Shown in pieces: positions 1 through 64,000 of a stretch of 64,000 bases of DNA (positions within the stretch are counted from its first letter, which is position 1; each line of letters begins with the position of its first letter). The position numbers and the translations under genes are program-made. This DNA comes from Hyalangium minutum (GTDB taxonomy: Bacteria > Myxococcota > Myxococcia > Myxococcales > Myxococcaceae). The stretch is from contig NZ_JMCB01000008.1 of NCBI RefSeq assembly GCF_000737315.1, positions 62,001-126,000 on the forward strand. The letters run 5' to 3'. Under the pieces are notes generated by a model, which had not been told where the DNA came from, did not search any database, and saw nothing but the letters and a program-made list of their open reading frames with translations.

Positions 1-901
1 CCACGTGGTGCACGTCCTTTGCCCCCGCCGCCCCGTCCGAGCCCATGCCCGTGAGCACCACCGCCAGGGACTTGTGCCCCAGCGCCTTGGACACGCTGGT
101 GAAGAGCCGGTCCACCGACGGCACGTACCGGTCCTTCGCGGCGACCTCGGGCGTCTTCAGCACCAGGTGACCGGCCTGCTCCACCAGCAGCATGTGGCGC
201 CCGCCCGGAGCGATGAAGACGTGGCCAGGGGCCAGACGGTCTCCCTCCTTCGCCTCCGAGACGTGGAACGGGCCAATGCTGTCCAGCCGGTCCGCGAACG
301 CCTTGGTGAACTGGGAGGGCATGTGCTGGCAGACCAGCACGCAGAAGGTGGGCTCGGCCGCGAGCGCCTCCAGGAGCCGCTGCACCGCCGGAGGCCCACC
401 CGTGGACGCGCCCACGGCCACGATGAAGGGGGGCGCCTCGATGGGCTCGCGCTCCCGAGGCAGCCGCGTGGGAAGCCGCCTCGCCCCACCCCCCCGGCGC
501 ACCAGCCGCGCCGCGCGGACCTTCTCCAGCAGCTCCGTGCGCAGTTCCTCGAGCGCCTGCGGCGTCGGCTTGGCCGGCCGGGCGATGAAGTCGAAGGCCC
601 CCAGTTCCAGCGCCTTGAAGACGTCCGCCTTGTGGGTATGGCTGGAGATGACGATGGCCGGCGTGGGAGCGGCGCTCCGCAGCAGCCGCAGGAAGGTGTA
701 CCCGCCCATGCGGGGCATCTCCAGGTCCACCGTCACCACGTCGGGGCGCAGGTCCACCACCTTGCGCAGCCCCTCCTCACCGTCCAGCGCCCAGTCCAGC
801 ACCTGGACATCCGGCTCGGACTCCAGCAGCTGCTTGATGGTCCTCCGGTTGTGCGCCGAATCGTCGATGACGAGCACCGTGGTGGGAGGGCGCGTCGTCA
901 T
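1..901 (-). CDS. cheB: Chemotaxis response regulator protein-glutamate methylesterase (runs off window start)
   Basis: Not in the ORF track because its stop lies outside the window. My translation from ATG 901 gives a receiver domain (VLVIDDSAHNRR...VVTVDLEMPRM) and the catalytic motifs VGASTGGP and CQHMP. ATGA overlap with the cheR stop. Confidence 0.93.
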   Translation of the reverse strand, partial: MTTRPPTTVLVIDDSAHNRRTIKQLLESEPDVQVLDWALDGEEGLRKVVDLRPDVVTVDLEMPRMGGYTFLRLLRSAAPTPAIVISSHTHKADVFKALELGAFDFIARPAKPTPQALEELRTELLEKVRAARLVRRGGGARRLPTRLPREREPIEAPPFIVAVGASTGGPPAVQRLLEALAAEPTFCVLVCQHMPSQFTKAFADRLDSIGPFHVSEAKEGDRLAPGHVFIAPGGRHMLLVEQAGHLVLKTPEVAAKDRYVPSVDRLFTSVSKALGHKSLAVVLTGMGSDGAAGAKDVHHV

Positions 902-1788
902 AGCGTGCCCCTCGGGAGCAGCGGGGGCTTGCGGTACGCCAGGTCGCCTTGCAGGTGCACCAGCTCGAAGTCCGCGCCCAGGTTGAGCAGGTTCTCCGAG
1001 TGGCCCAGCAGCAGATAGCCCCCAGGCACGAGCCGGTCATGGAAGACCTGAAGCACGCGGCGCCGTGCCGGAAGATCGAAGTAGATCATCACGTTGCGGC
1101 AGAACACGGCGTCCACCTTCGGCATCTGGCGGCAGGCCTCCTCGTCCAGCAAGTTGAGCTGCTCGAAGGTCACCCAGGAGCGCACGTCGTCCTTCACCCG
1201 GACCTTGTTGGCCCCGAGCGGGAGGAAGAAGCGCGCCACGTGCTCGGGCGAGGTGGCTCGCAGCGAGGACGGGCCGTACTCGCCCCGGCGGGCCGTGGTC
1301 AGCACCCGGCGGGAGATGTCCGTGCCGTAGACGAGGACATCCCAGCCCTCGAAGCGGCGGCTCTGCTGCAGGAGCATCGCGATGGTGAAGGCCTCCTCTC
1401 CCGTGGAGCAGCCGGCGGACCAGATGCGCAGCCGCTTGAGGGCGCCGTTGCGCTGCTGGAGCGCGGGCAGCAGCTCATCGGTGAAGGCCTGGAGCTGGCC
1501 GGGCTCGCGGAAGAAGTAGGTCTCATGGGTCGTCAGCGCCTCGACGGCGGCCTCCAGCTCCACGCGGCGCTGGGCGTCATAGCGCAGGTAGCGGTGGTAG
1601 CCGGCGAAGTCCCGCAAGCCCAGCGCCTCCAGCCGGGGCCACAGGCGCCGCTCCATGACGAACTTCATGTCCTCGCGCACGAGGATGCCGCAATGGGAGT
1701 AGACATGGTCGCGGAGGAGTCTGAACTCCTCTGCGCTCATCTCCGGCCGGCCTTCTTCGTCGAAGCGTGACCCCACCTGAGCCCCCAT
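898..1788 (-). CDS. cheR: Chemotaxis protein methyltransferase
   Basis: TTHETYFFRE, IWSAGCSTGEE, GTDIS, CRNVMIYF and GGYLLLGHSE motifs. Confidence 0.95.
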   Translation of the reverse strand: MGAQVGSRFDEEGRPEMSAEEFRLLRDHVYSHCGILVREDMKFVMERRLWPRLEALGLRDFAGYHRYLRYDAQRRVELEAAVEALTTHETYFFREPGQLQAFTDELLPALQQRNGALKRLRIWSAGCSTGEEAFTIAMLLQQSRRFEGWDVLVYGTDISRRVLTTARRGEYGPSSLRATSPEHVARFFLPLGANKVRVKDDVRSWVTFEQLNLLDEEACRQMPKVDAVFCRNVMIYFDLPARRRVLQVFHDRLVPGGYLLLGHSENLLNLGADFELVHLQGDLAYRKPPLLPRGTL

Positions 1789-1791
1789 CTC

Positions 1792-3768
1792 TCATCGCCT
1801 CGAGAGGCGCTCCACCGCATCCGTGAGCGCCCGCCGTGCCAGCGCGTCCTGCTCCACCGCCAACGCCGATCGCACAGCCTCTAGACTGTCGCGTCCTCCC
1901 GAATCTCCCAGCACCCGAGCCGCCGTGGCGCGCACGTCCCAGCCGGGGTGCTGCAACAGCTCCACCGCCAGCGCCACACCCTCGGCCGACACCGCTCCGG
2001 CCTGGAGCGCGGCCTTCACCACCTCCGCGTCCGCGTGGCGCGTGGCCTCTCGGAGCACCTGCGGCCGCACGGAGCCAATGCGCCCCAGCGCGCGCACCGC
2101 CCGTCCCGCCAGCGCACCGTCTGGGTGGCTCACCAGCGCCTCGAGCTCGGGCATCCGGTCAGAGGCGCCACACTCGCCCAGCGCCTCCACGGCGGCGAGC
2201 TGCACGGCGATGTCCTCGTCCTGCAGCGCAGGCTTGAGCAGCGCGCCCGCGGAGGGATCTCCTACCCTCCCCACCGCCCGGGCCCCTGCCGCACGCACCG
2301 GCGCCGCCTCGTCCTGCAGCGCCGAGCGGGCCAGCTCCAGCCCCACCGCGGGATCCACGTCCATCGCGGCTCCCAGGGCCGCCGCGCGCAGCAGCGGATC
2401 CGAGGCCCGCGCCAGCTTGCGGAACGTCGGCAGCGCGGCAGTGCCTCCCGCGTGGGCGTACGCGGCCAGTGCGGCCGGAGAGGGCCGCTTCTCGACCACT
2501 TCCTCCAGCGCCGCGAGCACGGCCTCCCGGCAGCCACCGGAGAGAACCCCCAGCGCCCGGACCGCCGCGCCTGCCAGGGCCGGCTCTTCGAGCAACGCCA
2601 CCAGAGGCGCCACCGCATCCGGCGACTGGGTCCGCCCCAGCGCCTTCACGGCCACGGCGCGAAGATCGTCCTCGGCCCACTCCAGCAGCGCGCTCAGCGC
2701 CGGGACATAGGACGGATCCACCATCTCCAGCATCGCCTGGGCGGCGGCTGCACGCGCGGGCAGGGACAGCTCCGCCATGCGCCCGAGCAGCTCACGCCCC
2801 GCCTCGGAGCCGAGCCGGGACAGCGTGCGAATCACTTCGCGCAGCAGCCGATCTTCCCGTGCCGCCTCCGCCACCGCGATGGCGAGCGAAGGCTCCCGCA
2901 GGGCCCCGGCCGCCACGAGCGCTCCGGCCCGAACAGGCATGTCCTCGTTCTCGAAGGCGCGGGTGACGAACTCCACGGCCTCGGGCACGCGCTTGAGGGC
3001 GGCACGCGTCTGGGCGTCAATCTCCGCGCGCAGGGTGCCGTCCGCCACGCTGGCCTGGCTGCCCAGGGCGCCCAGCGCGGCCTCGCGGATGGAGCGGACC
3101 TCCGAGCCCAGCCCCCGGCTGATGAGCTCCGTGGCGGCCACCTGGGGAATGAGCCCCATGACGCGGTAGGCGCTGCGGCGCAGCAGCGGATCACTCAGCA
3201 GGGGAACCACCACGGGCAGCGGCGGCGGCCACTGAAGCTGCGAGAGCGCCTCCAGCACGGCCAGCCGCAGCAGCGTCTCGGGCTCCTTGAGCAAGCCCTC
3301 CAGGGCGCGCGCCCCGGCATCCGAGCCCAGCCGCCCCAGCGCCTCCACGGCGGAGACGCGGACGTTGAGATCCGAGTCCGCCAGCGCGCCAATCAGCGCG
3401 CTCTCCGACGCGCGCCGCCCCAGCTGCCCGAGGATGTCCGCGGCGAACTTCCGCTGATCGGGATCCTCATGGGTCAGCAGCCGGATGAGCGGCGCCACCG
3501 ACACATCCCCGAGCCCCACGAGGGCCTCGGCGGCGGCGTTGCGAGCCCCCGTCTCACCGCGCTCGCCCAGGACGGCGACGAGCCGCTGAGCCACCTGCGT
3601 GAGGGAGGGCAGCCGCCGCAGGGCCTCGGACGCAGCCCGGCGCACGCGCCAGCTCTCGTCGTGGAGGCCCTGAATGAGCGCATCGAGCGCGGTAGGGCTC
3701 GCGGGGTCCACCGCGAGCACCGCCTGGTAACGCTCCTCCTCGGGCTGGGGAGCGAGCACGTGGGTCAC
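1792..3768 (-). CDS. HEAT/PBS-lyase repeat protein in chemosensory cluster
   Basis: Tandem repeats such as DESWRVRRAASEAL, DPDQRKFAADILG and DLNVRVSAVEALG. Start placed at GTG 3768, which overlaps the cheW stop (GTGA). Confidence 0.85.
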   Translation of the reverse strand: MTHVLAPQPEEERYQAVLAVDPASPTALDALIQGLHDESWRVRRAASEALRRLPSLTQVAQRLVAVLGERGETGARNAAAEALVGLGDVSVAPLIRLLTHEDPDQRKFAADILGQLGRRASESALIGALADSDLNVRVSAVEALGRLGSDAGARALEGLLKEPETLLRLAVLEALSQLQWPPPLPVVVPLLSDPLLRRSAYRVMGLIPQVAATELISRGLGSEVRSIREAALGALGSQASVADGTLRAEIDAQTRAALKRVPEAVEFVTRAFENEDMPVRAGALVAAGALREPSLAIAVAEAAREDRLLREVIRTLSRLGSEAGRELLGRMAELSLPARAAAAQAMLEMVDPSYVPALSALLEWAEDDLRAVAVKALGRTQSPDAVAPLVALLEEPALAGAAVRALGVLSGGCREAVLAALEEVVEKRPSPAALAAYAHAGGTAALPTFRKLARASDPLLRAAALGAAMDVDPAVGLELARSALQDEAAPVRAAGARAVGRVGDPSAGALLKPALQDEDIAVQLAAVEALGECGASDRMPELEALVSHPDGALAGRAVRALGRIGSVRPQVLREATRHADAEVVKAALQAGAVSAEGVALAVELLQHPGWDVRATAARVLGDSGGRDSLEAVRSALAVEQDALARRALTDAVERLSRR

Positions 3769-4286
3769 GCCTCGCCTCCCATCCGCTTCGCCTCCCGCTC
3801 CACCTCCGAGCGCAGCAGCACCTTGATGTCCAGCAGCAGCCGCGGGCGCTCCACCGTCCCGCACACGCCCACCACGAACGGCGTACGGCCCGGCGACAGC
3901 AGCGCCGGCGCAGGCTTGATCTCACTGCGGCGCACCCGCATGACCTCCGTGACCCGATCCACCCTGAGCGCCAACCTCCTCCGGCCTACCAGGCATACCA
4001 GCAACCGGGTCTTCTGGGAGGCCGGAGCCTCCACGGTGTTCAACCGCTGGCGCAGATCCACCACCGGCAGCAGGGCCCCGCGCAGGTGCAGCATGCCCTC
4101 GACGAACGAGGGCGCTCGCGGCACGGGGATGACACGCTGAGGTGGGAGGATCTCTTCCACGCGCATGATGTCGACAACGTACTCCTCACGGCCCACGGAG
4201 AAGCAGCACAGCTGCACGAGCGGGTCACGGGGCGCCGAGTCCTCGGGGCGGGGGCGGCGCGTGGTCAGGGTCACCGGCTCTCTCAT
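3765..4286 (-). CDS. cheW: CheW scaffold protein
   Basis: FSVGREEYVVDIMRVEEI, VPRAPSFVEGMLHLRGALLPVVDL. Start ATG 4286 overlaps the upstream stop. Confidence 0.9.
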   Translation of the reverse strand: MREPVTLTTRRPRPEDSAPRDPLVQLCCFSVGREEYVVDIMRVEEILPPQRVIPVPRAPSFVEGMLHLRGALLPVVDLRQRLNTVEAPASQKTRLLVCLVGRRRLALRVDRVTEVMRVRRSEIKPAPALLSPGRTPFVVGVCGTVERPRLLLDIKVLLRSEVEREAKRMGGEA

Positions 4287-4843
4287 GCGAGCGCCTGCTG
4301 AATGTCGAGGAGAATGTAGAGCTGCGAGTTGCGGCGGCCGATGCCCACCACACAGTCGCGCTCGCCGCCGAGCCCCTGCGGGGCCGGCTCCAGCATGGAG
4401 GGCTTGAGGCGGACCACGTCCCGGACCGAGTCCACCCACACACCCGCGGGGCCCTCCTCCGTATGGGCCACGAGGATGCGGGCCTGGCGCGGAGGCGGCG
4501 GCGCATCGGGGCCCGCCACCACGGAGGCCGTGTCGGTCAACCTCAGCCGCATCTTCAAGTCATACACGGGGATGACATCCCCCCGCAGGTTCATCACGCC
4601 CAGCAGCCCGGCCTCCGCTCGAGGAATCTCCGTCAACGGGGGCACCTTGCCGATCTCCCGGATGGAGGTGATGGGGACAGCGTAGCACTCGTCCTCCAGG
4701 ACGAAGGCCAGGTACTCCTCGGGCGTCTCCTCGGGGATGAGGGGCTGAAGCTCGTCGCTGCCCGCAGCGAACTCCAACAGGCCCCCGACGTCCTCGTCCG
4801 GCCGGTAGAAGAAGTCATCGAGCAGTGCGGAGAAGCGCGACAC
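4283..4843 (-). CDS. cheW: CheW scaffold protein (second copy)
   Basis: YAVPITSIREI, GVMNLRGDVIPVYDL, VWVDSVRDV. Confidence 0.92.
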   Translation of the reverse strand: MSRFSALLDDFFYRPDEDVGGLLEFAAGSDELQPLIPEETPEEYLAFVLEDECYAVPITSIREIGKVPPLTEIPRAEAGLLGVMNLRGDVIPVYDLKMRLRLTDTASVVAGPDAPPPPRQARILVAHTEEGPAGVWVDSVRDVVRLKPSMLEPAPQGLGGERDCVVGIGRRNSQLYILLDIQQALA

Positions 4844-4879
4844 GGGCAGAGAAGAATAGCAGCCCCGGGGCCCCTTGCG

Positions 4880-7219
4880 TCACGCCCAGCGACGCTCGGG
4901 CCCCATTCCATCTTCAAGCAGTGCCGCGACATCCAGAACGAGCACGGTTCTCCGGTTTCCCAGATCCGTCGCGCCTGAGATGCCTCGCACGGACTGGAGC
5001 CGGCCGCCCAGCGGCTTGGTGACGATGTCCTGCTGGCCGAAGAGCTCGTCCACGGCGATGCCCATGCGCTCCTGCGCCAAGCCCACCACCACCACGAAGT
5101 GGCGGCCGGTGTTGCGCTCGGGGAGCTTGAAGAGACGGGCCAGCCGGGTGAACGGCAGCGTCTGTCCGCGCAAGTCCAGCACCTCGCGCCGCTCCACGGT
5201 GCGGATGTCCTTGGGCTGCACGGAGAGGATCTCCAGCACGCTGTTGAGCGGCACCGCGTAGGTCCGCCCACTCACCCCCACCACCAGGGCGCGGATGATG
5301 GCCAGCGTAAGCGGGAGGGTGAGCTGGAAGGCCGTCCCCCGCCCGCGCTCGCTCCACACGTCGATGAGGCCCGACAGGTTGCTGATGTTGTTCTTCACCA
5401 CGTCCAGGCCCACACCGCGGCCGGACAGCTCGGACACGTTGCGAGCGGTGGAGAAGCCCGGCAGGAAGATGAGGTTGAGCAGCTCCCGCCGGGTCATCTC
5501 GTGGGCCTGGGCCTCGGTGATGAGCCCCTTCTGAATGGCCACCTCGCGGACGCGCAGCTCGTCGATGCCGGAGCCGTCGTCGCTCACCTCGATGACGACG
5601 TGGTTGCCCTTCTGCTCGGCCCTCAGCGACACGGTGGCGCGGCGCGACTTGCCCGCGGCCACCCGGGCCTCCGGGGGCTCCACGCCGTGATCGATGGCGT
5701 TGCGGATGATGTGCATCAGCGGATCGCTCAGCTCCTCGACGATGAGCTTGTCCAGCTCCACCTCACCGCCGCTGCTCAGGAAGTCGATCTCCTTGCCGGC
5801 CTCGCGGGCGATGCGGCGCACCAGCCGGGCCAGCTTGTCGAAGACCTGGCCCACCGGGACCATGCGCGCCTCGAGCAACCCGCCCTGGAGCGCGTCCAGC
5901 TTGCGCTCGAGCTGCCGCGTCTCGCGCGCCAGCTCCGTCACCCAGGCCTTGGAGAGCACCAGCGTGCCCTCCTGCCGCGCCGTCTCCGCCATGCGCTGGA
6001 GGTTGGCCTTGATGAGCAGCAGCTCGCCCACCGTGTTCATCAGCCCGTCCAGGCGGCGGATGTCCACGCGCACCGTCTGAGTCAGCGAGCGCAGCGAGGT
6101 GTCCGGGTCGATCTTCGGCCCCCGGGAGATCGGTTCACCCGTAGCGCCATCGACGACCTCGGTGATGCCCAGGTCGGCCACCGGGGGCGGCGTCATCAAC
6201 GGCGGAGGGAGCTCGTCATCCGGCACCGGGGGCGGAGGCAGCACAGCACCCGCCCCCTTGGCCGGCTTCGCGCCCGAGCGTCCCTTGGCCAGGGCCTTGG
6301 ACTCCTCGGCGGGAGTCGGCGCGGGGGTGACCACCTTCGCCGGAGCAGTGGGAGTCGGCGGCGGAGTCGCAACGCTCTTGGTGGGAAGCGGAGCTTCGGG
6401 GGAGCGGGCCACCACTGTCGTCCGGGGAGGCTCGCGGGGGGCCGGAGGCGCCGAGCGTCCCGGAACCGGGGCACGCACCCCGAGCTGGGAGAGCTGCGCA
6501 GGGGTGCCATCGAGCGCCTCGGACAGCTCGGGGCCGGACACCTTCGAGCCGAAGATGAGATCGAACGCGATGCCACTGGCGCTGCTGGGCTGGGCCGAGG
6601 GCAGCGTGCTGATGATCTCGCCCACGGGCTTGAGGCGGGAGTTCAGCTCGGCCAGGCCCTTGTCGAAGTCGGACAAGTCAAAGTCGGCGCGCACGCGCCA
6701 CAGCGCCACGCCCCGGCGGACGTTCTCCCGCAGCCGGTGCTCCTCGTACTCGGTGAAGACGGCGCGCACCTGGGAGTCCAGGTCCAGGCGGTCGAGCGGA
6801 TCCTCCTCGCCCGGAGCCGAGGGCTCGCCCAGGTGGGAGAAGCGCTCGATGAGCCCCTCCACCCGCGAGGACTGCGAGGACGAGGTCTCCCCGCGCGAAG
6901 CATCCACGAGCAGGGACTGGAGCACGTCCAGGGCCTCGACGAGCGAGTCCAGGGTGGTGTCGTCCAGGACGAGCTTGCCCAGCCGGAGCCGGTCCAGCAG
7001 GTCCTCCATGCCGTGGGCGAGCCGGGCGATGCGGTCCTGGCCGAACAGCCCCGCGAGCCCCTTGAGCGAGTGGGCGGCGCGGAAGATGCCGTTGATGAGA
7101 TCGGGGTCGACCTCCTGCCCCCGGCGCTCGTCGAGCGTGAGCAGGTCCTTGTTGAGCGTGTCGAGGATCTCCGTCGCCTCGGCGACGAACTCGGCCAGCG
7201 CTTTGCCTCCCTGGTTCAC
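4880..7219 (-). CDS. cheA: Chemotaxis histidine kinase CheA
   Basis: Hpt IFRAAHSLKG, P2-like domain, Pro-rich linker, dimerisation VRVDIRRLD, HIIRNAIDHG, DDGSG, GRGVGLDVV and C-terminal CheW domain. Confidence 0.96.
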   Translation of the reverse strand: MNQGGKALAEFVAEATEILDTLNKDLLTLDERRGQEVDPDLINGIFRAAHSLKGLAGLFGQDRIARLAHGMEDLLDRLRLGKLVLDDTTLDSLVEALDVLQSLLVDASRGETSSSQSSRVEGLIERFSHLGEPSAPGEEDPLDRLDLDSQVRAVFTEYEEHRLRENVRRGVALWRVRADFDLSDFDKGLAELNSRLKPVGEIISTLPSAQPSSASGIAFDLIFGSKVSGPELSEALDGTPAQLSQLGVRAPVPGRSAPPAPREPPRTTVVARSPEAPLPTKSVATPPPTPTAPAKVVTPAPTPAEESKALAKGRSGAKPAKGAGAVLPPPPVPDDELPPPLMTPPPVADLGITEVVDGATGEPISRGPKIDPDTSLRSLTQTVRVDIRRLDGLMNTVGELLLIKANLQRMAETARQEGTLVLSKAWVTELARETRQLERKLDALQGGLLEARMVPVGQVFDKLARLVRRIAREAGKEIDFLSSGGEVELDKLIVEELSDPLMHIIRNAIDHGVEPPEARVAAGKSRRATVSLRAEQKGNHVVIEVSDDGSGIDELRVREVAIQKGLITEAQAHEMTRRELLNLIFLPGFSTARNVSELSGRGVGLDVVKNNISNLSGLIDVWSERGRGTAFQLTLPLTLAIIRALVVGVSGRTYAVPLNSVLEILSVQPKDIRTVERREVLDLRGQTLPFTRLARLFKLPERNTGRHFVVVVGLAQERMGIAVDELFGQQDIVTKPLGGRLQSVRGISGATDLGNRRTVLVLDVAALLEDGMGPERRWA

Positions 7220-7238
7220 GGCGGCGGGGCTCTCCGGC

Positions 7239-7613
7239 TCAGGCCAGCTTCAGGTAGCGCCGCAGCAGCGCGGTCAGATCATCCGGCTTGAACGGCTTGA
7301 CCAGGTACTCGGCGGCCCCGAGCGCCATGCCGCGATCCCGATCCTGCTCACGCCCCTCGGTGGTGATGATGAACAGGGGGGTGTCGCGGTAGTTCGGGTT
7401 CTTCTTGACGAAGTTGATCAGCTCCAGCCCGTTGATGTCGGGCATGTTGATGTCGGTGATGATCAGATCGAAGCGGTGACGCGGCAGCAGCTTGAGGGCC
7501 TCGAAGCCGCTGGCGGTGGTGAAGGCCTCGACTCCGGAGACGGACTCTACCGTGGCGGCGATGAACTCGCGCGACGCCTTGGAGTCCTCCACGATCAAGA
7601 CCTTGAGTCCCAT
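7239..7613 (-). CDS. cheY: Single-domain response regulator (CheY-like)
   Basis: LIVEDS...LIITDINMPDING...YLVKPF; first gene of the che cluster. Confidence 0.88.
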   Translation of the reverse strand: MGLKVLIVEDSKASREFIAATVESVSGVEAFTTASGFEALKLLPRHRFDLIITDINMPDINGLELINFVKKNPNYRDTPLFIITTEGREQDRDRGMALGAAEYLVKPFKPDDLTALLRRYLKLA

Positions 7614-7673
7614 GTGGCCGGAAATGTTAGCAGAACCTCGACAGTGAGGTGATTCTTTGGCCGGACCTACCCG

Positions 7674-8162
7674 TCAGGACTTCTTCACGGGAAGGAGCTT
7701 CGCCAGAGACTTATCGGCCAGCACGGTAACGCGCTTCCCCTTGAAGCCCGGGAGGAAGTGCTGCTGGAGGGCCTCGGCCTGGGCGGCCTCGTCCACCTTG
7801 CCCCCGAAGGGAAGCTCCAGGGCCACGGACTCGACATTTGCCTTGGCGAGCACCTGGGCTGCATTGGCCAGGACCCGGCGCAGGGTGGCGGTGTCCAGGT
7901 TCTTCCGGGTGCCCAGGCCCACCGCGAAGATGCGGCCCATGGGCATCCGCCCGTCCGTGGGCAGCAGGAGCCAGTCTTCCTTCACGCCAGTGAAGAAGCC
8001 GCCCTTGAGCACCCGGGACAGGGAGCCGCACAGCCGCCAATCCACGTAGCCGGCGGTGCCGGGCAGGGGCCGGTCATCCTCGGCCACGAAGAGGCAGAGG
8101 GCGTCCACCCCGGTCAGGGCATCCAGGCCTTCGAGGCCGATCTCGTAGGTGGAGACGCTCAC
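7674..8162 (-). CDS. Stand-alone M17 (leucyl aminopeptidase) N-terminal-like domain protein
   Basis: VDWRLCGSLSRVLKGGFFTG...LLLPTDGRMPMGRIFAVGLG resembles the PepA N-domain; no catalytic domain follows. Confidence 0.6.
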   Translation of the reverse strand: MSVSTYEIGLEGLDALTGVDALCLFVAEDDRPLPGTAGYVDWRLCGSLSRVLKGGFFTGVKEDWLLLPTDGRMPMGRIFAVGLGTRKNLDTATLRRVLANAAQVLAKANVESVALELPFGGKVDEAAQAEALQQHFLPGFKGKRVTVLADKSLAKLLPVKKS

Positions 8163-8584
8163 GGCTTTCCGAGGGACACCGCGACGCGGTCGAGCAGGCC
8201 GTTGACGAAGGCGCTGGACTCCTCCGTGCCGAAGTTCTTGCCCAGCTCCACGGCCTCGTTGATGGAGACCTTCTTGGGAATGTCCGGGCGGTACTTCAGC
8301 TCGAAGACGCCCAGGCGCAGCACGTTCCGGTCGATGCGGGACATGCGGTCCAGCCGCCAGTTGTGGCTGTGCTTCTCGATGAGCTCGTCAATCTCCTTCT
8401 GGTTCGCCCGGACGCCCTCGACGAGCTCCTGGGCGAACTTGACGGCGTCGGGGTCCGGCTTGCCCTCCTCGGTGGAGGCGGACCACGCGGACGCGAGCGC
8501 CTCGTAGGAGGAGAGGTTGTCGGCCATGTCCAACTGGTAGAGCGCCTGCAGCGCGCGCTCGCGGCCGGTTCTGCGAGCCCCCAT
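8159..8584 (-). CDS. nusB: Transcription antitermination factor NusB
   Basis: RRTGRERALQALYQ, NWRLDRMSRIDRNVLR, INEAVELGKNFG, FVNGLLD. Confidence 0.96.
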   Translation of the reverse strand: MGARRTGRERALQALYQLDMADNLSSYEALASAWSASTEEGKPDPDAVKFAQELVEGVRANQKEIDELIEKHSHNWRLDRMSRIDRNVLRLGVFELKYRPDIPKKVSINEAVELGKNFGTEESSAFVNGLLDRVAVSLGKP

Positions 8585-8587
8585 GAG

Positions 8588-9085
8588 CTAGCCCCTCTTT
8601 CCTTCCGCCATCTTCGCGTAGAGGTTCACCATCTCCAGGCAGGCCATGGCGGCCTCGGCGCCCTTGTTGCCCGCCTTCACGCCAGCCCGATCGATGGCCT
8701 GCTCCACTGTGTCCGTCGTCAGCACGCCGAAGGTGACGGAGACCGGCTTCTGCAGGGCCGCGCCGGAGAAGGCCACCGAGCCGATACCCTTGGAGCACTC
8801 GCCCGCCACATAGTCGAAGTGGGGGGTGCCGCCGCGGATGACGGCGCCCAGGGTGACGACGCCCACGTAGCTCTGAGTCTCCGTAACACGGCGCGTCAAA
8901 CCGGGCAGCTCATAGGTACCGGGGCAGCGGTAGACGTCGATGTCCGAGTCCGCCACGCCATGGCGCACGAGCGAGTCCACGGCGCCCTTCACCAGCTCCT
9001 CGGTGATGAACGCGTTGAAGCGGGCCACGCAGATGGCAAAGCGGCCCTTGGGAGGCAGGAAATCACCTTCGATGTAGCGAGGCAT
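8588..9085 (-). CDS. ribH: 6,7-dimethyl-8-ribityllumazine synthase
   Basis: ARFNAFIT, PGTYELP, GAVIRGGTPHFDYV, KAGNKGAEAA. Confidence 0.96.
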   Translation of the reverse strand: MPRYIEGDFLPPKGRFAICVARFNAFITEELVKGAVDSLVRHGVADSDIDVYRCPGTYELPGLTRRVTETQSYVGVVTLGAVIRGGTPHFDYVAGECSKGIGSVAFSGAALQKPVSVTFGVLTTDTVEQAIDRAGVKAGNKGAEAAMACLEMVNLYAKMAEGKRG

Positions 9086-9120
9086 GGAGTGCTTCCTACA
9101 CCAGCGCCGGGCTCACGTCT

Positions 9121-10311
9121 TCACGACTTGTCACGGCGGAGGCGGGGTGTCCGGGCGGCCACCTTCTGCGAGGCCTGGCTGTTGGACAGGGGGATCTGCT
9201 CCACCACCGCCAGGGAGTAGCTCTCCAGACCCACGATCTTCTTGGGGTTGTTGGTGAGCAGACGCAGCCGGGCGAGGCCGAGATCCTTGAGGATCTGCGC
9301 CCCGACGCCGAACTCGCGCAGGCGGGTCTGGTCCGGCTTGCCCTTCACCACTTCCTCATTGGAGATGTGGGTGCACTGGAGCCGGGCCTTCGCCGGGACA
9401 TCCTTCTGAAGGTAGATGATGACGCCGCGGCCTGCGGCCTGGATGTGCTGGATGGCCTGTTCGAGCTGGCTGCCGCACTCGCACTGGCTGCTGCCCAACA
9501 GATCGCCCACCAGACAACCCCGGTGGACGCGGGTGAGCACAGGCTCCTTGCCGCGGATGTCGCCCTTCACCAGGGCCACGTGCACGGCCGAGTCCACGTC
9601 GCTGCCGTAGGTGTAGGCCTGGAAGGTGCCCGCGCCCCGGCGCTCCAGGGTGGAGGAGCCGATGCGCTTCACCAGCCGCTCGCGCTCCAAGCGGTAGCGG
9701 ATGATGTCCGCCACCGAGAGCAGCACCAGCTTGTGCTTCCGGGCGAACTTCACCAGGTCCGGCCTGCGGGCCATGGAGCCGTCGGCGTTCATGATCTCGC
9801 AGATGACGCCGAACGGAGACAGCCCCGCCATGCGCGCGAGGTCCACGCTGCCCTCGGTCTGCCCGGTGCGCACGAGCACGCCGCCATCGCGGGCGCGCAG
9901 GGGGAAGATGTGGCCGGGGCGCACGAGGTCTCCCGGCTTGGCGTTGGGAGCCACGGCGGCCTGGATGGTGCGGGCGCGGTCGGCGGCGGAGATGCCAGTG
10001 GTGACGCCTCGGGCGGCCTCGATGGAGACGGTGAAGGCCGTCTGGAAGGGCGAGGTGTTGTCCTGCACCATCAGCGGCAGGTTCAGCTTGCGGATGCGGT
10101 CCTCGGTGAGGGACAGGCAGATGAGCCCGCGCCCATAGGTGGCCATGAAGTTGATGGCCTCGGGAGTGGCCTTCTCGGCGGCCATGACGAGGTCGCCCTC
10201 GTTCTCGCGGTCCTCGTCATCCGTGAGGATGACCATGCGGCCCTTGCGGATCTCCGCGAGCGCCTTCTCCACCAGCTCGATGACGTTCGACTCCTTCGTC
10301 CCGCGCGCCAT
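9121..10311 (-). CDS. ribBA: DHBP synthase fused to a degenerate GTP cyclohydrolase II domain (RibBA/RibBX-like)
   Basis: [28 protein letters not shown] and GQTEGSVDL (RibB). The C-terminal domain keeps C-x10-C-x-C and LLTNNPKK but lacks QEGRGIG. Start ATG 10311. Confidence 0.88.
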
Positions 10312-10322
10312 GCTTGTGCTCC

Positions 10323-10973
10323 CTACCCTTTCGTCCCGAAGCCAGCGGCCTTGAGGGCCGCTTCGGTGAGCCCACTGGTGGGGCTCTGGCGCAGCGAGAA
10401 CAGCCGCGCCACGTACTTGCCGATCATGTCCGCTTCCAGGTTCACGCGCGAGCCCACGCTCTTGCCCTGCAGGGTGGTGCGCGCCTGGGTCTCGGGGATG
10501 AGCTGCACGGTGAAGCGGTCCGCGAGCACCGCGTTGACGGTGAGGCTGATGCCATCCACGGCCACCGAGCCCTTCTCGATGAAGAAGGGCGCCAGCTCGG
10601 TGGGCAGCCGGAAGGCCATGACCCACGAGCCGCCCTCGGGGCGCGTCTCGAGCACCTCGCTCACGGCGTCCACGTGGCCGGAGACCAGGTGCCCGCCCAG
10701 CCGATCTCCCAGCGCCAGCGCGCGCTCCAGGTTCACCTTGGAGCCGGGGCGCAGCGCGTCCATGGTGGTGCGCCGCAGTGTCTCGGGGGCGGCCTGGACC
10801 TTGAAGGTATCCCCACCCCGCTCCACCACCGTGAGGCATGCGCCATCCACGGAGATGGACTCGCCCAGAGCGAAGCTGCCGGCCCCGAGCGCCGTGCGGA
10901 TCCACAGGTCGGTCATCCCACCTGGGACGACACGCTCAACCACACCCACATCCTGAACGAGACCGGTGAACAT
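10323..10973 (-). CDS. ribE: Riboflavin synthase alpha chain
   Basis: [36 protein letters not shown]. Confidence 0.96.
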
Positions 10974-10996
10974 CGGCGGGGCTTATAACGAATTCT

Positions 10997-12160
10997 TCAG
11001 AACCGCGCCTGAAGGAGCAGATCCTCTCCGAGCTGCTCGAAGGTGACGTCCTTCAACTGAAGGGCCTGGGACATGAGCTTCACGCCCAGCTCGCCCGACC
11101 AGGAGATGCCCTGGCTGCCAATCAGCTTGGGGGCCAGAAACAGGGCCAGCTCGTCCGCCAGCTTGTCGCGGAGGAAGGAGCCGTACATCTCCGCCCCACC
11201 CTCCACGAGCACGTGGTTGAGCCCTTGGCTGGAGATGTGGGCCAGCAAGGCCTTCAGGTCCACGCGACCGCGCTTCTCGCGCACCTGCCACACCTCCACG
11301 CCCTGCTCGATGAAGCGGCGGGCGTTGCGGCCGGTGGGATCCTCCAGCGTGGCCACCACGGTCTTCGCGGACGAGCGCTGGGTGAAGACGGTGTGCGAGG
11401 GCTTCAGGCTCAGCCGCGAGTCCACCACCACGCGCACCGGGTCCTTGCCACGGCCACTCGGCAGCCGGGTGGTGAGCTGCGGATCATCCTTCCGCACGGT
11501 ATTGGCGCCCACGAGGATGACGTCCACGCGATCGCGCAGGCGGTGGACCCATTCGCGCGCCACCGCGCCCGTCACCCAGCGCGAGTCGCCAGTAGCGGTC
11601 GCCAGCTTGCCATCGAGCGTCACCGCGGCCTTGAGCGTGACATAGGGCTTCCGGGTGCGGATGGCCTTGAAGAAGGGCCGGTTGAGGCGATCGGCTTCGG
11701 CCTTGAGGACGCCGGTGCGGACCTCGACCCCGGCGCGCCGCAGCCGGGCCACGCCCTTGCCGCTCACCAGCGGGTTGGGATCCGAGGACGCGCTGATGAC
11801 CCGGCGCACACCGGCCTCGAGGATGGCCAAGGTGCACGGAGGAGTACGCCCATAGTGGTTGCACGGCTCGAGCGTCGTGTAGAGGTCCGCGCCTCGGGCC
11901 CGAGGCCCTGCCGCAGCCAGTGCCATGACCTCGGCGTGCGCCTGGCCCGCGGGCTGGGTGTAGCCCTTCGCGATAATCCGTCCACCCTTCACCAGCACGG
12001 CGCCCACGGAGGGATTCGGGCTGGTACGGCCCAAGCCTTTGACGGCCTCTTCCAGGGCGATGCGCATGAAGAACTCGGCCACGGCCTGATCGAAGTCCGC
12101 GGCGCGCTTCGCCCGAGGGGCCCTGCTGGCCTTCAGCCGTGCCCGCGTCAGGAGCCTCAT
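10997..12160 (-). CDS. ribD: Riboflavin biosynthesis deaminase/reductase
   Basis: [37 protein letters not shown]. Confidence 0.96.
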
Positions 12161-12663
12161 AACGGCTGGCCCCCCTTGCCGGTCTGGGGCTTGTTGGGCC
12201 GGCCTTCCTTGGACTGGTCCGCGAGCTCTTGCAGCTCGTTCATGAACTCGGCGATGTCGCGGAAGCTCCGGTACACGGAGGCAAAGCGCACATAGGCGAC
12301 CTCATCCAGGACGCGCAGCCGCCGCATCACCTCTTCACCGATGACGCTGGAGGCGACCTCCTTCTCGCCCATGCCCTGCAGCAGCCGCTCGATGTCCTCC
12401 ACGGTCTGCTCGACCTGATCGGCGGACACGGGCCGCTTCTCGCAGGCCTTCTTCAGGCCGTTGACGATCTTCTCCCGATCGAACGCCTCGCGCCGGCCGT
12501 CCTTCTTCACGATGAGCGGATAGAGCTCCTCCACCCGCTCGTACGTGGTGAAGCGCCGCTTGCACTGCAAGCACTCACGGCGCCGGCGGATCACCGATCC
12601 TTCATGCGACTCGCGCGAGTCGATGACCTTGTTCTCGGTGTCCTGGCAGAAGGGGCAGCGCAT
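12157..12663 (-). CDS. nrdR: Transcriptional repressor NrdR
   Basis: MRCPFC...[21 protein letters not shown] cone, [11 protein letters not shown]. Confidence 0.97.
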
Positions 12664-12688
12664 CGGGGGATGAAGCGGAGCTCAGACC

Positions 12689-13945
12689 TTACTTCAACCG
12701 CGAGGCATACAGCGGGAAGGACTTCGTCAGCTCCTTCACCTTGCCACGGACGTGCGCCAGGTGAGCCTCGTCGGAAGCGTGATCCAGCGCCTCGCCGATG
12801 AGCTGGCCGACGATGGCCATCTCGGCCTCCTTCATGCCGCGGGTGGTAATGGCGGGGGTGCCCACGCGGACGCCGGAGGCCACCGTGGGCTTCTCCGGGT
12901 CGAAGGGGATCATGTTCTTGTTCACGGTGATGCCGGCCTTGTCCAGCACCTCCTCGGCCACCTTGCCGGTGATCTTCTTGGGGCGCAGGTCCACCAGCAT
13001 GAGGTGGTTGTCCGTGCCACCCGAGCACAGGCGCAGGCCCGCCTTCTGGAGCGCCTCGGCCAGGGCCTTGGCGTTGGCGACGATCTGCCGCTGGTAGGCC
13101 TTGAACTCGGGGGTGAGCGCCTCGCGGAAGGCCACGGCCTTGGCGGCGATGACGTGCATCAGCGGACCGCCCTGGATGCCCGGGAAGATCTGGCTGTTGA
13201 CCGTCTTGGCGTACTGCTCCTTGCACAAGATGAGGCCGCCACGAGGGCCGCGCAGCGTCTTGTGCGTGGTGGAGGTGACGAACTCCGCCAGGGGCACCGG
13301 CGAGGGGTGAATGCCTGCGGCCACCAGGCCGGCGATGTGGGCCATGTCCACCATCATCGCGGCGCCCACGCTGTCGGCGATCTCGCGGAACTTGGCGAAG
13401 TCGAGGGTGCGCGGGTACGCGCTGGCGCCTACGACGATGACGCGCGGCTTGTGCTCCTGGGCCAGCGAGGCCACCTGGGCGAAGTCGATCGTCTCCGTGT
13501 CGCGGGTGAGCCCGTAGTGGACCACCTTGTAGAGCTTGCCGGAGAAGTTGAAGGCAGCGCCGTGGGTGAGGTGGCCGCCGGAGTTCAGGTCCAGCGACAG
13601 CATGGTGTCACCGGGCTTCATCAGCGCCATGTAGGCGCCCATGTTGGCCTGGCTGCCGGAGTGGGGCTGGACGTTGGCGGCCTCGGCGCCGAACAGCTCC
13701 TTGACGCGGTTGATGGCCAGGTTCTCGGCCACATCCACCACCTCGCAGCCGCCGTAGTAGCGCTTGCCCGGGTAGCCCTCGGCGTACTTGTTGGTGAGCA
13801 CCGAGCCCACGGCCGTCATCACCGCCGGGCTGACGAAGTTCTCCGAGGCGATGAGCTCCAGTCCCTGCTCCTGGCGCTCCGTCTCCTGACGGACGACCTG
13901 GGCGATCTCGGGATCAACCTCTGCCAGCGTACGGGTGTTCTCCAT
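12689..13945 (-). CDS. glyA: Serine hydroxymethyltransferase
   Basis: [36 protein letters not shown]. Confidence 0.98.
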
Positions 13946-13980
13946 GGGGTGCCTCGACAGGTGAGAGGTTCAGATGGGCC

Positions 13981-14424
13981 TTAGCGCTCGGACTCAGCCT
14001 CGCGGATCTTCTGGACGCGCTGCTCGTGCCGGCCGCCCGCGAAGGGGGTGGCCAGGAAGGCCTCGAGGATGGCCTGGGCAACACCGGAGCCCACCACCCG
14101 CTGCCCCAGGCACAGCACGTTGGCGTCATTGTGAGCGCGGGCCATCCGCGCCTCATACTCGGTGGTGCACAGGGCGGCGCGCACGCCCTTGTACTTGTTG
14201 GCCACGATGCTCATGCCGATGCCCGTGCCGCACACCAGCACGCCGTGGGTGTACTGCCCGGCGGCGACTGCGCGAGCCACCCGGGTGGCGAAGTCCGGGT
14301 AGTCCACGGACTCGCGTGAGGTGGGGCCCACGTCCTCGAAGGCAACACCGCGCTCCCGGAGCCCGTCCACCAGCGCCTGGCGGAGCTCGAGCCCCGCGTG
14401 GTCGGATGCCAGGATGATCTTCAC
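13981..14424 (-). CDS. rpiB: Ribose-5-phosphate isomerase B
   Basis: ASDHAG, VDYPD, LVCGTGIGMSIVANK, HNDANVL, GGRHEQRV. Confidence 0.96.
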   Translation of the reverse strand: MKIILASDHAGLELRQALVDGLRERGVAFEDVGPTSRESVDYPDFATRVARAVAAGQYTHGVLVCGTGIGMSIVANKYKGVRAALCTTEYEARMARAHNDANVLCLGQRVVGSGVAQAILEAFLATPFAGGRHEQRVQKIREAESER

Positions 14425-14454
14425 GCGGGGCTCCTCCCTGGGGAGCGGAACGCT

Positions 14455-15711
14455 CTACTTGAAGCGCCGGAACAGCAGCACCGCGTTGGTGCCACCGAAG
14501 CCGAACGAGTTGCTCATGGCCGCATCGACCCGGATCTCGCGCGGCTGGTTCGGCACGTAGTCCAGATCGCACTCCGGGTCAGGCGTGGTGTAGTTGATGG
14601 TCGGGGGCAGCACGCCGCGCAGCAGGGCCAGCACACTGACGACGGCCTCGGCGCCACCGGCCGCGCCGAGCATGTGCCCAGTCATCGACTTGGTGGAGGA
14701 CACGGCCACCTTCTTGGCGTGCGCGCCAAAGACGGCCTTGATGGCCTTGGACTCGTTGGCGTCGTTGTACGGGGTAGAGGTGCCGTGGGCGTTGATGTAG
14801 CCCACCTCCTCCGGGTTGAGCCCCGACGAGGCCAGCGCCAGGCGCATGCAGCGGGCCGCGCCCTCGCCCTCGGGGGCCGGCGCGGTGACGTGGTTGGCGT
14901 CCGAGTTGGCGCCGTAGCCCACCAGCTCCGCGAGGATGGTGGCGCCGCGCTTCTTGGCCGACTCCAGCTCCTCCAGGATGACGATGCCGGCGCCCTCACC
15001 CATCACGAAGCCATCACGGTCCTTGTCGAACGGGCGGCTGGCGGCGGAGGGGTTGTCGTTGTGCGTGGACAGCGCCTTCATCACCGAGAAGCCACCCATG
15101 CCCAGCGGGGTGATGGCGGCCTCGGCGCCACCGGCGATCACCGCGTCACACTCGCCCAGGCGGATGGACTTCCAGGCCTCGCCAATGGCATGGGCGCTGG
15201 TGGCGCAGGCGGACACCGGGGACCAGTTGGGACCCTTGGCGCCGTACCGGATGGAGATCAGCCCGGGCGCCATGTTGATGATCATCTGAATGATGAAGAA
15301 GGGCGACAGCCGGTCAAACCCCTTCTCCAGGCCCTTCTTGTGCTGCTCCTCGAGCGAAGCGATGCCGCCAATGCCCGAACCGACGATGACGCCAACGCGC
15401 TCCTGCTGGTAGCCGTGCGGCTTGTCCGTGCCGATGGGAAGGCCGCTCTCCTTCACGGCCATCTCGGCGGCGGCCACCGCGTACTGGGCGAACAGGTCCA
15501 TCCGGCGCACTTCGCGCTTGTCCATGTACTGCTCGGGGACGAAGTCCTTCACCTCACCCGCGAACCGCGTGTCGAGCTTGCCGACATCGAAGCGGGTGAT
15601 GGGCGCGATGCCCGACTTACCGGCGAGCATCGCCTGCCAGTTCTTCTCGGTCCCGGTACCCAGTGCCGTGATCAACCCGGTACCCGTGACGACGACTCGA
15701 CGGTTTGACAC
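14455..15711 (-). CDS. fabF: 3-oxoacyl-ACP synthase II
   Basis: [45 protein letters not shown] 15711 is preceded by GGAGAGG. Confidence 0.96.
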
Positions 15712-15803
15712 GTTCCTCTCCAACAGGGTGGCTGCAACGACAGCGCGCGCGGCCACGGGAACGCTGGAGGCCAGCGTTCCTCCGGCCCGGCCACGCAAAC
15801 GCC

Positions 15804-16055
15804 TTACTTCTTATCGTTCTTGTGGGTGTTGATGTAGTTGACGGCGTCAGCGACGGTCTTGATGTTCTCGGCCTCCTCGTCGGGGATCTCGACCTCGAAC
15901 TCCTCCTCCATCGCCATCACGAGCTCCACGATGTCGAGGCTGTCGGCGCCAAGGTCCTCAATAAAGGAGGACTCGGGCTTGATCTCCTCCTCCCCCACCC
16001 CGAGCTGGTCGGCGATGATGGACTTGACCTTGGACTCGATAGTTGCGTTCGACAT
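15804..16055 (-). CDS. acpP: Acyl carrier protein
   Basis: [20 protein letters not shown] phosphopantetheine motif; ATG 16055. Confidence 0.97.
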
Positions 16056-16124
16056 AAGTGCTGAATCCTCCAGGAACCATGTGGGGGCCCGCCCTACTTC
16101 CCGGGCCCAATCAAAGGCGGGCGC

Positions 16125-16153
16125 GGTATATCCCACGACCGCCAGCAATCCAA
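16125..16153 (-). promoter_or_regulatory. Possible internal sigma70 promoter for acpP
   Basis: Minus strand TTGGAT-N17-TATACC in the fabG-acpP gap. Confidence 0.4.
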
Positions 16154-16160
16154 CCGTGGG

Positions 16161-16907
16161 CTACATGTACATGCCGCCATTCACCTTCAGGACTTCTCCG
16201 GTGATGTAGGCGGCCGAATCGCTGGCCAGGAATACCACAGCGTTGGCCACCTCTTCCGGGGTGCCCAGACGGGCCAGCGGAATGGTCTCCACCATCTTCT
16301 TACGCATCTCGTCATTGATGCTCGCCGTCATGTCCGTGCCAATGAAGCCCGGAGAGACAGCGTTGACGCGGATGTTGCGGCTGGCCAGTTCCTTGGCCAC
16401 CGACTTGGTCAGGCCAATGAGGCCCGCCTTGGAGGCGGAGTAAGCGGCCTGTCCCCCATTGCCCGACTCGCCGACAATGGAGGTGAGGTTGATGATGGCC
16501 CCGCTGCGCTGCTTCATCATCGGCCGGCTGGCGGCGCGGATGAGCGCAAAGGCGCCCTTGAGGTTGGTGTCCAACTGCTTGTCCCAGTCCTCGTCCTTCA
16601 TCCGCATGACCAGGCCGTCCACGGCCACGCCCGCGTTGTTGACGAGCACGTCCAGCCGGCCGTGCGTCTTGACGAGGGTATCCACGGCGGAGGCGCACGC
16701 GGCGGTGTCCGCCACGTCGAACTTCACGGCCTCGGCCTTGGCGCCCGCCTCCTGGACGAGCTTGACCGACTCCTGAGCCGCCGCCTCGTTGCCGGCATAG
16801 TTGACGACGACCACGGCAGCGCCCGCCTTGGCGAACGCCACCGCGCACGCCCGGCCAATGCCGCGCGAGCCACCGGTTACCAGAACCACCTTGTCCTTGA
16901 AGCTCAT
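16161..16907 (-). CDS. fabG: 3-oxoacyl-ACP reductase
   Basis: TGGSRGIG, VNNAG, YSASK (YxxxK), NAVSPGFI. ATG 16907 overlaps the fabD stop. Confidence 0.96.
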   Translation of the reverse strand: MSFKDKVVLVTGGSRGIGRACAVAFAKAGAAVVVVNYAGNEAAAQESVKLVQEAGAKAEAVKFDVADTAACASAVDTLVKTHGRLDVLVNNAGVAVDGLVMRMKDEDWDKQLDTNLKGAFALIRAASRPMMKQRSGAIINLTSIVGESGNGGQAAYSASKAGLIGLTKSVAKELASRNIRVNAVSPGFIGTDMTASINDEMRKKMVETIPLARLGTPEEVANAVVFLASDSAAYITGEVLKVNGGMYM

Positions 16908-17842
16908 GCTGCCCCCAGCGCCGCCAGCGTCTTCTCGAGGCTCGCGGCGTCTTCGACGTTGAACGTCTCGATGTCCTTGCTGATGCGCTTGACGAGCCCG
17001 GCCAGCACCTTGCCCGGCCCCAGCTCCACCACGCGCGTCACTCCTGCGGCCTTGAGGGCCTCCACGCACTCGATCCAGCGGACCGGCGCGCTGACCTGCT
17101 CCAGCAGCAGCGGCACCACGCGGGCGGCGTCGCTGTTGGGCTGGGCCTCCACGTTGGTCACCACAGGAATGCGAGGCGCGGCCACCTTCACCTTGCCGAG
17201 CGCCTCGGCCAGCAGGGGTTTCACCGAATCCATCAGCGCGCAGTGGAAAGGCGCGGACACCGGCAGGGGCATCACGCGCTTGGCGCCCGCCTCCTTGAGC
17301 ATGACTGAGGCGCGGGACACCGCAGAAGCATGGCCGGCGATGACCGTCTGCTCGGGCGAGTTGTAGTTGGCAGGAGCCACCACCTCGCCCTGCGCCGCCG
17401 CATCACAGGCCGCCTTCACCTTGTCCGGCTCCAGGCCCAGCACGGCCGCCATGGCGCCGACACCTGAAGGCACGGCCTCCTGCATGAAGGTGCCACGGGC
17501 ACGAACGGCCCGGACGGCATCCGCCAGCGGCAGCGAGCTCGCGGCCACCAGCGCCGAGTACTCCCCGAGCGAGTGCCCGGCGACGAAGGCGGGCTCCTGC
17601 ACGCGCTTGGAGAACACCGCATGCACGGCCAGAGACACGGTGAGGATCGCCGGCTGGGTGTTGGCGGTGAGCTTCAGCGCCTCCTCGGGCCCCTCGAAGC
17701 ACAGGGTGGACAGCTTCTCACGCAGCGCATCGTCCACAGCCTCGAAGACAGCGCGGGCCTCGGGGAACTTCTCGAGCAGGTCCTTCCCCATGCCCACCTT
17801 CTGGCTGCCCTGGCCGGGGAAGACGAAAGCAATCTTCGACAT
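16904..17842 (-). CDS. fabD: Malonyl-CoA:ACP transacylase
   Basis: FPGQGSQ, GHSLGE, VSAPFHC. Confidence 0.97.
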   Translation of the reverse strand: MSKIAFVFPGQGSQKVGMGKDLLEKFPEARAVFEAVDDALREKLSTLCFEGPEEALKLTANTQPAILTVSLAVHAVFSKRVQEPAFVAGHSLGEYSALVAASSLPLADAVRAVRARGTFMQEAVPSGVGAMAAVLGLEPDKVKAACDAAAQGEVVAPANYNSPEQTVIAGHASAVSRASVMLKEAGAKRVMPLPVSAPFHCALMDSVKPLLAEALGKVKVAAPRIPVVTNVEAQPNSDAARVVPLLLEQVSAPVRWIECVEALKAAGVTRVVELGPGKVLAGLVKRISKDIETFNVEDAASLEKTLAALGAA

Positions 17843-17874
17843 GTGTCCTCAAACCCTCCCTGACTGCTCTGGGG

Positions 17875-18858
17875 TCACCAGCGCACGACGGCGCTGCCCC
17901 ATGCCATCCCCGCTCCCACCGCCATGATGGCGACGAGGTCCCCGCGCTTGATCTTTCCAGCACGGACGGCCTCATCCAATGCAATGGGCACCGAGGCGGC
18001 GGACGTGTTGCCGTATTTATCGAGGTTGATCCAGCACTTCTCGATCGGGATCTCGATGCGCTGGAGCACCGCCTCGAGGATGCGCATGTTGGCCTGGTGG
18101 ACGATGACGTAATCCACCTGCTGGGGCGTGTAGCCGTGAACCTTGAGCGACTCCAGCGTGATGCCTGTCAGCTCACGCACGGCGCACTTGAAGACCTCGC
18201 GGCCGTTCATGACCACCTTGTGGCGCTGCTCGCGGAGGTTGTCCTCGGTCAGCGGCTCTCGGGAGCCGCCCGCGGGGACGGTGAGGATCTCCGCCAGCGT
18301 GCCGTCCGTGCGCAGGTGGGTGGAGAGGATGCCGCGCCCCTCCTCCTGGGCAGGCGCCAGGACCATGGCCCCGGCCCCGTCGCCAAAGAGGACACAGGTG
18401 TTGCGGTCCTTCCAGTTGAGCAGGCCGGTGAACAGGTCCGCGCCGATCACGAGCGCCCGCTTCGCCTGCCCCGAGCGGACGAACTGCTCCGCCACCGACA
18501 GGGCGTACACCGAGCCCGCGCACGCGGCGGCCACATCGAAGGCAAACGCCTTCTTGGCCCCCAGCTTCGCCTGAACGAGCACCGCGCAGGACGGCATGGG
18601 CATGTCTGGCGTGATGGTCCCCACCACGATCAGATCGATGTCCTCGGGGGCGACCCCGGCCATCTCCAGCGCCTTGCGAGCGGCAGCGACGGCCATGTCG
18701 CTTGTCGCCTCGCCGGGTGCGGCTCTGCGACGCTCCTTGATGCCCGTCCGCTCGGTAATCCAAGCGTCGGACGTATCGACGACCTTCTCGAGATCGTGAT
18801 TGGTAATGACCTGGGCTGGAGCGTAGGAACCCGTTCCGATGATCTGCGCGAGGGGCAC
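17875..18858 (-). CDS. fabH: 3-oxoacyl-ACP synthase III
   Basis: AACAG, FGDGAGA, HQAN, GNTSAAS. Confidence 0.96.
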   Translation of the reverse strand: MPLAQIIGTGSYAPAQVITNHDLEKVVDTSDAWITERTGIKERRRAAPGEATSDMAVAAARKALEMAGVAPEDIDLIVVGTITPDMPMPSCAVLVQAKLGAKKAFAFDVAAACAGSVYALSVAEQFVRSGQAKRALVIGADLFTGLLNWKDRNTCVLFGDGAGAMVLAPAQEEGRGILSTHLRTDGTLAEILTVPAGGSREPLTEDNLREQRHKVVMNGREVFKCAVRELTGITLESLKVHGYTPQQVDYVIVHQANMRILEAVLQRIEIPIEKCWINLDKYGNTSAASVPIALDEAVRAGKIKRGDLVAIMAVGAGMAWGSAVVRW

Positions 18859-19080
18859 GTGGTACTCCCGAAGTGTCGTCGGAACACAACGCCGAGCGCG
18901 GCGTCTCTAATCGGAAATACCGCCCACTGTCGCTCTTTTTCCTATCTGGTCAGCGGGCGGCCGAGCAGCGCCCGGCAACGTAGCGAGCCTCCCTGACACC
19001 CGGCGGCGCGCCCCAGAGTGGGCACACCCGACGGACTTCACGGGAGGACATAGCCATGCCCGGACGCCGCGAGCGTTGCG

Positions 19081-19100
19081 CGGCGCGGCGCGGCGCGGCG
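19081..19100. repeat. (CGGCG)x4 short tandem repeat in the rpmF-fabH gap
   Basis: Read directly: cggcgcggcgcggcgcggcg. Confidence 0.8.
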
Positions 19101-19129
19101 AGCAGACCTCAGGATAAACGGGCAGCGTT

Positions 19130-19156
19130 CCTGGGCGGGCTCGAGGCCCGCCCAGG
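19130..19156 (-). terminator. 11-bp GC hairpin downstream of rpmF (no U-tract; terminator or stabiliser)
   Basis: CCTGGGCGGGC-tcgag-GCCCGCCCAGG. Confidence 0.45.
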
Positions 19157-19183
19157 CGAGGAGGAGCCTGGAAGGCGCCTCAC

Positions 19184-19366
19184 CTACTCCGTGGCGATGA
19201 CTTCACGGCCACCATAGTTACCGCAGGCGGCGCAGGCGCGGTGCGGCAGCACCGGCTCCTTGCACTTGGCGCACTTGATGACCTGCACGGCGGAGCGCAG
19301 GTTGTTGTTGGCCGCGCGACGGCGATCCCGGCGCATCTTCGACGTCCGCTTCTTGGGAACTCCCAC
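19184..19366 (-). CDS. rpmF: 50S ribosomal protein L32
   Basis: MGVPKKRTSKMRRDRRR...CAKC...HRACAACGNY. Confidence 0.97.
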   Translation of the reverse strand: MGVPKKRTSKMRRDRRRAANNNLRSAVQVIKCAKCKEPVLPHRACAACGNYGGREVIATE

Positions 19367-19375
19367 GACTCACCT

Positions 19376-19966
19376 CTAGTTCAGCTTGATGTTCATGAGC
19401 GGCGCGAGCCGAGGGTCGATGACCTTCGTCTCGCAACCACACTGCTTCTCGTTGAGGTTCTGGCCACACTGCGCGCAGAGCCCCTTGCAGTCCTCACGGC
19501 AGACTGCGTTCATCGGGAGGGCGAGCAATACCTGCTCTCGGATGATCGGATCCAGATCGATCGTCTTGCCGTCGAACACTTCCTCGTCGGCATCCTCCAA
19601 CTCAAAGGAACCGGCCGTCTCCCCCTGCCCGCGATCATCGTCCGTCGCCTTCTCGCCCCCCACGTCATCACCCCGGACGAGCGACTCAGGGACCAGGTTG
19701 ATCGTGAAGGCCACGGGCAGGTCCAGCGTCACGTCCACGAGGCAGCGCTTGCACGGCGCGGCCATATGGGCCGTGAACTTCCCCTCCACCAGCACTCCGC
19801 CGCTCACCTTCCGCAAGGACGCATGAAGCGTCGAGGGACGGGTCGCCCGGAAGCCGGTGTCCCGGCCAGCCCCTGCCCCAGTGAGTACCTCCTGGAGCAG
19901 CTCGAGACCGATGGGCTCATCCAGCTTGAGCCCCGGCTCTTGAATTTGTTCAATCTTTACGAGCAT
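19376..19966 (-). CDS. yceD: YceD/DUF177 family protein
   Basis: PCKRCL, IDLDPIIREQVLLALP, CREDCKGLCAQCGQNLN, DPRLAPL; canonical position upstream of rpmF. Confidence 0.92.
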   Translation of the reverse strand: MLVKIEQIQEPGLKLDEPIGLELLQEVLTGAGAGRDTGFRATRPSTLHASLRKVSGGVLVEGKFTAHMAAPCKRCLVDVTLDLPVAFTINLVPESLVRGDDVGGEKATDDDRGQGETAGSFELEDADEEVFDGKTIDLDPIIREQVLLALPMNAVCREDCKGLCAQCGQNLNEKQCGCETKVIDPRLAPLMNIKLN

Positions 19967-19995
19967 CTACAAGGCGTCCAGACAAAAGGGCGCGC

Positions 19996-20024
19996 AACAT
20001 AGAGGGGCACCCCCCAAAAGTCAA
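19996..20024 (-). promoter_or_regulatory. Sigma70-type promoter of the yceD-rpmF-fab run
   Basis: Minus strand TTGACT-N17-TATGTT about 30 bp upstream of the yceD ATG. Confidence 0.75.
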
Positions 20025-20129
20025 CGCGCCTCCGTTGATGAAAAAACACGGTGGATTTCACCCGGCCGTGACCCGGCCCTGGGCACCTTCCGTGGATCCT
20101 CCTAATAACGCTCTGGTACCGTCCATGTA

Positions 20130-21047
20130 ATGCACGGTTGGCGACTGCGTGTTGGGGTGAGCATCTTGGTCGGCGGGCTCCTGAGCCCTGCCCTGGTCTC
20201 GGCTCGGCCGGCCTTCCCCTCGCCCCTCCTCTTCCAGCTGGGGCCCACGAATCCGGAGATCACCCGCGCCCAGGAGCAGATCGAGCAAGGGGACTTCGAG
20301 GACGCCGTGAAGACCCTGCAGGCGGGCCTGGACAAGCCGGACGTCACGGATGACCAGCTCGTGGAGCTCTACCGCCTGCTCGGGCTGGCCTCGCTCTACC
20401 TGGGCGACGAGGCGCGGGCCCGCGAGGCCTATGAGCGCCTGCTCCAGGCCCGGCCGGACTTCGAGCTGTCTCGCAACGCGCCGCCCAAGCTGCGCAACCT
20501 CTACGCGCGCATCAAGGAGGACATCAAGAGCCGGCGCGTCCGCCCCGTGACGCTCACGGTGGACCCCATCCCGGATCCCCAGGGCGGTGAGCCGGTGACG
20601 GTGGACGCGCGCATCCAGGACATGGCCCTGGGCGCCAAGGCGAAGATCTTCTACCGGCGCGCCGGCGACCAGGCCTTCAACTCCGTGGACTTCATCCGCG
20701 ACCGCTCCACCTCTAATAAGGAGAAGGAGCGCTACCGCGCCACCCTGCCCGCCTACGAGCTCCCCGCCGAGGCCACCGCCTACGAGGTGGAGTACTACTT
20801 CGAGGTGGCGGACGCGGCGCAGCGGCGGCTGGCGGGCCGGGGCGACTCCTTCCACCCGCTCGTGTTCCAGGTCCTGCCCCAGCAGGCGGGCCAACCCGCA
20901 GCGACTGCCTCCCGCCCTTGGTACAAGAGCCCCTGGCTCTGGGTCGCCGTGGGCGCAGTGGCCGTCGGAGGCACCGCCGCGGGTGTCGCCATCGCCACCT
21001 CCGAGGAGCGCGGCCGCGTCCCCGTCACCATCCGCGTCAATCCATGA
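20130..21047 (+). CDS. Exported TPR-like/Ig-like protein with C-terminal hydrophobic segment
   Basis: Signal-like N-terminus, TPR-like helices, beta-rich middle region, PWYKSPWLWVAVGAVAVGG tail. Confidence 0.7.
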   Translation: MHGWRLRVGVSILVGGLLSPALVSARPAFPSPLLFQLGPTNPEITRAQEQIEQGDFEDAVKTLQAGLDKPDVTDDQLVELYRLLGLASLYLGDEARAREAYERLLQARPDFELSRNAPPKLRNLYARIKEDIKSRRVRPVTLTVDPIPDPQGGEPVTVDARIQDMALGAKAKIFYRRAGDQAFNSVDFIRDRSTSNKEKERYRATLPAYELPAEATAYEVEYYFEVADAAQRRLAGRGDSFHPLVFQVLPQQAGQPAATASRPWYKSPWLWVAVGAVAVGGTAAGVAIATSEERGRVPVTIRVNP

Positions 21048-21550
21048 GCCCGCGTCCTCTTCCGCTTGCTTTGCTGCTCCTCCCGCTCGCCGCTGGCTGT
21101 GGCGAGGACTTCCACCCTGGCACAGCCCGCTTCGGGGTAGACCTCCTCGTGGACAAGGCCGTCGCGAGCCAGCTCTCCGCCTTTCAGATCGCGGTCCTTC
21201 CCAATGGGAAGCAGCGCAACTGCACGGACCTCCAGAGGATGTGCCTGCGCTCGCAGGTGAAGATCGACGAGCTGCTGGTGCTGCACGACGGCAAGGGCGC
21301 CGAGGGCCGCGCCCTCCGCTTCCCGGTGAACCTGACCGGCACCGGCGGCACCACGCAAGACGTCAGCGTGGAGGTGCCCGTGGGCCGCGACTACGCGCTC
21401 GTCATCGAGGCGCTGTCCGTGGACAACCCTCCTCAGTTCCTGGGCAGCTCCTGCAACCGCCTACCGGAGGTCAACGCGAGCCGGAACGATCCGATCCTCG
21501 CCGAGCCCATCACCCTGACCTCCGTGGCGTGCGATCCCACCATCCCCTGA
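21044..21550 (+). CDS. Hypothetical lipoprotein
   Basis: MSPRPLPLALLLLPLAAG-C lipobox; ATGA-coupled to the upstream gene; four further Cys. Confidence 0.75.
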   Translation: MSPRPLPLALLLLPLAAGCGEDFHPGTARFGVDLLVDKAVASQLSAFQIAVLPNGKQRNCTDLQRMCLRSQVKIDELLVLHDGKGAEGRALRFPVNLTGTGGTTQDVSVEVPVGRDYALVIEALSVDNPPQFLGSSCNRLPEVNASRNDPILAEPITLTSVACDPTIP

Positions 21551-21616
21551 GCCGGGGCCCCGTGCCTGGCCGCCTCCCCGGGGTGCGGCGAGTCTGAACC
21601 AGACACTCTGTGTGGG

Positions 21617-21634
21617 TTTCACATCGCTGTCACA
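21617..21634 (+). promoter_or_regulatory. PHO-box-like direct repeat upstream of the first phoP
   Basis: TTTCACA-tcgc-TGTCACA, 11-bp period. Confidence 0.65.
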
Positions 21635-21658
21635 ATGGGATCTGCTAGTGCTAGGGGC

Positions 21659-22339
21659 ATGGCGCGCATCCTGATCATCGAGGACGAGCAGGACCTCGCT
21701 GGACTCGTCGAGTACAACCTGCGCGCGGCGGGGTTCGAGACGGAGACGGCGAACACCGGCGCGGGCGGCCTGGCCAAGGCCCGGGCGCGAATGCCGGACC
21801 TCGTGCTGCTGGACCTGATGCTCCCGGACGTGGCCGGCAGCGAGGTGCTCCGGATGCTCAAGAGCGACACGGAGCTGCGCAAGGTGCCCGTCGTCATCGT
21901 CAGCGCCAAGGGCCAGGAGTCCGACCGCATCCAGGGCCTGGAGCTGGGCGCGGATGACTACGTGGTGAAGCCCTTCTCCGTCCGCGAGCTGATGCTGCGG
22001 GTCAGGGCGGTGCTGCGGCGCTCGGACGCGGACGAGGGCCCTGCCGCCCAGCTCACCGCCGGGGACATCCAGCTGGACACCGCCCGCCACCAGGTGCGCG
22101 TGAAGGGCCAGGAGGTGATCCTCACCGCGCTGGAGTTCCGCCTGCTGCGCACGCTGATGGAGCGCGGCGAGCGGGTGCAGACGCGCGAGGTCCTCCTATC
22201 CGACGTCTGGGGCATCCAGGCGGAGATCCACACCCGCACCGTGGACACGCACATCAAGCGCCTGCGCGAGAAGCTGGGGCCCGCGGGCGATATCATCGAG
22301 ACGGTCCGCGGCGTCGGCTACAAGCTCAACGTGCCGTGA
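21659..22339 (+). CDS. phoP: PhoB/PhoP-family response regulator (PhoP1-like)
   Basis: Receiver LVLLDLMLPD, GADDYVVKPF, winged helix RTVDTHIKRLREKLG, ETVRGVGY. Confidence 0.9.
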   Translation: MARILIIEDEQDLAGLVEYNLRAAGFETETANTGAGGLAKARARMPDLVLLDLMLPDVAGSEVLRMLKSDTELRKVPVVIVSAKGQESDRIQGLELGADDYVVKPFSVRELMLRVRAVLRRSDADEGPAAQLTAGDIQLDTARHQVRVKGQEVILTALEFRLLRTLMERGERVQTREVLLSDVWGIQAEIHTRTVDTHIKRLREKLGPAGDIIETVRGVGYKLNVP

Positions 22340-22358
22340 GCGCCTCGCTGGGCTGACC

Positions 22359-23717
22359 ATGCGCAACCTCCTCGTGCCGCTGCTGTTGCCCGCGATGGGC
22401 GTCATCGTGGTGCTGGTCGTCCTGGGGACCCCGGGCAGCGCCATCGCCGCGGCCATGGTGACGATGGCGGGCTTCGTCATCGCCATCGTCGCCAGCCGGG
22501 ACAGCATCCAGCGCCAGCTCCAGGTGCTCTTGCGAAAGACACGGGGCCGCATCGAGGGCACTCCCTCAGGGCCCTCCGTCGCCCAGGAGGAGGACACCTT
22601 GGACGAGGTGGCCCACCTGGAAGGAGCCATCCAGTCGCTCCACTCCCGGTTGACCGCTCAGAACGCCCAGCTCTCCCAGGAGACCCGCACCCTCACCGCC
22701 GTGCTGGACAGCATGATCGAGGGCATCTGGATCACCGACGCCCAGGGCACCGTGGTGCACCACAATGACGCCCTGCGCGAGATGCTCCAGCCAGGCAGCA
22801 CGGGGATTGTCGGCCAGCGCCCCCTCGCCCTCATCCGCAACGAGGAGCTGAACGACGCGGTCATTCGCGCCTGCCGCGAGGGCGCCTCCACCCGCCTGGA
22901 GCTGCAGCTGGAGGGGCTCTTTCCCCGCACGCTCGCCATCCGCGTCACCCCCCTGGGCAAGGACCTGCCGGGCAGCGCCGCCGTGTTTCACGATGTGACG
23001 GAGCTGCGGCGGCTGGAGAAGGTCCGCAAGGACTTCGTGGCCAACGTCTCGCACGAGCTGCGCACCCCCATCACCGCCATCCGCGGCTACTCGGAGACGC
23101 TCCAGAGCGGCGCGCTGAAGGACCCGGAGGTGGCTCCCAAGATGGTGGAGATCATCCACCGCCAATCCGAGCGCCTCTCCGAGCTCGTCGAGGACCTGCT
23201 GGAGCTGTCCCGGCTGGAGTCCCGCGAGGTGAAGCTGAACATCTCCCATGTCCCCATGGCCGTGGCCACGGCTCGGGCCGCGGAGACCGTCCGGCCCAAG
23301 GCGGCGGGGAAGAACATCCAGCTGGAGCTCCACGTCCCCACTGACTTGATGGCCCGAGGAGACGAGCGGGCGGTCGAGCAGGTGCTCCTCAACCTGCTGG
23401 ACAACGCAGTGAAGTACACCCCGCCCGGCGGCCGGGTGGACGTCTTCGGCACATTGGAAGAAGGGCGCTGCGTGGTCCGGGTGAAGGACACCGGGGTGGG
23501 CATCGAACCCAAGCACCTGGCCCGAATCTTCGAGCGCTTCTACCGGGTGGACAAAGGTCGCAGCCGGGACATGGGCGGCACGGGCCTGGGGCTCTCCATC
23601 GTGAAGCACCTGGTCGGGGCCATGGAGGGGGAGGTCAAGGTAGAGAGCCAGCCCCAGGTCGGCAGCCTTTTTGCGATTTTTCTCCCTGTGGCTGCCCCGG
23701 AGGCGGCATCCGGGTAG
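22359..23717 (+). CDS. phoR: PhoR-family sensor histidine kinase
   Basis: Two N-terminal TM segments, PAS-like region, RKDFVANVSHELRTP, NLLDNAVKY, FYRVDKGRSRDMGGTGLGL. Confidence 0.92.
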   Translation: MRNLLVPLLLPAMGVIVVLVVLGTPGSAIAAAMVTMAGFVIAIVASRDSIQRQLQVLLRKTRGRIEGTPSGPSVAQEEDTLDEVAHLEGAIQSLHSRLTAQNAQLSQETRTLTAVLDSMIEGIWITDAQGTVVHHNDALREMLQPGSTGIVGQRPLALIRNEELNDAVIRACREGASTRLELQLEGLFPRTLAIRVTPLGKDLPGSAAVFHDVTELRRLEKVRKDFVANVSHELRTPITAIRGYSETLQSGALKDPEVAPKMVEIIHRQSERLSELVEDLLELSRLESREVKLNISHVPMAVATARAAETVRPKAAGKNIQLELHVPTDLMARGDERAVEQVLLNLLDNAVKYTPPGGRVDVFGTLEEGRCVVRVKDTGVGIEPKHLARIFERFYRVDKGRSRDMGGTGLGLSIVKHLVGAMEGEVKVESQPQVGSLFAIFLPVAAPEAASG

Positions 23718-23729
23718 GATAACGGCACG

Positions 23730-24722
23730 ATGCGGGTCGCTATCCTCGCGGACATTCACGGCAATCTCCCCGCCTGCGAGGCTGTCCTCGAGGACATCGA
23801 GCGGATGGCGCCCGACTACATTGTCGCCGCCGGGGATCTCGCGCTGCGAGGCGCCCACCCTCGCGAGACGGTGGAGCTGCTCGCCGACAAGTGCGACGCG
23901 CTGTTGATGGGCAACACGGACTGCTACCTCGCAGGCAACTACCTGGGCGGCGCCTACCGCGACCGGGACCACTGGAAGACGGAACTGCTCCGGTGGACGC
24001 GAGACCAGCTGGGCGAGGCCCACCTCAAGATGCTCGGCGCCCTGCCCTTCTCCATCCGCTACTCGCCGCGCAAGGGCCAGGACCTGTTCGTCTGCCACGC
24101 GAACCCGAAGAACCTCGAGGAGTCGCTGGACCCCACGCTGGACGAAATGTCCGTGCGCCGCTTCTTCATGCACCTGGACGCGGCCGCCTGTGCCTTCGGG
24201 CACCTGCACTTCCCCTACCGCCGCCGCGTGGGCCGGATGATCATCGCCGACGTGGCCAGCGCGGGGATTCCTCGAGACGGAGACCTGCGTCCCGCCTACG
24301 GCATCTTCACGTACACGCCCAAGGGCTGGCGCGTGCAGATCCGCCGGGTGCGCTACCCGGTGCGCAAAGCCACCCAGGCGCTCACCGCGCGCAAGGTCCC
24401 GGGCGGCCCCATCCTCATCCACAAGCTCGTCGAGGCGCGCTACCGCCACCACCACGCGCTGCTGGAGGCCGCGCGCCGCCACTCGGGCCTGCCACCTCCG
24501 GGCCCCGTGCTGCGTCCGCCTCCGGGTGCGCCCGTTCGCAACCTGGTCACCGAGATGCCTGTCGCGGAGGAGCCGCCCGTACCGCGAGACGAGGCCGAGG
24601 CCGCCGCCCTGCGCCAGGAGGCGGTGGACCCCACGGACCTCGGCCACGCCCAGGCTGCGGCGCTGTCGAACGAGCCCGCGCTCGCCGCACAGCTCGAGAA
24701 CGTCAACGACATGGACGGCTGA
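23730..24722 (+). CDS. PPP-family metallophosphoesterase/protein phosphatase (Pph2-like)
   Basis: DIHGN, GDL, GNTD, CHA and GHLH metal-binding motifs. Confidence 0.88.
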   Translation: MRVAILADIHGNLPACEAVLEDIERMAPDYIVAAGDLALRGAHPRETVELLADKCDALLMGNTDCYLAGNYLGGAYRDRDHWKTELLRWTRDQLGEAHLKMLGALPFSIRYSPRKGQDLFVCHANPKNLEESLDPTLDEMSVRRFFMHLDAAACAFGHLHFPYRRRVGRMIIADVASAGIPRDGDLRPAYGIFTYTPKGWRVQIRRVRYPVRKATQALTARKVPGGPILIHKLVEARYRHHHALLEAARRHSGLPPPGPVLRPPPGAPVRNLVTEMPVAEEPPVPRDEAEAAALRQEAVDPTDLGHAQAAALSNEPALAAQLENVNDMDG

Positions 24723-24774
24723 CACACAGGCGTCGCTTGCCTGTGTCCGGAGCCAGGGATAGGGACGGCGCTCC

Positions 24775-25269
24775 ATGTCCGTCCACATGCTTCCGTTGAT
24801 GATTGTCCGCCACGCGGTGGCGGAGGATGAACACCCGCTCGGTGACGAGGCCCGCGCCCTCACCTCCGAAGGCCGCGCCGCCTTCCGCCAGCATGCACGC
24901 AAGCTCGCGCGCCTCACCCCACTGACGGGCATCGTCACGAGCCCGCTGGTGCGCGCCGTTCAGACAGCGGAGATCCTCGCCGAGGCCTTCGGCATCGGAC
25001 AGGTGGAGGTGCACGGCGCGCTGCTGCCCCACGCGAACGCGCACAAGCGCATCCTGGAGCTGGCCTTGGAGCTGGGTCAGGGCTGGGCGCTGGTGGGCCA
25101 CAACCCGGGGCTGGCCCGCGCCGGTGCGCGAGCGCTCGGCGAGGAGCTTCCAGACAAACTGCGCAAGGGTACCGTGCTGGCGCTGAACCCTTCCGGCAAG
25201 CGCTTCGAGCTGGCCTGGTTCGCCTCACCCGGGCGGGCCGTGCTGCGCCCCGGCGAGCGCCGCTCCTGA
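24775..25269 (+). CDS. sixA: SixA-like histidine phosphatase family protein
   Basis: IVRHA, LTSEGR, TSPLVRAVQTAEI, LVGHNP. Confidence 0.85.
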   Translation: MSVHMLPLMIVRHAVAEDEHPLGDEARALTSEGRAAFRQHARKLARLTPLTGIVTSPLVRAVQTAEILAEAFGIGQVEVHGALLPHANAHKRILELALELGQGWALVGHNPGLARAGARALGEELPDKLRKGTVLALNPSGKRFELAWFASPGRAVLRPGERRS

Positions 25270-25277
25270 GCACCGGT

Positions 25278-25360
25278 TGTCACAGGCCTGCAACACGGCC
25301 GCGCAACCCTGCGAAATCCCAGTGCACGCTTCGTCACGCAGTTGTTTCACCTGCGTCACG
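25278..25360 (+). promoter_or_regulatory. PHO-box-like repeats upstream of the second phoP
   Basis: TGTCACA (25278) and TGCAACA (25289) are 11 bp apart; CGTCACG at 25332 and 25354 are 22 bp apart. Confidence 0.55.
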
Positions 25361-25395
25361 ATGCCGCAAACGGCGAGGACTATCTCTGCGCCGTC

Positions 25396-26085
25396 ATGTC
25401 CCACGTCCTCATCGTCGATGACGAGCGAGATCTCGCCGAGCTCATCGACTTCAACCTGAAGTCGGCTGGCTTCTCCACCCAAGTCGCCTCGACGGGCGAG
25501 GCGGCCCTCTCCGCGGCAAGGCAGCAGCGGCCCGATCTCGTCCTGCTGGACCTGATGCTCCCGGACATGCCCGGCACGGAGGTATGCCGGCAGCTCCGAG
25601 CGGGAGCGAACACCCGGGACATCCTTATCGTCATGCTCACCGCCAAGGGCGAGGAGGCGGACCGCGTGCTCGGCTTCGAGGTAGGCGCGGACGACTACGT
25701 CACCAAGCCCTTCAGCGTCCGCGAGCTGGTGCTGCGCCTGAAGGCCATCCTGCGCCGCAGCGGGGCGCCGAAGGACAGCGTGGCGCCCGTGACGCTCGGA
25801 TCCCTCAAGCTGGACGTGGGCGCCCACCGCTTCTACGTGGAGGGCAAGGAAGTCCCCCTCACCGCGCTGGAGTTCCGCCTCCTGGAGTACTTGATGACGC
25901 GCGTAGGCCGCGTGCAGTCGCGCGAGCAGCTCCTCGAGGAAGTCTGGGGCCTGTCCAGCGCACTCGAGACGCGCACCATCGACACCCACGTGATGCGCCT
26001 GCGCGACAAGCTCGGGCCCGCGCGCACCTCCCTCGAGACGGTGCGCGGTGTCGGCTACCGAATCGTCGACTCCGCTGCCTCCTGA
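25396..26085 (+). CDS. phoB: PhoB-family response regulator upstream of pst (PhoP4-like)
   Basis: MSHVLIVDDE, DLMLPD, GADDYVTKPF, RTIDTHVMRLRDKLG; no adjacent kinase of its own. Confidence 0.88.
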   Translation: MSHVLIVDDERDLAELIDFNLKSAGFSTQVASTGEAALSAARQQRPDLVLLDLMLPDMPGTEVCRQLRAGANTRDILIVMLTAKGEEADRVLGFEVGADDYVTKPFSVRELVLRLKAILRRSGAPKDSVAPVTLGSLKLDVGAHRFYVEGKEVPLTALEFRLLEYLMTRVGRVQSREQLLEEVWGLSSALETRTIDTHVMRLRDKLGPARTSLETVRGVGYRIVDSAAS

Positions 26086-26180
26086 AGAGGCGTGACCCAT
26101 TTGGCACTCGCGCGCCGCGAAACAGCCACAGACACCCCATAAATCGCCCGCGCCGCTATCCACTGGAGTTGCACACCCCG

Positions 26181-27422
26181 ATGAAAAACGTCCTTGTTGC
26201 TCTGATGACCTTGGCCTCGAGTGCCGCGCTGGCGCAGGCCGCCGAGCCGCAGCCGGCCACGGGTGCCACGCCCGCAGCCGAGACCTCCGAGGCCCCCGCC
26301 GCCCCCGCCGCCCCCTCCGTGGAGGAGCGGCTGACCACCACCGAGGGCAAGGTCGCGGCGCTCGAGGAGCAGAACATCGAGACGAAGAACGATCTCGGCA
26401 TCCTCAAGAAGCTCAAGTTCTCCGGCTACATCCAGGCGCGCTACCAGTACCAGCAGACGGACTACGACGAGGCCGCGCCGGAGCTGAAGCTGACGGACGG
26501 CTTCAGCCGCTTCACCGTGCGCCGCGGCCGCATCAAGGCGGCCTACACCGGCGATACGGGCCTGGCGATGATCCAAGTCGACATCATCCCCACGGCGGTG
26601 CAGCTGCGAGACGCGGAGGCCACGCTCTTCATCCCCGGGACCAAGCAGAACCTGTCCATCACGCTGGGCCAGATGAAGGTGCCGTTCAACTTCGAGGGCC
26701 CCTTCTCCTCCAGCGAGCGCGAGTTCCCTGAGCGCTCCCGCATGACGGGCGCCTTCCTCCCGGGCGAGCGGGATCGCGGCGTCCGGCTCAACGGCAAGTA
26801 CGGCGCCCTGCGCGCCGCCGCTGGCGTCTTCGATGGCAACGCCATGAACAACGTGGGCTTCGTCGGCACGGACAATGACAAGGAGAAGGACGTCATTGGC
26901 CGCCTGGGCTTTGACCTGAAGTGGATCTCCGGCGGCATGTCCGGTTGGAAGGGCCTCACCCTGGGCAAGCGCAATGGGGACACTACGCGGAAGGCCTACC
27001 CGCGCACCCGCCTCGGTGCCGACCTTCAGGTCTATCTGGATCTGGTGCCCGTGGGCGGCACGGCCTTCAAGGCGGAGTACGCCACCGGGAAGACCTACCA
27101 GCGCAACAACGTCGAGCAGCTCGGCCTCCCCGCGAGTGGCTGGTGGGCGCAGATCGCCCAGAACATCGGTGTGTCGGACGAGGCGGTCGTCCGCTACGAG
27201 TACTTCGACTACGAGAACGGCCGGCCCGCCCAGGAGAGCGGCAGCAAGCTGGGCGCCAACAACGCCATCGGCACGCTGGGCCTCGCGTACATCCACTACT
27301 TCGGCGAGACCGTGAAGCTCACTGCGGCCTACGAGCTCAACAAGACCGAGACCGTCAAGGACGGCACCGCCGAGGACCCCACCGACAACCTCTTCACCCT
27401 GCAGCTGCAGGCCCGTTACTAG
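26181..27422 (+). CDS. Outer-membrane porin, phosphate-selective OprO/OprP-like
   Basis: Signal peptide MKNVLVALM...ALAQA, coiled-coil, FSGYIQARY, GQMKVPF, terminal LQLQARY; sits before pstS. Confidence 0.75.
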   Translation: MKNVLVALMTLASSAALAQAAEPQPATGATPAAETSEAPAAPAAPSVEERLTTTEGKVAALEEQNIETKNDLGILKKLKFSGYIQARYQYQQTDYDEAAPELKLTDGFSRFTVRRGRIKAAYTGDTGLAMIQVDIIPTAVQLRDAEATLFIPGTKQNLSITLGQMKVPFNFEGPFSSSEREFPERSRMTGAFLPGERDRGVRLNGKYGALRAAAGVFDGNAMNNVGFVGTDNDKEKDVIGRLGFDLKWISGGMSGWKGLTLGKRNGDTTRKAYPRTRLGADLQVYLDLVPVGGTAFKAEYATGKTYQRNNVEQLGLPASGWWAQIAQNIGVSDEAVVRYEYFDYENGRPAQESGSKLGANNAIGTLGLAYIHYFGETVKLTAAYELNKTETVKDGTAEDPTDNLFTLQLQARY

Positions 27423-27453
27423 TCCTCTCACCTCTCAAAAGGAGAGCCTTCAC

Positions 27454-28275
27454 ATGAAGAAATTCCTCGCGTCATTCCTCGCCGTCTTCCTGCTGGCCCT
27501 CCCGGTGGTGGCCCAGGCGGGCACCGTCACCGTCAAGGGCTCGGACACCATGGTCATCCTCGGCCAGCGCTGGGCCGAGGAGTTCATGAAGAAGAACCCC
27601 AGCACCAAGCTTCAGGTGACGGGCGGCGGCTCCGGCACGGGCATCTCCGCGCTCATCAACGGCACCACCGACATCTGCATGTCCAGCCGCCCCATCAAGG
27701 ACGCGGAGTCCGAGAAGCTCCGGACCCGCTTCAACACCACCGGCACGGAGATCGCCGTCGCCAAGGACGGCGTCACCTTCTACGTGAACGAGAAGAACCC
27801 GCTCACCTCCCTGACGCAGGAGCAGCTCAAGGGCATCTACCTGGGCGACATCACCAACTGGAAGGACGTCGGCGGCCCGGACGCGCCCATCGTCGTCTAC
27901 TCCCGCGAGAACTCCTCCGGCACCTACGTCTTCGTGAAGGACAACCTGCTCGGGGGGGAGGACTACACCGCCAGCGCGCAGACGCTGCCGGGCACCGCCG
28001 CGGTGGTGAACGCCGTCTCCAAGGAGAAGAACGGCATTGGCTACGGCGGCGCCGCCTACGCCAAGGGCATCAAGGAGCTGAAGATCAAGGTGGGCAGCGC
28101 CGAGGTGGCTCCCAGCGCCGAGAACATCAAGAGCGGCAAGTACCCGCTCTCGCGCGATCTGTACTTCTACCTGCGCAACAAGCCCACCGGTGAGGCGAAG
28201 GCCTTCATCGACTACGCCCTGTCGGCCGAGGGCCAGCAGCTGGTCACCAAGGTGGGCTACTTCCCTGTGAAGTAG
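27454..28275 (+). CDS. pstS: Phosphate ABC transporter substrate-binding protein
   Basis: VKGSDT, GGGSGTG, SRENSSGT, YPLSRDLY. Confidence 0.95.
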   Translation: MKKFLASFLAVFLLALPVVAQAGTVTVKGSDTMVILGQRWAEEFMKKNPSTKLQVTGGGSGTGISALINGTTDICMSSRPIKDAESEKLRTRFNTTGTEIAVAKDGVTFYVNEKNPLTSLTQEQLKGIYLGDITNWKDVGGPDAPIVVYSRENSSGTYVFVKDNLLGGEDYTASAQTLPGTAAVVNAVSKEKNGIGYGGAAYAKGIKELKIKVGSAEVAPSAENIKSGKYPLSRDLYFYLRNKPTGEAKAFIDYALSAEGQQLVTKVGYFPVK

Positions 28276-28277
28276 GT

Positions 28278-28295
28278 CGTCACACGATTGTCACG
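28278..28295 (+). promoter_or_regulatory. PHO-box-like direct repeat between pstS and pstC
   Basis: CGTCACA-cgat-TGTCACG, 11-bp period. Confidence 0.65.
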
Positions 28296-28311
28296 CGAGG
28301 CGCTGAGTCAG

Positions 28312-29322
28312 ATGGATAGAGAAGCCGCCATGCAGCAGGGTCTCGCGGAAACCATGGTCGTGCCGCGGCTGTCTCCGGCGGCGCGGCGACGGCAGCTCCG
28401 GGAGAAGGCCATCGCCGGCCTCATCACGGTGATGGCTTTCACCGGCATTGCCGCGCTGGTGCTCATCATCGTCTTCATCGCGAAGGAGGCGCTGGGGCTC
28501 TTCCTGGATGCCCACGCCCGCGAGGAGGCGAGCCTCGCCAAGATGTTCACGGCCCAGCCCACCCGGCCGGGCAAGCCGCTGGCCTACCTCTGGCAACCGG
28601 TGTCCAACGTGCCGAAGGTGAGCATGATCCCGCTCTTCGTCGGCACGCTGAAGACGACGCTCGTGTCCATGCTGGTGGCGGTGCCGGTGGGCGTGGCGGC
28701 CGCGCTGTTCGCCGCGGAGTTCGCGCCCCGGCGGCTGCGCGAGCTGCTCAAGCCCGTCATCGAGCTGCTGGCGGGCATCCCGTCCGTGGTGCTCGGCTTC
28801 TTCGCGCTGATGGTGCTGGCCTCCTTCCTCCAGGACACCTTTGGCTTCACCTACCGGCTCAACGCCGTGGTCGCGGGCCTGGGGCTGGCGCTGGCCATCG
28901 TGCCCGTCATCTTCACCGTGTCCGAGGACGCACTGACTGCGGTGCCTCGCAGCTACCGGGAGGCCTCGCTGGCGCTGGGGGCCACGCCGTGGGAGACCGC
29001 CTGGAAGGTCGTCCTTCCCGCGGCGGCCCCGGGCATCCTCGCCGCGTGCGTGCTGGGCTTCGGCCGGGCCATCGGTGAGACGATGATCGTCCTGATGGCC
29101 TCGGGTAACGCCGCCGTCGTCTCGGCCAACCTGAGTGACTCGGTGCGCTCGCTGTCGGCGACGATCGCCGCGGAGATGGGCGAGGTGGTGGTGGGCAGCC
29201 CTCACTACTCACTGCTCTTCTTCATCGGCGTGGAGCTGTTCATCTTCACCTTCATCCTGAACATGCTGGCGTCCGCCTGGACGAAGCGCGTCCTCAAGAA
29301 GCTCACGGGAGGTGCCGCGTGA
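28312..29322 (+). CDS. pstC: Phosphate ABC transporter permease PstC
   Basis: ELLAGIPSVV, SEDALTAVP, FGRAIGETM. Start chosen at ATG 28312. Confidence 0.95.
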   Translation: MDREAAMQQGLAETMVVPRLSPAARRRQLREKAIAGLITVMAFTGIAALVLIIVFIAKEALGLFLDAHAREEASLAKMFTAQPTRPGKPLAYLWQPVSNVPKVSMIPLFVGTLKTTLVSMLVAVPVGVAAALFAAEFAPRRLRELLKPVIELLAGIPSVVLGFFALMVLASFLQDTFGFTYRLNAVVAGLGLALAIVPVIFTVSEDALTAVPRSYREASLALGATPWETAWKVVLPAAAPGILAACVLGFGRAIGETMIVLMASGNAAVVSANLSDSVRSLSATIAAEMGEVVVGSPHYSLLFFIGVELFIFTFILNMLASAWTKRVLKKLTGGAA

Positions 29323-30230
29323 AGTACGGCACACGCCGGACATTGGGCGGCGCCCTGACGTCTCTGACGGGGCTGGCCGCGCTCCTCATCGTGGGGATGC
29401 TCGCGGTCATCCTCTGGGACGTAGTCCGAGGCGGCATCGGCCACGTCACCTGGCAGTTCCTCTCCGAGCCTCCCTCGGACGGCATGATGGGCGGCGGCAT
29501 CTTCCCCGCCCTCTATGGCACGGCGGCGCTGACGCTGCTGATGACGCTGGCGGTGATGCCGATGGGCGTACTCACCGCCGTCTATCTGCATGAGTACGCC
29601 CCGCCCGACTCGCAGCTGGCGCGATGGGTCCGGGTGGCCGTCGCCAACTTGGCGGGCGTCCCCTCCATCGTCTTCGGCCTCTTCGGGCTGGGATTCTTCA
29701 TTCACTTCGTCGGCGGCAGCCTGGATCGAGCGCTCGGATATCAGGAGCTGCACTGGGGCCAGCCCGGCATCCTCTGGGCCTCCCTCACGCTGGCGGTGCT
29801 GACGCTGCCGGTGGTCATCGTCGCCACGGAGGAGGCCCTGCGCGCCGTTCCCTTGGATCACCGCACGGCGAGCCTCGCGCTGGGAGCCACCCAGTCCCAG
29901 ACGCTGATTCGGGTGGTGCTGCCGGGCGCGCTTCCGGGCATCCTGACGGGCGCGGTGCTCGCTGTGTCCCGCGGAGCCGGCGAGGTGGCGCCCATCCTCT
30001 TTACCGGCGCGGCCTACTTCCTGCCGGAGCTTCCCTCGTCGCTGAGCTCGCAGTTCATGCACTTGGGCTACCACACGTACGTGCTCGCCACGCAGTCGCC
30101 GGACGTGGAGGCCACCCGTCCCCTCCTCTACGCCACGGTGCTGGTGCTGCTGATGCTCACCTTCGCCCTCAACCTCATCGCGGTTGTCATCCGGACTCGG
30201 ACTCGCCGGAAGGCCGCGAACGCCCACTGA
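29319..30230 (+). CDS. pstA: Phosphate ABC transporter permease PstA
   Basis: [32 protein letters not shown]. Confidence 0.95.
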
Positions 30231-30240
30231 GACGCCGTCC

Positions 30241-31017
30241 ATGACCTTCCAGCCGCCCAGCCCGCGCATCAAGATGGAGGCGCGGGAGCTCACCCTTCGC
30301 TACGGCACCAAGGTGGCCATCAACAAGGTGAGCATCGCCATTCCCGAGCGTCAGGTGACGGCGCTCATCGGCCCCTCCGGGTGCGGGAAGTCCACCTTCC
30401 TGCGCTCGCTCAACCGGATGAACGATCTCATCACCAGTTCGAACCACACCGGCACCATCCTGTTGGACGGCGCGAGCATCCACGACTCCCACATGGACGT
30501 GGTGGATCTGCGGCGCCGCGTGGGCATGGTGTTCCAGAAGTCCAACCCGTTCCCCAAGTCCATCTTCGAGAACGTGGCCTACGGCCTGCGGGTGGGCGGG
30601 ATGAAGGACCGGGCGGAGCTCAGCACGCGCGTGGAGAAGTCCCTGCGCAGTGCGGCGCTCTGGGACGAGGTGAAGGACCGGCTGGACGAGAGTGCCCTGG
30701 GCCTGTCCGGCGGCCAGCAGCAGCGCCTGTGCATCGCCCGCGCCCTGGCGGTGGAGCCCGAGGTGCTGCTCATGGACGAGCCCGCGAGCGCCCTGGACCC
30801 GATCGCCACGGCGAAGATCGAGGAACTCATCCACGAGCTGAAGGCGACCTATACAATCGCGATCGTCACCCACAACATGCAGCAGGCGGCGCGGGTGAGC
30901 GATCGGACGGCTTTCTTCTACATGGGCGAGTTGGTGGAGTGCGGTCCCACGGAGCAGATCTTCACGAACCCCCGTGAGAAGCGCACCGAGGACTACGTCA
31001 CCGGGAAGTTCGGGTAG
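30241..31017 (+). CDS. pstB: Phosphate ABC transporter ATPase PstB
   Basis: [46 protein letters not shown]. Confidence 0.97.
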
Positions 31018-31030
31018 GAGCGAGGGGCGG

Positions 31031-31720
31031 ATGCCATCGATACATACCGACAAGGCTTTCGAGCAGGACCTGCGCGACCTGCGCGAGCGGCTGCTGGCCA
31101 TGGGCGCCAAGGTGGAGACGCTCATCGCCAACAGCGTGCGCGCGCTCACGGACAGGGACTCGGCACTGGCCGAGAACGTCATCAAGTCCGACAAGGACGT
31201 GAACCGCCTGGAGGTGGAGATTGACGATCTCTGCCGCCGCATCCTGGCGCTGCGGCAGCCCGCCGCGAGCGACCTGCGGCTCATCACCACGGCGCTGAAG
31301 ATCGTCACGGACCTGGAGCGCATTGGAGACCTGGCGGTGAACATCGCCGAGCGCTCCATTGACCTGAGCCAGGTGCCGCCGCTGGCGCCCTACATCGACA
31401 CGCCGCGGCTGGCCGAGCAGGCGCAGCAGCAGGTGAAAAAGGCGCTGGACTCCTTCGTGTCCAATGACGTGGTGAAGGCCGAAGAGGTGCTCAAGGGAGA
31501 CGATCTCCTGGATGCCCTCTTCCTGAAGATCTTCAACGAGCTCCTCGCGTACATGATGGAGGACTCGAAGAACATCCGCCGAGCCACGGCGCTGATGTTC
31601 ATCGCCAAGCACCTGGAGCGCATCGGCGACCACGCGATGAACGTGGCGGAGATGGTCATCTACATGGTGCGCGGCAAGGACATCCGCCACCCGCAGAGCC
31701 GGAACATTCCGCAGGAGTAG
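31031..31720 (+). CDS. phoU: Phosphate signalling protein PhoU
   Basis: QPAASDLR, DLERIGD, KHLERIGDH. Confidence 0.96.
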   Translation: MPSIHTDKAFEQDLRDLRERLLAMGAKVETLIANSVRALTDRDSALAENVIKSDKDVNRLEVEIDDLCRRILALRQPAASDLRLITTALKIVTDLERIGDLAVNIAERSIDLSQVPPLAPYIDTPRLAEQAQQQVKKALDSFVSNDVVKAEEVLKGDDLLDALFLKIFNELLAYMMEDSKNIRRATALMFIAKHLERIGDHAMNVAEMVIYMVRGKDIRHPQSRNIPQE

Positions 31721-31946
31721 CAAGCAGCCGGTGTCCTGGCAGGCGCTGCCGGCGGTGCTCTTCAAGGACGCCCTGCTCTTCATGGCGTGGTGCCATGGTC
31801 TGTTCAGCCGGACGGTGGACTGGCGAGGCACGCGGCTCCGGGTGCTGCCGGGCACGCGTCTGGTCCCGGTTCCCGTGGAGGCGCCAGCCTCGCTGGAGCT
31901 TGTCCCGAGCGAGGCCGAGCCGGCCGAGGAGCTGGTCGCGGGGTAA
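31721..31946 (+). pseudogene. C-terminal remnant of a ceramide glucosyltransferase/HpnI-like GT2 (GT21) gene
   Basis: KDALLFMAWCHGLFSRTVDWRGTRLRV matches my recollection of the family's C-terminal W...V.WRG motif. No N-terminus and no RBS; begins immediately after the phoU stop. Confidence 0.55.
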
Positions 31947-31981
31947 CCGCGTTGTCACACAGGGCTCCCACGGCTTTCACC
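31942..31981 (+). promoter_or_regulatory. PHO-box-like repeat upstream of a metallophosphoesterase
   Basis: GGTAACC (31942), TGTCACA (31953), TTTCACC (31975): spacings of 11 and 22 bp. Confidence 0.55.
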
Positions 31982-32024
31982 TGCGCGCCATGAGGGTGTC
32001 TTCTCGGAGGGCTACTGATGGAGC

Positions 32025-32858
32025 ATGCCCTTTCGGAAGCTGGCGCACCTCTCGGATCTCCACCTGGACCTGAGCCCTGGCAGCGACGCGGCGGCCCGAG
32101 CCCTGGTGGAGAGCCTCCTCGCCGCGCAGGTGGATCATGTGGTGGTGACGGGAGACCTGACGCACCAGGGAGCGAGCGCGGAGTTCCGCCGCTTCCGGGA
32201 GATCTTCGCCCCGCTGCTCGATACGGGGCGGCTCACCTTCATCCCCGGCAACCATGACCGCCCTGGGGACGACGTGGTCGGCCGGTGGATGCAGGGCCGC
32301 AAGGTGTGCACCGTGGAGCGCGAGGGCCTTTACCTCGTGTGCATCGACTCCACCGGGCCACACAACCGCTCCTACTTCGCAAGCCATGGCGCCCTGTCGT
32401 TGGCAGAGTTGGAGGAGGTGGACGCCGCCGTGGCCGCCGCTCCGCGCGAGGCGCTCACGGTTCTCCTGCTGCACCACCACGTGCTGCCTCTGCCCGAGGA
32501 GAGCCTGCCCGAGCGGCTGGCCACTCGGATGGGCTGGCCCTACGCCTCGGAGCTGGTGCTAGGAGCCAAGCTGGTGGCTCGCGTCCGAGGGCGCTGCGAC
32601 CTGATCCTGCATGGGCACCGGCACGTCCCCCGGGAGTTTGATCTGGGGCTGCACCAGGGGAGGGCTCTGCGGGTGTACAACTCGGGCAGCTCCACGGAAC
32701 TGGGACAGTTCCGGATGTTCACGCATGCGGGCGGACGCCTGCTCGCTGCCCCAGCGTGGCAGCAGACGGCGATGGCTCCGGCGCCGAGGACCGCGAGCCA
32801 TAACGTGCTGCCTGCGCTCCAGTACTTGGCGAACCAGCTGAGCACGTCGCTCTTCTGA
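32025..32858 (+). CDS. Calcineurin-like metallophosphoesterase (Icc/CpdA-like)
   Basis: SDLH, VTGDLT, PGNHD, LHHH and HGHRH motifs. Confidence 0.88.
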   Translation: MPFRKLAHLSDLHLDLSPGSDAAARALVESLLAAQVDHVVVTGDLTHQGASAEFRRFREIFAPLLDTGRLTFIPGNHDRPGDDVVGRWMQGRKVCTVEREGLYLVCIDSTGPHNRSYFASHGALSLAELEEVDAAVAAAPREALTVLLLHHHVLPLPEESLPERLATRMGWPYASELVLGAKLVARVRGRCDLILHGHRHVPREFDLGLHQGRALRVYNSGSSTELGQFRMFTHAGGRLLAAPAWQQTAMAPAPRTASHNVLPALQYLANQLSTSLF

Positions 32859-32951
32859 GGGCCCCTCCTGGCTCCGGCCCGGTTCGCTCCCCTGCCCTCC
32901 GACCCAGCAGGCCCCAGGCCTTCCGTTGAATGCTGGGGTCACTTCTCGGGG

Positions 32952-33356
32952 TTGTCCTCGTGTCAGGGAGGTTCTTTGGGTCGACCAAGCACCAACGGGA
33001 ATGGGGTACGCAAGGTTCTGGTCGTCGATGACGACGCGGACTGGCGAGAGTTCCTGAGGCTGTGTCTGGAGGAGCTCGGCTACGAGGCCATCGAGGCTGC
33101 GGATGGGCAGGAGGCCTTGGACTCGCTCTCCCGAGAAAAGTACGGCGTCGTGCTGCTCGACCTGAACATGCCAGGGATGAGCGGCTTAGAGGTCGCGGAG
33201 CGGATGCCGCGCAACACGAAGCCGCGCGTCGTCTTCCTCACCTCCGCCGCGGCCTCGGATGTGGGCAGCGCCTTGATGTCGGGCCCCCACTACTACCTGC
33301 CCAAGGGCGCCAGCCGCGACCAGCTGTCGCTCCTCCTACAATCGCTCGAAGCCTGA
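32952..33356 (+). CDS. Single-domain response regulator
   Basis: VLVVDDD, LLDLNMPGMSG, FLTS, YLPK; exact start uncertain. Confidence 0.85.
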   Translation: MSSCQGGSLGRPSTNGNGVRKVLVVDDDADWREFLRLCLEELGYEAIEAADGQEALDSLSREKYGVVLLDLNMPGMSGLEVAERMPRNTKPRVVFLTSAAASDVGSALMSGPHYYLPKGASRDQLSLLLQSLEA

Positions 33357-33434
33357 GTTCAGAGTAGCCACCAGGGTGGCTGCTCGCGCTAGAACTTCCA
33401 CAGTGGGCCAGGGTGCTCTTCTGGGGAGGATCTC

Positions 33435-34742
33435 ATCGCGTCGGAACTCGTCATCGTTTTATTGCTGGTGCTGGCGAATGGAGTCTTCGCTGGCGCGGAG
33501 CTCGCGCTGCTCACGCTGCGCAAGACCCGTCTGCGCGAGCTTGTAGATGAAGGGAGCGGCGCGGCCCGGGCCATCACCGCCCTGAGAGACAACCCCGAGC
33601 GTCTGCTCGCCACGGTGCAGATCGGCATCACGGTCGTCGGCTCGACGGCCGCGGCCTTTGGCGGCGCTTCGCTGGCGCACCCGCTCGCGGGGTTATTGGT
33701 CCAGTTGGGGGTGGGCTCGCAGACAGCGGAGAGCCTGGCCTTTGCTGGGGTGGTTGGCTTCATCTCCTACCTGTCGCTGGTGCTGGGTGAGCTGGTTCCC
33801 AAGTCGCTCGCGCTGCGCTACTCCGAGCGGTACGCGCTGTTCATTGGCCGGCCGCTCCATGGGCTGGCGTGGCTGGTCCAGCCGCTGGTGTGGCTGCTGA
33901 CGGCCAGCTCCAACGTGCTGCTGCGCTTCTTCGGGGACAAGACGAACTTCGCCGAGGCGCGGCTGTCTCCCGAGGAGCTACAGCAGCTCGTGGAGGAGGC
34001 GGCGAAGATGGGCTCGCTGGATCCGCGGGCGGGGGAGATTGCCTCGCGGGCCTTTGATCTGACGGACCTGACGTTGTCGGCAGTGATGGTGCCTCGGCAC
34101 CGCATCGTGGCCCTGCGCCGGCACGCGAGCGCGGAGGAGATCCGGCAGGTGCTGCTGGAGCACGGGCACTCGCGGATGCCGGTCTACGAGGGGTCGCTGG
34201 ACAACGTCGTGGGCTACGTCATCGCGAAGGATCTGCTGGGGGTGGCGTGGGAGGGAACGCTCATTGTCCTGGAGGACGTGCTGCGCCCGGCCTACTTCGT
34301 CTTCGAGACGATGCGGGCGCTGGACGCGCTGAAGGAGCTGCAGAAGCGCCGCATGCAGCTGGCCATCGTGGTGGATGAGCGTGGTGGGGTGCAGGGTTTG
34401 GTGACGACGGAGGATCTGGTCGAGGAGCTGGTGGGGGACATCCTCAGCGAGACGGAGACGCCAGAGGAGCTGATCAAGCGCGAGAGCCCAACCACGGCGG
34501 TGGTGCAGGGCACGGCGAGCTTGAGGGAGATCAACCGGGAGCTGGGCCTCGAGTTGGAGGAGGGCCATGGGTACTCGACCATCGGAGGCCTGTGCTCCGC
34601 CAAGACAGGGGCCATCCCGGAGAGAGGGACGCGGCTGACGCTGGATGACGGCACGGTGCTCGAGGTGCTGGACGCCACGCCACGCCGGGTGCGCACGGTG
34701 CGCATCCACCTGCCGCCTCCGCCGTCCCCGACGGAGTCCTGA
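33435..34742 (+). CDS. Hemolysin-family CNNM/CBS transporter (TlyC/CorB-like)
   Basis: NGVFAGAELAL, LATVQIGIT, GELVPKSLAL, tandem CBS and CorC domain. Start is ambiguous (ATC 33435 after GGAGGA, or TTG 33462). Confidence 0.9.
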   Translation: MASELVIVLLLVLANGVFAGAELALLTLRKTRLRELVDEGSGAARAITALRDNPERLLATVQIGITVVGSTAAAFGGASLAHPLAGLLVQLGVGSQTAESLAFAGVVGFISYLSLVLGELVPKSLALRYSERYALFIGRPLHGLAWLVQPLVWLLTASSNVLLRFFGDKTNFAEARLSPEELQQLVEEAAKMGSLDPRAGEIASRAFDLTDLTLSAVMVPRHRIVALRRHASAEEIRQVLLEHGHSRMPVYEGSLDNVVGYVIAKDLLGVAWEGTLIVLEDVLRPAYFVFETMRALDALKELQKRRMQLAIVVDERGGVQGLVTTEDLVEELVGDILSETETPEELIKRESPTTAVVQGTASLREINRELGLELEEGHGYSTIGGLCSAKTGAIPERGTRLTLDDGTVLEVLDATPRRVRTVRIHLPPPPSPTES

Positions 34743-35010
34743 GCCAAGATGAATGAGGGGCAGCATTGAGTCCGAAACGCTGGAGAGTGTCTCCTGAGGT
34801 GGCTGGGGAGTTGGGCAAAAACACTCTCATGGATTCGTCGGTTCATCCGCCGCGTGTGTCACACCTTCACTGTCGCTTTGAGGGATGGCTCGGTGATGAT
34901 CTACTCCAAACGTTCCCGTGTTTTCTGGCCTCCGCCTTCCTTGCGGAGGAGCTAAAAAAACACGGGGCTTGTAGGGATTAAGGAGGCCCTCTTCAGGAAC
35001 GGATGTGGCC

Positions 35011-35661
35011 ATGAGTTCCCGCACTTGCAGCGTTCTGCTGCTACTGCTCTCCGCCTGCGCTACGACAGAGCCTCAGCAGCGCAAGCCGAAGCAGCACAGA
35101 CAGGTGGCCATTCCCTGGGCTCCCCTCGTCGCACCGAAGCCCGTTGCACCCGTTCTTCCGTCGCCCGGCTTGGCTCCGCCCATGACCGTCATGGTGGACC
35201 CTGGTGCACAGATGCAACAAGAACCGGATGCGAACCCGGCGCCGGAGAGGTCCAGATCGAACAGGGATCCGCCCGCCCCGGTGGCTCCGGAACCCCGTCC
35301 TGAGTGCATCCCCCACATCAAGCCGCACCTTGGCGGAGATCCCCTGCACAATCAGTGCGCCGACAACGTTCCGCAGAACGGTGTTCCCGGCTTTGATGCG
35401 CTCGTCAATGGTAAGCATTTCGACGCACTGCAAATCCGCGCGGGCGTTCTGTGGGAGGTCAAGACCGATAACTTCGACACGTACGCGGTCGCCCTTCAGG
35501 AGATTGTGATCGAGAAACAGGTGCTGGAATTGCAGCGCGAGCGCGATCTCGCACGCGCTTGTGGGTATGCCTTCGTAGTAGGCGTTCGTAGCGACGCGCA
35601 CCGGAAAGCTCTGCGCGACGCAGACCCCTCCCTCAACATCGTCGTCATGGACTGGTGCTGA
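35011..35661 (+). CDS. Lipoprotein with C-terminal PD-(D/E)XK nuclease-like domain (DUF6310-like), putative toxin
   Basis: Lipobox LLLLLSA-C, Pro-rich linker, GKHFDAL...LWEVKT (D...ExK). Confidence 0.72.
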   Translation: MSSRTCSVLLLLLSACATTEPQQRKPKQHRQVAIPWAPLVAPKPVAPVLPSPGLAPPMTVMVDPGAQMQQEPDANPAPERSRSNRDPPAPVAPEPRPECIPHIKPHLGGDPLHNQCADNVPQNGVPGFDALVNGKHFDALQIRAGVLWEVKTDNFDTYAVALQEIVIEKQVLELQRERDLARACGYAFVVGVRSDAHRKALRDADPSLNIVVMDWC

Positions 35662-35662
35662 A

Positions 35663-36421
35663 ATGGCCGCCTCGCCAGACTCCTTCCTTCTTGTCGTCTA
35701 TGCGCCTGCGCTCAGCAGCGATGGCAGCCGCACCTTGGCCGTTATTCGTGGAATGGAACGCGCGCTTCCCGGCTTGCACCTGTCGTGGACGATTTCTGAC
35801 GAGGGTCGGTTCATCCCAGCACCGCAGCGCGATGCGTGGGGCACGGCCAAGACGACCGATGGAAGATTTCCGCTGCTCTGCAATGGCGATGAGGGTCACT
35901 TCGTGACGATCTCTCGCAGGGAAACACCGGCGAGCCAGAATCCTGGTGGGCAGCCACAGTTTGAAGTTCATGCGAAGTGGCCCCTGGACGCTGCGGGTAT
36001 CGCGGCAGCGGGGAAGGTGCTCGAAGAGGTAGCGGAGGGTGCACGCGCGCTGTGGGGGCATGCCACGCCGAAGCGCGCGGCGGGGGACATCGCGGAGCAG
36101 ACGAGCCCCACGCTGGCGGGCTCGCCAAGGCCACCCCGGGGCCTGCCAGCGCTCAAGCTCCCAGAGAAAATCCGCTCGCCTGAGATTCCGCATCGCCTCG
36201 GGTGGCTCAACTACTGGTCAGCCGCCACTGCACAAGCCATCGCGTTCCCGGACCCTGCTCGCGACGCCGAGTTGCTCTCTAGGGCGCAGAGCACGGCGAC
36301 AGGCGGGTGGGTTGTGAAGCTCACGGATGCGCCGCTCGATCTCGATAACCCCGCCCATCTGGACGCGCTGAAGCGGGCCTACGAGCGCTTCCCGGAGATC
36401 GGTGGACGTTCAACGCCCTGA
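35663..36421 (+). CDS. Putative immunity protein (DUF5953-like)
   Basis: Starts 1 bp after the toxin stop; no signal peptide; WGHATP, LGWLNYWS, GGWVVKLTDAPLDL and YERFPEIGGR motifs recalled for this myxobacterial family. Confidence 0.68.
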   Translation: MAASPDSFLLVVYAPALSSDGSRTLAVIRGMERALPGLHLSWTISDEGRFIPAPQRDAWGTAKTTDGRFPLLCNGDEGHFVTISRRETPASQNPGGQPQFEVHAKWPLDAAGIAAAGKVLEEVAEGARALWGHATPKRAAGDIAEQTSPTLAGSPRPPRGLPALKLPEKIRSPEIPHRLGWLNYWSAATAQAIAFPDPARDAELLSRAQSTATGGWVVKLTDAPLDLDNPAHLDALKRAYERFPEIGGRSTP

Positions 36422-36480
36422 ACTGGACCGGGGCTTTTCGACGGGGGCCGCGAGCTACTCATCTGCGGCCCCGGAAAAGC

Positions 36481-36529
36481 GAAGGGGCTGGAACCTCCGA
36501 GGGATTTCCTCAGGGATTCCAGCCCCTTC
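36481..36529 (-). terminator. Intrinsic terminator of the tRNA-Arg
   Basis: 13-bp perfect stem GAAGGGGCTGGAA/TTCCAGCCCCTTC with further internal pairing, followed by GCTTTT on the minus strand. A second hairpin lies at 36433-36480. Confidence 0.75.
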
Positions 36530-36535
36530 CACCAG

Positions 36536-36609
<74 letters not shown>

Positions 36610-36631
36610 AGGAGGCCTGCAACCGAGGGGA

Positions 36632-36660
36632 CAACTAGCCGACTTCCCCCGCTGACGCAA
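36632..36660 (-). promoter_or_regulatory. Possible sigma70 promoter of the tRNA-Arg
   Basis: Minus strand TTGCGT-N17-TAGTTG about 23 bp upstream of the tRNA. Confidence 0.4.
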
Positions 36661-36874
36661 GCACGCAATCCCACAACCCACGACCCGGAAACGCCCTTTC
36701 CACTTTCCAGCACTCGGCGCCCCCTCCAGTCCCCAGGGCCCTGTCCGCCATAGGGCCGGGCTGCCGGCCGAGGGCCTCGGGGAGCGGCCAAGTCATGCTC
36801 CCTCAGGAAGGCACACCGCTGGCGACGTCACCCTCCTGACGGCGCTGGGCTTCCCGGCCCTTCATCCCTTGCCA

Positions 36875-37231
36875 TTAGGGCGAGGGATGAGTCTCCGCCG
36901 GCGGGCTCGAGGGAGCGAACCTCGGCTCCGGCGCCTGCGGAGCGCGCCCTCCCCCGCCGCCCGAGGGAAGCTGGGGCAACGGCCACCCCTCGAAGAGAGG
37001 CCAGCCTCGGTAGTAATCCGCTGCACCGGACGAGGCCTCACCTGGAGCCTGTGGAGCGGGCTGTACCTCTGCCCCTGGGACGCTCTGCCGGGGGGCCTCT
37101 CGAGTCCCCTGCGCCCCCGGTGGCCGCGTCCTGAGCAGCACCACGACCAAGACCGCGCTCAAGAGGAACATGAGCACGATGCCCGCCACGCGGGCACGGT
37201 CCTCCTCCATCCCTGTGTCCACAGTGTCCAT
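36875..37231 (-). CDS. Small single-TM Pro-rich hypothetical protein
   Basis: Hydrophobic VAGIVLMFLLSAVLVVVLL; starts 1 bp after the CLC stop. Confidence 0.5.
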   Translation of the reverse strand: MDTVDTGMEEDRARVAGIVLMFLLSAVLVVVLLRTRPPGAQGTREAPRQSVPGAEVQPAPQAPGEASSGAADYYRGWPLFEGWPLPQLPSGGGGGRAPQAPEPRFAPSSPPAETHPSP

Positions 37232-37232
37232 G

Positions 37233-38999
37233 TCAGAAGCGCCCTTGCTTCAACACATCGCTCTTGGAAATCGTGCCGAGCAACCTCCGCTCGGTGTCGA
37301 CGACAGGCAGGCGCTCGAGCGGTGTCGTGGCAAAGCGCGCCGCCACCTCGGACAGGGAGAGGTCCGGCGTCACGGGCCGGAGGTGCCGATCCATCACGTC
37401 CGCCGCGATGGTCGCTCCCAACAGCGAGTAGTCCGGCAGGTGGCCCTTGAGCTCGTCCAGCGTGATTGTCCCCAGGTACCGGCCCTCCTCGTCCGTGACG
37501 TAGAGGTCCGCCCCCGAGGGTTGCTCCAGCAGCAACACGACGATCTCCTGGAACGAAGCCGACGGCGGGACGCGGTCCCGCACCGGCATCAACATGGCCC
37601 GGGTCCCCTCCTCGCGCAGCCAGTGTGGAACGCTCTCGGGGATGCGCACGTTGCGGCGGCTGAGCACGGACGTATAGAGCGACTCGGGCTCCAGCCGTCG
37701 GCTGATCATCGTCGCCAGGAAGGCCCCCAGCATCAGCGGAAGGATGAGCCCGTAGTCCCCCGTCAGCTCGAAGATGATGAGGACCGCCGACACGGGCGCA
37801 TGCGTGGTCCCCGCGAGCACCGCCCCCATCCCAAGCAAGGCATAGGCCCCACTCGGGGCTCCTCCGGGCCACACGTACTGCATGACCTGGCCAAAGGCGC
37901 CGCCCAGCAGTGCTCCATAGAAGAGCGAGGGTGTGAAGAGCCCGCCCGGAACCCCCGCCCCCGCGCAGAGCGACGTCGCCAGCAGCTTCGCCAGGGGCAG
38001 CACCACCAGCAGCACCAGCGACAGCTTCCCCAGCAGTGCCGCGTTCACCGCGTCATAGCCATTTCCCAGCAGGTGCGGCAGCCACACGGCCGCCAGCCCC
38101 ACCAGTGTCATCGCTCCCAGTGGCAGGAAGGGTGTGAGCTTCCGAGGGACCCGATCGAGCAGGTCCGACAGCACGTTGATGCCGCGCACATAAAGCGCGG
38201 AGGCGCCCCCCAGGAGCACGCCCAGGAGCACGGCCAGCAGCAGCTCGCGCGGGTGCATCACATAGTGAGGGATGACGTAGCTGGGGTGATCCGCGATGAG
38301 GATCCGCGACACGAGGGTGGCCACCACGCACGCCAGGACGATGGGACCGAACAGCTCCAGCGCGAACGAGCCCAGCAGCACCTCCAGGCCAAAGAGGGCC
38401 GCGCCGATGGGCACGTTGTAGGCCGAGGCCACCCCCGCCGCCGCGCCACACGCCACCAGCAACCGGGCCTGCCCCGGCCCCAGCCTCAGCCAGTGCCCCA
38501 GGAAGGAGCCACTCGCCGCACCCGTCTGCAGCAGCGCGCCCTCGCGGCCCAGAGGCGCCCCGAGCGCTACCGCGACGATAGAGACCAGGCCCCTCAGCAG
38601 CGCCCGAGGCAGGGACAGCCGGCCCGACTTGACCCAGATGGACTCGATGATGCCGGCGGTTCCGTGCCCTCGCAGCGGCTGGCCGATGAGGAGCGTCACC
38701 AGCGAGACCAGGGCGCCGCCCAGCACCGGGACGAGGAAGCGCCTCCAGGACGGCGAGGCGATGACGCCCGAGAGGAACCCCTCCGCCTCGCTCCCCCAGA
38801 AGAGGTGCTGGGTGAAGCGCAGCACCTTGAGCAGCACCACTGCCCCCATCCCCGAGATGAGCCCCACGAGGGCGACGAGCAGCCAGAACCGGCGCTCGGC
38901 CCGGACCAGGCCACGCAAGGTGTTACGGAGTCGTGAGCGGAAGCCGCGGAACGGTTCCAGCCTGGGAGTGGGCATCGAGAGTGTCGCCACGTCCCTCAA
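37233..38999 (-). CDS. CLC-family chloride channel/transporter with tandem CBS domains
   Basis: GHGT, LGREGA, YNVPIGAALF, GGLFTP and FELTGDY motifs plus C-terminal CBS pair. Confidence 0.9.
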   Translation of the reverse strand: MRDVATLSMPTPRLEPFRGFRSRLRNTLRGLVRAERRFWLLVALVGLISGMGAVVLLKVLRFTQHLFWGSEAEGFLSGVIASPSWRRFLVPVLGGALVSLVTLLIGQPLRGHGTAGIIESIWVKSGRLSLPRALLRGLVSIVAVALGAPLGREGALLQTGAASGSFLGHWLRLGPGQARLLVACGAAAGVASAYNVPIGAALFGLEVLLGSFALELFGPIVLACVVATLVSRILIADHPSYVIPHYVMHPRELLLAVLLGVLLGGASALYVRGINVLSDLLDRVPRKLTPFLPLGAMTLVGLAAVWLPHLLGNGYDAVNAALLGKLSLVLLVVLPLAKLLATSLCAGAGVPGGLFTPSLFYGALLGGAFGQVMQYVWPGGAPSGAYALLGMGAVLAGTTHAPVSAVLIIFELTGDYGLILPLMLGAFLATMISRRLEPESLYTSVLSRRNVRIPESVPHWLREEGTRAMLMPVRDRVPPSASFQEIVVLLLEQPSGADLYVTDEEGRYLGTITLDELKGHLPDYSLLGATIAADVMDRHLRPVTPDLSLSEVAARFATTPLERLPVVDTERRLLGTISKSDVLKQGRF

Positions 39000-39077
39000 T
39001 CTAGGGAGGGCCGACAGCCCATGCGGGACGGCCGCCCGTCTGCTTACAGTGTCACCCGGCGAGACGCCGAGCCCCCC

Positions 39078-39902
39078 TCACTCCGCTCGGCCGAGCAGGA
39101 AGGACAGCGCCAGCAACGTGAGCACCACCGACGTCACCCAGACAAACGCGCGGTCCCGCTGCTGCCGGAAGATGAGGAGCGACAGCGCCACCCGCGCCAC
39201 GGGGATCGCCATCATCACGAGCAAGATGTCCCCTCTCGCGAAGTAGACGCCTGCGCTGGCCGCCGCCGTTACCCCGATCATGAAGTTGCTGGTGGCCGTG
39301 GACACCTTCAGGGGCAGCCGCATGGCCAGGTCCATGGCTGGCACCTTCAGCGCGCCCGAGCCGATGCCCAGCAGCCCACTCACCGTCCCCGCCGCGTACA
39401 TGAGCGCCAGCCCGGTGAGCGGCCGGGTGACGCGGTTGTCCACCTCGCGGCCGGTGGCCTCGTCGAAGTAGCTGCTGTGCAGCGCCAGCCGGTCCGCCAG
39501 CGCATCCGGTGGCACCGGAGCATCCGCTCGCGCCCCCAGCTTGCGCAGCATCGCCAAGGCCGAGTACCCCATCACCAAGCCGAAGACGAGGTACAGCCCA
39601 CGCCCACCCACCACGCCCGCGAGGAAGGCTCCCGTGAGCGCCCCCGCTGTGGTCGCCATCTCCAGGAACATGGCCACGCGCAGGTTCGCCAGCCGGTCCC
39701 TCACATAAGCCGCGGCGGCCCCACTGGAGGTGGCGATGACGGACACGATGGAGGCCCCCACCGCATAGCGGATGTCCACCTTGAGCAGCAGCGTGAGGAC
39801 GGGAACCAGGATGAGCCCACCCCCCAGCCCCAGCAGCGAGCCCAGCAGCCCCGCGGTGACGGAGATGGCGAACACCACGGTGACGAAGAGAAAGGGAGTC
39901 AT
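39078..39902 (-). pseudogene. TSUP (TauE/SafE) transporter fused in frame to a DUF1634-like C-terminus (deletion chimera)
   Basis: TSUP motifs LLGLGGG, GLLGIGSG and STATSNFMIG end at ARGDI, then switch to LLVMMAIPVARVALSL...RDRAFV; junction near 39224/39225. Confidence 0.7.
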
Positions 39903-40104
39903 CGCGCCAGGAGAAGGCGCCCTCACCTTCCCTCTTCCGCTCCCCGTCGACAACCCGCGGCGCGAGTCTGAGTCATGGAAGGTATGTGCCCGCCTGCTCG
40001 GAAACGGGGGTGGAGCCACTGTGGGGCAAGAATGCGTCCGGTGGTCATCAGGGCAGAGCGGACGATGCCCGCCTCCCTCGGGGTGCCCAGGTTGTGGCTG
40101 GACC

Positions 40105-42669
40105 ATGCGCCTTCCCCTCCCTCGCTCCCGTCTCCCAGAGCCTCTGGACAGCACTCGCGGTCTGAGCGAGGCCGAAGTGGCCGCGCGCCGACAGCGCTAT
40201 GGGCGCAACAACATCCTCGAGGCGCCTTCCTACACCTGGGCCGAGCTGTGCCGGAACACCGTGAGCGATCCCATGCTCTGGTTCCTGGTGTGCACCAGCG
40301 TGCTCTACCTCGTCCTGGGACAGCCAGTGGAGGGCTGGACGCTGCTGGCCGCGATCGTGCCGCTGGCGGGGATGGACGCCTGGCTCCACCACCGGACGCG
40401 CGCCTCGATGGAGGGCTTGAGCCACCAGTTGGCCGAACACGCCGTCGTCCTGCGAGAAGGCACGCTGCAGCGGGTGGAGGCCACGGATGTGGTGGTGGGG
40501 GATCTGGTGGAGGTGGCCGCGGGAGAGCCCTTCCCCGCCGACGGACTGGTGGTGGCGGGCGAGGGCCTCCAGACGGAGGAGTCGTCGCTGACGGGCGAGT
40601 CTCAGCCCGTGCGCAAGCGGCCCCTCCGCGGCGAGCTCCCACCGGGTAACGATCCCCTGGTGGAGTGGACGCACTGGGGACTGGCGGGGACACGGCTGCT
40701 CACCGGACGCGCGGTTCTCCGGGCCGTCTTCACGGGCGAGGAGACGCTCTATGGGCGGATCACCCGGACGGCCACGCGCCACCAGCGGGCCCGAACGCCC
40801 CTGCAGGCCGCCGTTCAGGGGTTGGTGGCCATCCTCCTGGCCGCCGCGGCGTCCTTCTGCGGTGTCCTCGCCTTCGTGCGCTGGCGCCAGGGCTACGGCT
40901 GGCTGGATGCGATGGTGAGCGCGGCCACGTTGGCGGTGGCGGCACTCCCGGAGGAGTTCCCCGTGGCCCTCACCTTCTTCCTGGGCTCGGGGGTGTACCG
41001 GCTCGCACGCCGCCGAGCCCTCGTGAAGCGGGCCGTGTCGGTGGAGAACATCGGCCGCGTCACCTGCATCTGCATGGACAAGACGGGCACCCTCACCGAG
41101 GGACAGCTCCGCGTCGCCAGCTGCCTGCCCATGGCTCAGGTGTCTCCCGCCCGGCTGCTGCATGCCGCGTCCCGGGCTTCGCGTCCGGAGAACGGCGATC
41201 CGCTGGATGGGGCGATCGCCGCCGCCGCCAGCGCCCAAGGGCCCACGGCGCCTCCCTCCGAGGTGCTGGCCCTCTTCCCCTTCACCGAGGAGCGGCGCCG
41301 GGAGACCGCCGTGGTGCGCGAGGACGATGGCCTCTGGGCCTTCACCAAGGGCTCGCCCGAGGTAGTGCTGGCGGCGTGTACGCTCTCGCCCGAGGAGCGC
41401 GCGGAGTGGAGGCACGAGGTGGAGGCGCAGGCGGCGCAGGGGCGGAAGGTGATCGCGTGCGCGGAGCAGCGGCTCGACGCCCACGGCTGGCTCGGCGGAG
41501 AGCCCTTGCGTGGCCTGCGCTTCCTGGGTCTGGTGGTCTGCGCGGATCCCGTCCGCCCAGGCGTGGCCGAGTCCATCGCCGCCTGCCACCGCGCGGGGAT
41601 TCACCTGGTGATGGTGACGGGAGATCACCCGGAGACGGCCCGCGCGGTGGCACGGGAGATCGGCCTGGGAGGTGAAGCTCCCAGCCTCCTGCTCGGAGAG
41701 GAGCTGGAGGCCCGGCTGAGCCAGACGGGCGGCGTTCTCCCTCGAAACCTGGACATCATCGCGAGGACGCTTCCTGCGCAGAAGCTGGAGCTGGTGCGTG
41801 CGCTGCAGGCCTCCGGAGAGGTGGTGGCGGTCACGGGCGATGGGGTGAACGATGTGCCCGCGCTCCAGGCCGCGGACGTGGGCATCGCGATGGGCGAGCG
41901 TGGCACGCGCAGCGCTCGCGAGGTGGCCTCCATCGTCCTGCTGGACGACAACCTCCACAGCATCGTTGGAGCCATTGCTGAAGGCCGGCAGCTCTTCCAC
42001 AACTTGCGCACGAGCTTCCAGTACCTGCTGCTCATCCACATCCCCCTGGTGGTGACGGCGGCCTTGATTCCGCTGGCGGGCTACCCGCTGCTGTACATGC
42101 CCATCCACGTCATCTGGCTCGAGCTCATCATCCACCCCACGGCCCTGCTGGCGTTCCAGGACGCGGCGAGTCCCGAGGCGCTGCGGCCCTCCGAGCGTCC
42201 TGTCCAGGTGCGCTTCTTCTCGCGCGGCGACTGGGCCGCCGTCTGCGTGTCCAGTGTCGTGCTGGTGGGCGTGATGGTGCTGGGCTACGAGTGGAGCTTG
42301 GGCGGCCATCGCAACGTGGAGCACGCCCGGGCCATGGCGATGGTGGCGCTCACCGTGGCGAGCGCTGGCTTCTGTGCGCTCCTCAGCGGCCTGCGGACCC
42401 GTCTGGCCAAGCTCATCTGCGCGGCCACGCTGGCCAGCGCCCTGGTGCTCGTCCAGGTGCCTGCCCTGGCGCGTCTGCTGCACCTCTCACCCCTGCACGT
42501 TATGGATTGGGGGTGGGCCATCGCGGGAGGAGCCATGGCGTGCCTACCGCTCCTGCCTCGACTCTTCCTCCCGTGGCAGCGCCCGAGGCCCACCCCTCAA
42601 GTGCCGCCAGGCACGCCCAGGCCCAGTCGCCGGTCAGGTTTCAAATGGCCGAGGCAAACGCACGGATGA
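40105..42669 (+). CDS. Cation-transporting P-type ATPase (P2-like)
   Basis: [26 protein letters not shown]. Confidence 0.92.
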   Translation: MRLPLPRSRLPEPLDSTRGLSEAEVAARRQRYGRNNILEAPSYTWAELCRNTVSDPMLWFLVCTSVLYLVLGQPVEGWTLLAAIVPLAGMDAWLHHRTRASMEGLSHQLAEHAVVLREGTLQRVEATDVVVGDLVEVAAGEPFPADGLVVAGEGLQTEESSLTGESQPVRKRPLRGELPPGNDPLVEWTHWGLAGTRLLTGRAVLRAVFTGEETLYGRITRTATRHQRARTPLQAAVQGLVAILLAAAASFCGVLAFVRWRQGYGWLDAMVSAATLAVAALPEEFPVALTFFLGSGVYRLARRRALVKRAVSVENIGRVTCICMDKTGTLTEGQLRVASCLPMAQVSPARLLHAASRASRPENGDPLDGAIAAAASAQGPTAPPSEVLALFPFTEERRRETAVVREDDGLWAFTKGSPEVVLAACTLSPEERAEWRHEVEAQAAQGRKVIACAEQRLDAHGWLGGEPLRGLRFLGLVVCADPVRPGVAESIAACHRAGIHLVMVTGDHPETARAVAREIGLGGEAPSLLLGEELEARLSQTGGVLPRNLDIIARTLPAQKLELVRALQASGEVVAVTGDGVNDVPALQAADVGIAMGERGTRSAREVASIVLLDDNLHSIVGAIAEGRQLFHNLRTSFQYLLLIHIPLVVTAALIPLAGYPLLYMPIHVIWLELIIHPTALLAFQDAASPEALRPSERPVQVRFFSRGDWAAVCVSSVVLVGVMVLGYEWSLGGHRNVEHARAMAMVALTVASAGFCALLSGLRTRLAKLICAATLASALVLVQVPALARLLHLSPLHVMDWGWAIAGGAMACLPLLPRLFLPWQRPRPTPQVPPGTPRPSRRSGFKWPRQTHG

Positions 42670-42829
42670 ACTGCTCCTCGCGCTCGCGAGGCATCCGGGG
42701 GGCCGCAGGGAGGGCGGCCTTGCCCCGTCCACCCCCTGTAGCCTTCAGCCCCAACACCGGAGCACTCGGGCGGCAGGACACTTGGTCCACCCACTCTCCC
42801 CTGGGCTCCCGAAGGCCCTACTCTTCTGT

Positions 42830-43106
42830 ATGTCACTCGAACGCTTTTGTCGGAAGCAGGTGGCCACCGCCCTGGCAACCGAGACGGTCCAGGCGGCAGC
42901 CGAGCGAATGACCCAGCAGCACGTCGGTGCCCTCGTCGTCGTGGAGGACTCGGGACAGCCGGTCGGCATCCTGACAGACCGCGACATCGTCTGCCGCGTC
43001 CTGAACGAGCGGCGAGATCCAGGCACCACCTCCATCCGCGAGGTGATGAGCGCCAACCCCGTGGTGGCCCGTGACACCGAACGGATCGACGAGGTGGTCT
43101 TCACCA
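42830..43106 (+). pseudogene. CBS-domain protein, 3'-truncated
   Basis: HVGALVVV...GILTDRDIV first CBS intact; the second CBS breaks at EVVFT, then reads into antisense pdhA until the stop at 43180. Confidence 0.75.
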
Positions 43107-43395
43107 CCTTCGCGAACATCTCCGCCATGATGGCCCGGGCGGGCACTCCGCGCGCCAGGGCGTGCCCGTGCTCGCGGTAGTGCGAGACGATGGCGTCCTC
43201 CGGCTGGAGCGCGCGCAAGGCGCCCACCGCGCAGGCCTCCTCACCGATATAGAGGTGAAGAAAGCCGCGAATCTTCCCCGCGCTGTAGGCCTGGGCGCTC
43301 GCCTCCTCGAAGCGGCGGATGAGCTGCATCTGCCGCAGCCAGCCGAGCGCCTCGTCCCGGGTGGGTGCCAGCGTGGGAGGGGGCTTCTCGCTCAT
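43104..43395 (-). pseudogene. pdhA: Pyruvate dehydrogenase E1 alpha, 3'-truncated (about 97 codons left)
   Basis: [34 protein letters not shown], then lost; no GDG ThDP-binding motif. Confidence 0.85.
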
Positions 43396-45146
43396 GGCGA
43401 GGCCTCCAGGGTGGAGGTATCCCCCTCGGGCAGACCCTGCTCGCGGGCCTTGAGCAGCCGGCGCATGATCTTCCCCGAGCGCGTGCGCGGCAGTGTGGGC
43501 AGGAACTCCAGCTCTTTGGGGGCGACCACCGCGCCCAGCCGCGTGCGCGCGTGGGCAAGCAGCTCCCGGCGCAGCGCCTCCCCGGGGGTGAAGCCCTCCT
43601 TGAGGGAGACGAAGGCCTTCACCACCTCGCCGATGGTGGGCTCGGGCCGGCCGATGACACCCGCCTCGGCCACGGCGGGGTGCTCGAGCAGCGCGCTCTC
43701 CACCTCGAACGGACCAATGAGGTGGCCCATCGACTTGATCACATCGTCGGCACGCCCCACGAACCAGAAGTAGCCGTCCGCGTCCTTCCGGGCGAGATCG
43801 CCGCTGAGGTACCAGCCGCTGGCGAAGCACTTGCGGTAGCGCTCCTCCTCGTGAAGGTAGCCGCGGAACATGGAGGGCCAGCCCGGACGCAGCGCGAGCT
43901 CCCCCTCGGTGTTGGGCGTGTCCACGGGCTCCACGCTCCCGTCGGGCCCACGCCGGACGATAGCGGCCTCCACCCCTGGCAGCGGCCGGCCCATGGAGCC
44001 CGGCTTGATGTTCATGGAGGCGTAGTTGGCCACCATGATTCCGCCCGTCTCCGTCTGCCACCAGTTGTCGTGGATGGGCAGCCCGAGCGCCTGCTGTCCC
44101 CAGAGGACTGCCTCCGGATTGAGGGGCTCTCCGACGCTGGCGATGAAGCGCAGGGTGCCGAGGTTGAAGCGGCGGGGCAGCGCCTCACCGGCCTTCATCA
44201 ACATCCGCACCGCTGTGGGCGCCGTGTACCAGACCGTGACGCGCTCGTCCTGGAGGATGCGGTACCAGCGCTCGGCGTCGAAGTCCGCCTCGTCCACCAC
44301 GCAGGTGAGGCCGTGCGTCAGCGGAGAGATGATGCCGTACGAGGTACCCGTCACCCAGCCAGGATCGGCGGTACACCAGAAGATGTCGTCCGGGTGGAAG
44401 TCCAGGACGAGCGTCCCAGTGACGTGGTGGGCGAGCACCGCGCGGTGGACATGAATGGCGCCCTTGGGAGTGCCGGTGGTGCCGCTGGTGAAGTGCAGCA
44501 GGGCCATGTCCTCGGGAGCAGTGGGGCCAATCGTGTAGGAGTCACGGGCACGCTCCAGGAGCGCCAGGAGCGCCTGGGTGCCCTCCCCCGCCTCTCCGTC
44601 CACGAGGAGCACGTGCCTCAGCTCCGGGAGCGAGCCGCGCAGCGGCGCCACCTTCTTGCGGTAGAGGGCCTCCGTCGTCACCAGCACGCGGGCGCCGCCG
44701 AGTTGGAGGCGGGCGCGGATGGGCTCGGGGCCAAAGGCAGAGAACAAGGGGCAGAAGACGGCCCGGTGCTTCAGTGTGCCGAGCGCGGTGATGTAGAGCT
44801 CGGGGATGCGCCCCAGCAGCGAGAAGACGCGCTCGCCGGGTGAGAGGCCCAAGCCCGCGAGCACGTGGGCGAAGCGGCTCGTCCAGGCCGAGAGCTCTGC
44901 ATAGGTGAGGAGCCTGCGCTCGCCATGGCGGCCCAGCCAGCGAAGCGCCTGCCGCCCTCCCCGTCCCTCCAGGATGTGCCGGTCCACAGCCTCGTGGGCG
45001 ATGTTGAGACCTCGTCCATCGGGGAGCCCGGCCAGCTCGCGCTCCGCGGCCTCCCAGGAAAAGGACGCACGCGCCGCCTCGTAGCTGGGCATGTTGGGTG
45101 CGCCGCGCCAGTCTGGGTGCAGCTTGCGGATCATCCGCTCGTCCAT
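43392..45146 (-). CDS. acsA: Acetate--CoA ligase (AcsA type)
   Basis: [36 protein letters not shown]; ATG 45146. Confidence 0.92.
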
Positions 45147-45309
45147 CGCTGGCCCCACCGTCCTCGCCGCTCCGGCGCAGGGAGCCCTGGCCGGGCGAGG
45201 AGAAGAAGTAGCCCACGCGTGTTGGCAGGTCATCCCGGACGCGGAGCCGGGGAGATCGTCCTTCAGCGGACGGCCCAGGGGCTCCGGCGCCCCACCGCCG
45301 GAACGGGGC

Positions 45310-46194
45310 TCACAGAGGCTCCAGCACCCGGCGGAGATGCATGAGCACCTGCTTGATCTTCGGAATCTCCGAGAGCGCCTCGGGCACGCTGATTCGGAGC
45401 GCGCGCTCACGCCCCACCACGGTGGGCAGCACGGGCACCAACAGATCTTCGGGAACGCCGGGATCGGGCAGGTCCGCGCTGGGGACCAGGCCGATCCCCA
45501 ACCCCGCGATGCAGCAGGAGCGGATGAAGTGGATGTCCGCCGTGATGAGCGCCGGCTCGACCCGGATCGACGGCCCGCGCAGCGTGGGCCAGGAGCGTGC
45601 ATCCCCTCCTGGCGCTTCCCAGGAGAAGAGCTCGTGGCCTTGCAGCTCCTCCAACGAGCGCGGCGTCCCATTCCGCTCCAGGTAGTCCCTGCTGGCGATC
45701 AGCCCCTCGCGCACCCGCAGCACCACCTGAGAGAGCCACGGCCCCCGCGGCGTGTCCTCGCCAAAGTGGACCGCTATGTCCACGTCGTCCAGCGGCTCGC
45801 CCAGGGGATCGGCACTGAAGCGGGCGTGGACGTGGAGCAACGGATAGGTGCTCCGGAACGCTCCGAAGAGCGGCGTGAGCAAGTGCGGCGGCAGCCCCAC
45901 GGGCATCACCACCCGGAGCGTGCCCGAGGGCTCATGGCCCACCTCACGGATGGAGGCCAGCAGCGCGCTCGTCTCCTGCATCATGATCCGCCCACGCTGG
46001 GCGAGCACCTCCCCGGCCTCGGTCAAGAGGATGCCCTGCCGCGTGCTCTTGAGGAGCGGCACGCCCGCGCGCGCCTCCAGGGCTTCGACCCGGCGGCGCA
46101 GGGTGGTGCGTGACACGCCCAGCGACTCAGCGGCCGCCAGAAAGGACCCCGTCTCCGCGACGTCGAGAAAGGCCCTCAGCTCTTCCAGATCCAT
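45310..46194 (-). CDS. LysR-family transcriptional regulator
   Basis: [36 protein letters not shown]. Confidence 0.92.
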
Positions 46195-46334
46195 GCGCTT
46201 GCCTCGCTGCCAGGAATGAAGTGCCACGCCCGCACTGCACAGAGTTTGGACACCGCATGTCCGTCTTCGGCCATCCCTCGTGCGCCGCCGCGAGTACGAA
46301 GAGAGCGTCCAACTTCCCACAGGTGGAATGCCCC

Positions 46335-46973
46335 ATGCGCACCCCCGTCCTCCTCGCCCTCCCCCTCGCTCTGTTCACGCTGCCCGCCCTGGCCAAGGAT
46401 CCGGCCCTCGGCGCGACCACCTACACGGTCTACGAAGCCTACATGAGCCCCGCCCAGGAGCCGGGCGAGGAGTCGGAGACGCCGAAGGCACTGGAGAAGA
46501 GCCTCGGGGCCACCGCCCCCTCGACGCCGCGCGAGAACCGCAAGTCTCGCGGCTATGGGCAGATCCGGTTCGCCAAGGACCTGAGCAAGGCCTATGTGGA
46601 CGTCGAGATCCAAGGGGTCAACGCGGCGGACATCCTCATGTTCCACATCCACTGCGGCCCTCCGGGAGTCCTGGGCCCCATCATCGTGGATTTTGGCGAG
46701 TCCGAGAGCCCCGCGAAGAAGCTGGCCAACGGCAAGATGACCCTGGAGCTCACCAACAAGAATGTCCTCTTCGTCAAGGACATGCCCAAGAGCCTGAAGC
46801 CCTCGCTGCCCGAGAGCTGCCCGGCGGAGCTAGGCTTCCTGGCCCAGACCAAGACGATCGCGGGGCTCGAGTACCTGGCGCGCAAGGGCGTGCTCTACTT
46901 CAACCTCCACACCAAGGCTCACACGTACTACGGGGAGATGCGCGGCCAGCTCTACCCAGCCAAGGAGGAGTAG
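46335..46973 (+). CDS. Secreted CHRD-domain protein
   Basis: Signal peptide (ALA-K), FHIHCG...GPI and LYFNLHT...GEMRGQL. Confidence 0.82.
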   Translation: MRTPVLLALPLALFTLPALAKDPALGATTYTVYEAYMSPAQEPGEESETPKALEKSLGATAPSTPRENRKSRGYGQIRFAKDLSKAYVDVEIQGVNAADILMFHIHCGPPGVLGPIIVDFGESESPAKKLANGKMTLELTNKNVLFVKDMPKSLKPSLPESCPAELGFLAQTKTIAGLEYLARKGVLYFNLHTKAHTYYGEMRGQLYPAKEE

Positions 46974-47130
46974 CCCCAGGCGCGAAGTACGAGCCCTGGA
47001 CTGAAACTGAACGGGCCCCCGATCGACTCGTTGAGACTCGTAAGTTTGCCCTCGGGATGGCTTGAGGGCTCCAGCGCCCCAGCCCAAGGTCTGCCCCCTG
47101 TCGCGGGACTGTGCTCGCGCTGGAGGTGCC

Positions 47131-48282
47131 ATGCCTGAGGTCGCCGCATCCGCTCCGGAGAAGGGACATGCCCGGCTCTCCCTGGAGCAATTCGAGGCGC
47201 TGCTGATGGCGCTGCGGAACGAGGGATGGCAGCTCGTCGGGCCCACCGTGCGAGATGAAGCCCTCGTCCACGAGGGAATCTCCGGCGTGAAGGACCTGCC
47301 CCGCGGGTGGACGGAGGTTCAAGAGGCCGGGAGGTACAGGCTGGCGCGGCGCGAGGATGAGGCGCTCTTCGGCTACTCGGTGGGGCCCAAGTCCTGGAAG
47401 CACCTGCTGTTCGTCCCGCGGCTGCGCCTGATGAGCGCACATCGCCAGGAGGAGGGCTTCCGCGTCGAGAGCGAGCCCTCAGCGCCGCCCCGGCTGGCCC
47501 TCATTGGAGCCCGCTCCTGTGATCTGCACGCCATCGCCGTACAGGACCGGACCTTCCTGGAGGGCCCTTATCGGGATCCGGACTATGCGGCCCGGCGTGA
47601 GCGGCTCTTCGTCGTGGCCGTCAATTGTGGGCAGGCGGGAGGCACCTGCTTCTGCGTGTCCATGCGGACCGGCCCCCGCGTCACCTTCGGGTTCGACATC
47701 GCCCTCACCGAGCTGCTTGAGGGCGAGCACCGCTTCTTGGCGGAGGCGGGCAGCGAGCGGGGAGCGGCGCTGTTGGCGCGGCTGGGAGCTGGAGCGGCCT
47801 CGGAGGAGGACCTCCGGACGGCGGACGCGGTGGTGGAGCGAACCGCCCAGCGCATGGGCCGCACGATGGACACCACGGACATCAAGGGACTGCTCTACCG
47901 CAACCTGGAGCACCCGCGCTGGGACGACGTGGCGCAGCGCTGCCTGGCCTGCACCAACTGCACGCTGGTGTGCCCCACCTGCTTCTGCTCCACGGTGGAG
48001 GACACCTCGGACCTGCGAGGCGAGGTGGCCGAGCGGTGGCGCCGCTGGGACTCGTGCTTCACCCTGGAGCACTCCCATCTGCACGGGGGCAACGTCCGCC
48101 AGAGCATCCGGAGCCGCTACCGGCAGTGGCACACGCACAAGCTGGCGAGCTGGTGGGATCAGTTCGGCACCTCTGGGTGTATCGGCTGCGGGCGCTGCAT
48201 CACCTGGTGTCCCGTGGGCATCGACATCACCGAAGAGGTGGCCGCCATCCGCGCCGCCGATGGAGCCCGGAGCAGCGCCTGA
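47131..48282 (+). CDS. hydB: Group 3b [NiFe]-hydrogenase beta subunit (4Fe-4S dicluster)
   Basis: [46 protein letters not shown]; GGAGG RBS. Confidence 0.9.
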
Positions 48283-48291
48283 GAGGAGCCC

Positions 48292-48351
48292 ATGACTTCG
48301 CCCCTTCCTCCTCTCGAGCAGCATCCCTTCCTGCGCGGGCTCTCTCCCGGA
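48292..48351 (+). pseudogene. 5' stub of a cNMP-binding-domain gene
   Basis: After a GAGGAG RBS: [20 protein letters not shown], typical of a cNMP-domain N-terminal helix, then an abrupt junction. Confidence 0.6.
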
Positions 48352-48352
48352 C

Positions 48353-48403
48353 AACGCCAACGCCCCAGCGTTCCGGGAGGAGAGCCAGCGCCATGACGAA
48401 TAA
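48353..48403 (+). pseudogene. hydD: 3' stub of the hydrogenase delta (small) subunit
   Basis: [16 protein letters not shown] overlapping the alpha-subunit ATG, matching my recollection of delta C-termini in such clusters. Confidence 0.55.
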
Positions 48404-49688
48404 GACGCGCACCCTCCAGGTGGACTACCTCACGCGCGTGGAGGGAGAGGCCTCGCTCATCTTGCGCCTGGAGGGCGATAAGGCCACGGACGTGCGCCTG
48501 GCCATCTTCGAGCCTCCGCGCTTCTTCGAGGCGCTGCTGCGTGGGCGCTCGTACCTGGAGGCACCGGACATCACCTCGCGGATCTGCGGCATCTGCCCGG
48601 CGGCGTACCTGTTGAGCGCCTGCCACGCGGTGGAGGCCGCGCTGGGCGTGCACGTGGACGGGCCGCTCCGGGATCTGCGGCGGCTGCTGTACTGCGGCGA
48701 GTGGATCGAGAGCCATGCCCTCCACGTCTTCCTGCTGCACGCGCCCGACTTCCTGGGCTACCCGGACGCCCTCTCCATGGCGAAGGAGCACGGCGAGTGG
48801 GTGCAGCGAGGCCTGCGCATCAAGAAGGCGGGGAACACGCTCATGTCCATCCTGGGGGGCCGGTCCATCCACCCCATCAACGTGCGCGTGGGCGGCTTCT
48901 ACCGTGTGCCTCGGCGGGCTGAATTGGAGGCCCACCTGCCGGAGCTGCGCCGGGGACGTGACGCCACGATGGAGGCGTTGGAATGGATGGCCCGCTTCCC
49001 CTTCCCCGCATTCGAGCGCCCCTACGAGTTCGTCTCCCTGAGCCACCCCCATGAGTATCCACTGCTGGGAGAGCGGCTCGTCTCCTCCGAGGGGCTGGAC
49101 ATCCCTGTGGGCGAGTGGGACGCGCATTTCGTGGAGGAGCAGGTGCCGTACTCGAGCGCGCTGCACGCCCGGCGCGTGGGGAGGGGCGCGTACCTGTGTG
49201 GCCCGCTGGCCCGCTTCAACCTCCACTTCGACCAGTTGGCGCCCGAGGTGCAGGAAGCGGCTCACTGGGTAGGACTGTCCGTGCCGTGCCGGAACCCCTT
49301 CCGCACGCTGCTCGTGCGGCTGGTGGAGGTGCTCCAGTCCTTCACCACAGCCATTCATCTCATCGAGGACTACGAGGAACCCCCCGCGCCTCACGTGGAC
49401 ACTCCGCCCCGGGCGGGCACGGGTGTGGGTGCCACGGAGGCGCCTCGCGGGCTGCTCTACCACCGCTACACCCTGGACTCGGAGGGCACCATCCAGGAGG
49501 CCCGGATCGTCCCACCGACGTCGCAGAACCAGCTGTCCATCGAGGAAGACCTGCGCACGCTCGCGCCGGAGCTGGCCACTCGGCCCCTCGGGGATGCGAC
49601 CCTGCTGGCCGAGCGGGCCATCCGCAACCACGATCCGTGCATCTCGTGTGCGACCCACTTCCTCACTCTGAAACGGGAGCAGATATGA
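48393..49688 (+). CDS. hydA: Group 3b [NiFe]-hydrogenase large (alpha) subunit
   Basis: TRVEGE, L1 SRICGIC, EAPRG, L2 DPCISCATH plus cleavable tail FLTLKREQI. Confidence 0.94.
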
Positions 49689-50167
49689 GCGAGAAAGCAC
49701 GCGTCATCGGCCTTGGGCAGGCGGCCGCCGGCGATGATCAGGTGGGACTGGCCGTCATCGAACGCCTGCGAATGCAGGGAGCTCCGGAGGGCGTGGAGTT
49801 GTTGGTGGCCGCCGAGCCGAGCGCACTCCTTCCGCTGCTGGAGACACCGGTCCCGGTCGTGCTCGTGGATGCGGTGCTGGCGGCACCGTCGGGCGAGGTG
49901 TGGGTCCTGGAGCCCGCGGAGCTGGAGCTGCGGGGACTCTCCACGATGTCGACCCACGGGCTTGGGGTGGCGCAGGCGGTGGCACTGGCCCAGCAGCTGT
50001 CTCCCGGAGCGGTGTCCCCTTCCATCCACCTCGTCGCCGTCAGCATCTCGCGGCCGGCGCGCTTCCAGCAGGGACTCTCTCCCGAGGTGGCCGCCGCTGT
50101 TCCTCGCGCGGCGGAGCACATCCTGCGAACCCTTCCCCTCTTGGAACAGGAGCAACGCCATGCATGA
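49685..50167 (+). CDS. Hydrogenase maturation protease
   Basis: IGLG...AGDDQVG, VLVDAV, STHG. Confidence 0.9.
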
Positions 50168-50501
50168 GACGTCACTGGCCCGGCAGATGCTCGATGCGGT
50201 CCTCCAGCGCGCCAAGGCGCATGGAGCCTCGCGCGTGCGCGAGGTGCGAGGCTGGGTCGCGGAGACGGAGTCGCTGTCGCCCGACAGCCTCTCGTTCCAC
50301 TTCGCGGCTCACGCGCGGGGCACGAAGGCCGAAGGAGCAAGGCTCCTGCTGGAGCTCATCCACGTGGAGGCGCGCTGCCGGGCCTGTAACCGCACCTATG
50401 CCCCCGAGCACCACCTCCTGCTGTGTCCGGCCTGCGGCAGCACCGACGGAGAGCAGCTCCGGCAGACGGGACTGGCCGTCACCTCCATCGACGTGGAGTG
50501 A
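50160..50501 (+). CDS. hypA: Hydrogenase Ni-insertion chaperone HypA
   Basis: MHE start, CRAC and CPAC Zn site. Confidence 0.93.
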   Translation: MHETSLARQMLDAVLQRAKAHGASRVREVRGWVAETESLSPDSLSFHFAAHARGTKAEGARLLLELIHVEARCRACNRTYAPEHHLLLCPACGSTDGEQLRQTGLAVTSIDVE

Positions 50502-50510
50502 GGACTGGGC

Positions 50511-52811
50511 ATGATCCGGCTGGCCATCACCGTGCGAGGAGTCGTGCAGGGCGTGGGCTTCCGTCCCTTTGTCCACGCGGCGGCCACGGCCCGGGGGCTG
50601 TCGGGGTGGGTCCGCAACCGCACCGACGGTGTCCGCATCGAGGTGGAGGGGCCAGCGCCCCGCGTGAGCGACTTCCAGAGGGCCCTCGAGCGCGAAGCCC
50701 CTCCAGCGGCCCGCTTGGAGCACATGGGTGTCGAAGCGCTGCCGCTCCAGCGAGAACTCGGCTTCCGCATCCTCGAGAGCGATCCGAGCGCACCTCCCCG
50801 GCCCAGCATCCCAGCGGACCTGGCCACCTGCCCGGACTGCCTGGAGGAGGTGGTCTCCACGAGTGCGCGGCGCTTCCAGTACCCCTTCACCAACTGCACG
50901 CGCTGCGGGCCTCGGTGGACGATCATTGAAGCCCTGCCCTACGATCGGGCTCGCACGTCCATGAAGGCCTTCGCGATGTGCTCGGTCTGTGAGGCCGAGT
51001 ACCGCGACACACGGGACCGGCGCTTCCACGCCCAGCCCGTCGCATGTCCCGCGTGCGGCCCCTCGCTGCGGCTGCTTGGCCCCGAGGGGGATTGCCTGCG
51101 CGAAGGGGAAGCCGCACTGCGAGAGGCCGTGAAGGAAGTGCTCGCCGGAGGAATCCTCGCCCTCCAAGGGCTGGGGGGATTCCAGCTCCTCGTAGATGCC
51201 ACCGTCCCTGCGTCGGTCGAGCTCCTGCGCCAGCGCAAACGCCGTCTGGAGAAGCCCTTCGCGGTGATGTTTCCCTCGCTCGATCAGGTACGTACGGTCT
51301 GCGAGCTGGCCTCGGAGGAAGCGGCGGTGCTCACCTCCCCTGCAGCCCCCATCGTGCTCCTCCGCAAGCGCCTCTCCGGCGGCGCGAAGCCATGGGTCGC
51401 TGACGCGGTGGCTCCAGGCAACCCATGGCTGGGCGCGCTGCTGCCCTCCACACCCCTGCACCGAATGCTGCTCGATCTGGCGGAGCGCCCTCTGGTGTGC
51501 ACCAGCGGCAACCTCACCGACGAGCCCCTCTGCACCGCTCCCGGCGAGGCGCTGGATCGGCTGCGCGGAGTCGCCAGCCTGTTTCTGGTGCATGACCGGC
51601 CCATCCTCCGCCCGGTCGATGACTCCGTGGTGCGGATGGGACCGAACGGTCCGCTCGTGCTGCGCCGAGCCCGGGGTTATGCACCTCTCCCTCTGTCACT
51701 CCGTGCCGCTCCCCCGTACCTGTTGGCGCTTGGAGGCCACCTGAAGGGAACCGTCGCCCTCACTGTGGGAGAGCAAGCGGTGGTGAGCCAGCACTTGGGA
51801 GATCTGGGCTCTATCGAGGGCGCACGGCTCCTGGAGCGCACCGTGGAGGATCTGCTCCGGCTGTTCGAGGTGCACCCAGAAGCCGTCGCGTGCGATCTCC
51901 ACCCAGACTATGCCTCTACCCGGCTGGGCGAGCGCCTCTGCGAGCGCTGGGGAGTCCCACTCATCCAAGTGCAGCACCACCACGCCCACATCGCGGCGGT
52001 CATGGCTGAGCACGGACTCTCCGGCCCCGTACTCGGGCTCGCCTGGGACGGAGCAGGACTGGGAACAGACGGCACGCTGTGGGGCGGCGAGGCGCTGATC
52101 GTCGAAGGCGCGCGGTTCCGCCGGGTGGCACACCTTCGCCCCTTCCGCCTGGCCGGGGGAGAACAGGCCCAGCGAGAGCCTCGGCGGGCGGCGCTCGGAC
52201 TGCTCCACGCGATGGAGGGGCCTGGGGCCACCGTGCACCTGCGGGACGCCTTCACTGCGCACGAGGCGGACGTGCTCCTGGCCATGCTCGGGCGAGGGCT
52301 CCAGTCGCCGTTCACCACCAGCATGGGGCGGCTGTTCGACGCGGTCGCGGCGCTCTCCGGCGTCCAGCTGCGGACGAGCTTCGAGGGCCAGGCCGCCATG
52401 GCGCTCGAGTTCGCCGCAGGAGAGGACGCGGCCGTGGAGCCCTACCCTCTCCCACTGCGGAACGGCGAGCCTGCTGCGGCGGACTGGGAGCCTCTCATCC
52501 GAGCCCTGCTCGGGGATCGAACCCAAGGCGCGCCAGCCTCTCTCATGGCCCGCCGCTTCCACGCCTCGCTGGTCAGCCTGGCCGAAGCCATCGCGTCGCG
52601 GGCGGGCCTGCCCCACGTGGTGCTCGCGGGCGGGTGCTTCCAGAACCTGCGCCTGCTGCGGGACATCCAGGCACGCCTGCGCTCGCGAGGCTTCGAGGTG
52701 TGGACACCCCAGCAGTACCCACCCAACGACGGCAGCCTGTCCCTGGGCCAGCTCGCCGTCGCGGCATACCGCTACGAGGAGGCGCGCGATGTGTCTCGGC
52801 ATCCCCGGTGA
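50511..52811 (+). CDS. hypF: Carbamoyltransferase HypF
   Basis: GVVQGVGFRPF acylphosphatase domain, two Zn fingers, QHHHAH, TSMGRLFD, PNDGSLSLGQ. Confidence 0.96.
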   Translation: MIRLAITVRGVVQGVGFRPFVHAAATARGLSGWVRNRTDGVRIEVEGPAPRVSDFQRALEREAPPAARLEHMGVEALPLQRELGFRILESDPSAPPRPSIPADLATCPDCLEEVVSTSARRFQYPFTNCTRCGPRWTIIEALPYDRARTSMKAFAMCSVCEAEYRDTRDRRFHAQPVACPACGPSLRLLGPEGDCLREGEAALREAVKEVLAGGILALQGLGGFQLLVDATVPASVELLRQRKRRLEKPFAVMFPSLDQVRTVCELASEEAAVLTSPAAPIVLLRKRLSGGAKPWVADAVAPGNPWLGALLPSTPLHRMLLDLAERPLVCTSGNLTDEPLCTAPGEALDRLRGVASLFLVHDRPILRPVDDSVVRMGPNGPLVLRRARGYAPLPLSLRAAPPYLLALGGHLKGTVALTVGEQAVVSQHLGDLGSIEGARLLERTVEDLLRLFEVHPEAVACDLHPDYASTRLGERLCERWGVPLIQVQHHHAHIAAVMAEHGLSGPVLGLAWDGAGLGTDGTLWGGEALIVEGARFRRVAHLRPFRLAGGEQAQREPRRAALGLLHAMEGPGATVHLRDAFTAHEADVLLAMLGRGLQSPFTTSMGRLFDAVAALSGVQLRTSFEGQAAMALEFAAGEDAAVEPYPLPLRNGEPAAADWEPLIRALLGDRTQGAPASLMARRFHASLVSLAEAIASRAGLPHVVLAGGCFQNLRLLRDIQARLRSRGFEVWTPQQYPPNDGSLSLGQLAVAAYRYEEARDVSRHPR

Positions 52812-53040
52812 GGTGCTGTCCACGGTGGAGGGCCCGCTGCGCATGGGGCGCGTGGCCTTCGGCCAGGTCATCAAGGAGGTGTGCCTGGCCTATGTCCCCG
52901 AGGCCCAGCCCGGAGACTTCGTCGTGGTGCATGCCGGCTTCGCCATCAGCCGTGTGGATCCGGAGGGAGCCCTGCGTGTCTTCGCCTACCTGGAGGAGCT
53001 GGGCGAGACGGCCGAGAAGCTGGGAGGCCAATCCCCATGA
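52789..53040 (+). CDS. hypC: Hydrogenase assembly chaperone HypC
   Basis: [16 protein letters not shown]. Confidence 0.96.
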
Positions 53041-54131
53041 GGTATGTAGAAGAATACCGAGGCGCGGAGGAGGCCCACCGGTTTGTCCAGGCGCTCCACG
53101 CCCGGGTGACGCGGCCCTGGACGCTGATGGAGATCTGCGGGGGGCAAACGCACGCCATCGTCCGCTTCGGGATCGACCAACTGCTGCCGCCAGGACTCAC
53201 CCTCCTGCACGGTCCTGGCTGCCCGGTCTGCGTCACCTCGGTGGAGACCTTGGACAAGGCGCTGGCCATCGCCTCGCGGCCCGGCGTCGTGTTCTGCTCG
53301 TTCGGCGACATGCTCCGAGTGCCTGGCTCGGAGCGGGACTTGCTCTCGGTCAAGGCGGCGGGGGCGGACGTGCGCATCGTCTACTCGCCCATGGATGCGC
53401 TGGCCCTGGCCGAGCGGCTGCCCGGGCGCGAGGTCGTCTTCTTCGCCGTGGGCTTCGAGACCACCGCTCCGGCCAGCGCCATGGCCGTGCACGAGGCGCG
53501 GCGGCGGGGGCTGCGCAACTTCTCGCTCTTGGCGGCCCACGTCCTGGTGCCACCGGCGATGGAAGCGATCCTCGCGGACCGGAACCGGCGGGTGGATGGC
53601 TTCCTGGCCGCCGGCCACGTGTGCACGATCATGGGCATGGAGGCATACGGCCCGCTGGCGCGAGCGTACCGGGTCCCCATCGTCGTCACTGGCTTCGAGC
53701 CGCTGGACCTGCTGCAGGGCATCCACATGTGCGTGGCGCAGCTGGAGGATGGGCGCGCCGCGGTGGAGAACCAGTACGCCCGCGCCGTGCGGCCCCCGGG
53801 CAACGCACCTGCCCAGGCCATGCTGCAAGCGGTGTTCGAGGTGGTGCACCGCACGTGGCGGGGTATCGGCCCCATTCCATCGAGCGGCTTGGGGCTCCGC
53901 GCCGCCTACGCGGACTGGGACGCCGAGCGGAAGTTCGGCGTGTCCGCGGTGGGTGGCCGAGAGGACGCGGAGTGCCGGAGCGGCTCGGTGTTGCGAGGCC
54001 TGCTCAAGCCGCCCGAGTGCCCCGCCTTCGGCACCCGCTGCACACCCGAGACGCCGCTGGGAGCGACGATGGTGTCCTCCGAGGGCGCCTGTGCGGCCTA
54101 CTACCGCTACCGGAGGTTCACCGGCCCATGA
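53037..54131 (+). CDS. hypD: Hydrogenase formation protein HypD
   Basis: [33 protein letters not shown]. Confidence 0.96.
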
Positions 54132-55174
54132 GCACCCTCTTGAACCGGAGCTGCCCCGCACCGCTGAAGCACAGCACCATCCAGCTCGCGCACGGAGGAG
54201 GCGGACGGCTCATGCGCCAGCTCATCGAGGAGGTCTTCCTGGAGCCGCCTCCCGCCCTGGCGTGGACCGAGCGCCATGACAGCGCGGTGGTCCCCCTCGG
54301 CACGGAGCGACTGGCGCTCACCACGGACTCCTACGTGGTGACCCCTCGCTTCTTCCCTGGGGGAGACATCGGCAAGCTCGCGGTGTACGGCACGGTGAAC
54401 GACCTGGTCATGTCCGGGGCACGCCCGCTGTACCTGAGCGCGGGCTTCATTCTGGAGGAGGGGCTGGCGATGGAGGAGCTGCGCCGGGTGGTGGCCTCCA
54501 TGCGCGAGGCCGCCCGGGAGTGCGGCGTGAGGCTCGTCACGGGAGACACCAAGGTGGTGGACCGAGGCAAGGCGGATGGGCTCTTCATCAACACCTCGGG
54601 CGCGGGCCATGTGCCCGAGGGCCGCTCCGTCCACCCGAGGCGCGTGAGGCCAGGGGACGCGGTGCTCGTCTCTGGAGACGTGGGGCAGCACGGCATCGCC
54701 GTCCTCTCGGTGCGCGAGGGGCTCGCTTTCGAGACTCCCGTTCAGAGCGACTGCTCGCCGCTCACGCCGCTGGTGGAGGCGCTCTTCAGCGCGGGGGTGG
54801 ATGTGCATGCCCTGCGAGACACGACGCGAGGGGGGCTGGCCTCGGCCCTCAATGAACTGGCCCTCGATGGTGGAGTGAGTGTCCTCTTGGAGGAGACCTC
54901 GGTGCCGGTGAACGAGGCGGTCTCGGGAGCCTGCGAGTTGCTGGGCCTGGATCCCCTCTACGTGGCCTGCGAGGGGCGCATGGTGGCCTTCGTGCCCGAA
55001 CCCCAGGCAGAGGTGGCCTTGGCGGCCCTGCGCGGCCATCCCCTCGGTGTGGCAGCGGCCCGGATTGGGCGTGTCACCGAGGGCCCCGCGGGCAGGGTGT
55101 CTCTGCGCACGCGCCTCGGCGGACACCGGCTCTTGGATCTGCTCTCCGGGGAACAGCTCCCGCGCATCTGCTGA
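54128..55174 (+). CDS. hypE: Hydrogenase expression/formation protein HypE
   Basis: [26 protein letters not shown], terminal PRIC. Confidence 0.96.
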
Positions 55175-55182
55175 AGCGCCGC

Positions 55183-57636
55183 TCACCCCGCCCTGCGCAA
55201 GCGGATCCAGCGGCGCACCAACTTGGCCAACTCCAGCGCCGTCACGGGGATGAGACCGAGCGCGAACATGAGCACCATCTCATTCCAGGGCAGAGGCACC
55301 AACTCGAAGAGGGTCCGCACCGCGGGAATCTCATAGAGCGCCCCCTGGATGAGCACAGACACGAGGATGACTCCGAGCAGCACCCGGTTGGTGAAGACAC
55401 CCACCTCCCAGAAGATGCGCGTGGAACTCCGGGCGATGAACGAGCGCAATAGCTCCGCGAAGACAAGCGTGGAGAACGCCAGCGAGCGGGCCCGCTCCAA
55501 GTGCGCCGCGGGATCCGCCCACAGGAAGACCCCGAGCACCACGGCCGCCTCGAGCGCACCGGCGGCGAAGATGGTGCGCCACTGAGCGCCTCCGAGCATC
55601 GGCTCATCGGGGCGGCGCGGTGGGGCCTGCAGCAGCTCGAGCCGGGCGGGGTCCATCACCAGCGCCAGCGCCGGCAGGCTGTCCGTCATGAGGTTGATCC
55701 AGAGCAGCTGCAACGGAACCAGGGGTAGGGGTTGGCCCATCAGCAGGGCGATGACCATCAGCAGGAGTTCACCCACATTGCCCACGAGCAGATACACCAG
55801 CGTCTTGCGAATGTTCTCGTAGATGGCGCGGCCCTCGCGGATGGCCGCCACGATGGTGGCGAAGTTGTCATCGGTGAGGACGATGTCCGCGGCCTCACGC
55901 GTCACCTCGGTGCCGGTGCGCCCCATGGCAATACCGATGTGAGCCTCGCGCAGCGCGGGCGCATCATTCACGCCGTCCCCGGTCATCGCCACCACCTCGC
56001 CGCGCTCCTTCCAGCGCCGGACGATGCGCAGCTTCTCCTCGGCGGTGACGCGGGCGTGGATCAGCTCGGAGGGGTCATCGCCCTCGCGAACGATTCCCAG
56101 CTCACGCCCGATGGCGAGCGCCGTCACGGGGTGATCGCCGGTGATCATCACCGTGCGGATTCCCGCCGCCCGTGCCGCAGCGACGGCCTCGATGGCCTCG
56201 GGCCGGGGCGGGTCCGCCATGCCCATCAACCCCAGCAGCTGGAGCCGCTCCTCCTCCGGACCCGAGCCCCGAGCCACGGCCAGCACCCGGAGTCCTCGAG
56301 AGGCCATCGCCTCGGCCTTCGCGAGCGCCCCTTCGGTGCCAGAGGTGCAGCGCGAAAGCAGGACCTCGGGCGCGCCCTTGACGGAGAGGACGCCATCCGC
56401 GCGCAGCACGGACATCCGCTTCCGCTCGGAGTCGAAGGGCTGCACGGCCACGCGGGGGTTCTCGCGCTCGATCTGCTCGCGCTGGATGCCACGCTCCAGG
56501 GCCGCGCGCAGCAGGGCCAGCTCCGTGGGGTCTCCTGTTCCTTCCTTCCCTTCGGGCCCGAGACTCGCGTCACAGCACGACGCCGCAGTCCGGAGGAGCG
56601 CCTCCTCATCTGAGCCCCACAGCTCGCGCACCGCCATGCTACCCGTGGTGAGCGTGCCGGTCTTGTCGGTGCACACCACCGTCGCCGAGCCCAGCGTCTC
56701 CACGGCCTGGAGCCGGCGCACCAGGGCATGCCGGCTCGCCATCCGCCGCACGCCCAACGCCAGGGCAATGGTCACCACGGCTGGAAGCCCTTCGGGCACG
56801 GCCGCCACCGCCAGCGAGATGGACGAGAGCAGCACGGGCAGCCAGCCCATGCCCCGCAGCAGGCCCAGCGCCGCCACAAGCAGCACGATACCGCCGCAGA
56901 CGATCAACAGCGCCTGGGTCACCCGGTTGAGCCGCTGTTGCAGCGGCGTCTCCGTGTCCTCGGCGGAGGCAAGCAGGTGGGCAATCTGCCCCAGCTCCGT
57001 GCGCATGCCAGTGGCGGTCACCACCGCCGTGCCCGTCCCTCGCGACACCGCGGTTCCCATGAACACACGGTCCGTGCGCTGCGCCAGGGGTGTTCCCTCG
57101 GGCGTGGGCCGGATGGACTTGTCCACGGGGGCGCTCTCTCCGGTGAGCGGCGCCTCGCTCGTGGCGAGCGAGTAGGCCTCCAGCAGCTGCGCATCCGCGG
57201 CCACAATGTCGCCCGCCTCTAGGAGCAGCACATCTCCCGGGACGATCTCCGCCGCAGGCAGATCGATGGGGTACCCATCGCGCAGGACACGGGCCCGGGG
57301 CGCGGTCATGGAGCGCAGCGCCTGCATGGCCTGCTCGGCCTTGAATTCCTGAGCGAACCCGACGAGCGCGTTGAGCACCACGATGATGCCAATAGCGATG
57401 GCGTCCGCCCGCTCCCCCATCAGGAAGGAGGCGACACTGGCCGCGATCAGCAGAGCGATCATCGGTGAGCGGAACTGATCCAGGAAGAGGCGCCAGCGGG
57501 GCCGAGCGGCCTCCCGGCGAATCTCGTTCCGCCCGGACTCGAGCAGGCGGCGTGCGGCCTCTGAGGTGGTCAATCCCGGGTTCATGGCTCCAGGGAGAGG
57601 GTACTCGCTGGAAGGCAGCGGGGTGGTGACGGCCAT
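55183..57636 (-). CDS. Cation-transporting P-type ATPase (Ca2+-type, PEGL)
   Basis: [35 protein letters not shown]; start ATG 57636 (or 57585). Confidence 0.92.
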
Positions 57637-57663
57637 GACAAGGACTCCAGCGGTCGACACTGT

Positions 57664-57749
57664 GGCAGCCCCTCCCCTTTTCACATCCCGCGCCAGCAGC
57701 CCCACCTTGAACCGGACCGGTGTTGCCCTGGGAGGGGCTGCCTCCCAGG
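57664..57749. repeat. Overlapping inverted repeats in the divergent ATPase/ppsA intergenic region
   Basis: GGCAGCCCCTCCC (57664-76) pairs with GGGAGGGGCTGCC (57730-42); competing hairpin CCTGGGAGG/CCTCCCAGG (57727-49). Confidence 0.75.
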
Positions 57750-57860
57750 CTGCCCTCATGAGTCTCCTCACGCGCGGTTCATGCCTATCAAGAAGGAAGC
57801 ACCGAGTGCGGCCCGGCGCTGGACCGCACCTCACAGACGGCCTCGAGGAGGGAGCAGGCC

Positions 57861-60320
57861 ATGGAACTGACGATGCCGCCGAAGAAGGGGCCCGTGACGC
57901 GAGGCGTACCTGGGCAGGAGCCAGGCCCACGAGAGGAGCCCCCTGCCCTGGTGATCTGGTTCGAGTCTCTCTCCCGAGGAGACACGGCCATCGCGGGGGG
58001 CAAGGGAGCGAATCTGGGGGAGCTACAGAAGGCGGGCCTGCCAGTGCCTCGGGGCTTCGTGGTCACCGCCGCGGCCTTCCAGGCGTCCATGGAGCCCATC
58101 CGCTCCAAGCTGACGGACCTCTGGCGGCGCATCGATCCGGACAAACCCGAGTCGCTCGCCATCCTGTCCGATGAGCTGAAGAAGCTCGTGCGCAAGATCG
58201 AGTTCCCAGCCTCGTTGCGCTCGGCCCTGCTCTTGGCCTATCGCCAGCTGGGGAAGGATCGAGCGGTCGCCGTCCGCTCGTCCGCGACGTCCGAGGACAC
58301 GGCCGCCACCTCGTTCGCGGGGATGCACGAGACGTTCACCAACGTGGTGGGAGAGGAGGCGGTGCTCGACAAGGTGCGCGAGTGCTGGAGCTCCGCCTAT
58401 GGCCAGCGCGTAGTGGCCTACCGCAAAAGCCAGGGTGTCTCCGAGGAGCCCACCCTCGCCGTGGTGGTGCAGGAGATGGTGGACTCGGCGCGCTCGGGGG
58501 TGATGTTCACCGCGGATCCGGCGACAGGCAGCCGGGATCGGCTCATCATCGAGGGCGCCTTCGGACTGGGCGAGGTGGTCGTCGGCGGGCAGGTGGAGCC
58601 GGACACCTACGCTGTGGACAAGCAGCACATGCGGGTGCTGGAGGTCCGCGTTGGCCACAAGGACTACCAGATCGTCCGTGAGGGACACGGGCAGGAGCGC
58701 CGCGTGGATCTGTCGCCCGAGGAAGCGAGCCGCCGCGTGCTGAAGGACGAAGAGGTGCTGGAGCTCGCGCGGCTGGGGCTGAACGTGGAGCAGCACTACG
58801 GCTCGCCGCAGGACGTGGAGTGGGCCGAGTCGGGGGGGCGCATGTACCTCGTCCAGTCGCGGCCCATCACCACCCTGACGGAGACTGTGGGCCCAGCGAA
58901 GAGGTTGTCCCGAACGAAGGAGCCCGTGCTCGTCACGGGGATGGGCGCCTCCCCTGGCATCGTCTCGGGCCGCGTGCGCGTCCTACACAAGCCCGAGGAA
59001 GGGCGGCACCTGCGCAAGGGCGAGATCCTCGTGGCGCCGATGACATCTCCGGACTGGGTGCCCACGCTGCGCCGGGCCGCCGCCATCATTACGGACAGCG
59101 GCGGAATCACGTGCCACGCCGCGATTGTCAGCCGTGAGCTGCGGATCCCCTGCGTGGTGGGGACACGCATGGCCACTCGGGTGCTCCGCGATGGGGAGGA
59201 GATCACGGTGGATGGCGCCACGGGTCAGGTGCGCGCAGGGCTGGAGGAAACTCCTACCGCCGAGCCCACGAACGCCACCGTCCAGAGAGCCCCAGCCATG
59301 GCTGTGAGTCCCGGGGATCCGGAGCCGCTGGCCACGCGCCTCTATGTCAACCTGGCGATGCCGGGACAGGCGAAGGAAGTGGCGGCGATGCCGGTGGACG
59401 GTGTGGGCCTGCTCCGCGCCGAGTTCATGCTGACGGACGCGCTCGGGGGAGTGCACCCGAAGCGGCTGCTAGCGCTCGGGAGACGCCAGGAGTTCATGGA
59501 CAAGCTGTCCGGGTCGCTGCTGGAGATCACCCGCGCATTCCGGCCACGACCGGTCGTCTATCGGACCACGGACTTCCGCACCAACGAGTTCCGGGGACTG
59601 GAGGGTGGCGCCGAGTTCGAGTCCGCCGAGGCCAACCCGATGATCGGCTATCGCGGCTGCTACCGGTACATCCGTGAGCCGGAGATCTTCCAGCTCGAGC
59701 TGGAGGTACTGGCGCGGGTACGCGAGGAGACGTCCAACCTGCACGTGATGATTCCCTTCGTGCGCACGAAATGGGAGCTGGAGGCGTGCCTGGAAGCCAT
59801 CGATCGAAGCCCGCTGGGGCGGCAGCGAGGGCTGGAGCGCTGGGTGATGGCAGAGGTGCCCTCGGTGGTGTACCGCATCCCCGAGTACGCGCGCATGGGC
59901 ATCACGGGCGTGTCCATCGGCTCCAATGATTTGACGCAGCTCATGCTGGGGGTGGATCGGGACTCGGAGGTGTGCGCGGAGCTGTTCGACGAGTCGGACG
60001 CGGCGGTGCTGGATGCGATTGTGCGCATCATCCGGGCCAGCCTCGAGGCGGGCATCACCTGCTCCTTGTGTGGCCAGGCGCCCTCCAACCGCCCCGAGTT
60101 CGCCGAGCACCTGGTGCGCGCGGGCATCACCTCCATCTCGGTGGACCCGGGGGCGGTGGGCTCGGCGCGGAGGGTGATCGCGGCAGCAGAGCGGCGCTTG
60201 CTGCTGGAGGCCGCGAGGCAAGGAGGCGCCCGTGGAAGCGACGATGCGCGCGATGGTGCTCCCAGCGCCTGGACAACCCCTGCGGGAAGAACGATGGCCC
60301 CTGCCCATCCCAGGTCCTGA
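57861..60320 (+). CDS. ppsA: Phosphoenolpyruvate synthase
   Basis: [31 protein letters not shown] phospho-His, [18 protein letters not shown]. Confidence 0.94.
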
Positions 60321-61254
60321 GCAGTTCCTGCTGCGAGTGCGGGCCTGCGCGGTGTGCCGCACGGACCTGCACGTGCTGGACGGCGAGCTGCCGCACGCGA
60401 AGCAGCCACTGGTGCTCGGGCACGAGATCGTCGGGACGGTGGTGGGCCTGGGCTCACGGGTGACGGACCTCGCCCTGGGCACGCGCGTGGGAGTACCGTG
60501 GCTCGGATGGACGTGTGGCCACTGTGGCGCATGTACCTCGGGCCGGGAGAACCTGTGCGCGGAGGCGCGCTTCACGGGGTACCAGCTCGATGGCGGATAC
60601 GCGGAGTACACGGTGGCCGATCACCGGTTCTGCTTTCCGCTCCCCGAGGGCTACCCGGATGTGCAAGCGGCGCCGCTGCTGTGCGCGGGGCTGATTGGGT
60701 ACCGGAGTCTGCGGCTTGCGGGCCCAGGCGAGCGACTGGGGCTGTATGGCTTTGGAGCGGCGGCCCACGTCCTCATTCAGGTGGCACGCCACCAGGGCCG
60801 GAGGGTGTACGCCTTCACACGCCCAGGAGACGCGGCGGGACAGGCGTTCGCCCGAGAACTGGGGGCGGAGTGGGCGGGCAGCTCCGAGCAGTTGCCTCCG
60901 GAGCCCCTGGATGCGGCCATCCTCTTCGCGCCAGTGGGAGCCTTGGTGCCCCTGGCCCTGAGAGCGACGGTTCCCGGGGGCGTGGTGGTGTGCGGAGGCA
61001 TCCACATGAGTGACATCCCCGCCTTCCCCTACGCACTGCTGTGGGGCGAGCGGGTGGTGCGCTCGGTGGCCAACCTGACGCGGCAAGACGGGCGGGAGTT
61101 CCTCGCGCTCGCACCGCGAGTGCCGGTACGCACCGAGGTACAGAGCTACCCATTGGAGGCAGCGGCACAGGCGCTCGAAGATCTGCGGGCGGGGCGGGTG
61201 CGCGGAGCAGCGGTGCTGGACCTGACCGGCAGCCCAGCCCCCCTTGAGGGGTGA
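60244..61254 (+). CDS. Zinc-dependent alcohol dehydrogenase family protein
   Basis: VCRTDLH, GHE, CGHCGAC-x7-C, PLLCAG, YGFGAA. Confidence 0.93.
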
Positions 61255-61320
61255 TGGAAAACCTTTCCAGGGCGTCCAAGTGCTCACCCATCTTGTGACT
61301 CGCCATCAGCGCTGGGCTTC

Positions 61321-61428
61321 GTGCGTCCACCCGCACTGCTGCTCCTGGTGCTCCTGCTGGGCGGGGCGGTGATGCTGGCGCTCGGGCTCGCGCTGCTTTT
61401 CTGGCCCCGCGCGCTCCTTCACTTCTGA
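61321..61428 (+). CDS. Possible 35-aa hydrophobic mini-protein or membrane-protein remnant
   Basis: GTG-start frame VRPPALLLLVLLLGGAVMLALGLALLFWPRALLHF* with C/G-ending Leu codons; no clear RBS. Confidence 0.3.
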   Translation: MRPPALLLLVLLLGGAVMLALGLALLFWPRALLHF

Positions 61429-61483
61429 GGAGGGCCGCAGACGGGCGATGCCACTCCTCCACCGCCCCACACGTGCCTCCAGG

Positions 61484-61969
61484 CTACGCCTTCACCTTCC
61501 CCTCTGGCGCCGTGCCCTGAACAGCGATCCGCTTCGGCTGGACCGCCAGCGTCTTGGGCACGTTCACGGTGAGGATGCCCTCCTTGAGTTCCGCGCGGAT
61601 CTGATCGGCGTTGATGCCCACCGGCAGAGAGAAGGTCCTCGTGAACGTGCCCGCCGAGCGCTCGGAGCAGTAGTACGTATCCGTCTCCGAGACCTGCTCG
61701 GCCTCGCGCTTGCCCGAGAGGGTGAGGCGGTTGTTGGTGACTTGGATGTCGAGGTCCTGCTCACGAAAACCGGGCACGTCTGCCTTGAAGACGTAGGCGT
61801 CCTTCGTCTCCCAGACATCGAAGGCAGGGACATACGTCCCCAGCCGCTCCGGAAGCAGCTGGGACATCGGCTCCAGGTTCAGCATCTCACGCATGGTCTG
61901 GAACAGATCCCACGGGAGCAGCGAGCGGCGGGTCGTCGGGACAGCTTCACCTCTCCTGATGATGGCCAT
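61484..61969 (-). CDS. Small heat-shock protein Hsp20
   Basis: DVWETKDAYVFKADVPG, ERSAGTFTRTFSLP, GILTVNVPK; AGGAGG RBS. Confidence 0.94.
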   Translation of the reverse strand: MAIIRRGEAVPTTRRSLLPWDLFQTMREMLNLEPMSQLLPERLGTYVPAFDVWETKDAYVFKADVPGFREQDLDIQVTNNRLTLSGKREAEQVSETDTYYCSERSAGTFTRTFSLPVGINADQIRAELKEGILTVNVPKTLAVQPKRIAVQGTAPEGKVKA

Positions 61970-62082
61970 ATTTCCTCCTGAGATTGACAACTCCCGCACC
62001 AGACGGCCTGGTGAGTAGAACCGCCGTGGCTGGGCGGGGGGCGGAACGTGGTGATGGGGCACGCGAGGACAACTGGCCTTCG

Positions 62083-62096
62083 AGGGCATATGCCCT
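62083..62096. promoter_or_regulatory. Perfect 14-bp palindrome upstream of hsp20
   Basis: AGGGCATATGCCCT. Confidence 0.45.
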
Positions 62097-62138
62097 GGGG
62101 TGCAGGAGCCTTGTTGGAATCAGGCTCGGCTCCCTACC

Positions 62139-62351
62139 TCATGGGTTTATCTGCACGGTGGGCTCTTCAACCTCCCTGCCCAACCCGGGGCGCAGATCGA
62201 ACGCCCTGCAGCCGCTGGCTCCAAAGACCTTCAGCTCGAAGCGCGAGAGCTCTGGATGAAGGCACCGTGCTTCTTCGCTCGCCACGGGTCTGCGAGAGAG
62301 ACTCGCGAAGTATTTGCAGTTCTGGCAGTGCCCCCAGTTTCGGTCGGTCAT
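62139..62351 (-). CDS. Small 4-Cys protein with HiPIP-like Cys spacing
   Basis: Strong AAAGGAGG RBS; CQNCKYF...RC...GASGCRAF. Confidence 0.7.
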   Translation of the reverse strand: MTDRNWGHCQNCKYFASLSRRPVASEEARCLHPELSRFELKVFGASGCRAFDLRPGLGREVEEPTVQINP

Positions 62352-62542
62352 GGTTCTTGCCACCTCCTTTCTGCAAGCTGGACGGTGTGGGCGGAGGCGC
62401 CAACTCGTGGCGGACAGGTCCAGCGGTCCCTCCTTGCACCTGCTCGGCACGATCCCACCCGCAAGCATCCGCGCGAACGGTCGCACGGCGCACCTCTCAC
62501 GCCTCTCCAGTGCAGCTGGGCGGATCGCAACGCGCCGCCCCA

Positions 62543-63140
62543 TGACCGAAGACCATGGCCGTCTGGCCCAGCACTTCGCGCCGCTTCATCTCCTCCCATA
62601 GCTCTAGCCCCTCGCGTGAGCGCTCGCCGATGCCAGCAAACACCGCGACGCCACGCAGGTGCTCCACCGCATTGCGGATGAACTCCGTCAGGATGATTGT
62701 CTTGCCGACCCCCGCGCCGCCAAAGACCGCCGCTCGCCCGCCGTGGGTGAAGGGAGAGAACAGGGCGATGGCCTTGATGCCCGTCGGGTAGAGCTGTCCC
62801 GCCCGTTGGAGCTGCGATGCCCTCGGTGGTGCACGATAGAGCGAGGCCCGCTGGAGCCCCTGGAGCGGCAGGCCGCCATCGAGCACCCGTCCGTGGAGAT
62901 CAATGACCCGGCCCAGCAGCTCGGAACCCACCGGCACAGTCAGTGGCGAGCCTTCGCTGACCACCGGATAACCCCGGCGCAGTCCTCGAGTCGAATCGAG
63001 TGCGCTCCATCCAGCTGACAATGAAGGGCCGATGCCAGCGGAGGCACCTGGTTCTGGAAGCGAACATCCACCACCGTGCCGCGCACCGCGACGACCTGGC
63101 CTTGGAACCGGGGGCTCTGTGAGGGCAGCTGGAAGGCCAT
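62543..63140 (-). pseudogene. atpD: Alternative F-type ATP synthase beta subunit, frameshifted and truncated
   Basis: GQVVAVRGTVVDVRF in one frame; after a break near 63004, ALDSTRGLRRG...TGIK...GGAGVGKT (Walker A)...GIGERSREG...MVFG, ending near 62543. Confidence 0.85.
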
Positions 63141-63168
63141 CGACACACCCGTCCACTCTTCCAATGCC

Positions 63169-63846
63169 TCATGCGCTCACTGTGGCTTCCATGGGCTTGT
63201 CGAGCCCGGCCTCCAAGGCTTCCGCGCGCTGCCGGATGCCCAACAACATCTTCCGCTCCATCAAGAAGTGAAGAGGGCCCAGGAAGAAGGCAACGAGTGG
63301 ATCTCCCGGTCTCCAGAAGTAGCTGGTGCGGACGCGGGAGACCATGCGCGTGAACCCGTTTTGCGGATAGAGCCCCAACGACCAGCTCACCTGGGACTGC
63401 CCTGGCGGCTCCTCGGGACGGGAACCGACCACCAGCGAGCCATAGGGCTCCACGGCCCTCACCGGCAAGTGCAGGCCGCGGCCCGTCGGAATCGTGTCTC
63501 CTGGCTCCAGCGTCTGGAACTCGGGCAGCAAGTGCTCCACGGTGGAGATGCGAAGCCCCGCCAGCCGCTCCATCCACTCGTAGCTGTAGAAGCCCTGGGA
63601 CCCCACCCCAAGCCGAACCAGCCAGGGCCAGATCGCCTCCGGTCGCGCGCGGACGGTAATGGCACGGTTCGAGACGTAGAAGGGCCTCTGTACCAGCTCG
63701 TCGCCGGGCATGGGACGCGTGAACTCCTCCTGAGTGGCTCCCCATCTCAAGTGCCAGGGACGCAGGATGAGCCAGTAGGCGGCGAGTCCACCCGTGCCCA
63801 CGGCGGTCAGCACGCTGGCGAAGCGGAGTCTCTTGTCGCGGCGCAT
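63169..63846 (-). CDS. SRPBCC/START-like hypothetical protein with N-terminal TM
   Basis: RPWHLRWGAT...PGDELV, IWPWLV, FYSYEW, HFLMERKMLLGIRQRAE; GAGGAGG RBS. Confidence 0.75.
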   Translation of the reverse strand: MRRDKRLRFASVLTAVGTGGLAAYWLILRPWHLRWGATQEEFTRPMPGDELVQRPFYVSNRAITVRARPEAIWPWLVRLGVGSQGFYSYEWMERLAGLRISTVEHLLPEFQTLEPGDTIPTGRGLHLPVRAVEPYGSLVVGSRPEEPPGQSQVSWSLGLYPQNGFTRMVSRVRTSYFWRPGDPLVAFFLGPLHFLMERKMLLGIRQRAEALEAGLDKPMEATVSA

Positions 63847-64000
63847 GGCATCCTCCTCGGCACGTCGAACGAGCTGCCCTGAGATTGGGAGATGGCTTGC
63901 CTCCCTGCCATGGGACGAGGGGGAGGGTCAGCCGGCCTGGCGCATGGCGCTGTCCCTCACCCTGGAGTACGAGCCATGCGTCGACCGTGGATGCGCCCGC

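Follow-up and report, generated by a model that had tools for sequence, protein, structure and literature searches.

TseT is a PD-(D/E)xK, Tox-REase-5 DNase (PMC9990079). It is paired with TsiT in the H2-T6SS of Pseudomonas aeruginosa (PA3907–PA3908; structures 7dym and 9oz0), the immunity gene lies directly downstream of the nuclease gene, and TseT rides the T6SS spike. The TseV–TsiV pairs comprise VRR-Nuc effectors and immunity proteins of about 330 aa that belong to DUF3396 (PF11876). PA0821, too, is an immunity protein, either TsiT or TsiV can serve as the structural search model for TsiV3, and in the model of TseV3–TsiV3 the β-sheet of the immunity protein binds helix α2 of the nuclease (PMC9635880). 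The SitA/SitI pairs (SitA1/2, 3, 4, 5, 6, and 7) are delivered by TraAB exchange. Outer-membrane exchange transfers outer-membrane lipoproteins efficiently, and the distribution of SitA is reported as Myxococcaceae and Archangiaceae (PMC5562445). SitA toxins carry a large, family-specific escort domain of about 375 aa (PMC8546572).

The window, the whole 64,000-nucleotide stretch of Hyalangium minutum DNA analysed here, contains a two-gene cassette on the plus strand (Table 1). Very probably, the locus is a polymorphic toxin–immunity pair, composed of a lipoprotein nuclease that would cut DNA or RNA (gene 1) and a cytoplasmic immunity protein (gene 2). The toxin–immunity reading, which had been put forward from the sequence alone, is strongly supported because both predicted folds match TseT–TsiT, one protein per chain, the candidate catalytic triad is conserved, the two genes are almost always linked, and the same warhead is used in eCIS and PAAR-like proteins.

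Table 1. Features of the cassette and its borders (window coordinates).
Feature	Position	Strand	Details
Hairpin	34915..34966	+	inverted repeat I2, in the spacer upstream of gene 1
Gene 1	35011..35661	+	216 aa; open reading frame from 35005/35011
Type II (lipoprotein) signal peptide, gene 1	35011..35058	+	MSSRTCSVLLLLLSA followed by C; lipobox LSAC; Cys16 predicted lipidated residue (from sequence)
Disordered Pro-rich region	35059..35286	+	pLDDT 53–65; candidate tether or mini-escort segment
DUF6310 domain, predicted PD-(D/E)xK nuclease warhead	35287..35661	+	aa 93–216 and stop codon; Pfam, conservation, AF2, Foldseek
Gene 2, DUF5953, predicted immunity protein	35663..36421	+	252 aa, cytoplasmic; Pfam, AF2, Foldseek, conservation profile
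Hairpin, 22-nt arms	36481..36529	.	inverted repeat I1, in the spacer between gene 2 and the convergent tRNA gene
tRNA-Arg (CCG)	36535..36609	-	ARAGORN; right-hand neighbour of the cassette

The C-terminal domain of gene 1 matches Pfam DUF6310 (PF19829; 195.4 bits, gathering threshold 27 bits, E=3.9e-58; residues 94–216, profile positions 4–126 of 126). It contains the motif FD138AL...WE149VK151T, in which D138, E149, and K151 are the catalytic candidates. The D...ExK motif (FDAL...WEVKT) first noticed in the letters is thus present. D138 and K151 do not vary among 69 homologues, and E149 is conserved to at least 90%. Residues K135, E177, H113, C99, C116, and C184 are also invariant. In the AF2 model, pLDDT is above 90 over residues 95–216, and the modelled elements follow each other as helix 111–118, strand 128–132, strand 135–141 (with D138), strand 146–150 (with E149; K151 directly after), helix 160–183, and strand 187–192, which is the element order of the PD-(D/E)xK superfamily with the expected residues. 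The best two Foldseek matches in the PDB are TseT effector chains, 9oz0_B (E=4.8e-3, probability 1.00) and 7dym_A (E=2.3e-2, probability 0.99), with modest E-values and a TM of about 0.47–0.49 on the target length.

Sequence comparison places the cassette proteins far from TseT–TsiT, with an identity of only 11–13%. The Tox-REase-5 HMM (PF15648) has no match at E<=1 in the window protein and the 69 homologues, and a per-member Pfam scan gives a weak match to Tox-REase-9 (E=0.2) in four of the 69. Searches of the PDB with sequence profiles from both family alignments return nothing significant; therefore, the fold comparison alone links DUF6310 and DUF5953 to TseT–TsiT. NCBIfam has no named family for the short, long, eCIS, or immunity members. 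In our judgement DUF6310 is likely a PD-(D/E)xK nuclease that uses D138, E149, and K151, with a fold predicted at high confidence and a presumptive activity.

Gene 2 matches Pfam DUF5953 (PF19378; 407.9 bits, gathering threshold 25 bits, E=1.8e-122; residues 20–251), and the two families are indeed those named in the first reading. The protein has no signal peptide or lipobox and its N-terminus is a β-strand of the predicted fold, in agreement with the cytoplasmic location proposed earlier. The AF2 model (pTM 0.81) is matched by PA0821 (7drg) and 4rho (E 1e-7), followed by 9oz0_A (4e-6) and 7dym_B (4e-5), each with probability 1.00. These models predict that gene 2 has the TsiT/TsiV fold, the fold of immunity proteins of PD-(D/E)xK T6SS effectors of Pseudomonas and Salmonella. 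DUF5953 and 4rho have a weak local motif in common, TDAP..DNP.H (E=0.36). Besides DUF5953, none of 48 members has a Pfam match that points to an immunity family, with Imm52 absent at E<=1; UniRef gives one homologue (P0230) the name 'Immunity protein 52 domain-containing'.

TseT–TsiT is the best structural match for the two proteins of the cassette taken together, each being matched to the corresponding chain of one complex, and DUF6310 also occurs on PAAR-like DUF4280 proteins. Unlike TseT, which is carried by the T6SS spike, the gene 1 product is a predicted Sec/Lol-type lipoprotein, and no T6SS gene is found near the cassette. TseV–TsiV resembles the cassette in that PA0821 is the top structural match of gene 2, but its immunity protein is larger and of another Pfam family, and its nuclease is VRR-Nuc rather than DUF6310. 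Among the papers searched, there is no mention of DUF6310 or DUF5953. Two Pfam families of unknown function thus gain testable roles, DUF6310 as a toxin warhead and DUF5953 as an immunity protein of the TsiT/TsiV fold.

In a polymorphic toxin system, one C-terminal toxin domain is joined to various N-terminal delivery modules and an immunity gene lies directly downstream. The term is reportedly used in this sense by Zhang et al. 2012. In 78 of 79 related loci, DUF5953 is encoded directly downstream of DUF6310 on the same strand, and the two genes are 1 nt apart in 70 of 86 related pairs. The window pair has the same spacing, as had been read from the letters: the stop codon of gene 1 (TGA, 35659–35661) is followed by one base and then by the ATG of gene 2. 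On the N-terminal side, DUF6310 is preceded by three different lipoprotein modules and, in other proteins, by eCIS_core/DUF4157, PAAR-like DUF4280, transglutaminase (Transglut_core), or CBM_2. Named examples of the non-lipoprotein forms are from Acidobacteriota, Flavobacteriales, and one cyanobacterium. The DUF4157/eCIS_core toxins of Acidobacteriota and Flavobacteriales share the C-terminal warhead, and one eCIS_core–DUF6310 gene is followed by a DUF5953 gene, whereas they have their own N-terminal delivery module and are not lipoproteins. Across phyla, one warhead–immunity module is therefore common to lipoproteins of myxobacteria, cargo of eCIS (DUF4157), and T6SS effectors of the PAAR-like kind. 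The term 'undescribed kin-discrimination system', for which the sequence-only reading made the locus its best candidate, may overstate the case, since the module belongs, if distantly, to the known TseT/TsiT-type toxin class.

The pair also co-varies. Pairwise identities of toxin and immunity protein are correlated (r=0.61; none of 999 Mantel permutations is as high), with r=0.68 for the N-terminal 110 aa of the immunity protein and r=0.38 for its C-terminal part, a co-variation that could come from co-inheritance alone. The N-terminal half of gene 2 is variable, whereas its C-terminal half is conserved, at a mean identity of about 0.68. In the toxin, the positions of highest variability are concentrated at residues 159–169, the start of α2. 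The variable regions of both proteins thus map to elements corresponding to the β-sheet and α2 of TseV3–TsiV3. The gene 2 product would most likely neutralise the nuclease by 1:1 binding; by analogy with TseV3–TsiV3, its variable N-terminal β-sheet half would contact the variable first half of α2. A conserved C-terminal half is unusual for a purely allele-specific binder, and counts against our best explanation.

Translated from the ATG at 35011, gene 1 begins with MSSRTCSVLLLLLSAC, in agreement with the N-termini of full-length homologues (for example, MRFRTCSALLFL..AC). The lipobox claimed earlier is present as L13–S14–A15–C16 and is kept in homologues; a lipobox followed by ATTEP is found in nearly all full-length ones. 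The lipobox pattern is recognised in 69 of 86 pairs, the pattern having missed further cases, and position +2 is never Lys. In the annotation of the source genome, gene 1 starts at Met58 and encodes 159 aa (protein P0003, locus L080). This start, 57 codons later, removes the lipobox and in practice hides the lipoprotein signal. The lipobox N-terminus is kept in three N-terminal architectures, which argues for the long start, and the 159-aa annotation is probably a mis-called start. Lys at +2 and Ala at +7 are inner-membrane retention signals of lipoproteins (PMC5562445). Gene 1 has Ala at +2 and Gln at +7 and is thus without both signals, which predicts sorting of its product to the outer membrane.

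The lipobox is followed by the Pro-rich linker of the sequence-only reading, with 20 Pro in the 78 residues from 18 to 95 (26%). The peptide just behind the lipid anchor is conserved as TTEP..Q.A.PW.PLV.PKP...V.PAPGL.PP....VDP (60% consensus of 37 short-form homologues and the window sequence). In longer paralogues, a hydrophobic hairpin or a helical module replaces the Pro-rich peptide; these modules are about 180 aa, and the lipoprotein relatives are at most about 340 aa long. Nuclease colicins have an unstructured translocation domain and a tightly bound immunity protein, and are released in soluble form. As a mechanistic analogy only, gene 1 resembles them in its disordered N-terminal region with short conserved peptides, its C-terminal nuclease domain, and its immunity protein; it differs in the lipid anchor, and no homology to colicins is found.

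The parallel with SitA/SitI drawn in the first reading holds for the lipobox and outer-membrane sorting signals, the predicted nuclease at the C-terminus, and an operon in which the immunity gene follows directly, but not for the large escort domain. In its place, the window protein has the 78-aa Pro-rich region and its relatives the ~180-aa modules. Like SitA/SitI, the lipoprotein forms are multi-copy (up to nine loci from one genome among the 79 retrieved), and the 79 retrieved loci all belong to Myxococcaceae or Archangiaceae. The toxin domain is non-modular and its alleles vary, as in SitA4, 6, and 7. Unlike SitA/SitI, the cassette has no sitB gene and no NCBIfam match, and a Pfam scan of gene 1 finds neither the AHH nuclease of SitA4/6 nor the DUF2380 of SitA6. 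SitA4–7 are reportedly defined in PNAS 2019 (Vassallo & Wall), and the description of SitA7 goes no further than a non-modular 'predicted DNase'. The ~303-aa relatives, which are abundant and also occur in M. fulvus, may already have been catalogued, for example as SitA7, which is compared here by description only.

We propose that gene 1 encodes a prolipoprotein that, as expected from sequence rules, would undergo export, receive its lipid on Cys16, and be sorted to the outer membrane. Since the product would be an outer-membrane lipoprotein, it may be passed to TraA-compatible neighbours in outer-membrane exchange, like SitA toxins, and let cells discriminate between kin and non-kin. The nuclease would then have to enter the cytoplasm of the recipient, where the C-terminal 123-aa DUF6310 domain would act as a PD-(D/E)xK nuclease, harmless only in the presence of a matching DUF5953 allele. 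Gene 2 is presumably coupled translationally to gene 1 through the 1-nt gap, and its product would stay in the cytoplasm. Taken as a whole, a toxin–immunity cassette with lipoprotein delivery by outer-membrane exchange is our best explanation, and a reasonably probable one; on the SitA-like route itself, judged from sequence features, we are evenly divided. If exchange delivery is true, the 'self-identity barcode' of Myxococcaceae and Archangiaceae gains further loci from this family, and current SitA-based counts may miss them.

The absence of a SitA-type escort domain counts against delivery by exchange, since the nuclease would have to cross the inner membrane of the recipient without one. 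The conserved Pro-rich peptide may play the role of the far larger escort domain, and the short form would then be a very small system in which to study the passage of a lipid-anchored toxin across the periplasm and inner membrane. That about 45 aa of conserved Pro-rich peptide suffice to bring a TseT-like nuclease from the outer membrane of the recipient to its cytoplasm, the paralogues using the hairpin or helical module instead, is a speculative idea that we hold to be rather doubtful; if true, the peptide would be a minimal entry signal for SitA-type toxins.

The same features would serve a toxin–immunity pair that leaves the cell by a route other than TraAB, in outer-membrane vesicles or by display on the cell surface, against prey or unrelated competitors, with immunity shielding the producer and its siblings only. 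The lipobox and the outer-membrane sorting signal suit vesicle cargo equally well, gene 1 is without a SitA-type escort domain, and other delivery machines carry the same DUF6310 warhead. However, the retrieved lipoprotein-form loci have the family distribution reported for SitA, and a broad anti-prey nuclease needs no allele-specific diversity of immunity. In addition, the immunity gene is intact beside a decayed toxin gene in L081, a second copy in the source genome, and in L082, which fits protection from an incoming toxin; in L081, an error in the draft assembly could account for the frameshift. Kin-directed exchange predicts such persistence of immunity genes beside decayed toxins, and also a large number of diverged paralogous pairs within single genomes. 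We regard a vesicle or surface route as unlikely.

Barnase–barstar and NucA–NuiA are models for a nuclease that is kept in check by a safety inhibitor. A comparable non-weapon role would be an outer-membrane-tethered nutritional or housekeeping nuclease for extracellular or prey DNA, with gene 2 as its cytoplasmic safety inhibitor. The four conserved cysteines of the domain (C99, C116, C184, and C216) suggest adaptation to the oxidising periplasm and could mark a disulfide-stabilised domain working outside the cytoplasm; the eCIS and PAAR-like proteins, whose site of action must be the reducing cytoplasm, nevertheless keep C99 and C184 invariant as well. The high conservation of the C-terminal half of the immunity protein would likewise suit a housekeeping inhibitor. 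Such an inhibitor would not outlast a decayed nuclease, though, and the many diverged copies per genome, the role of DUF6310 as cargo at the C-terminus of eCIS-type and PAAR-like effectors from other phyla, and the nearest structural matches, which are to a T6SS effector–immunity pair, all speak for a weapon, which leaves a housekeeping nuclease very improbable. An intracellular toxin–antitoxin or anti-phage pair whose toxin is never exported is scarcely credible: defence systems, too, commonly have a coupled two-gene layout with a PD-(D/E)xK nuclease and the 159-aa source annotation has no signal peptide, but the lipobox N-terminus is kept across three architectures and PADLOC, phage, and plasmid records give no matches. 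A known anti-phage defence system was rejected, PADLOC having no match at E<=0.1.

The cassette differs in composition from its surroundings, as the first reading had remarked of less GC-rich, atypical DNA. GC3 is 0.71 in gene 1 and 0.72 in gene 2, compared with 0.82–0.93 in neighbouring genes; the GC of the whole window is 0.686. The flanking CorC and ClC genes of the window are present in none of the 79 related loci, and both observations count in favour of acquisition. No integrase lies near the cassette, and its flanks, searched for a second, att-like copy of the tRNA-Arg end, contain only short chance repeats. The immunity protein has no tblastn match in phage and plasmid records, so there is no direct sign of carriage on a sequenced mobile element.

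Gene 1 is separated from the upstream CNNM/CorC gene by a spacer of 268 bp with a GC of 0.556. The promoter of the cassette must lie within this spacer, in which the sigma-70 consensus has no match, and the upstream hairpin is probably the terminator of the CNNM/CorC gene. A 71-aa open reading frame at 34766–34981, with a TTG start and in the lower-GC spacer, was rejected as a third gene. At the other end, the cassette is likely closed by the downstream hairpin, acting as a terminator in both directions. The tRNA-Arg gene is outside the system and marks the boundary of the cassette.

Gene 1 and gene 2 are separated by one base between the TGA of gene 1 and the ATG of gene 2. The start of gene 1 is assigned to the ATG at 35011, in agreement with the full-length homologues and in preference to an in-frame GTG at 35005. 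Its product begins with MSSRTCSVLLLLLSAC and carries the lipobox L13-S14-A15-C16, with Ala at +2 and Gln at +7, followed by a segment (residues 18–95) that is 26% proline and predicted to be disordered, and by a DUF6310 domain (residues 94–216; Pfam, E=3.9e-58). Gene 2 matches DUF5953 (Pfam, E=1.8e-122). The GC3 of the pair is 0.71–0.72, compared with 0.82–0.93 for the neighbours. The sequence-only reading had described the ORFs, lipobox, Pro-rich linker, spacing, and composition correctly throughout, and had named both families correctly. The public annotation of gene 1 (positions 7520–7999 of L080, the source genome's own record of the cassette) omits window positions 35011–35184, starts at Met58, and yields a 159-residue protein that has lost the lipobox. 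Many database homologues are shortened in the same way (126–170 residues).

Features of the cassette and its upstream operon (window coordinates)
Feature	Position	Strand	Remark
pstS/pstC/pstA/pstB/phoU	~27454-31720		phosphate-transport operon, upstream of cassette
gene 1	35011-35661	+	ORF, co-directional with gene 2
gene 2	35663-36421	+	ORF
hairpin	36481-36529		ends cassette

The AlphaFold model of gene 1 is confident over residues 95–216. In this model a helix is followed by three strands, a long helix, and a further strand, with D138 on strand 2, E149 on strand 3, and K151 directly past E149; as modelled, the C-terminal domain has the PD-(D/E)xK arrangement. In an alignment of 69 homologues, residues C99, P101, G108, H113, C116, G127, K135, D138, L147, W148, K151, T152, E177, A181, and C184 are invariant, and E149 and C216 are conserved in at least 90%. 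The top two PDB matches of the model (Foldseek) are 9oz0_B and 7dym_A, the ~170-residue chains of the P. aeruginosa T6SS PA3907–PA3908 (TseT–TsiT) complex. TseT is a Tox-REase-5 PD-(D/E)xK DNase (PMC9990079). Weaker matches include other PD-(D/E)xK nucleases (arenavirus cap-snatching endonucleases, XisH, and MUS81). The nuclease fold proposed from the sequence is strongly supported by these top matches and the invariant D138 and K151. The kinship of DUF6310 with TseT is undetected by Pfam scans, including those of the 69 homologues, and by a profile search of PDB sequences. Before the nuclease core, residues C99, H106, H113, and C116 have a C-x6-H-x6-H-x2-C spacing that resembles a metal-binding site, and the domain contains two further cysteines, C184 and C216. 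C99 and C184 are invariant also in the eCIS and PAAR-like forms of DUF6310. Judging from the sequence, these six residues could form either a zinc site or disulfides.

The model of gene 2 (pTM 0.81) matches PA0821 (7drg), BPSL2088 (4rho), 9oz0_A, and 7dym_B (Foldseek, E 1e-7 to 4e-5). PA0821 is a TsiV-family immunity protein, and its fold is common to TsiT and TsiV (PMC9635880); 9oz0_A and 7dym_B are the ~235-residue partner chains in the TseT–TsiT complex. The products of two adjacent genes, modelled separately, match both chains of one effector–immunity crystal complex, which we regard as the strongest single evidence. Residues ~155–252 of gene 2 (36125–36418) show a column identity of 0.73–0.89, far above that of the N-terminal half, and a TDAP..DNP.H motif is common to the C-terminal ~100 residues of DUF5953 and PDB 4rho. 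This part could be what contacts the conserved face of the active site, or it may serve some second function.

Relatives were scanned with one genome per species. The best 79 loci, from 150 relatives found, all belong to Myxococcaceae or Archangiaceae, and several copies per genome are common. DUF5953 lies directly downstream of DUF6310 on the same strand in 78/79 loci, and the 1-nt gap is exact in 70/86 pairs. Had gene 1 often stood apart from gene 2, this would have spoken against the proposed pair; it does so in only 1/79 loci. In that locus, L014, the place of DUF5953 is taken by another, unannotated ORF (6533–7387; 285 residues, without family match). Direct repeats of ~3.4 kb flank this region, which may hold an alternative immunity gene or represent a tandem array that has been rearranged. 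Two pairs occur inside 12 kb in tandem (L036, L050, L061, and L071) or opposed (L055 and L074), some with additional gene fragments, in arrays like those of polymorphic toxin loci.

Three DUF5953 genes were looked up; one is beside an intact toxin gene and two are beside a frameshifted one. Retention of the immunity gene after toxin loss is expected if other cells supply the toxin. The first frameshifted case (L081 3079–4001, contig JMCB01000003.1 of the source assembly) is a second DUF6310–DUF5953 locus of this genome. Its immunity gene is intact and the final ~50 toxin codons are in a different frame, owing either to decay or to a draft-assembly error. In the other (L082 430–2177 and 3060–4756, Archangium violaceum CP043493.1), the toxin gene is split over three frames. 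About 2 kb off, a TsiV-family (PF11876) gene adjoins an unannotated 281-residue gene, possibly a second nuclease–immunity pair.

Toxin-domain and immunity identities co-vary (r=0.61 over 86 pairs; 0/999 permutations as high). When only the variable N-terminal 110 residues of the immunity protein are compared, r rises to 0.68; for its conserved C-terminal part, r is 0.38. In the toxin, variability is greatest in a cluster of positions at 159–169, the start of helix α2, and in a TseV3–TsiV3 model the immunity β-sheet contacts the corresponding nuclease helix α2 (PMC9635880). The pattern fits a co-evolving interface, although common inheritance could produce it as well.

An exhaustive profile search returns 235 clusters with E≤0.001. 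The domain is C-terminal in the long proteins, the named ones being from Acidobacteriota, Flavobacteriales, and one cyanobacterium, and its N-terminal partners are eCIS_core/DUF4157 (~14 cases), transglutaminase-core, PAAR-like DUF4280 (2 cases), and CBM_2. By its domain organization, DUF6310 bears the signature of a polymorphic-toxin module. One eCIS_core–DUF6310 gene is followed by a DUF5953 gene.

The upstream pst/phoU operon looks like a normal housekeeping context. Other upstream neighbours encode a metallophosphoesterase, a response regulator, and a CNNM/CorC transporter. On the downstream side, the cassette is followed by a tRNA-Arg(CCG) gene in convergent orientation and by genes for a ClC channel and a P-type ATPase. 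Genes of the T6SS, Rhs, PAAR, integrase, and sitB-like kinds are absent near the cassette. The flanking genes are common to 0/79 related loci. This and the low GC3 agree with acquisition or mobility of the cassette, though no att-like repeat was found around it. Separately, a cluster of long-form toxins at ≥90% identity (P0429) carries the labels Myxococcus fulvus, Stigmatella aurantiaca, and Stigmatella erecta, which suggests that these toxins recently moved horizontally across genera or that a strain is mislabelled.

Myxobacterial DUF6310 always occurs with a lipoprotein signal (the lipobox pattern matched 69/86 pairs and missed further cases). Three N-terminal modules join the signal to the domain: the short Pro-rich form of the window; the most common form, of ~303–324 residues; and a ~335-residue helical form in Archangium. 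In the ~303-residue forms, a Cys-rich segment (ANLQRAA.LPW..G.C.V.EAS..W....RCF..LD..R.RF.D..G.C.VAS; columns ~60–150 of the toxin alignment A1) precedes a ~38-residue hydrophobic stretch broken at its centre by Pro-Glu. This stretch could enter a membrane as a hairpin or cross it as a single transmembrane helix, and the nuclease would lie on a different side in each case. Lys is never found after the lipid-modified Cys (86 pairs), a rule likewise used to predict outer-membrane location (PMC5562445). The same paper states that lipoproteins of the outer membrane are transferred efficiently by outer-membrane exchange. With such a sorting signal, handover to TraA-compatible neighbours is the expected fate of the gene 1 protein, and outer-membrane exchange is, on these sequence features, the most likely route of delivery, at about an even chance. 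The first ~45 residues past the anchor are conserved in 37 short forms and are therefore not a mere spacer; they might serve as a minimal peptide for entry or tethering.

As a toxin with its antidote, the pair resembles TseT–TsiT and TseV–TsiV; in architecture, it resembles SitA–SitI. By sequence it matches neither Tox-REase-5 nor Imm52, and the gene 1 protein lacks the ~375-residue escort domain with which SitA families are described (PMC8546572). Therefore, we keep the pair out of those families. No mention of DUF6310 or DUF5953 was found in the literature searched. SitA4 (an AHH nuclease) and SitA6 (AHH nuclease and DUF2380) were ruled out as the identity of the DUF6310 family. SitA7 is described as a non-modular predicted DNase of M. 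fulvus, a species that carries long-form DUF6310 lipoproteins, and these long forms may be SitA7.

Follow-up and report, generated by a model that had tools for sequence, protein, structure and literature searches.

Does the part of the Hyalangium minutum DSM 14724 genome in which hydrogenase genes lie among stress-type genes encode a low-oxygen programme, as a first-pass annotation had proposed, and could its hydrogenase work? We analysed a 64,000-nt stretch of JMCB01000008.1 (the window) and the sequence just beyond its end. What lies between ~36.6 kb and ~67 kb (window-equivalent) is best read as a stress-type gene island, mosaic and partly eroded, bordered by tRNA-Arg and core genes on the left and by ffh on the right (Table 1). 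Gene calls placed the core pst operon and CNNM/CorC further left of the tRNA gene. A search for an att-like repeat of tRNA-Arg(CCG) found none.

Table 1. Features of the island and supporting evidence (positions in the window; those above 64000 are window-equivalent)
Feature	Position	Strand	Evidence
tRNA-Arg(CCG)	36535..36609	-	ARAGORN; left edge of variable region
CLC-type chloride channel, C-terminal CBS pair	37233..38990	-	Pfam Voltage_CLC 303 bits + CBS; 585 aa
TauE/SafE-family anion permease	39078..39926	-	Pfam TauE 129 bits; 282 aa
P-type cation ATPase 1, P2/P3-like	40105..42669	+	Cation_ATPase_N and _C domains
CBS-domain gene, 5´ fragment	42830..43106	+	first CBS domain only; Pfam CBS, ORF-translation residues 158-206
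E1-alpha (pdhA-like) gene, 5´ fragment, ~97 codons	43104..43395	-	E1_dh positions 1-84/300
Acetate-CoA ligase (AMP-forming)	43392..45146	-	NF003313 equivalog, 892 bits vs cut-off 729
LysR-family regulator	45310..46227	-	Pfam HTH_1 + LysR_substrate
CHRD-domain protein, signal-peptide-like N-terminus	46335..46973	+	Pfam CHRD
Upstream element, copy 1 (GAAGTACGAGCC ... GACTCGTTGAGACTCGTAAGTTTGC)	46984..47050	+	conserved with copy 2 + L087
HydB, beta subunit (Fe-S), copy 1	47131..48282	+	Pfam Fer4_22; NCBIfam sulfhyd_HydB/ShyB
Deletion scar, 34-codon ORF	48292..48396	+	sequence reading + blastn
HydA, [NiFe] large subunit, group 3b	48393..49688	+	RICGIC + DPCISCATH ligand motifs; C-terminal extension
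HycI-type maturation endopeptidase	49685..50167	+	Pfam HycI
HypA nickel metallochaperone	50160..50501	+	family scan, gene call
HypF carbamoyltransferase	50511..52811	+	full length, 5/5 domains
HypC	52789..53040	+	N-terminus MCLGIPG
HypD	53037..54131	+	Pfam HypD 498 bits
HypE	54128..55174	+	C-terminus PRIC
P-type ATPase 2, closest to Ca/PMR1-type P2A	55183..57636	-	divergent from ppsA
Phosphoenolpyruvate synthase (pyruvate, water dikinase)	57861..60320	+	NF005057, 826 bits vs cut-off 598
Zn-dependent alcohol dehydrogenase family protein	60232..61254	+	TIGR02822, 348 bits vs cut-off 283
Hsp20/alpha-crystallin small heat-shock protein	61484..61969	-	family scan, gene call
Non-coding remnant	62139..62433	.	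blastn 80.7% over 295 nt to L086 18921-19214
Alternate F1Fo (N-ATPase) beta-subunit gene, two fragments	62497..63146	-	TIGR03305 positions 74-204 + 1-31 of 449
Conserved hypothetical protein, 225 aa	63169..63846	-	blastn 81% to L087 5824-6580
Copy 2 start (upstream element)	63964..64000 in window; element 63964-64040	+	
Copy 2: last ~47 nt of hydB'	64131-64177		
Copy 2: cNMP-binding gene, intact	64178-64639		gene call
Copy 2: hydG, intact	64636-65493		NCBIfam ShyC/HydG
Copy 2: hydD, intact	65495-66274		NCBIfam ShyD/HydD, full model length
Copy 2: decayed hydA', hycI', hypA', hypF' pieces	to ~67045		self-blast, blastn to relatives
ffh	from 67541		gene call

Intact genes and deletion fragments in the island

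Most of the genes listed in the first-pass annotation are real. The acetate-CoA ligase, PEP synthase and Zn-ADH scored above their family cut-offs, and both P-type ATPases, Hsp20 and the CBS pair of the CLC channel were recovered. However, pdhA, the free-standing CBS gene (one domain) and the second atpD (N-ATPase beta pieces, no complete gene) proved to be deletion fragments, and no HiPIP-like protein was found: neither end ORF (36875-37231 and 63169-63846) matched Pfam or NCBIfam, and the product of the latter has no cysteine.

Comparison with relatives placed these fragments. The stretch 42757-43106, comprising the CBS fragment and its upstream region, is 85-88% identical in nucleotide sequence to CBS genes that are intact in L083/L087 (140/162 aa), with the alignment ending at 43106, and the pdhA/CBS deletion junction lies at 43104-43106. 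By blastn, 4144 bp of L083 (12044-16187) are missing in H. minutum, a segment that holds the 3´ part of E1-alpha, E1-beta, E2, a PP-binding protein, PRTase and the 3´ end of CBS. Homologs of the acetate-CoA ligase (92%, 87% and 85% identical) are the first gene of intact Acs-E1-E2 operons in L083, L086 and L084, respectively, while P-type ATPase 1 is the ortholog of an 829-aa ATPase adjoining CBS in L083 (71% nucleotide identity). Toward the right end, the Hsp20 gene is 77-79% identical in nucleotide sequence to Hsp20 genes adjoining Acs modules in L083 and L086, the non-coding remnant is homologous to the PRTase-CBS intergenic stretch of L086, and the N-ATPase beta remnant retains positions 1-78/213 of Pfam ATP-synt_ab. 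The PDH-like E1/E2 operon and the N-ATPase operon have both been deleted from the island. Decay is active here, as indicated by at least four large deletions (pdhA-to-CBS, N-ATPase, a scar in the first hydrogenase operon copy and multiple deletions in the second).

A group 3b hydrogenase operon divided over two copies

At the centre of the island are genes for a cytosolic, NAD(P)-linked [NiFe]-hydrogenase of group 3b, an already known type. The group 3b assignment of the large subunit, made in the first-pass annotation, was borne out. The best solved relatives of HydA are the alpha subunits of Pyrococcus furiosus and Thermococcus kodakarensis sulfhydrogenase I (PDB 9nez, 9e15, 5yxy; E ~1e-63), with which it aligns end to end, the 3c, 3d and 3a enzymes rank behind, and the NCBIfam ShyA/HydA models cover its whole length. 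The system resembles sulfhydrogenase I in its four subunits, with beta, gamma and delta matching the HydB/ShyB, ShyC/HydG and ShyD/HydD models, but the H. minutum scores are all well under the cut-offs of the archaeal equivalogs. In the bacterial clade, hydB and hydG are separated by an additional gene for a cNMP-binding protein (72/80 loci), and the H. minutum genes lie at two loci.

The annotation had also described the hydrogenase and its maturation genes as lying together. HydB, HydA, HycI and HypAFCDE are indeed in the window, but the small (delta) and gamma subunits are not. Copy 1 lacks the cNMP-binding gene, hydG (gamma) and hydD (small/delta subunit), and blastn found no counterpart in it for 1976 bp of Vitiosangium (L002 7963-9939). 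In their place is the scar ORF: ~20 codons from the start of the cNMP-binding gene fused to ~14 from the end of hydD, with the junction at ~48350-48356, at CAAC microhomology. hypB is absent from the cluster, as it is from the clusters of relatives.

A second copy of the operon lies 14.5 kb downstream, most of it just beyond the window end. The 225-aa protein gene before it has an ortholog in L087 that precedes the intact operon there, giving copy 2 left-flank synteny. The canonical operon, hydB-cNMP-hydG-hydD-hydA-hycI-hypAFCDE, is divided over the two diverged copies: copy 1 has retained hydB, hydA, hycI and hypAFCDE and copy 2 only the cNMP gene, hydG and hydD, and 11/11 genes therefore survive exactly once. 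This complementary split is the unusual part of the system. It is reminiscent of duplication-degeneration-complementation, in which homologous copies lose what the other keeps so that both are needed, but the classic model is about how single eukaryotic genes divide their subfunctions, not about whole genes of a bacterial operon.

Could the split be an artefact, a draft misassembly of a genome whose operon is really complete, in one copy or two? The assembly is a draft and the only one on record, and in an environmental relative whose HydD is 99% identical, hydD is directly followed, where hydA would be expected, by a gene of 321 aa or more that carries no family annotation and is presumably hydA. 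Even so, we find this scarcely credible, given that the overlapping segments of the copies are 77-88% identical, too different for collapse or swap, that the junctions sit in unique sequence, and that the frameshifts and nested deletions of copy 2 could not be created by an assembler. In a neighbour-joining tree (676 sites), copy 2 grouped with the metagenome-assembled genome L001 in 75% of bootstraps, and copies 1 and 2 were never together. The copies are thus not sisters, and may derive from horizontal acquisition rather than duplication inside the genome; the split is therefore old enough to have allowed decay.

The deletions also raise the question of whether the hydrogenase is a dead relic, non-functional in a decaying island, with its intact frames reflecting only the recency of the last inactivating deletion. 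In accord with this, hydA without adjacent hydD/hydG occurs in none of the other 80 related group 3b loci, where the contig permits a view. The pattern of retention, however, makes such a relic unlikely. Besides the survival of each of the 11 genes exactly once, the ~10 kb of retained coding sequence carries no frameshift, compared with at least five frame-breaking indels (29, 2, 47, 7 and 11 bp) in ~680 nt of copy-2 remnants. All 11 genes are full length, collinear with their orthologs and free of stop codons, with dN/dS of 0.03-0.26 (0.20 for HydB against Vitiosangium at 81% amino acid identity, 0.21-0.23 for HydA), values that integrate whole interspecies paths and are no proof of constraint after the latest deletion. 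Ribosome-binding sites are kept in both half-operons, as is an upstream element common to copy 1, copy 2 and L087 and not conserved in C. fuscus or Vitiosangium. We lean towards reading the locus as an eroded island in which the split group 3b hydrogenase is a working hybrid within a low-oxygen/redox-stress set.

Conserved neighbours of the operon

Intact homologous islands, for which the first-pass annotation had suggested a search, were found in metagenome contig L087, Cystobacter fuscus, Vitiosangium and Sorangium, and a comparable gene set is present in a Myxococcaceae MAG. The operon has the same gene order in L087, Cystobacter fuscus CP022098, Vitiosangium sp. GDMCC 1.1324 and Sorangium cellulosum So ce56, with 80-88% nucleotide identity between H. 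minutum and its Archangiaceae relatives. Theirs is single and contiguous, in contrast to the two diverged copies with reciprocal losses in H. minutum, in which the neighbouring PDH-like and N-ATPase operons are gone too. Group 3b genes are not rare in the suborder: HydD homologs 87-89% identical are present in Cystobacter fuscus, Archangium violaceum, A. gephyra and Vitiosangium.

The neighbours recur as well, contrary to the lack of co-occurrence in other genomes that the first-pass annotation had named as a refutation. In L087, from a close relative, the order is CBS, PGA_cap, hydB-cNMP-hydG-hydD-hydA-hycI-hypAFCDE, P-ATPase and PpsA; the intact operon is likewise followed by ATPase and PpsA in L088, and the same pair is downstream in L001. 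The ATPase 2 arrangement of H. minutum is syntenic in all three (84-85% nucleotide identity). In Sorangium, whose group 3b clusters were noted previously (PMC7285500), PpsA is upstream of the operon, with or without the P-ATPase, while the C. fuscus operon is flanked by a P-ATPase-hemerythrin fusion, NAPRTase and CBS. Outside Myxococcota, the operon is flanked by a P2-type ATPase in four loci and by PEP synthase/PPDK in four loci, and Acs-E1ab and PRTase flank it in a Henriciella MAG (L026); outside Myxococcota and mycobacteria, linkage to these companions is only occasional (~5% of loci each for P2-type ATPase and PEP synthase/PPDK). With neighbours recurring in relatives and in some other phyla, the co-location is more than chance. 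PGA_cap, PRTase/NAPRTase, CBS, Usp and Hsp20 also recur beside hydrogenase/Acs modules in relatives. These families belong to the Mycobacterium tuberculosis DosR regulon.

Regulation and likeness to a hypoxia-induced cluster

The first-pass annotation had likened the companions to hypoxia regulons, and the trio of Ni-Fe hydrogenase, P-type ATPase and PEP synthase is indeed present in msmeg_3926-3955 of Mycobacterium smegmatis. This DosR-type hypoxia cluster includes Hyd3 (Hyh, msmeg_3931-3927) and is induced at 2.5% and 0.6% O2 (PMC2799521). Both hosts are aerobes, and both clusters combine a five-gene group 3b unit with PEP synthase and a P-type ATPase for cations, with Hsp20/CBS-type companions nearby. 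H. minutum differs in lacking the DevR/DevS two-component system and the DosR box, having a LysR regulator and a free-standing cNMP-binding protein instead, as well as in the division of its operon into two complementary halves and the absence of Usp genes from the window.

The LysR-family protein is the sole DNA-binding regulator within the island; gene calls showed no DosR/DosS-type regulator within 10 kb, and no FNR-type DNA-binding regulator was found nearby. DosR-like boxes were not enriched (6 observed vs 6.4 expected), no sigma-54 promoters were found, and the promoters of the island had no motif or k-mer in common, with the hydB upstream element absent at the other promoters. This lack of a common promoter motif or O2-sensing regulator would fit a functional hydrogenase outside any hypoxia programme, for example in H2 oxidation supplying NAD(P)H or in sulfur/polysulfide reduction, with neighbours linked by island history alone. 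So would the patchwork nature of the island, with Acs and hydrogenase modules on different contigs/loci in L083, L086 and L001, and the ability of group 3b enzymes to run in both directions, together with their original description as sulfhydrogenases (PDB entry names). We give this reading little credence, since ATPase and PEP synthase are repeatedly linked to the operon across suborders and phyla, the DosR-regulon families named above recur beside the modules in relatives, and hypoxia induces both of these genes along with Hyd3 in M. smegmatis (PMC2799521), ATPase and PEP synthase alike.

The initial observation is thus partly confirmed and its interpretation partly supported, with the hypoxia reading plausible from analogy and conserved co-occurrence. 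For the hybrid hydrogenase that we favour, both half-operons would be co-expressed and their products would assemble into one working alpha-beta-gamma-delta enzyme. On the model of the hypoxia-induced Hyd3 cluster of M. smegmatis, PEP synthase, the P2-type ATPase, Zn-ADH, acetate-CoA ligase, Hsp20 and the CBS proteins would form a low-oxygen/redox-stress set with the hydrogenase, which may unload surplus NAD(P)H as H2, or do the reverse, when oxygen limits respiration in H. minutum.

Gene content of the island and class of its hydrogenase

The assembly GCA_000737315.1 (contig JMCB01000008.1) is that of Hyalangium minutum DSM 14724 (PMC5441343), and window positions equal positions in record JMCB01000008.1 minus 62000. 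Given the window's G+C content of 66-75%, genes were called from codon-position G+C, and the calls were cross-checked with Pfam, NCBIfam and the deposited gene calls. The features discussed below are listed in the table. Near the left end of the window, the two strands carry overlapping long ORFs, one of 710 aa and one of 752 aa, whose codon-position G+C statistics are identical. The genes that the first-pass annotation had grouped into a low-oxygen and fermentation module start at 37.2 kb, and the G+C content of this region is not distinguishable from that of the rest of the window. The tRNA-Arg gene was considered as an integration site and dropped, since an att-like repeat is absent and the 3´ end of the tRNA points away from the island. 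The DUF6310/DUF5953 pair that adjoins this 3´ end is the lowest-GC part of the window (0.635) and has a weak codon-position signal; it could represent either a toxin/immunity-type pair or a small element that integrated here.

Much of the gene list of the first-pass annotation was recovered. Acetate-CoA ligase scored above the equivalog cut-off, and PEP synthase and the Zn-ADH scored above cut-off. All three appear intact, as do the Hsp20 gene, the maturation genes for HycI and HypA/F/C/D/E and both P-type ATPases, whose terminal domains are of P2/P3 type. Further intact-looking genes encode a TauE permease, a LysR regulator and a CHRD protein. Other entries survived in part. HydA (alpha) and HydB (beta) of the hydrogenase appear intact in the window, while the gamma and delta subunits are encoded outside it. 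One of the reported CBS proteins is an apparently intact CLC-CBS channel, but a small CBS gene is down to one of two domains. Of pdhA, only ~97 codons from the 5´ end are left, covering E1_dh positions 1-84 of 300, and a complete E1-alpha, E1-beta and E2 set does not follow acs. The second atpD consists of only two pieces of an alternate F1Fo (N-ATPase) beta gene (TIGR03305 positions 1-31 and 74-204 of 449); a complete atpDCQRBEFAG operon is not present, and no other atp genes were among the gene calls near these fragments. No HiPIP-like protein could be identified, the family scans giving no match. As a side observation, the PpsA frame continues for ~34 codons after the PEP-synthase model stops, giving an 89-nt overlap with the start called for the Zn-ADH gene. 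Either the true adh start lies further downstream, or the 3´ end of ppsA has been altered.

The assignment to group 3b stood, based on the best solved relatives, family models and ligand motifs. The HydA translation carries the N-terminal RxCGxC motif (as RICGIC), the C-terminal Ni-Fe ligand motif DPCxxCxxH and a putatively cleavable C-terminal extension, and the HycI protease gene is adjacent. HydA is nearer to characterised group 3b enzymes than to those of 3a, 3c, 3d or of groups 1, 2 and 4. The best match in the PDB was the SHI alpha subunit (E 3e-63 to 3e-61), compared with 4e-46 for Mvh (3c), 5e-38 for NAD-reducing SH (3d) and 4e-38 or weaker for Frh (3a), and the NCBIfam ShyA/HydA models cover HydA end to end. 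A set of 80 related loci, drawn from many phyla, showed a canonical gene order of hydB, cNMP-binding gene, hydG, hydD, hydA and hycI, with or without hyp genes. The cNMP-binding gene lies between hydB and hydG in 72/80 group 3b loci, and its product is a free-standing protein of ~150 aa without a DNA-binding domain (for example, 7906-8358 in the Vitiosangium contig L002 and 8684-9145 in the metagenome contig L087); we know of no role assigned to it. A contig scan gave too few Archangiaceae carriers; a later protein search found HydD homologs in several members, Cystobacter fuscus and Archangium among them. Group 3b clusters of Sorangium are already in the literature (PMC7285500).

Features of the window and of the sequence beyond its end (window-equivalent numbering)
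Feature	Position	Strand	Remarks
Overlapping long ORFs	1792-4140		opposite strands
Core genes glyA, fab genes, pst operon with phoU, CNNM/CorC protein	left of ~34.8 kb
DUF6310/DUF5953 gene pair	35005-36421	+	just before tRNA-Arg
tRNA-Arg(CCG)	36535-36609		right of DUF6310/DUF5953 pair
Dehydrogenase-like stretch	42631-42724		overlaps end of ATPase 1
Acs/CBS junction	43104-43106
Upstream element, copy 1	47031
34-codon ORF	48292-48396		between hydB and hydA of copy 1
Palindrome GGGAGGGGCTGCCTCCC	57730-57746		between ATPase 2 and ppsA
Block TGCCTATCAAGAAGG	57782-57796		between ATPase 2 and ppsA
ppsA/adh overlap	60232-60320
Palindrome GGGACATACGTCCC	61827-61840		inside hsp20 coding sequence
Non-coding remnant	62139-62433
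225-aa ORF	63169-63846
Upstream element, copy 2	64011
cNMP-binding gene	64178-64639		copy 2, intact; 153-aa product; from gene calls beyond window end
hydG	64636-65493		copy 2, intact; gamma; NCBIfam ShyC/HydG
hydD	65495-66274		copy 2, intact; delta; NCBIfam ShyD/HydD over full model length

Two half-operons and their origin

In the window (copy 1), a 34-codon ORF separates hydB from hydA. Alignment revealed that this ORF consists of the first ~20 codons of the cNMP-binding gene and the last ~14 codons of hydD, joined at a CAAC microhomology, with 1976 bp of the Vitiosangium operon having no counterpart. That the small and gamma subunit genes had simply been lost was dropped as an explanation when the missing genes were found in the gene calls beyond the window end. 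There, downstream of the same upstream element, a second, diverged half-operon (copy 2) begins with the last ~47 nt of hydB and continues with the intact cNMP-binding gene, hydG and hydD. Next come remnants: of hydA, ~180 nt with a deletion of 29 bp and an internal piece of 37 nt; of hycI, the 3´ end; of hypA, one half; and of hypF, ~330 nt carrying several indels. The following gene is ffh. The gene set for the heterotetramer, comprising alpha, beta (Fer4_22), gamma (FAD/NAD(P)-binding, 2Fe-2S) and the small subunit delta (Oxidored_q6), is thus complete, with alpha and beta in the window and gamma and delta intact at window-equivalent 64636-66274. Since the four genes are found only across both copies, no single operon encodes the whole enzyme.

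The flanking synteny is also divided between the copies. Relative to L087, left-flank synteny is with copy 2, where the 225-aa ORF is orthologous to the gene upstream of the L087 operon, and right-flank synteny is with copy 1, next to ATPase 2 and PpsA. A programmed DNA rearrangement like that of cyanobacterial hupL/nifD was considered and rejected, as no recombinase is present, the copies are paralogs that have diverged and lie in direct order, and frameshifts occur in the remnants. A recent translocation or tandem duplication was likewise rejected, given that segments present in both copies are just 77-88% identical and that the copies never group in a tree. Each copy is 83-94% identical to the Myxococcaceae MAG L001. 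In the tree, built on 676 shared sites, copy 1 grouped weakly with L087, and copy 2 joined L001 with 75% bootstrap support. The separation of the copies in the tree, together with their divergence, indicates either that the duplication is older than the lineage splits or that the second copy was acquired from a relative. An environmental HydD is 99% identical to that of copy 2, and the next gene, of at least 321 aa, in the hydA position and with no recorded family annotation, is presumably hydA; the decay of copy 2 would then be specific to the H. minutum lineage. The unusual feature of the system is that two diverged operon copies complement each other in the genes that they retain.

Neighbouring modules and the proposed hypoxia response

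The acetate-CoA ligase of the window has homologs 92%, 87% and 85% identical in three relatives, a 4.25-Mb metagenome contig (L083), a Myxococcaceae MAG from Zodletone spring (L086) and Myxococcus sp. RHSTA-1-4 (L084), where it is in each case the first gene of a conserved module. The order in L083 is Acs, E1-alpha, E1-beta, E2, a PP-binding protein, PRTase, CBS and a P-type ATPase; L086 has this set plus a few extra genes in between, and L084 has the core from Acs to the PP-binding protein, then a dehydrogenase and a P-type ATPase. Hsp20 and PGA_cap genes lie near the module in L083 and L086, and a Usp gene in L086. In the window, blastn against L083 located a junction at which Acs and 290 nt of E1-alpha run directly into the initial portion of the CBS gene, with 4144 bp of L083 missing. 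Two other stretches were noted. A 94-nt sequence that matches the 3´-terminal part of the L087 Glu/Leu/Phe/Val dehydrogenase gene at 83% identity is probably a further deletion remnant. The non-coding remnant right of hsp20 shares 81% identity with the L086 sequence that separates PRTase from CBS; this remnant and the N-ATPase fragments suggest that the Acs-side module was formerly present there in a second copy.

Intact homologous islands, which the first-pass annotation had proposed to look for in Myxococcota, were found in L087 and L088, with CBS, PGA_cap, a complete operon, an ATPase and PpsA. In C. fuscus, the operon is flanked by a P-type ATPase-hemerythrin fusion, NAPRTase and CBS. The fusion gene (1-1409 of the C. 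fuscus sequence L089, CP022098) lies ~6 kb upstream of hydB, and its hemerythrin domain hints at a direct link of the ATPase partner to O2 or iron. Sorangium has PpsA upstream of the operon, with or without a P-type ATPase, and in a Henriciella MAG Acs-E1ab and PRTase adjoin the hydrogenase operon. At non-myxobacterial loci, family checks left a P2-type ATPase flanking the operon in four cases and PEP synthase or PPDK in four. Initial tblastn counts had been higher, 10/80 loci for the ATPase and 9/80 for PpsA; three ATPase matches were dropped because the P2/P3 terminal domains were absent, and two 'PpsA' matches were reassigned, one to PtsI and one to PPDK.

The window may match in part the gene content of the mycobacterial DosR-type cluster and of the M. 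tuberculosis regulon (group 3b hydrogenase, P-type ATPase, PEP synthase, Hsp20, CBS and Usp-type proteins): it has a hydrogenase, two P-type ATPases, PpsA, Hsp20 and CBS proteins. It is without Usp, PGA_cap and PRTase, which the modules of relatives do have. In M. smegmatis, the group 3b hydrogenase Hyd3, a P-type ATPase and PEP synthase belong to one hypoxia-induced cluster (PMC2799521). This cluster and the recurring neighbours of the operon speak for a hypoxia module. For Cystobacterineae, neither such a module nor its physiology was described in the literature searched.

The results on regulation speak against it. Neither a DosR/DevR (NarL-type) regulator nor a DosS/T GAF-haem kinase was among the gene calls from ~27 to 70 kb. 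The regulators called there are a LysR protein, a lone receiver domain by the pst operon and the cNMP-binding protein, none of them O2-linked. Matches to the mycobacterial DosR-box core (GGGAC-N4-GTCCC, at most one mismatch) numbered 6 against 6.4 expected, with none in the island promoters. The sole perfect match in the window, the palindrome GGGACATACGTCCC, is probably due to chance. No sigma-54 promoters (TGGCAC-N5-TTGC, at most one mismatch) were detected in the island. Motif discovery on the island promoters, one of the checks that the first-pass annotation had proposed, gave no common motif: 6- to 9-mers shared among 10 intergenic regions were not more numerous than in shuffled controls. 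Between ATPase 2 and ppsA, we noted the block TGCCTATCAAGAAGG, fully conserved with L087 and L001, and the palindrome GGGAGGGGCTGCCTCCC, largely conserved with both (central GCCTCC half). Both are candidates for operator and promoter elements and have no relation to the element upstream of hydB.

A possible hybrid enzyme

Gene retention is exactly complementary between copies 1 and 2, and the upstream element and ribosome-binding sites are kept in both half-operons. Each of the 11 retained genes has its full length, is collinear with its orthologs and is free of stop codons. By comparison, the copy 2 remnants contain at least five frame-breaking indels in ~680 nt, a density at which chance would not have left the retained genes, ~10 kb of coding sequence, open. 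The dN/dS values of the 11 genes range from 0.03 to 0.26; being averaged along the paths between species, they cannot be used to date the last deletion. From these features of the sequence, we infer that a hybrid enzyme may be made from both half-operons. A fuller proposal, to which we give slightly less than an even chance, is an obligate hybrid group 3b enzyme with alpha, beta and the whole maturation set from copy 1 and gamma, delta and the cNMP-binding protein from the phylogenetically distinct copy 2. Reciprocal gene loss would have made each half-operon dependent on the other, locking the two together, and the common upstream element would control both, a case of duplication-degeneration-complementation at the level of operons kept by selection. 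The cNMP-binding product of the fifth gene would then be an undescribed regulatory subunit that couples hydrogenase activity to a cyclic nucleotide.

These findings leave the known workings of group 3b enzymes unchanged. They illustrate that annotation of a limited window can wrongly call a system broken, and the complementary half-operons provide a clean bacterial example of reciprocal loss after duplication or acquisition. With the island intact in L087 and C. fuscus and eroded or split in H. minutum, the comparison offers a natural experiment on the purpose of the module. If the enzyme works and responds to low O2, nominally aerobic, fruiting Archangiaceae would share the H2-based redox valve of mycobacteria, which would be relevant to survival in fruiting bodies, biofilms and waterlogged soil.
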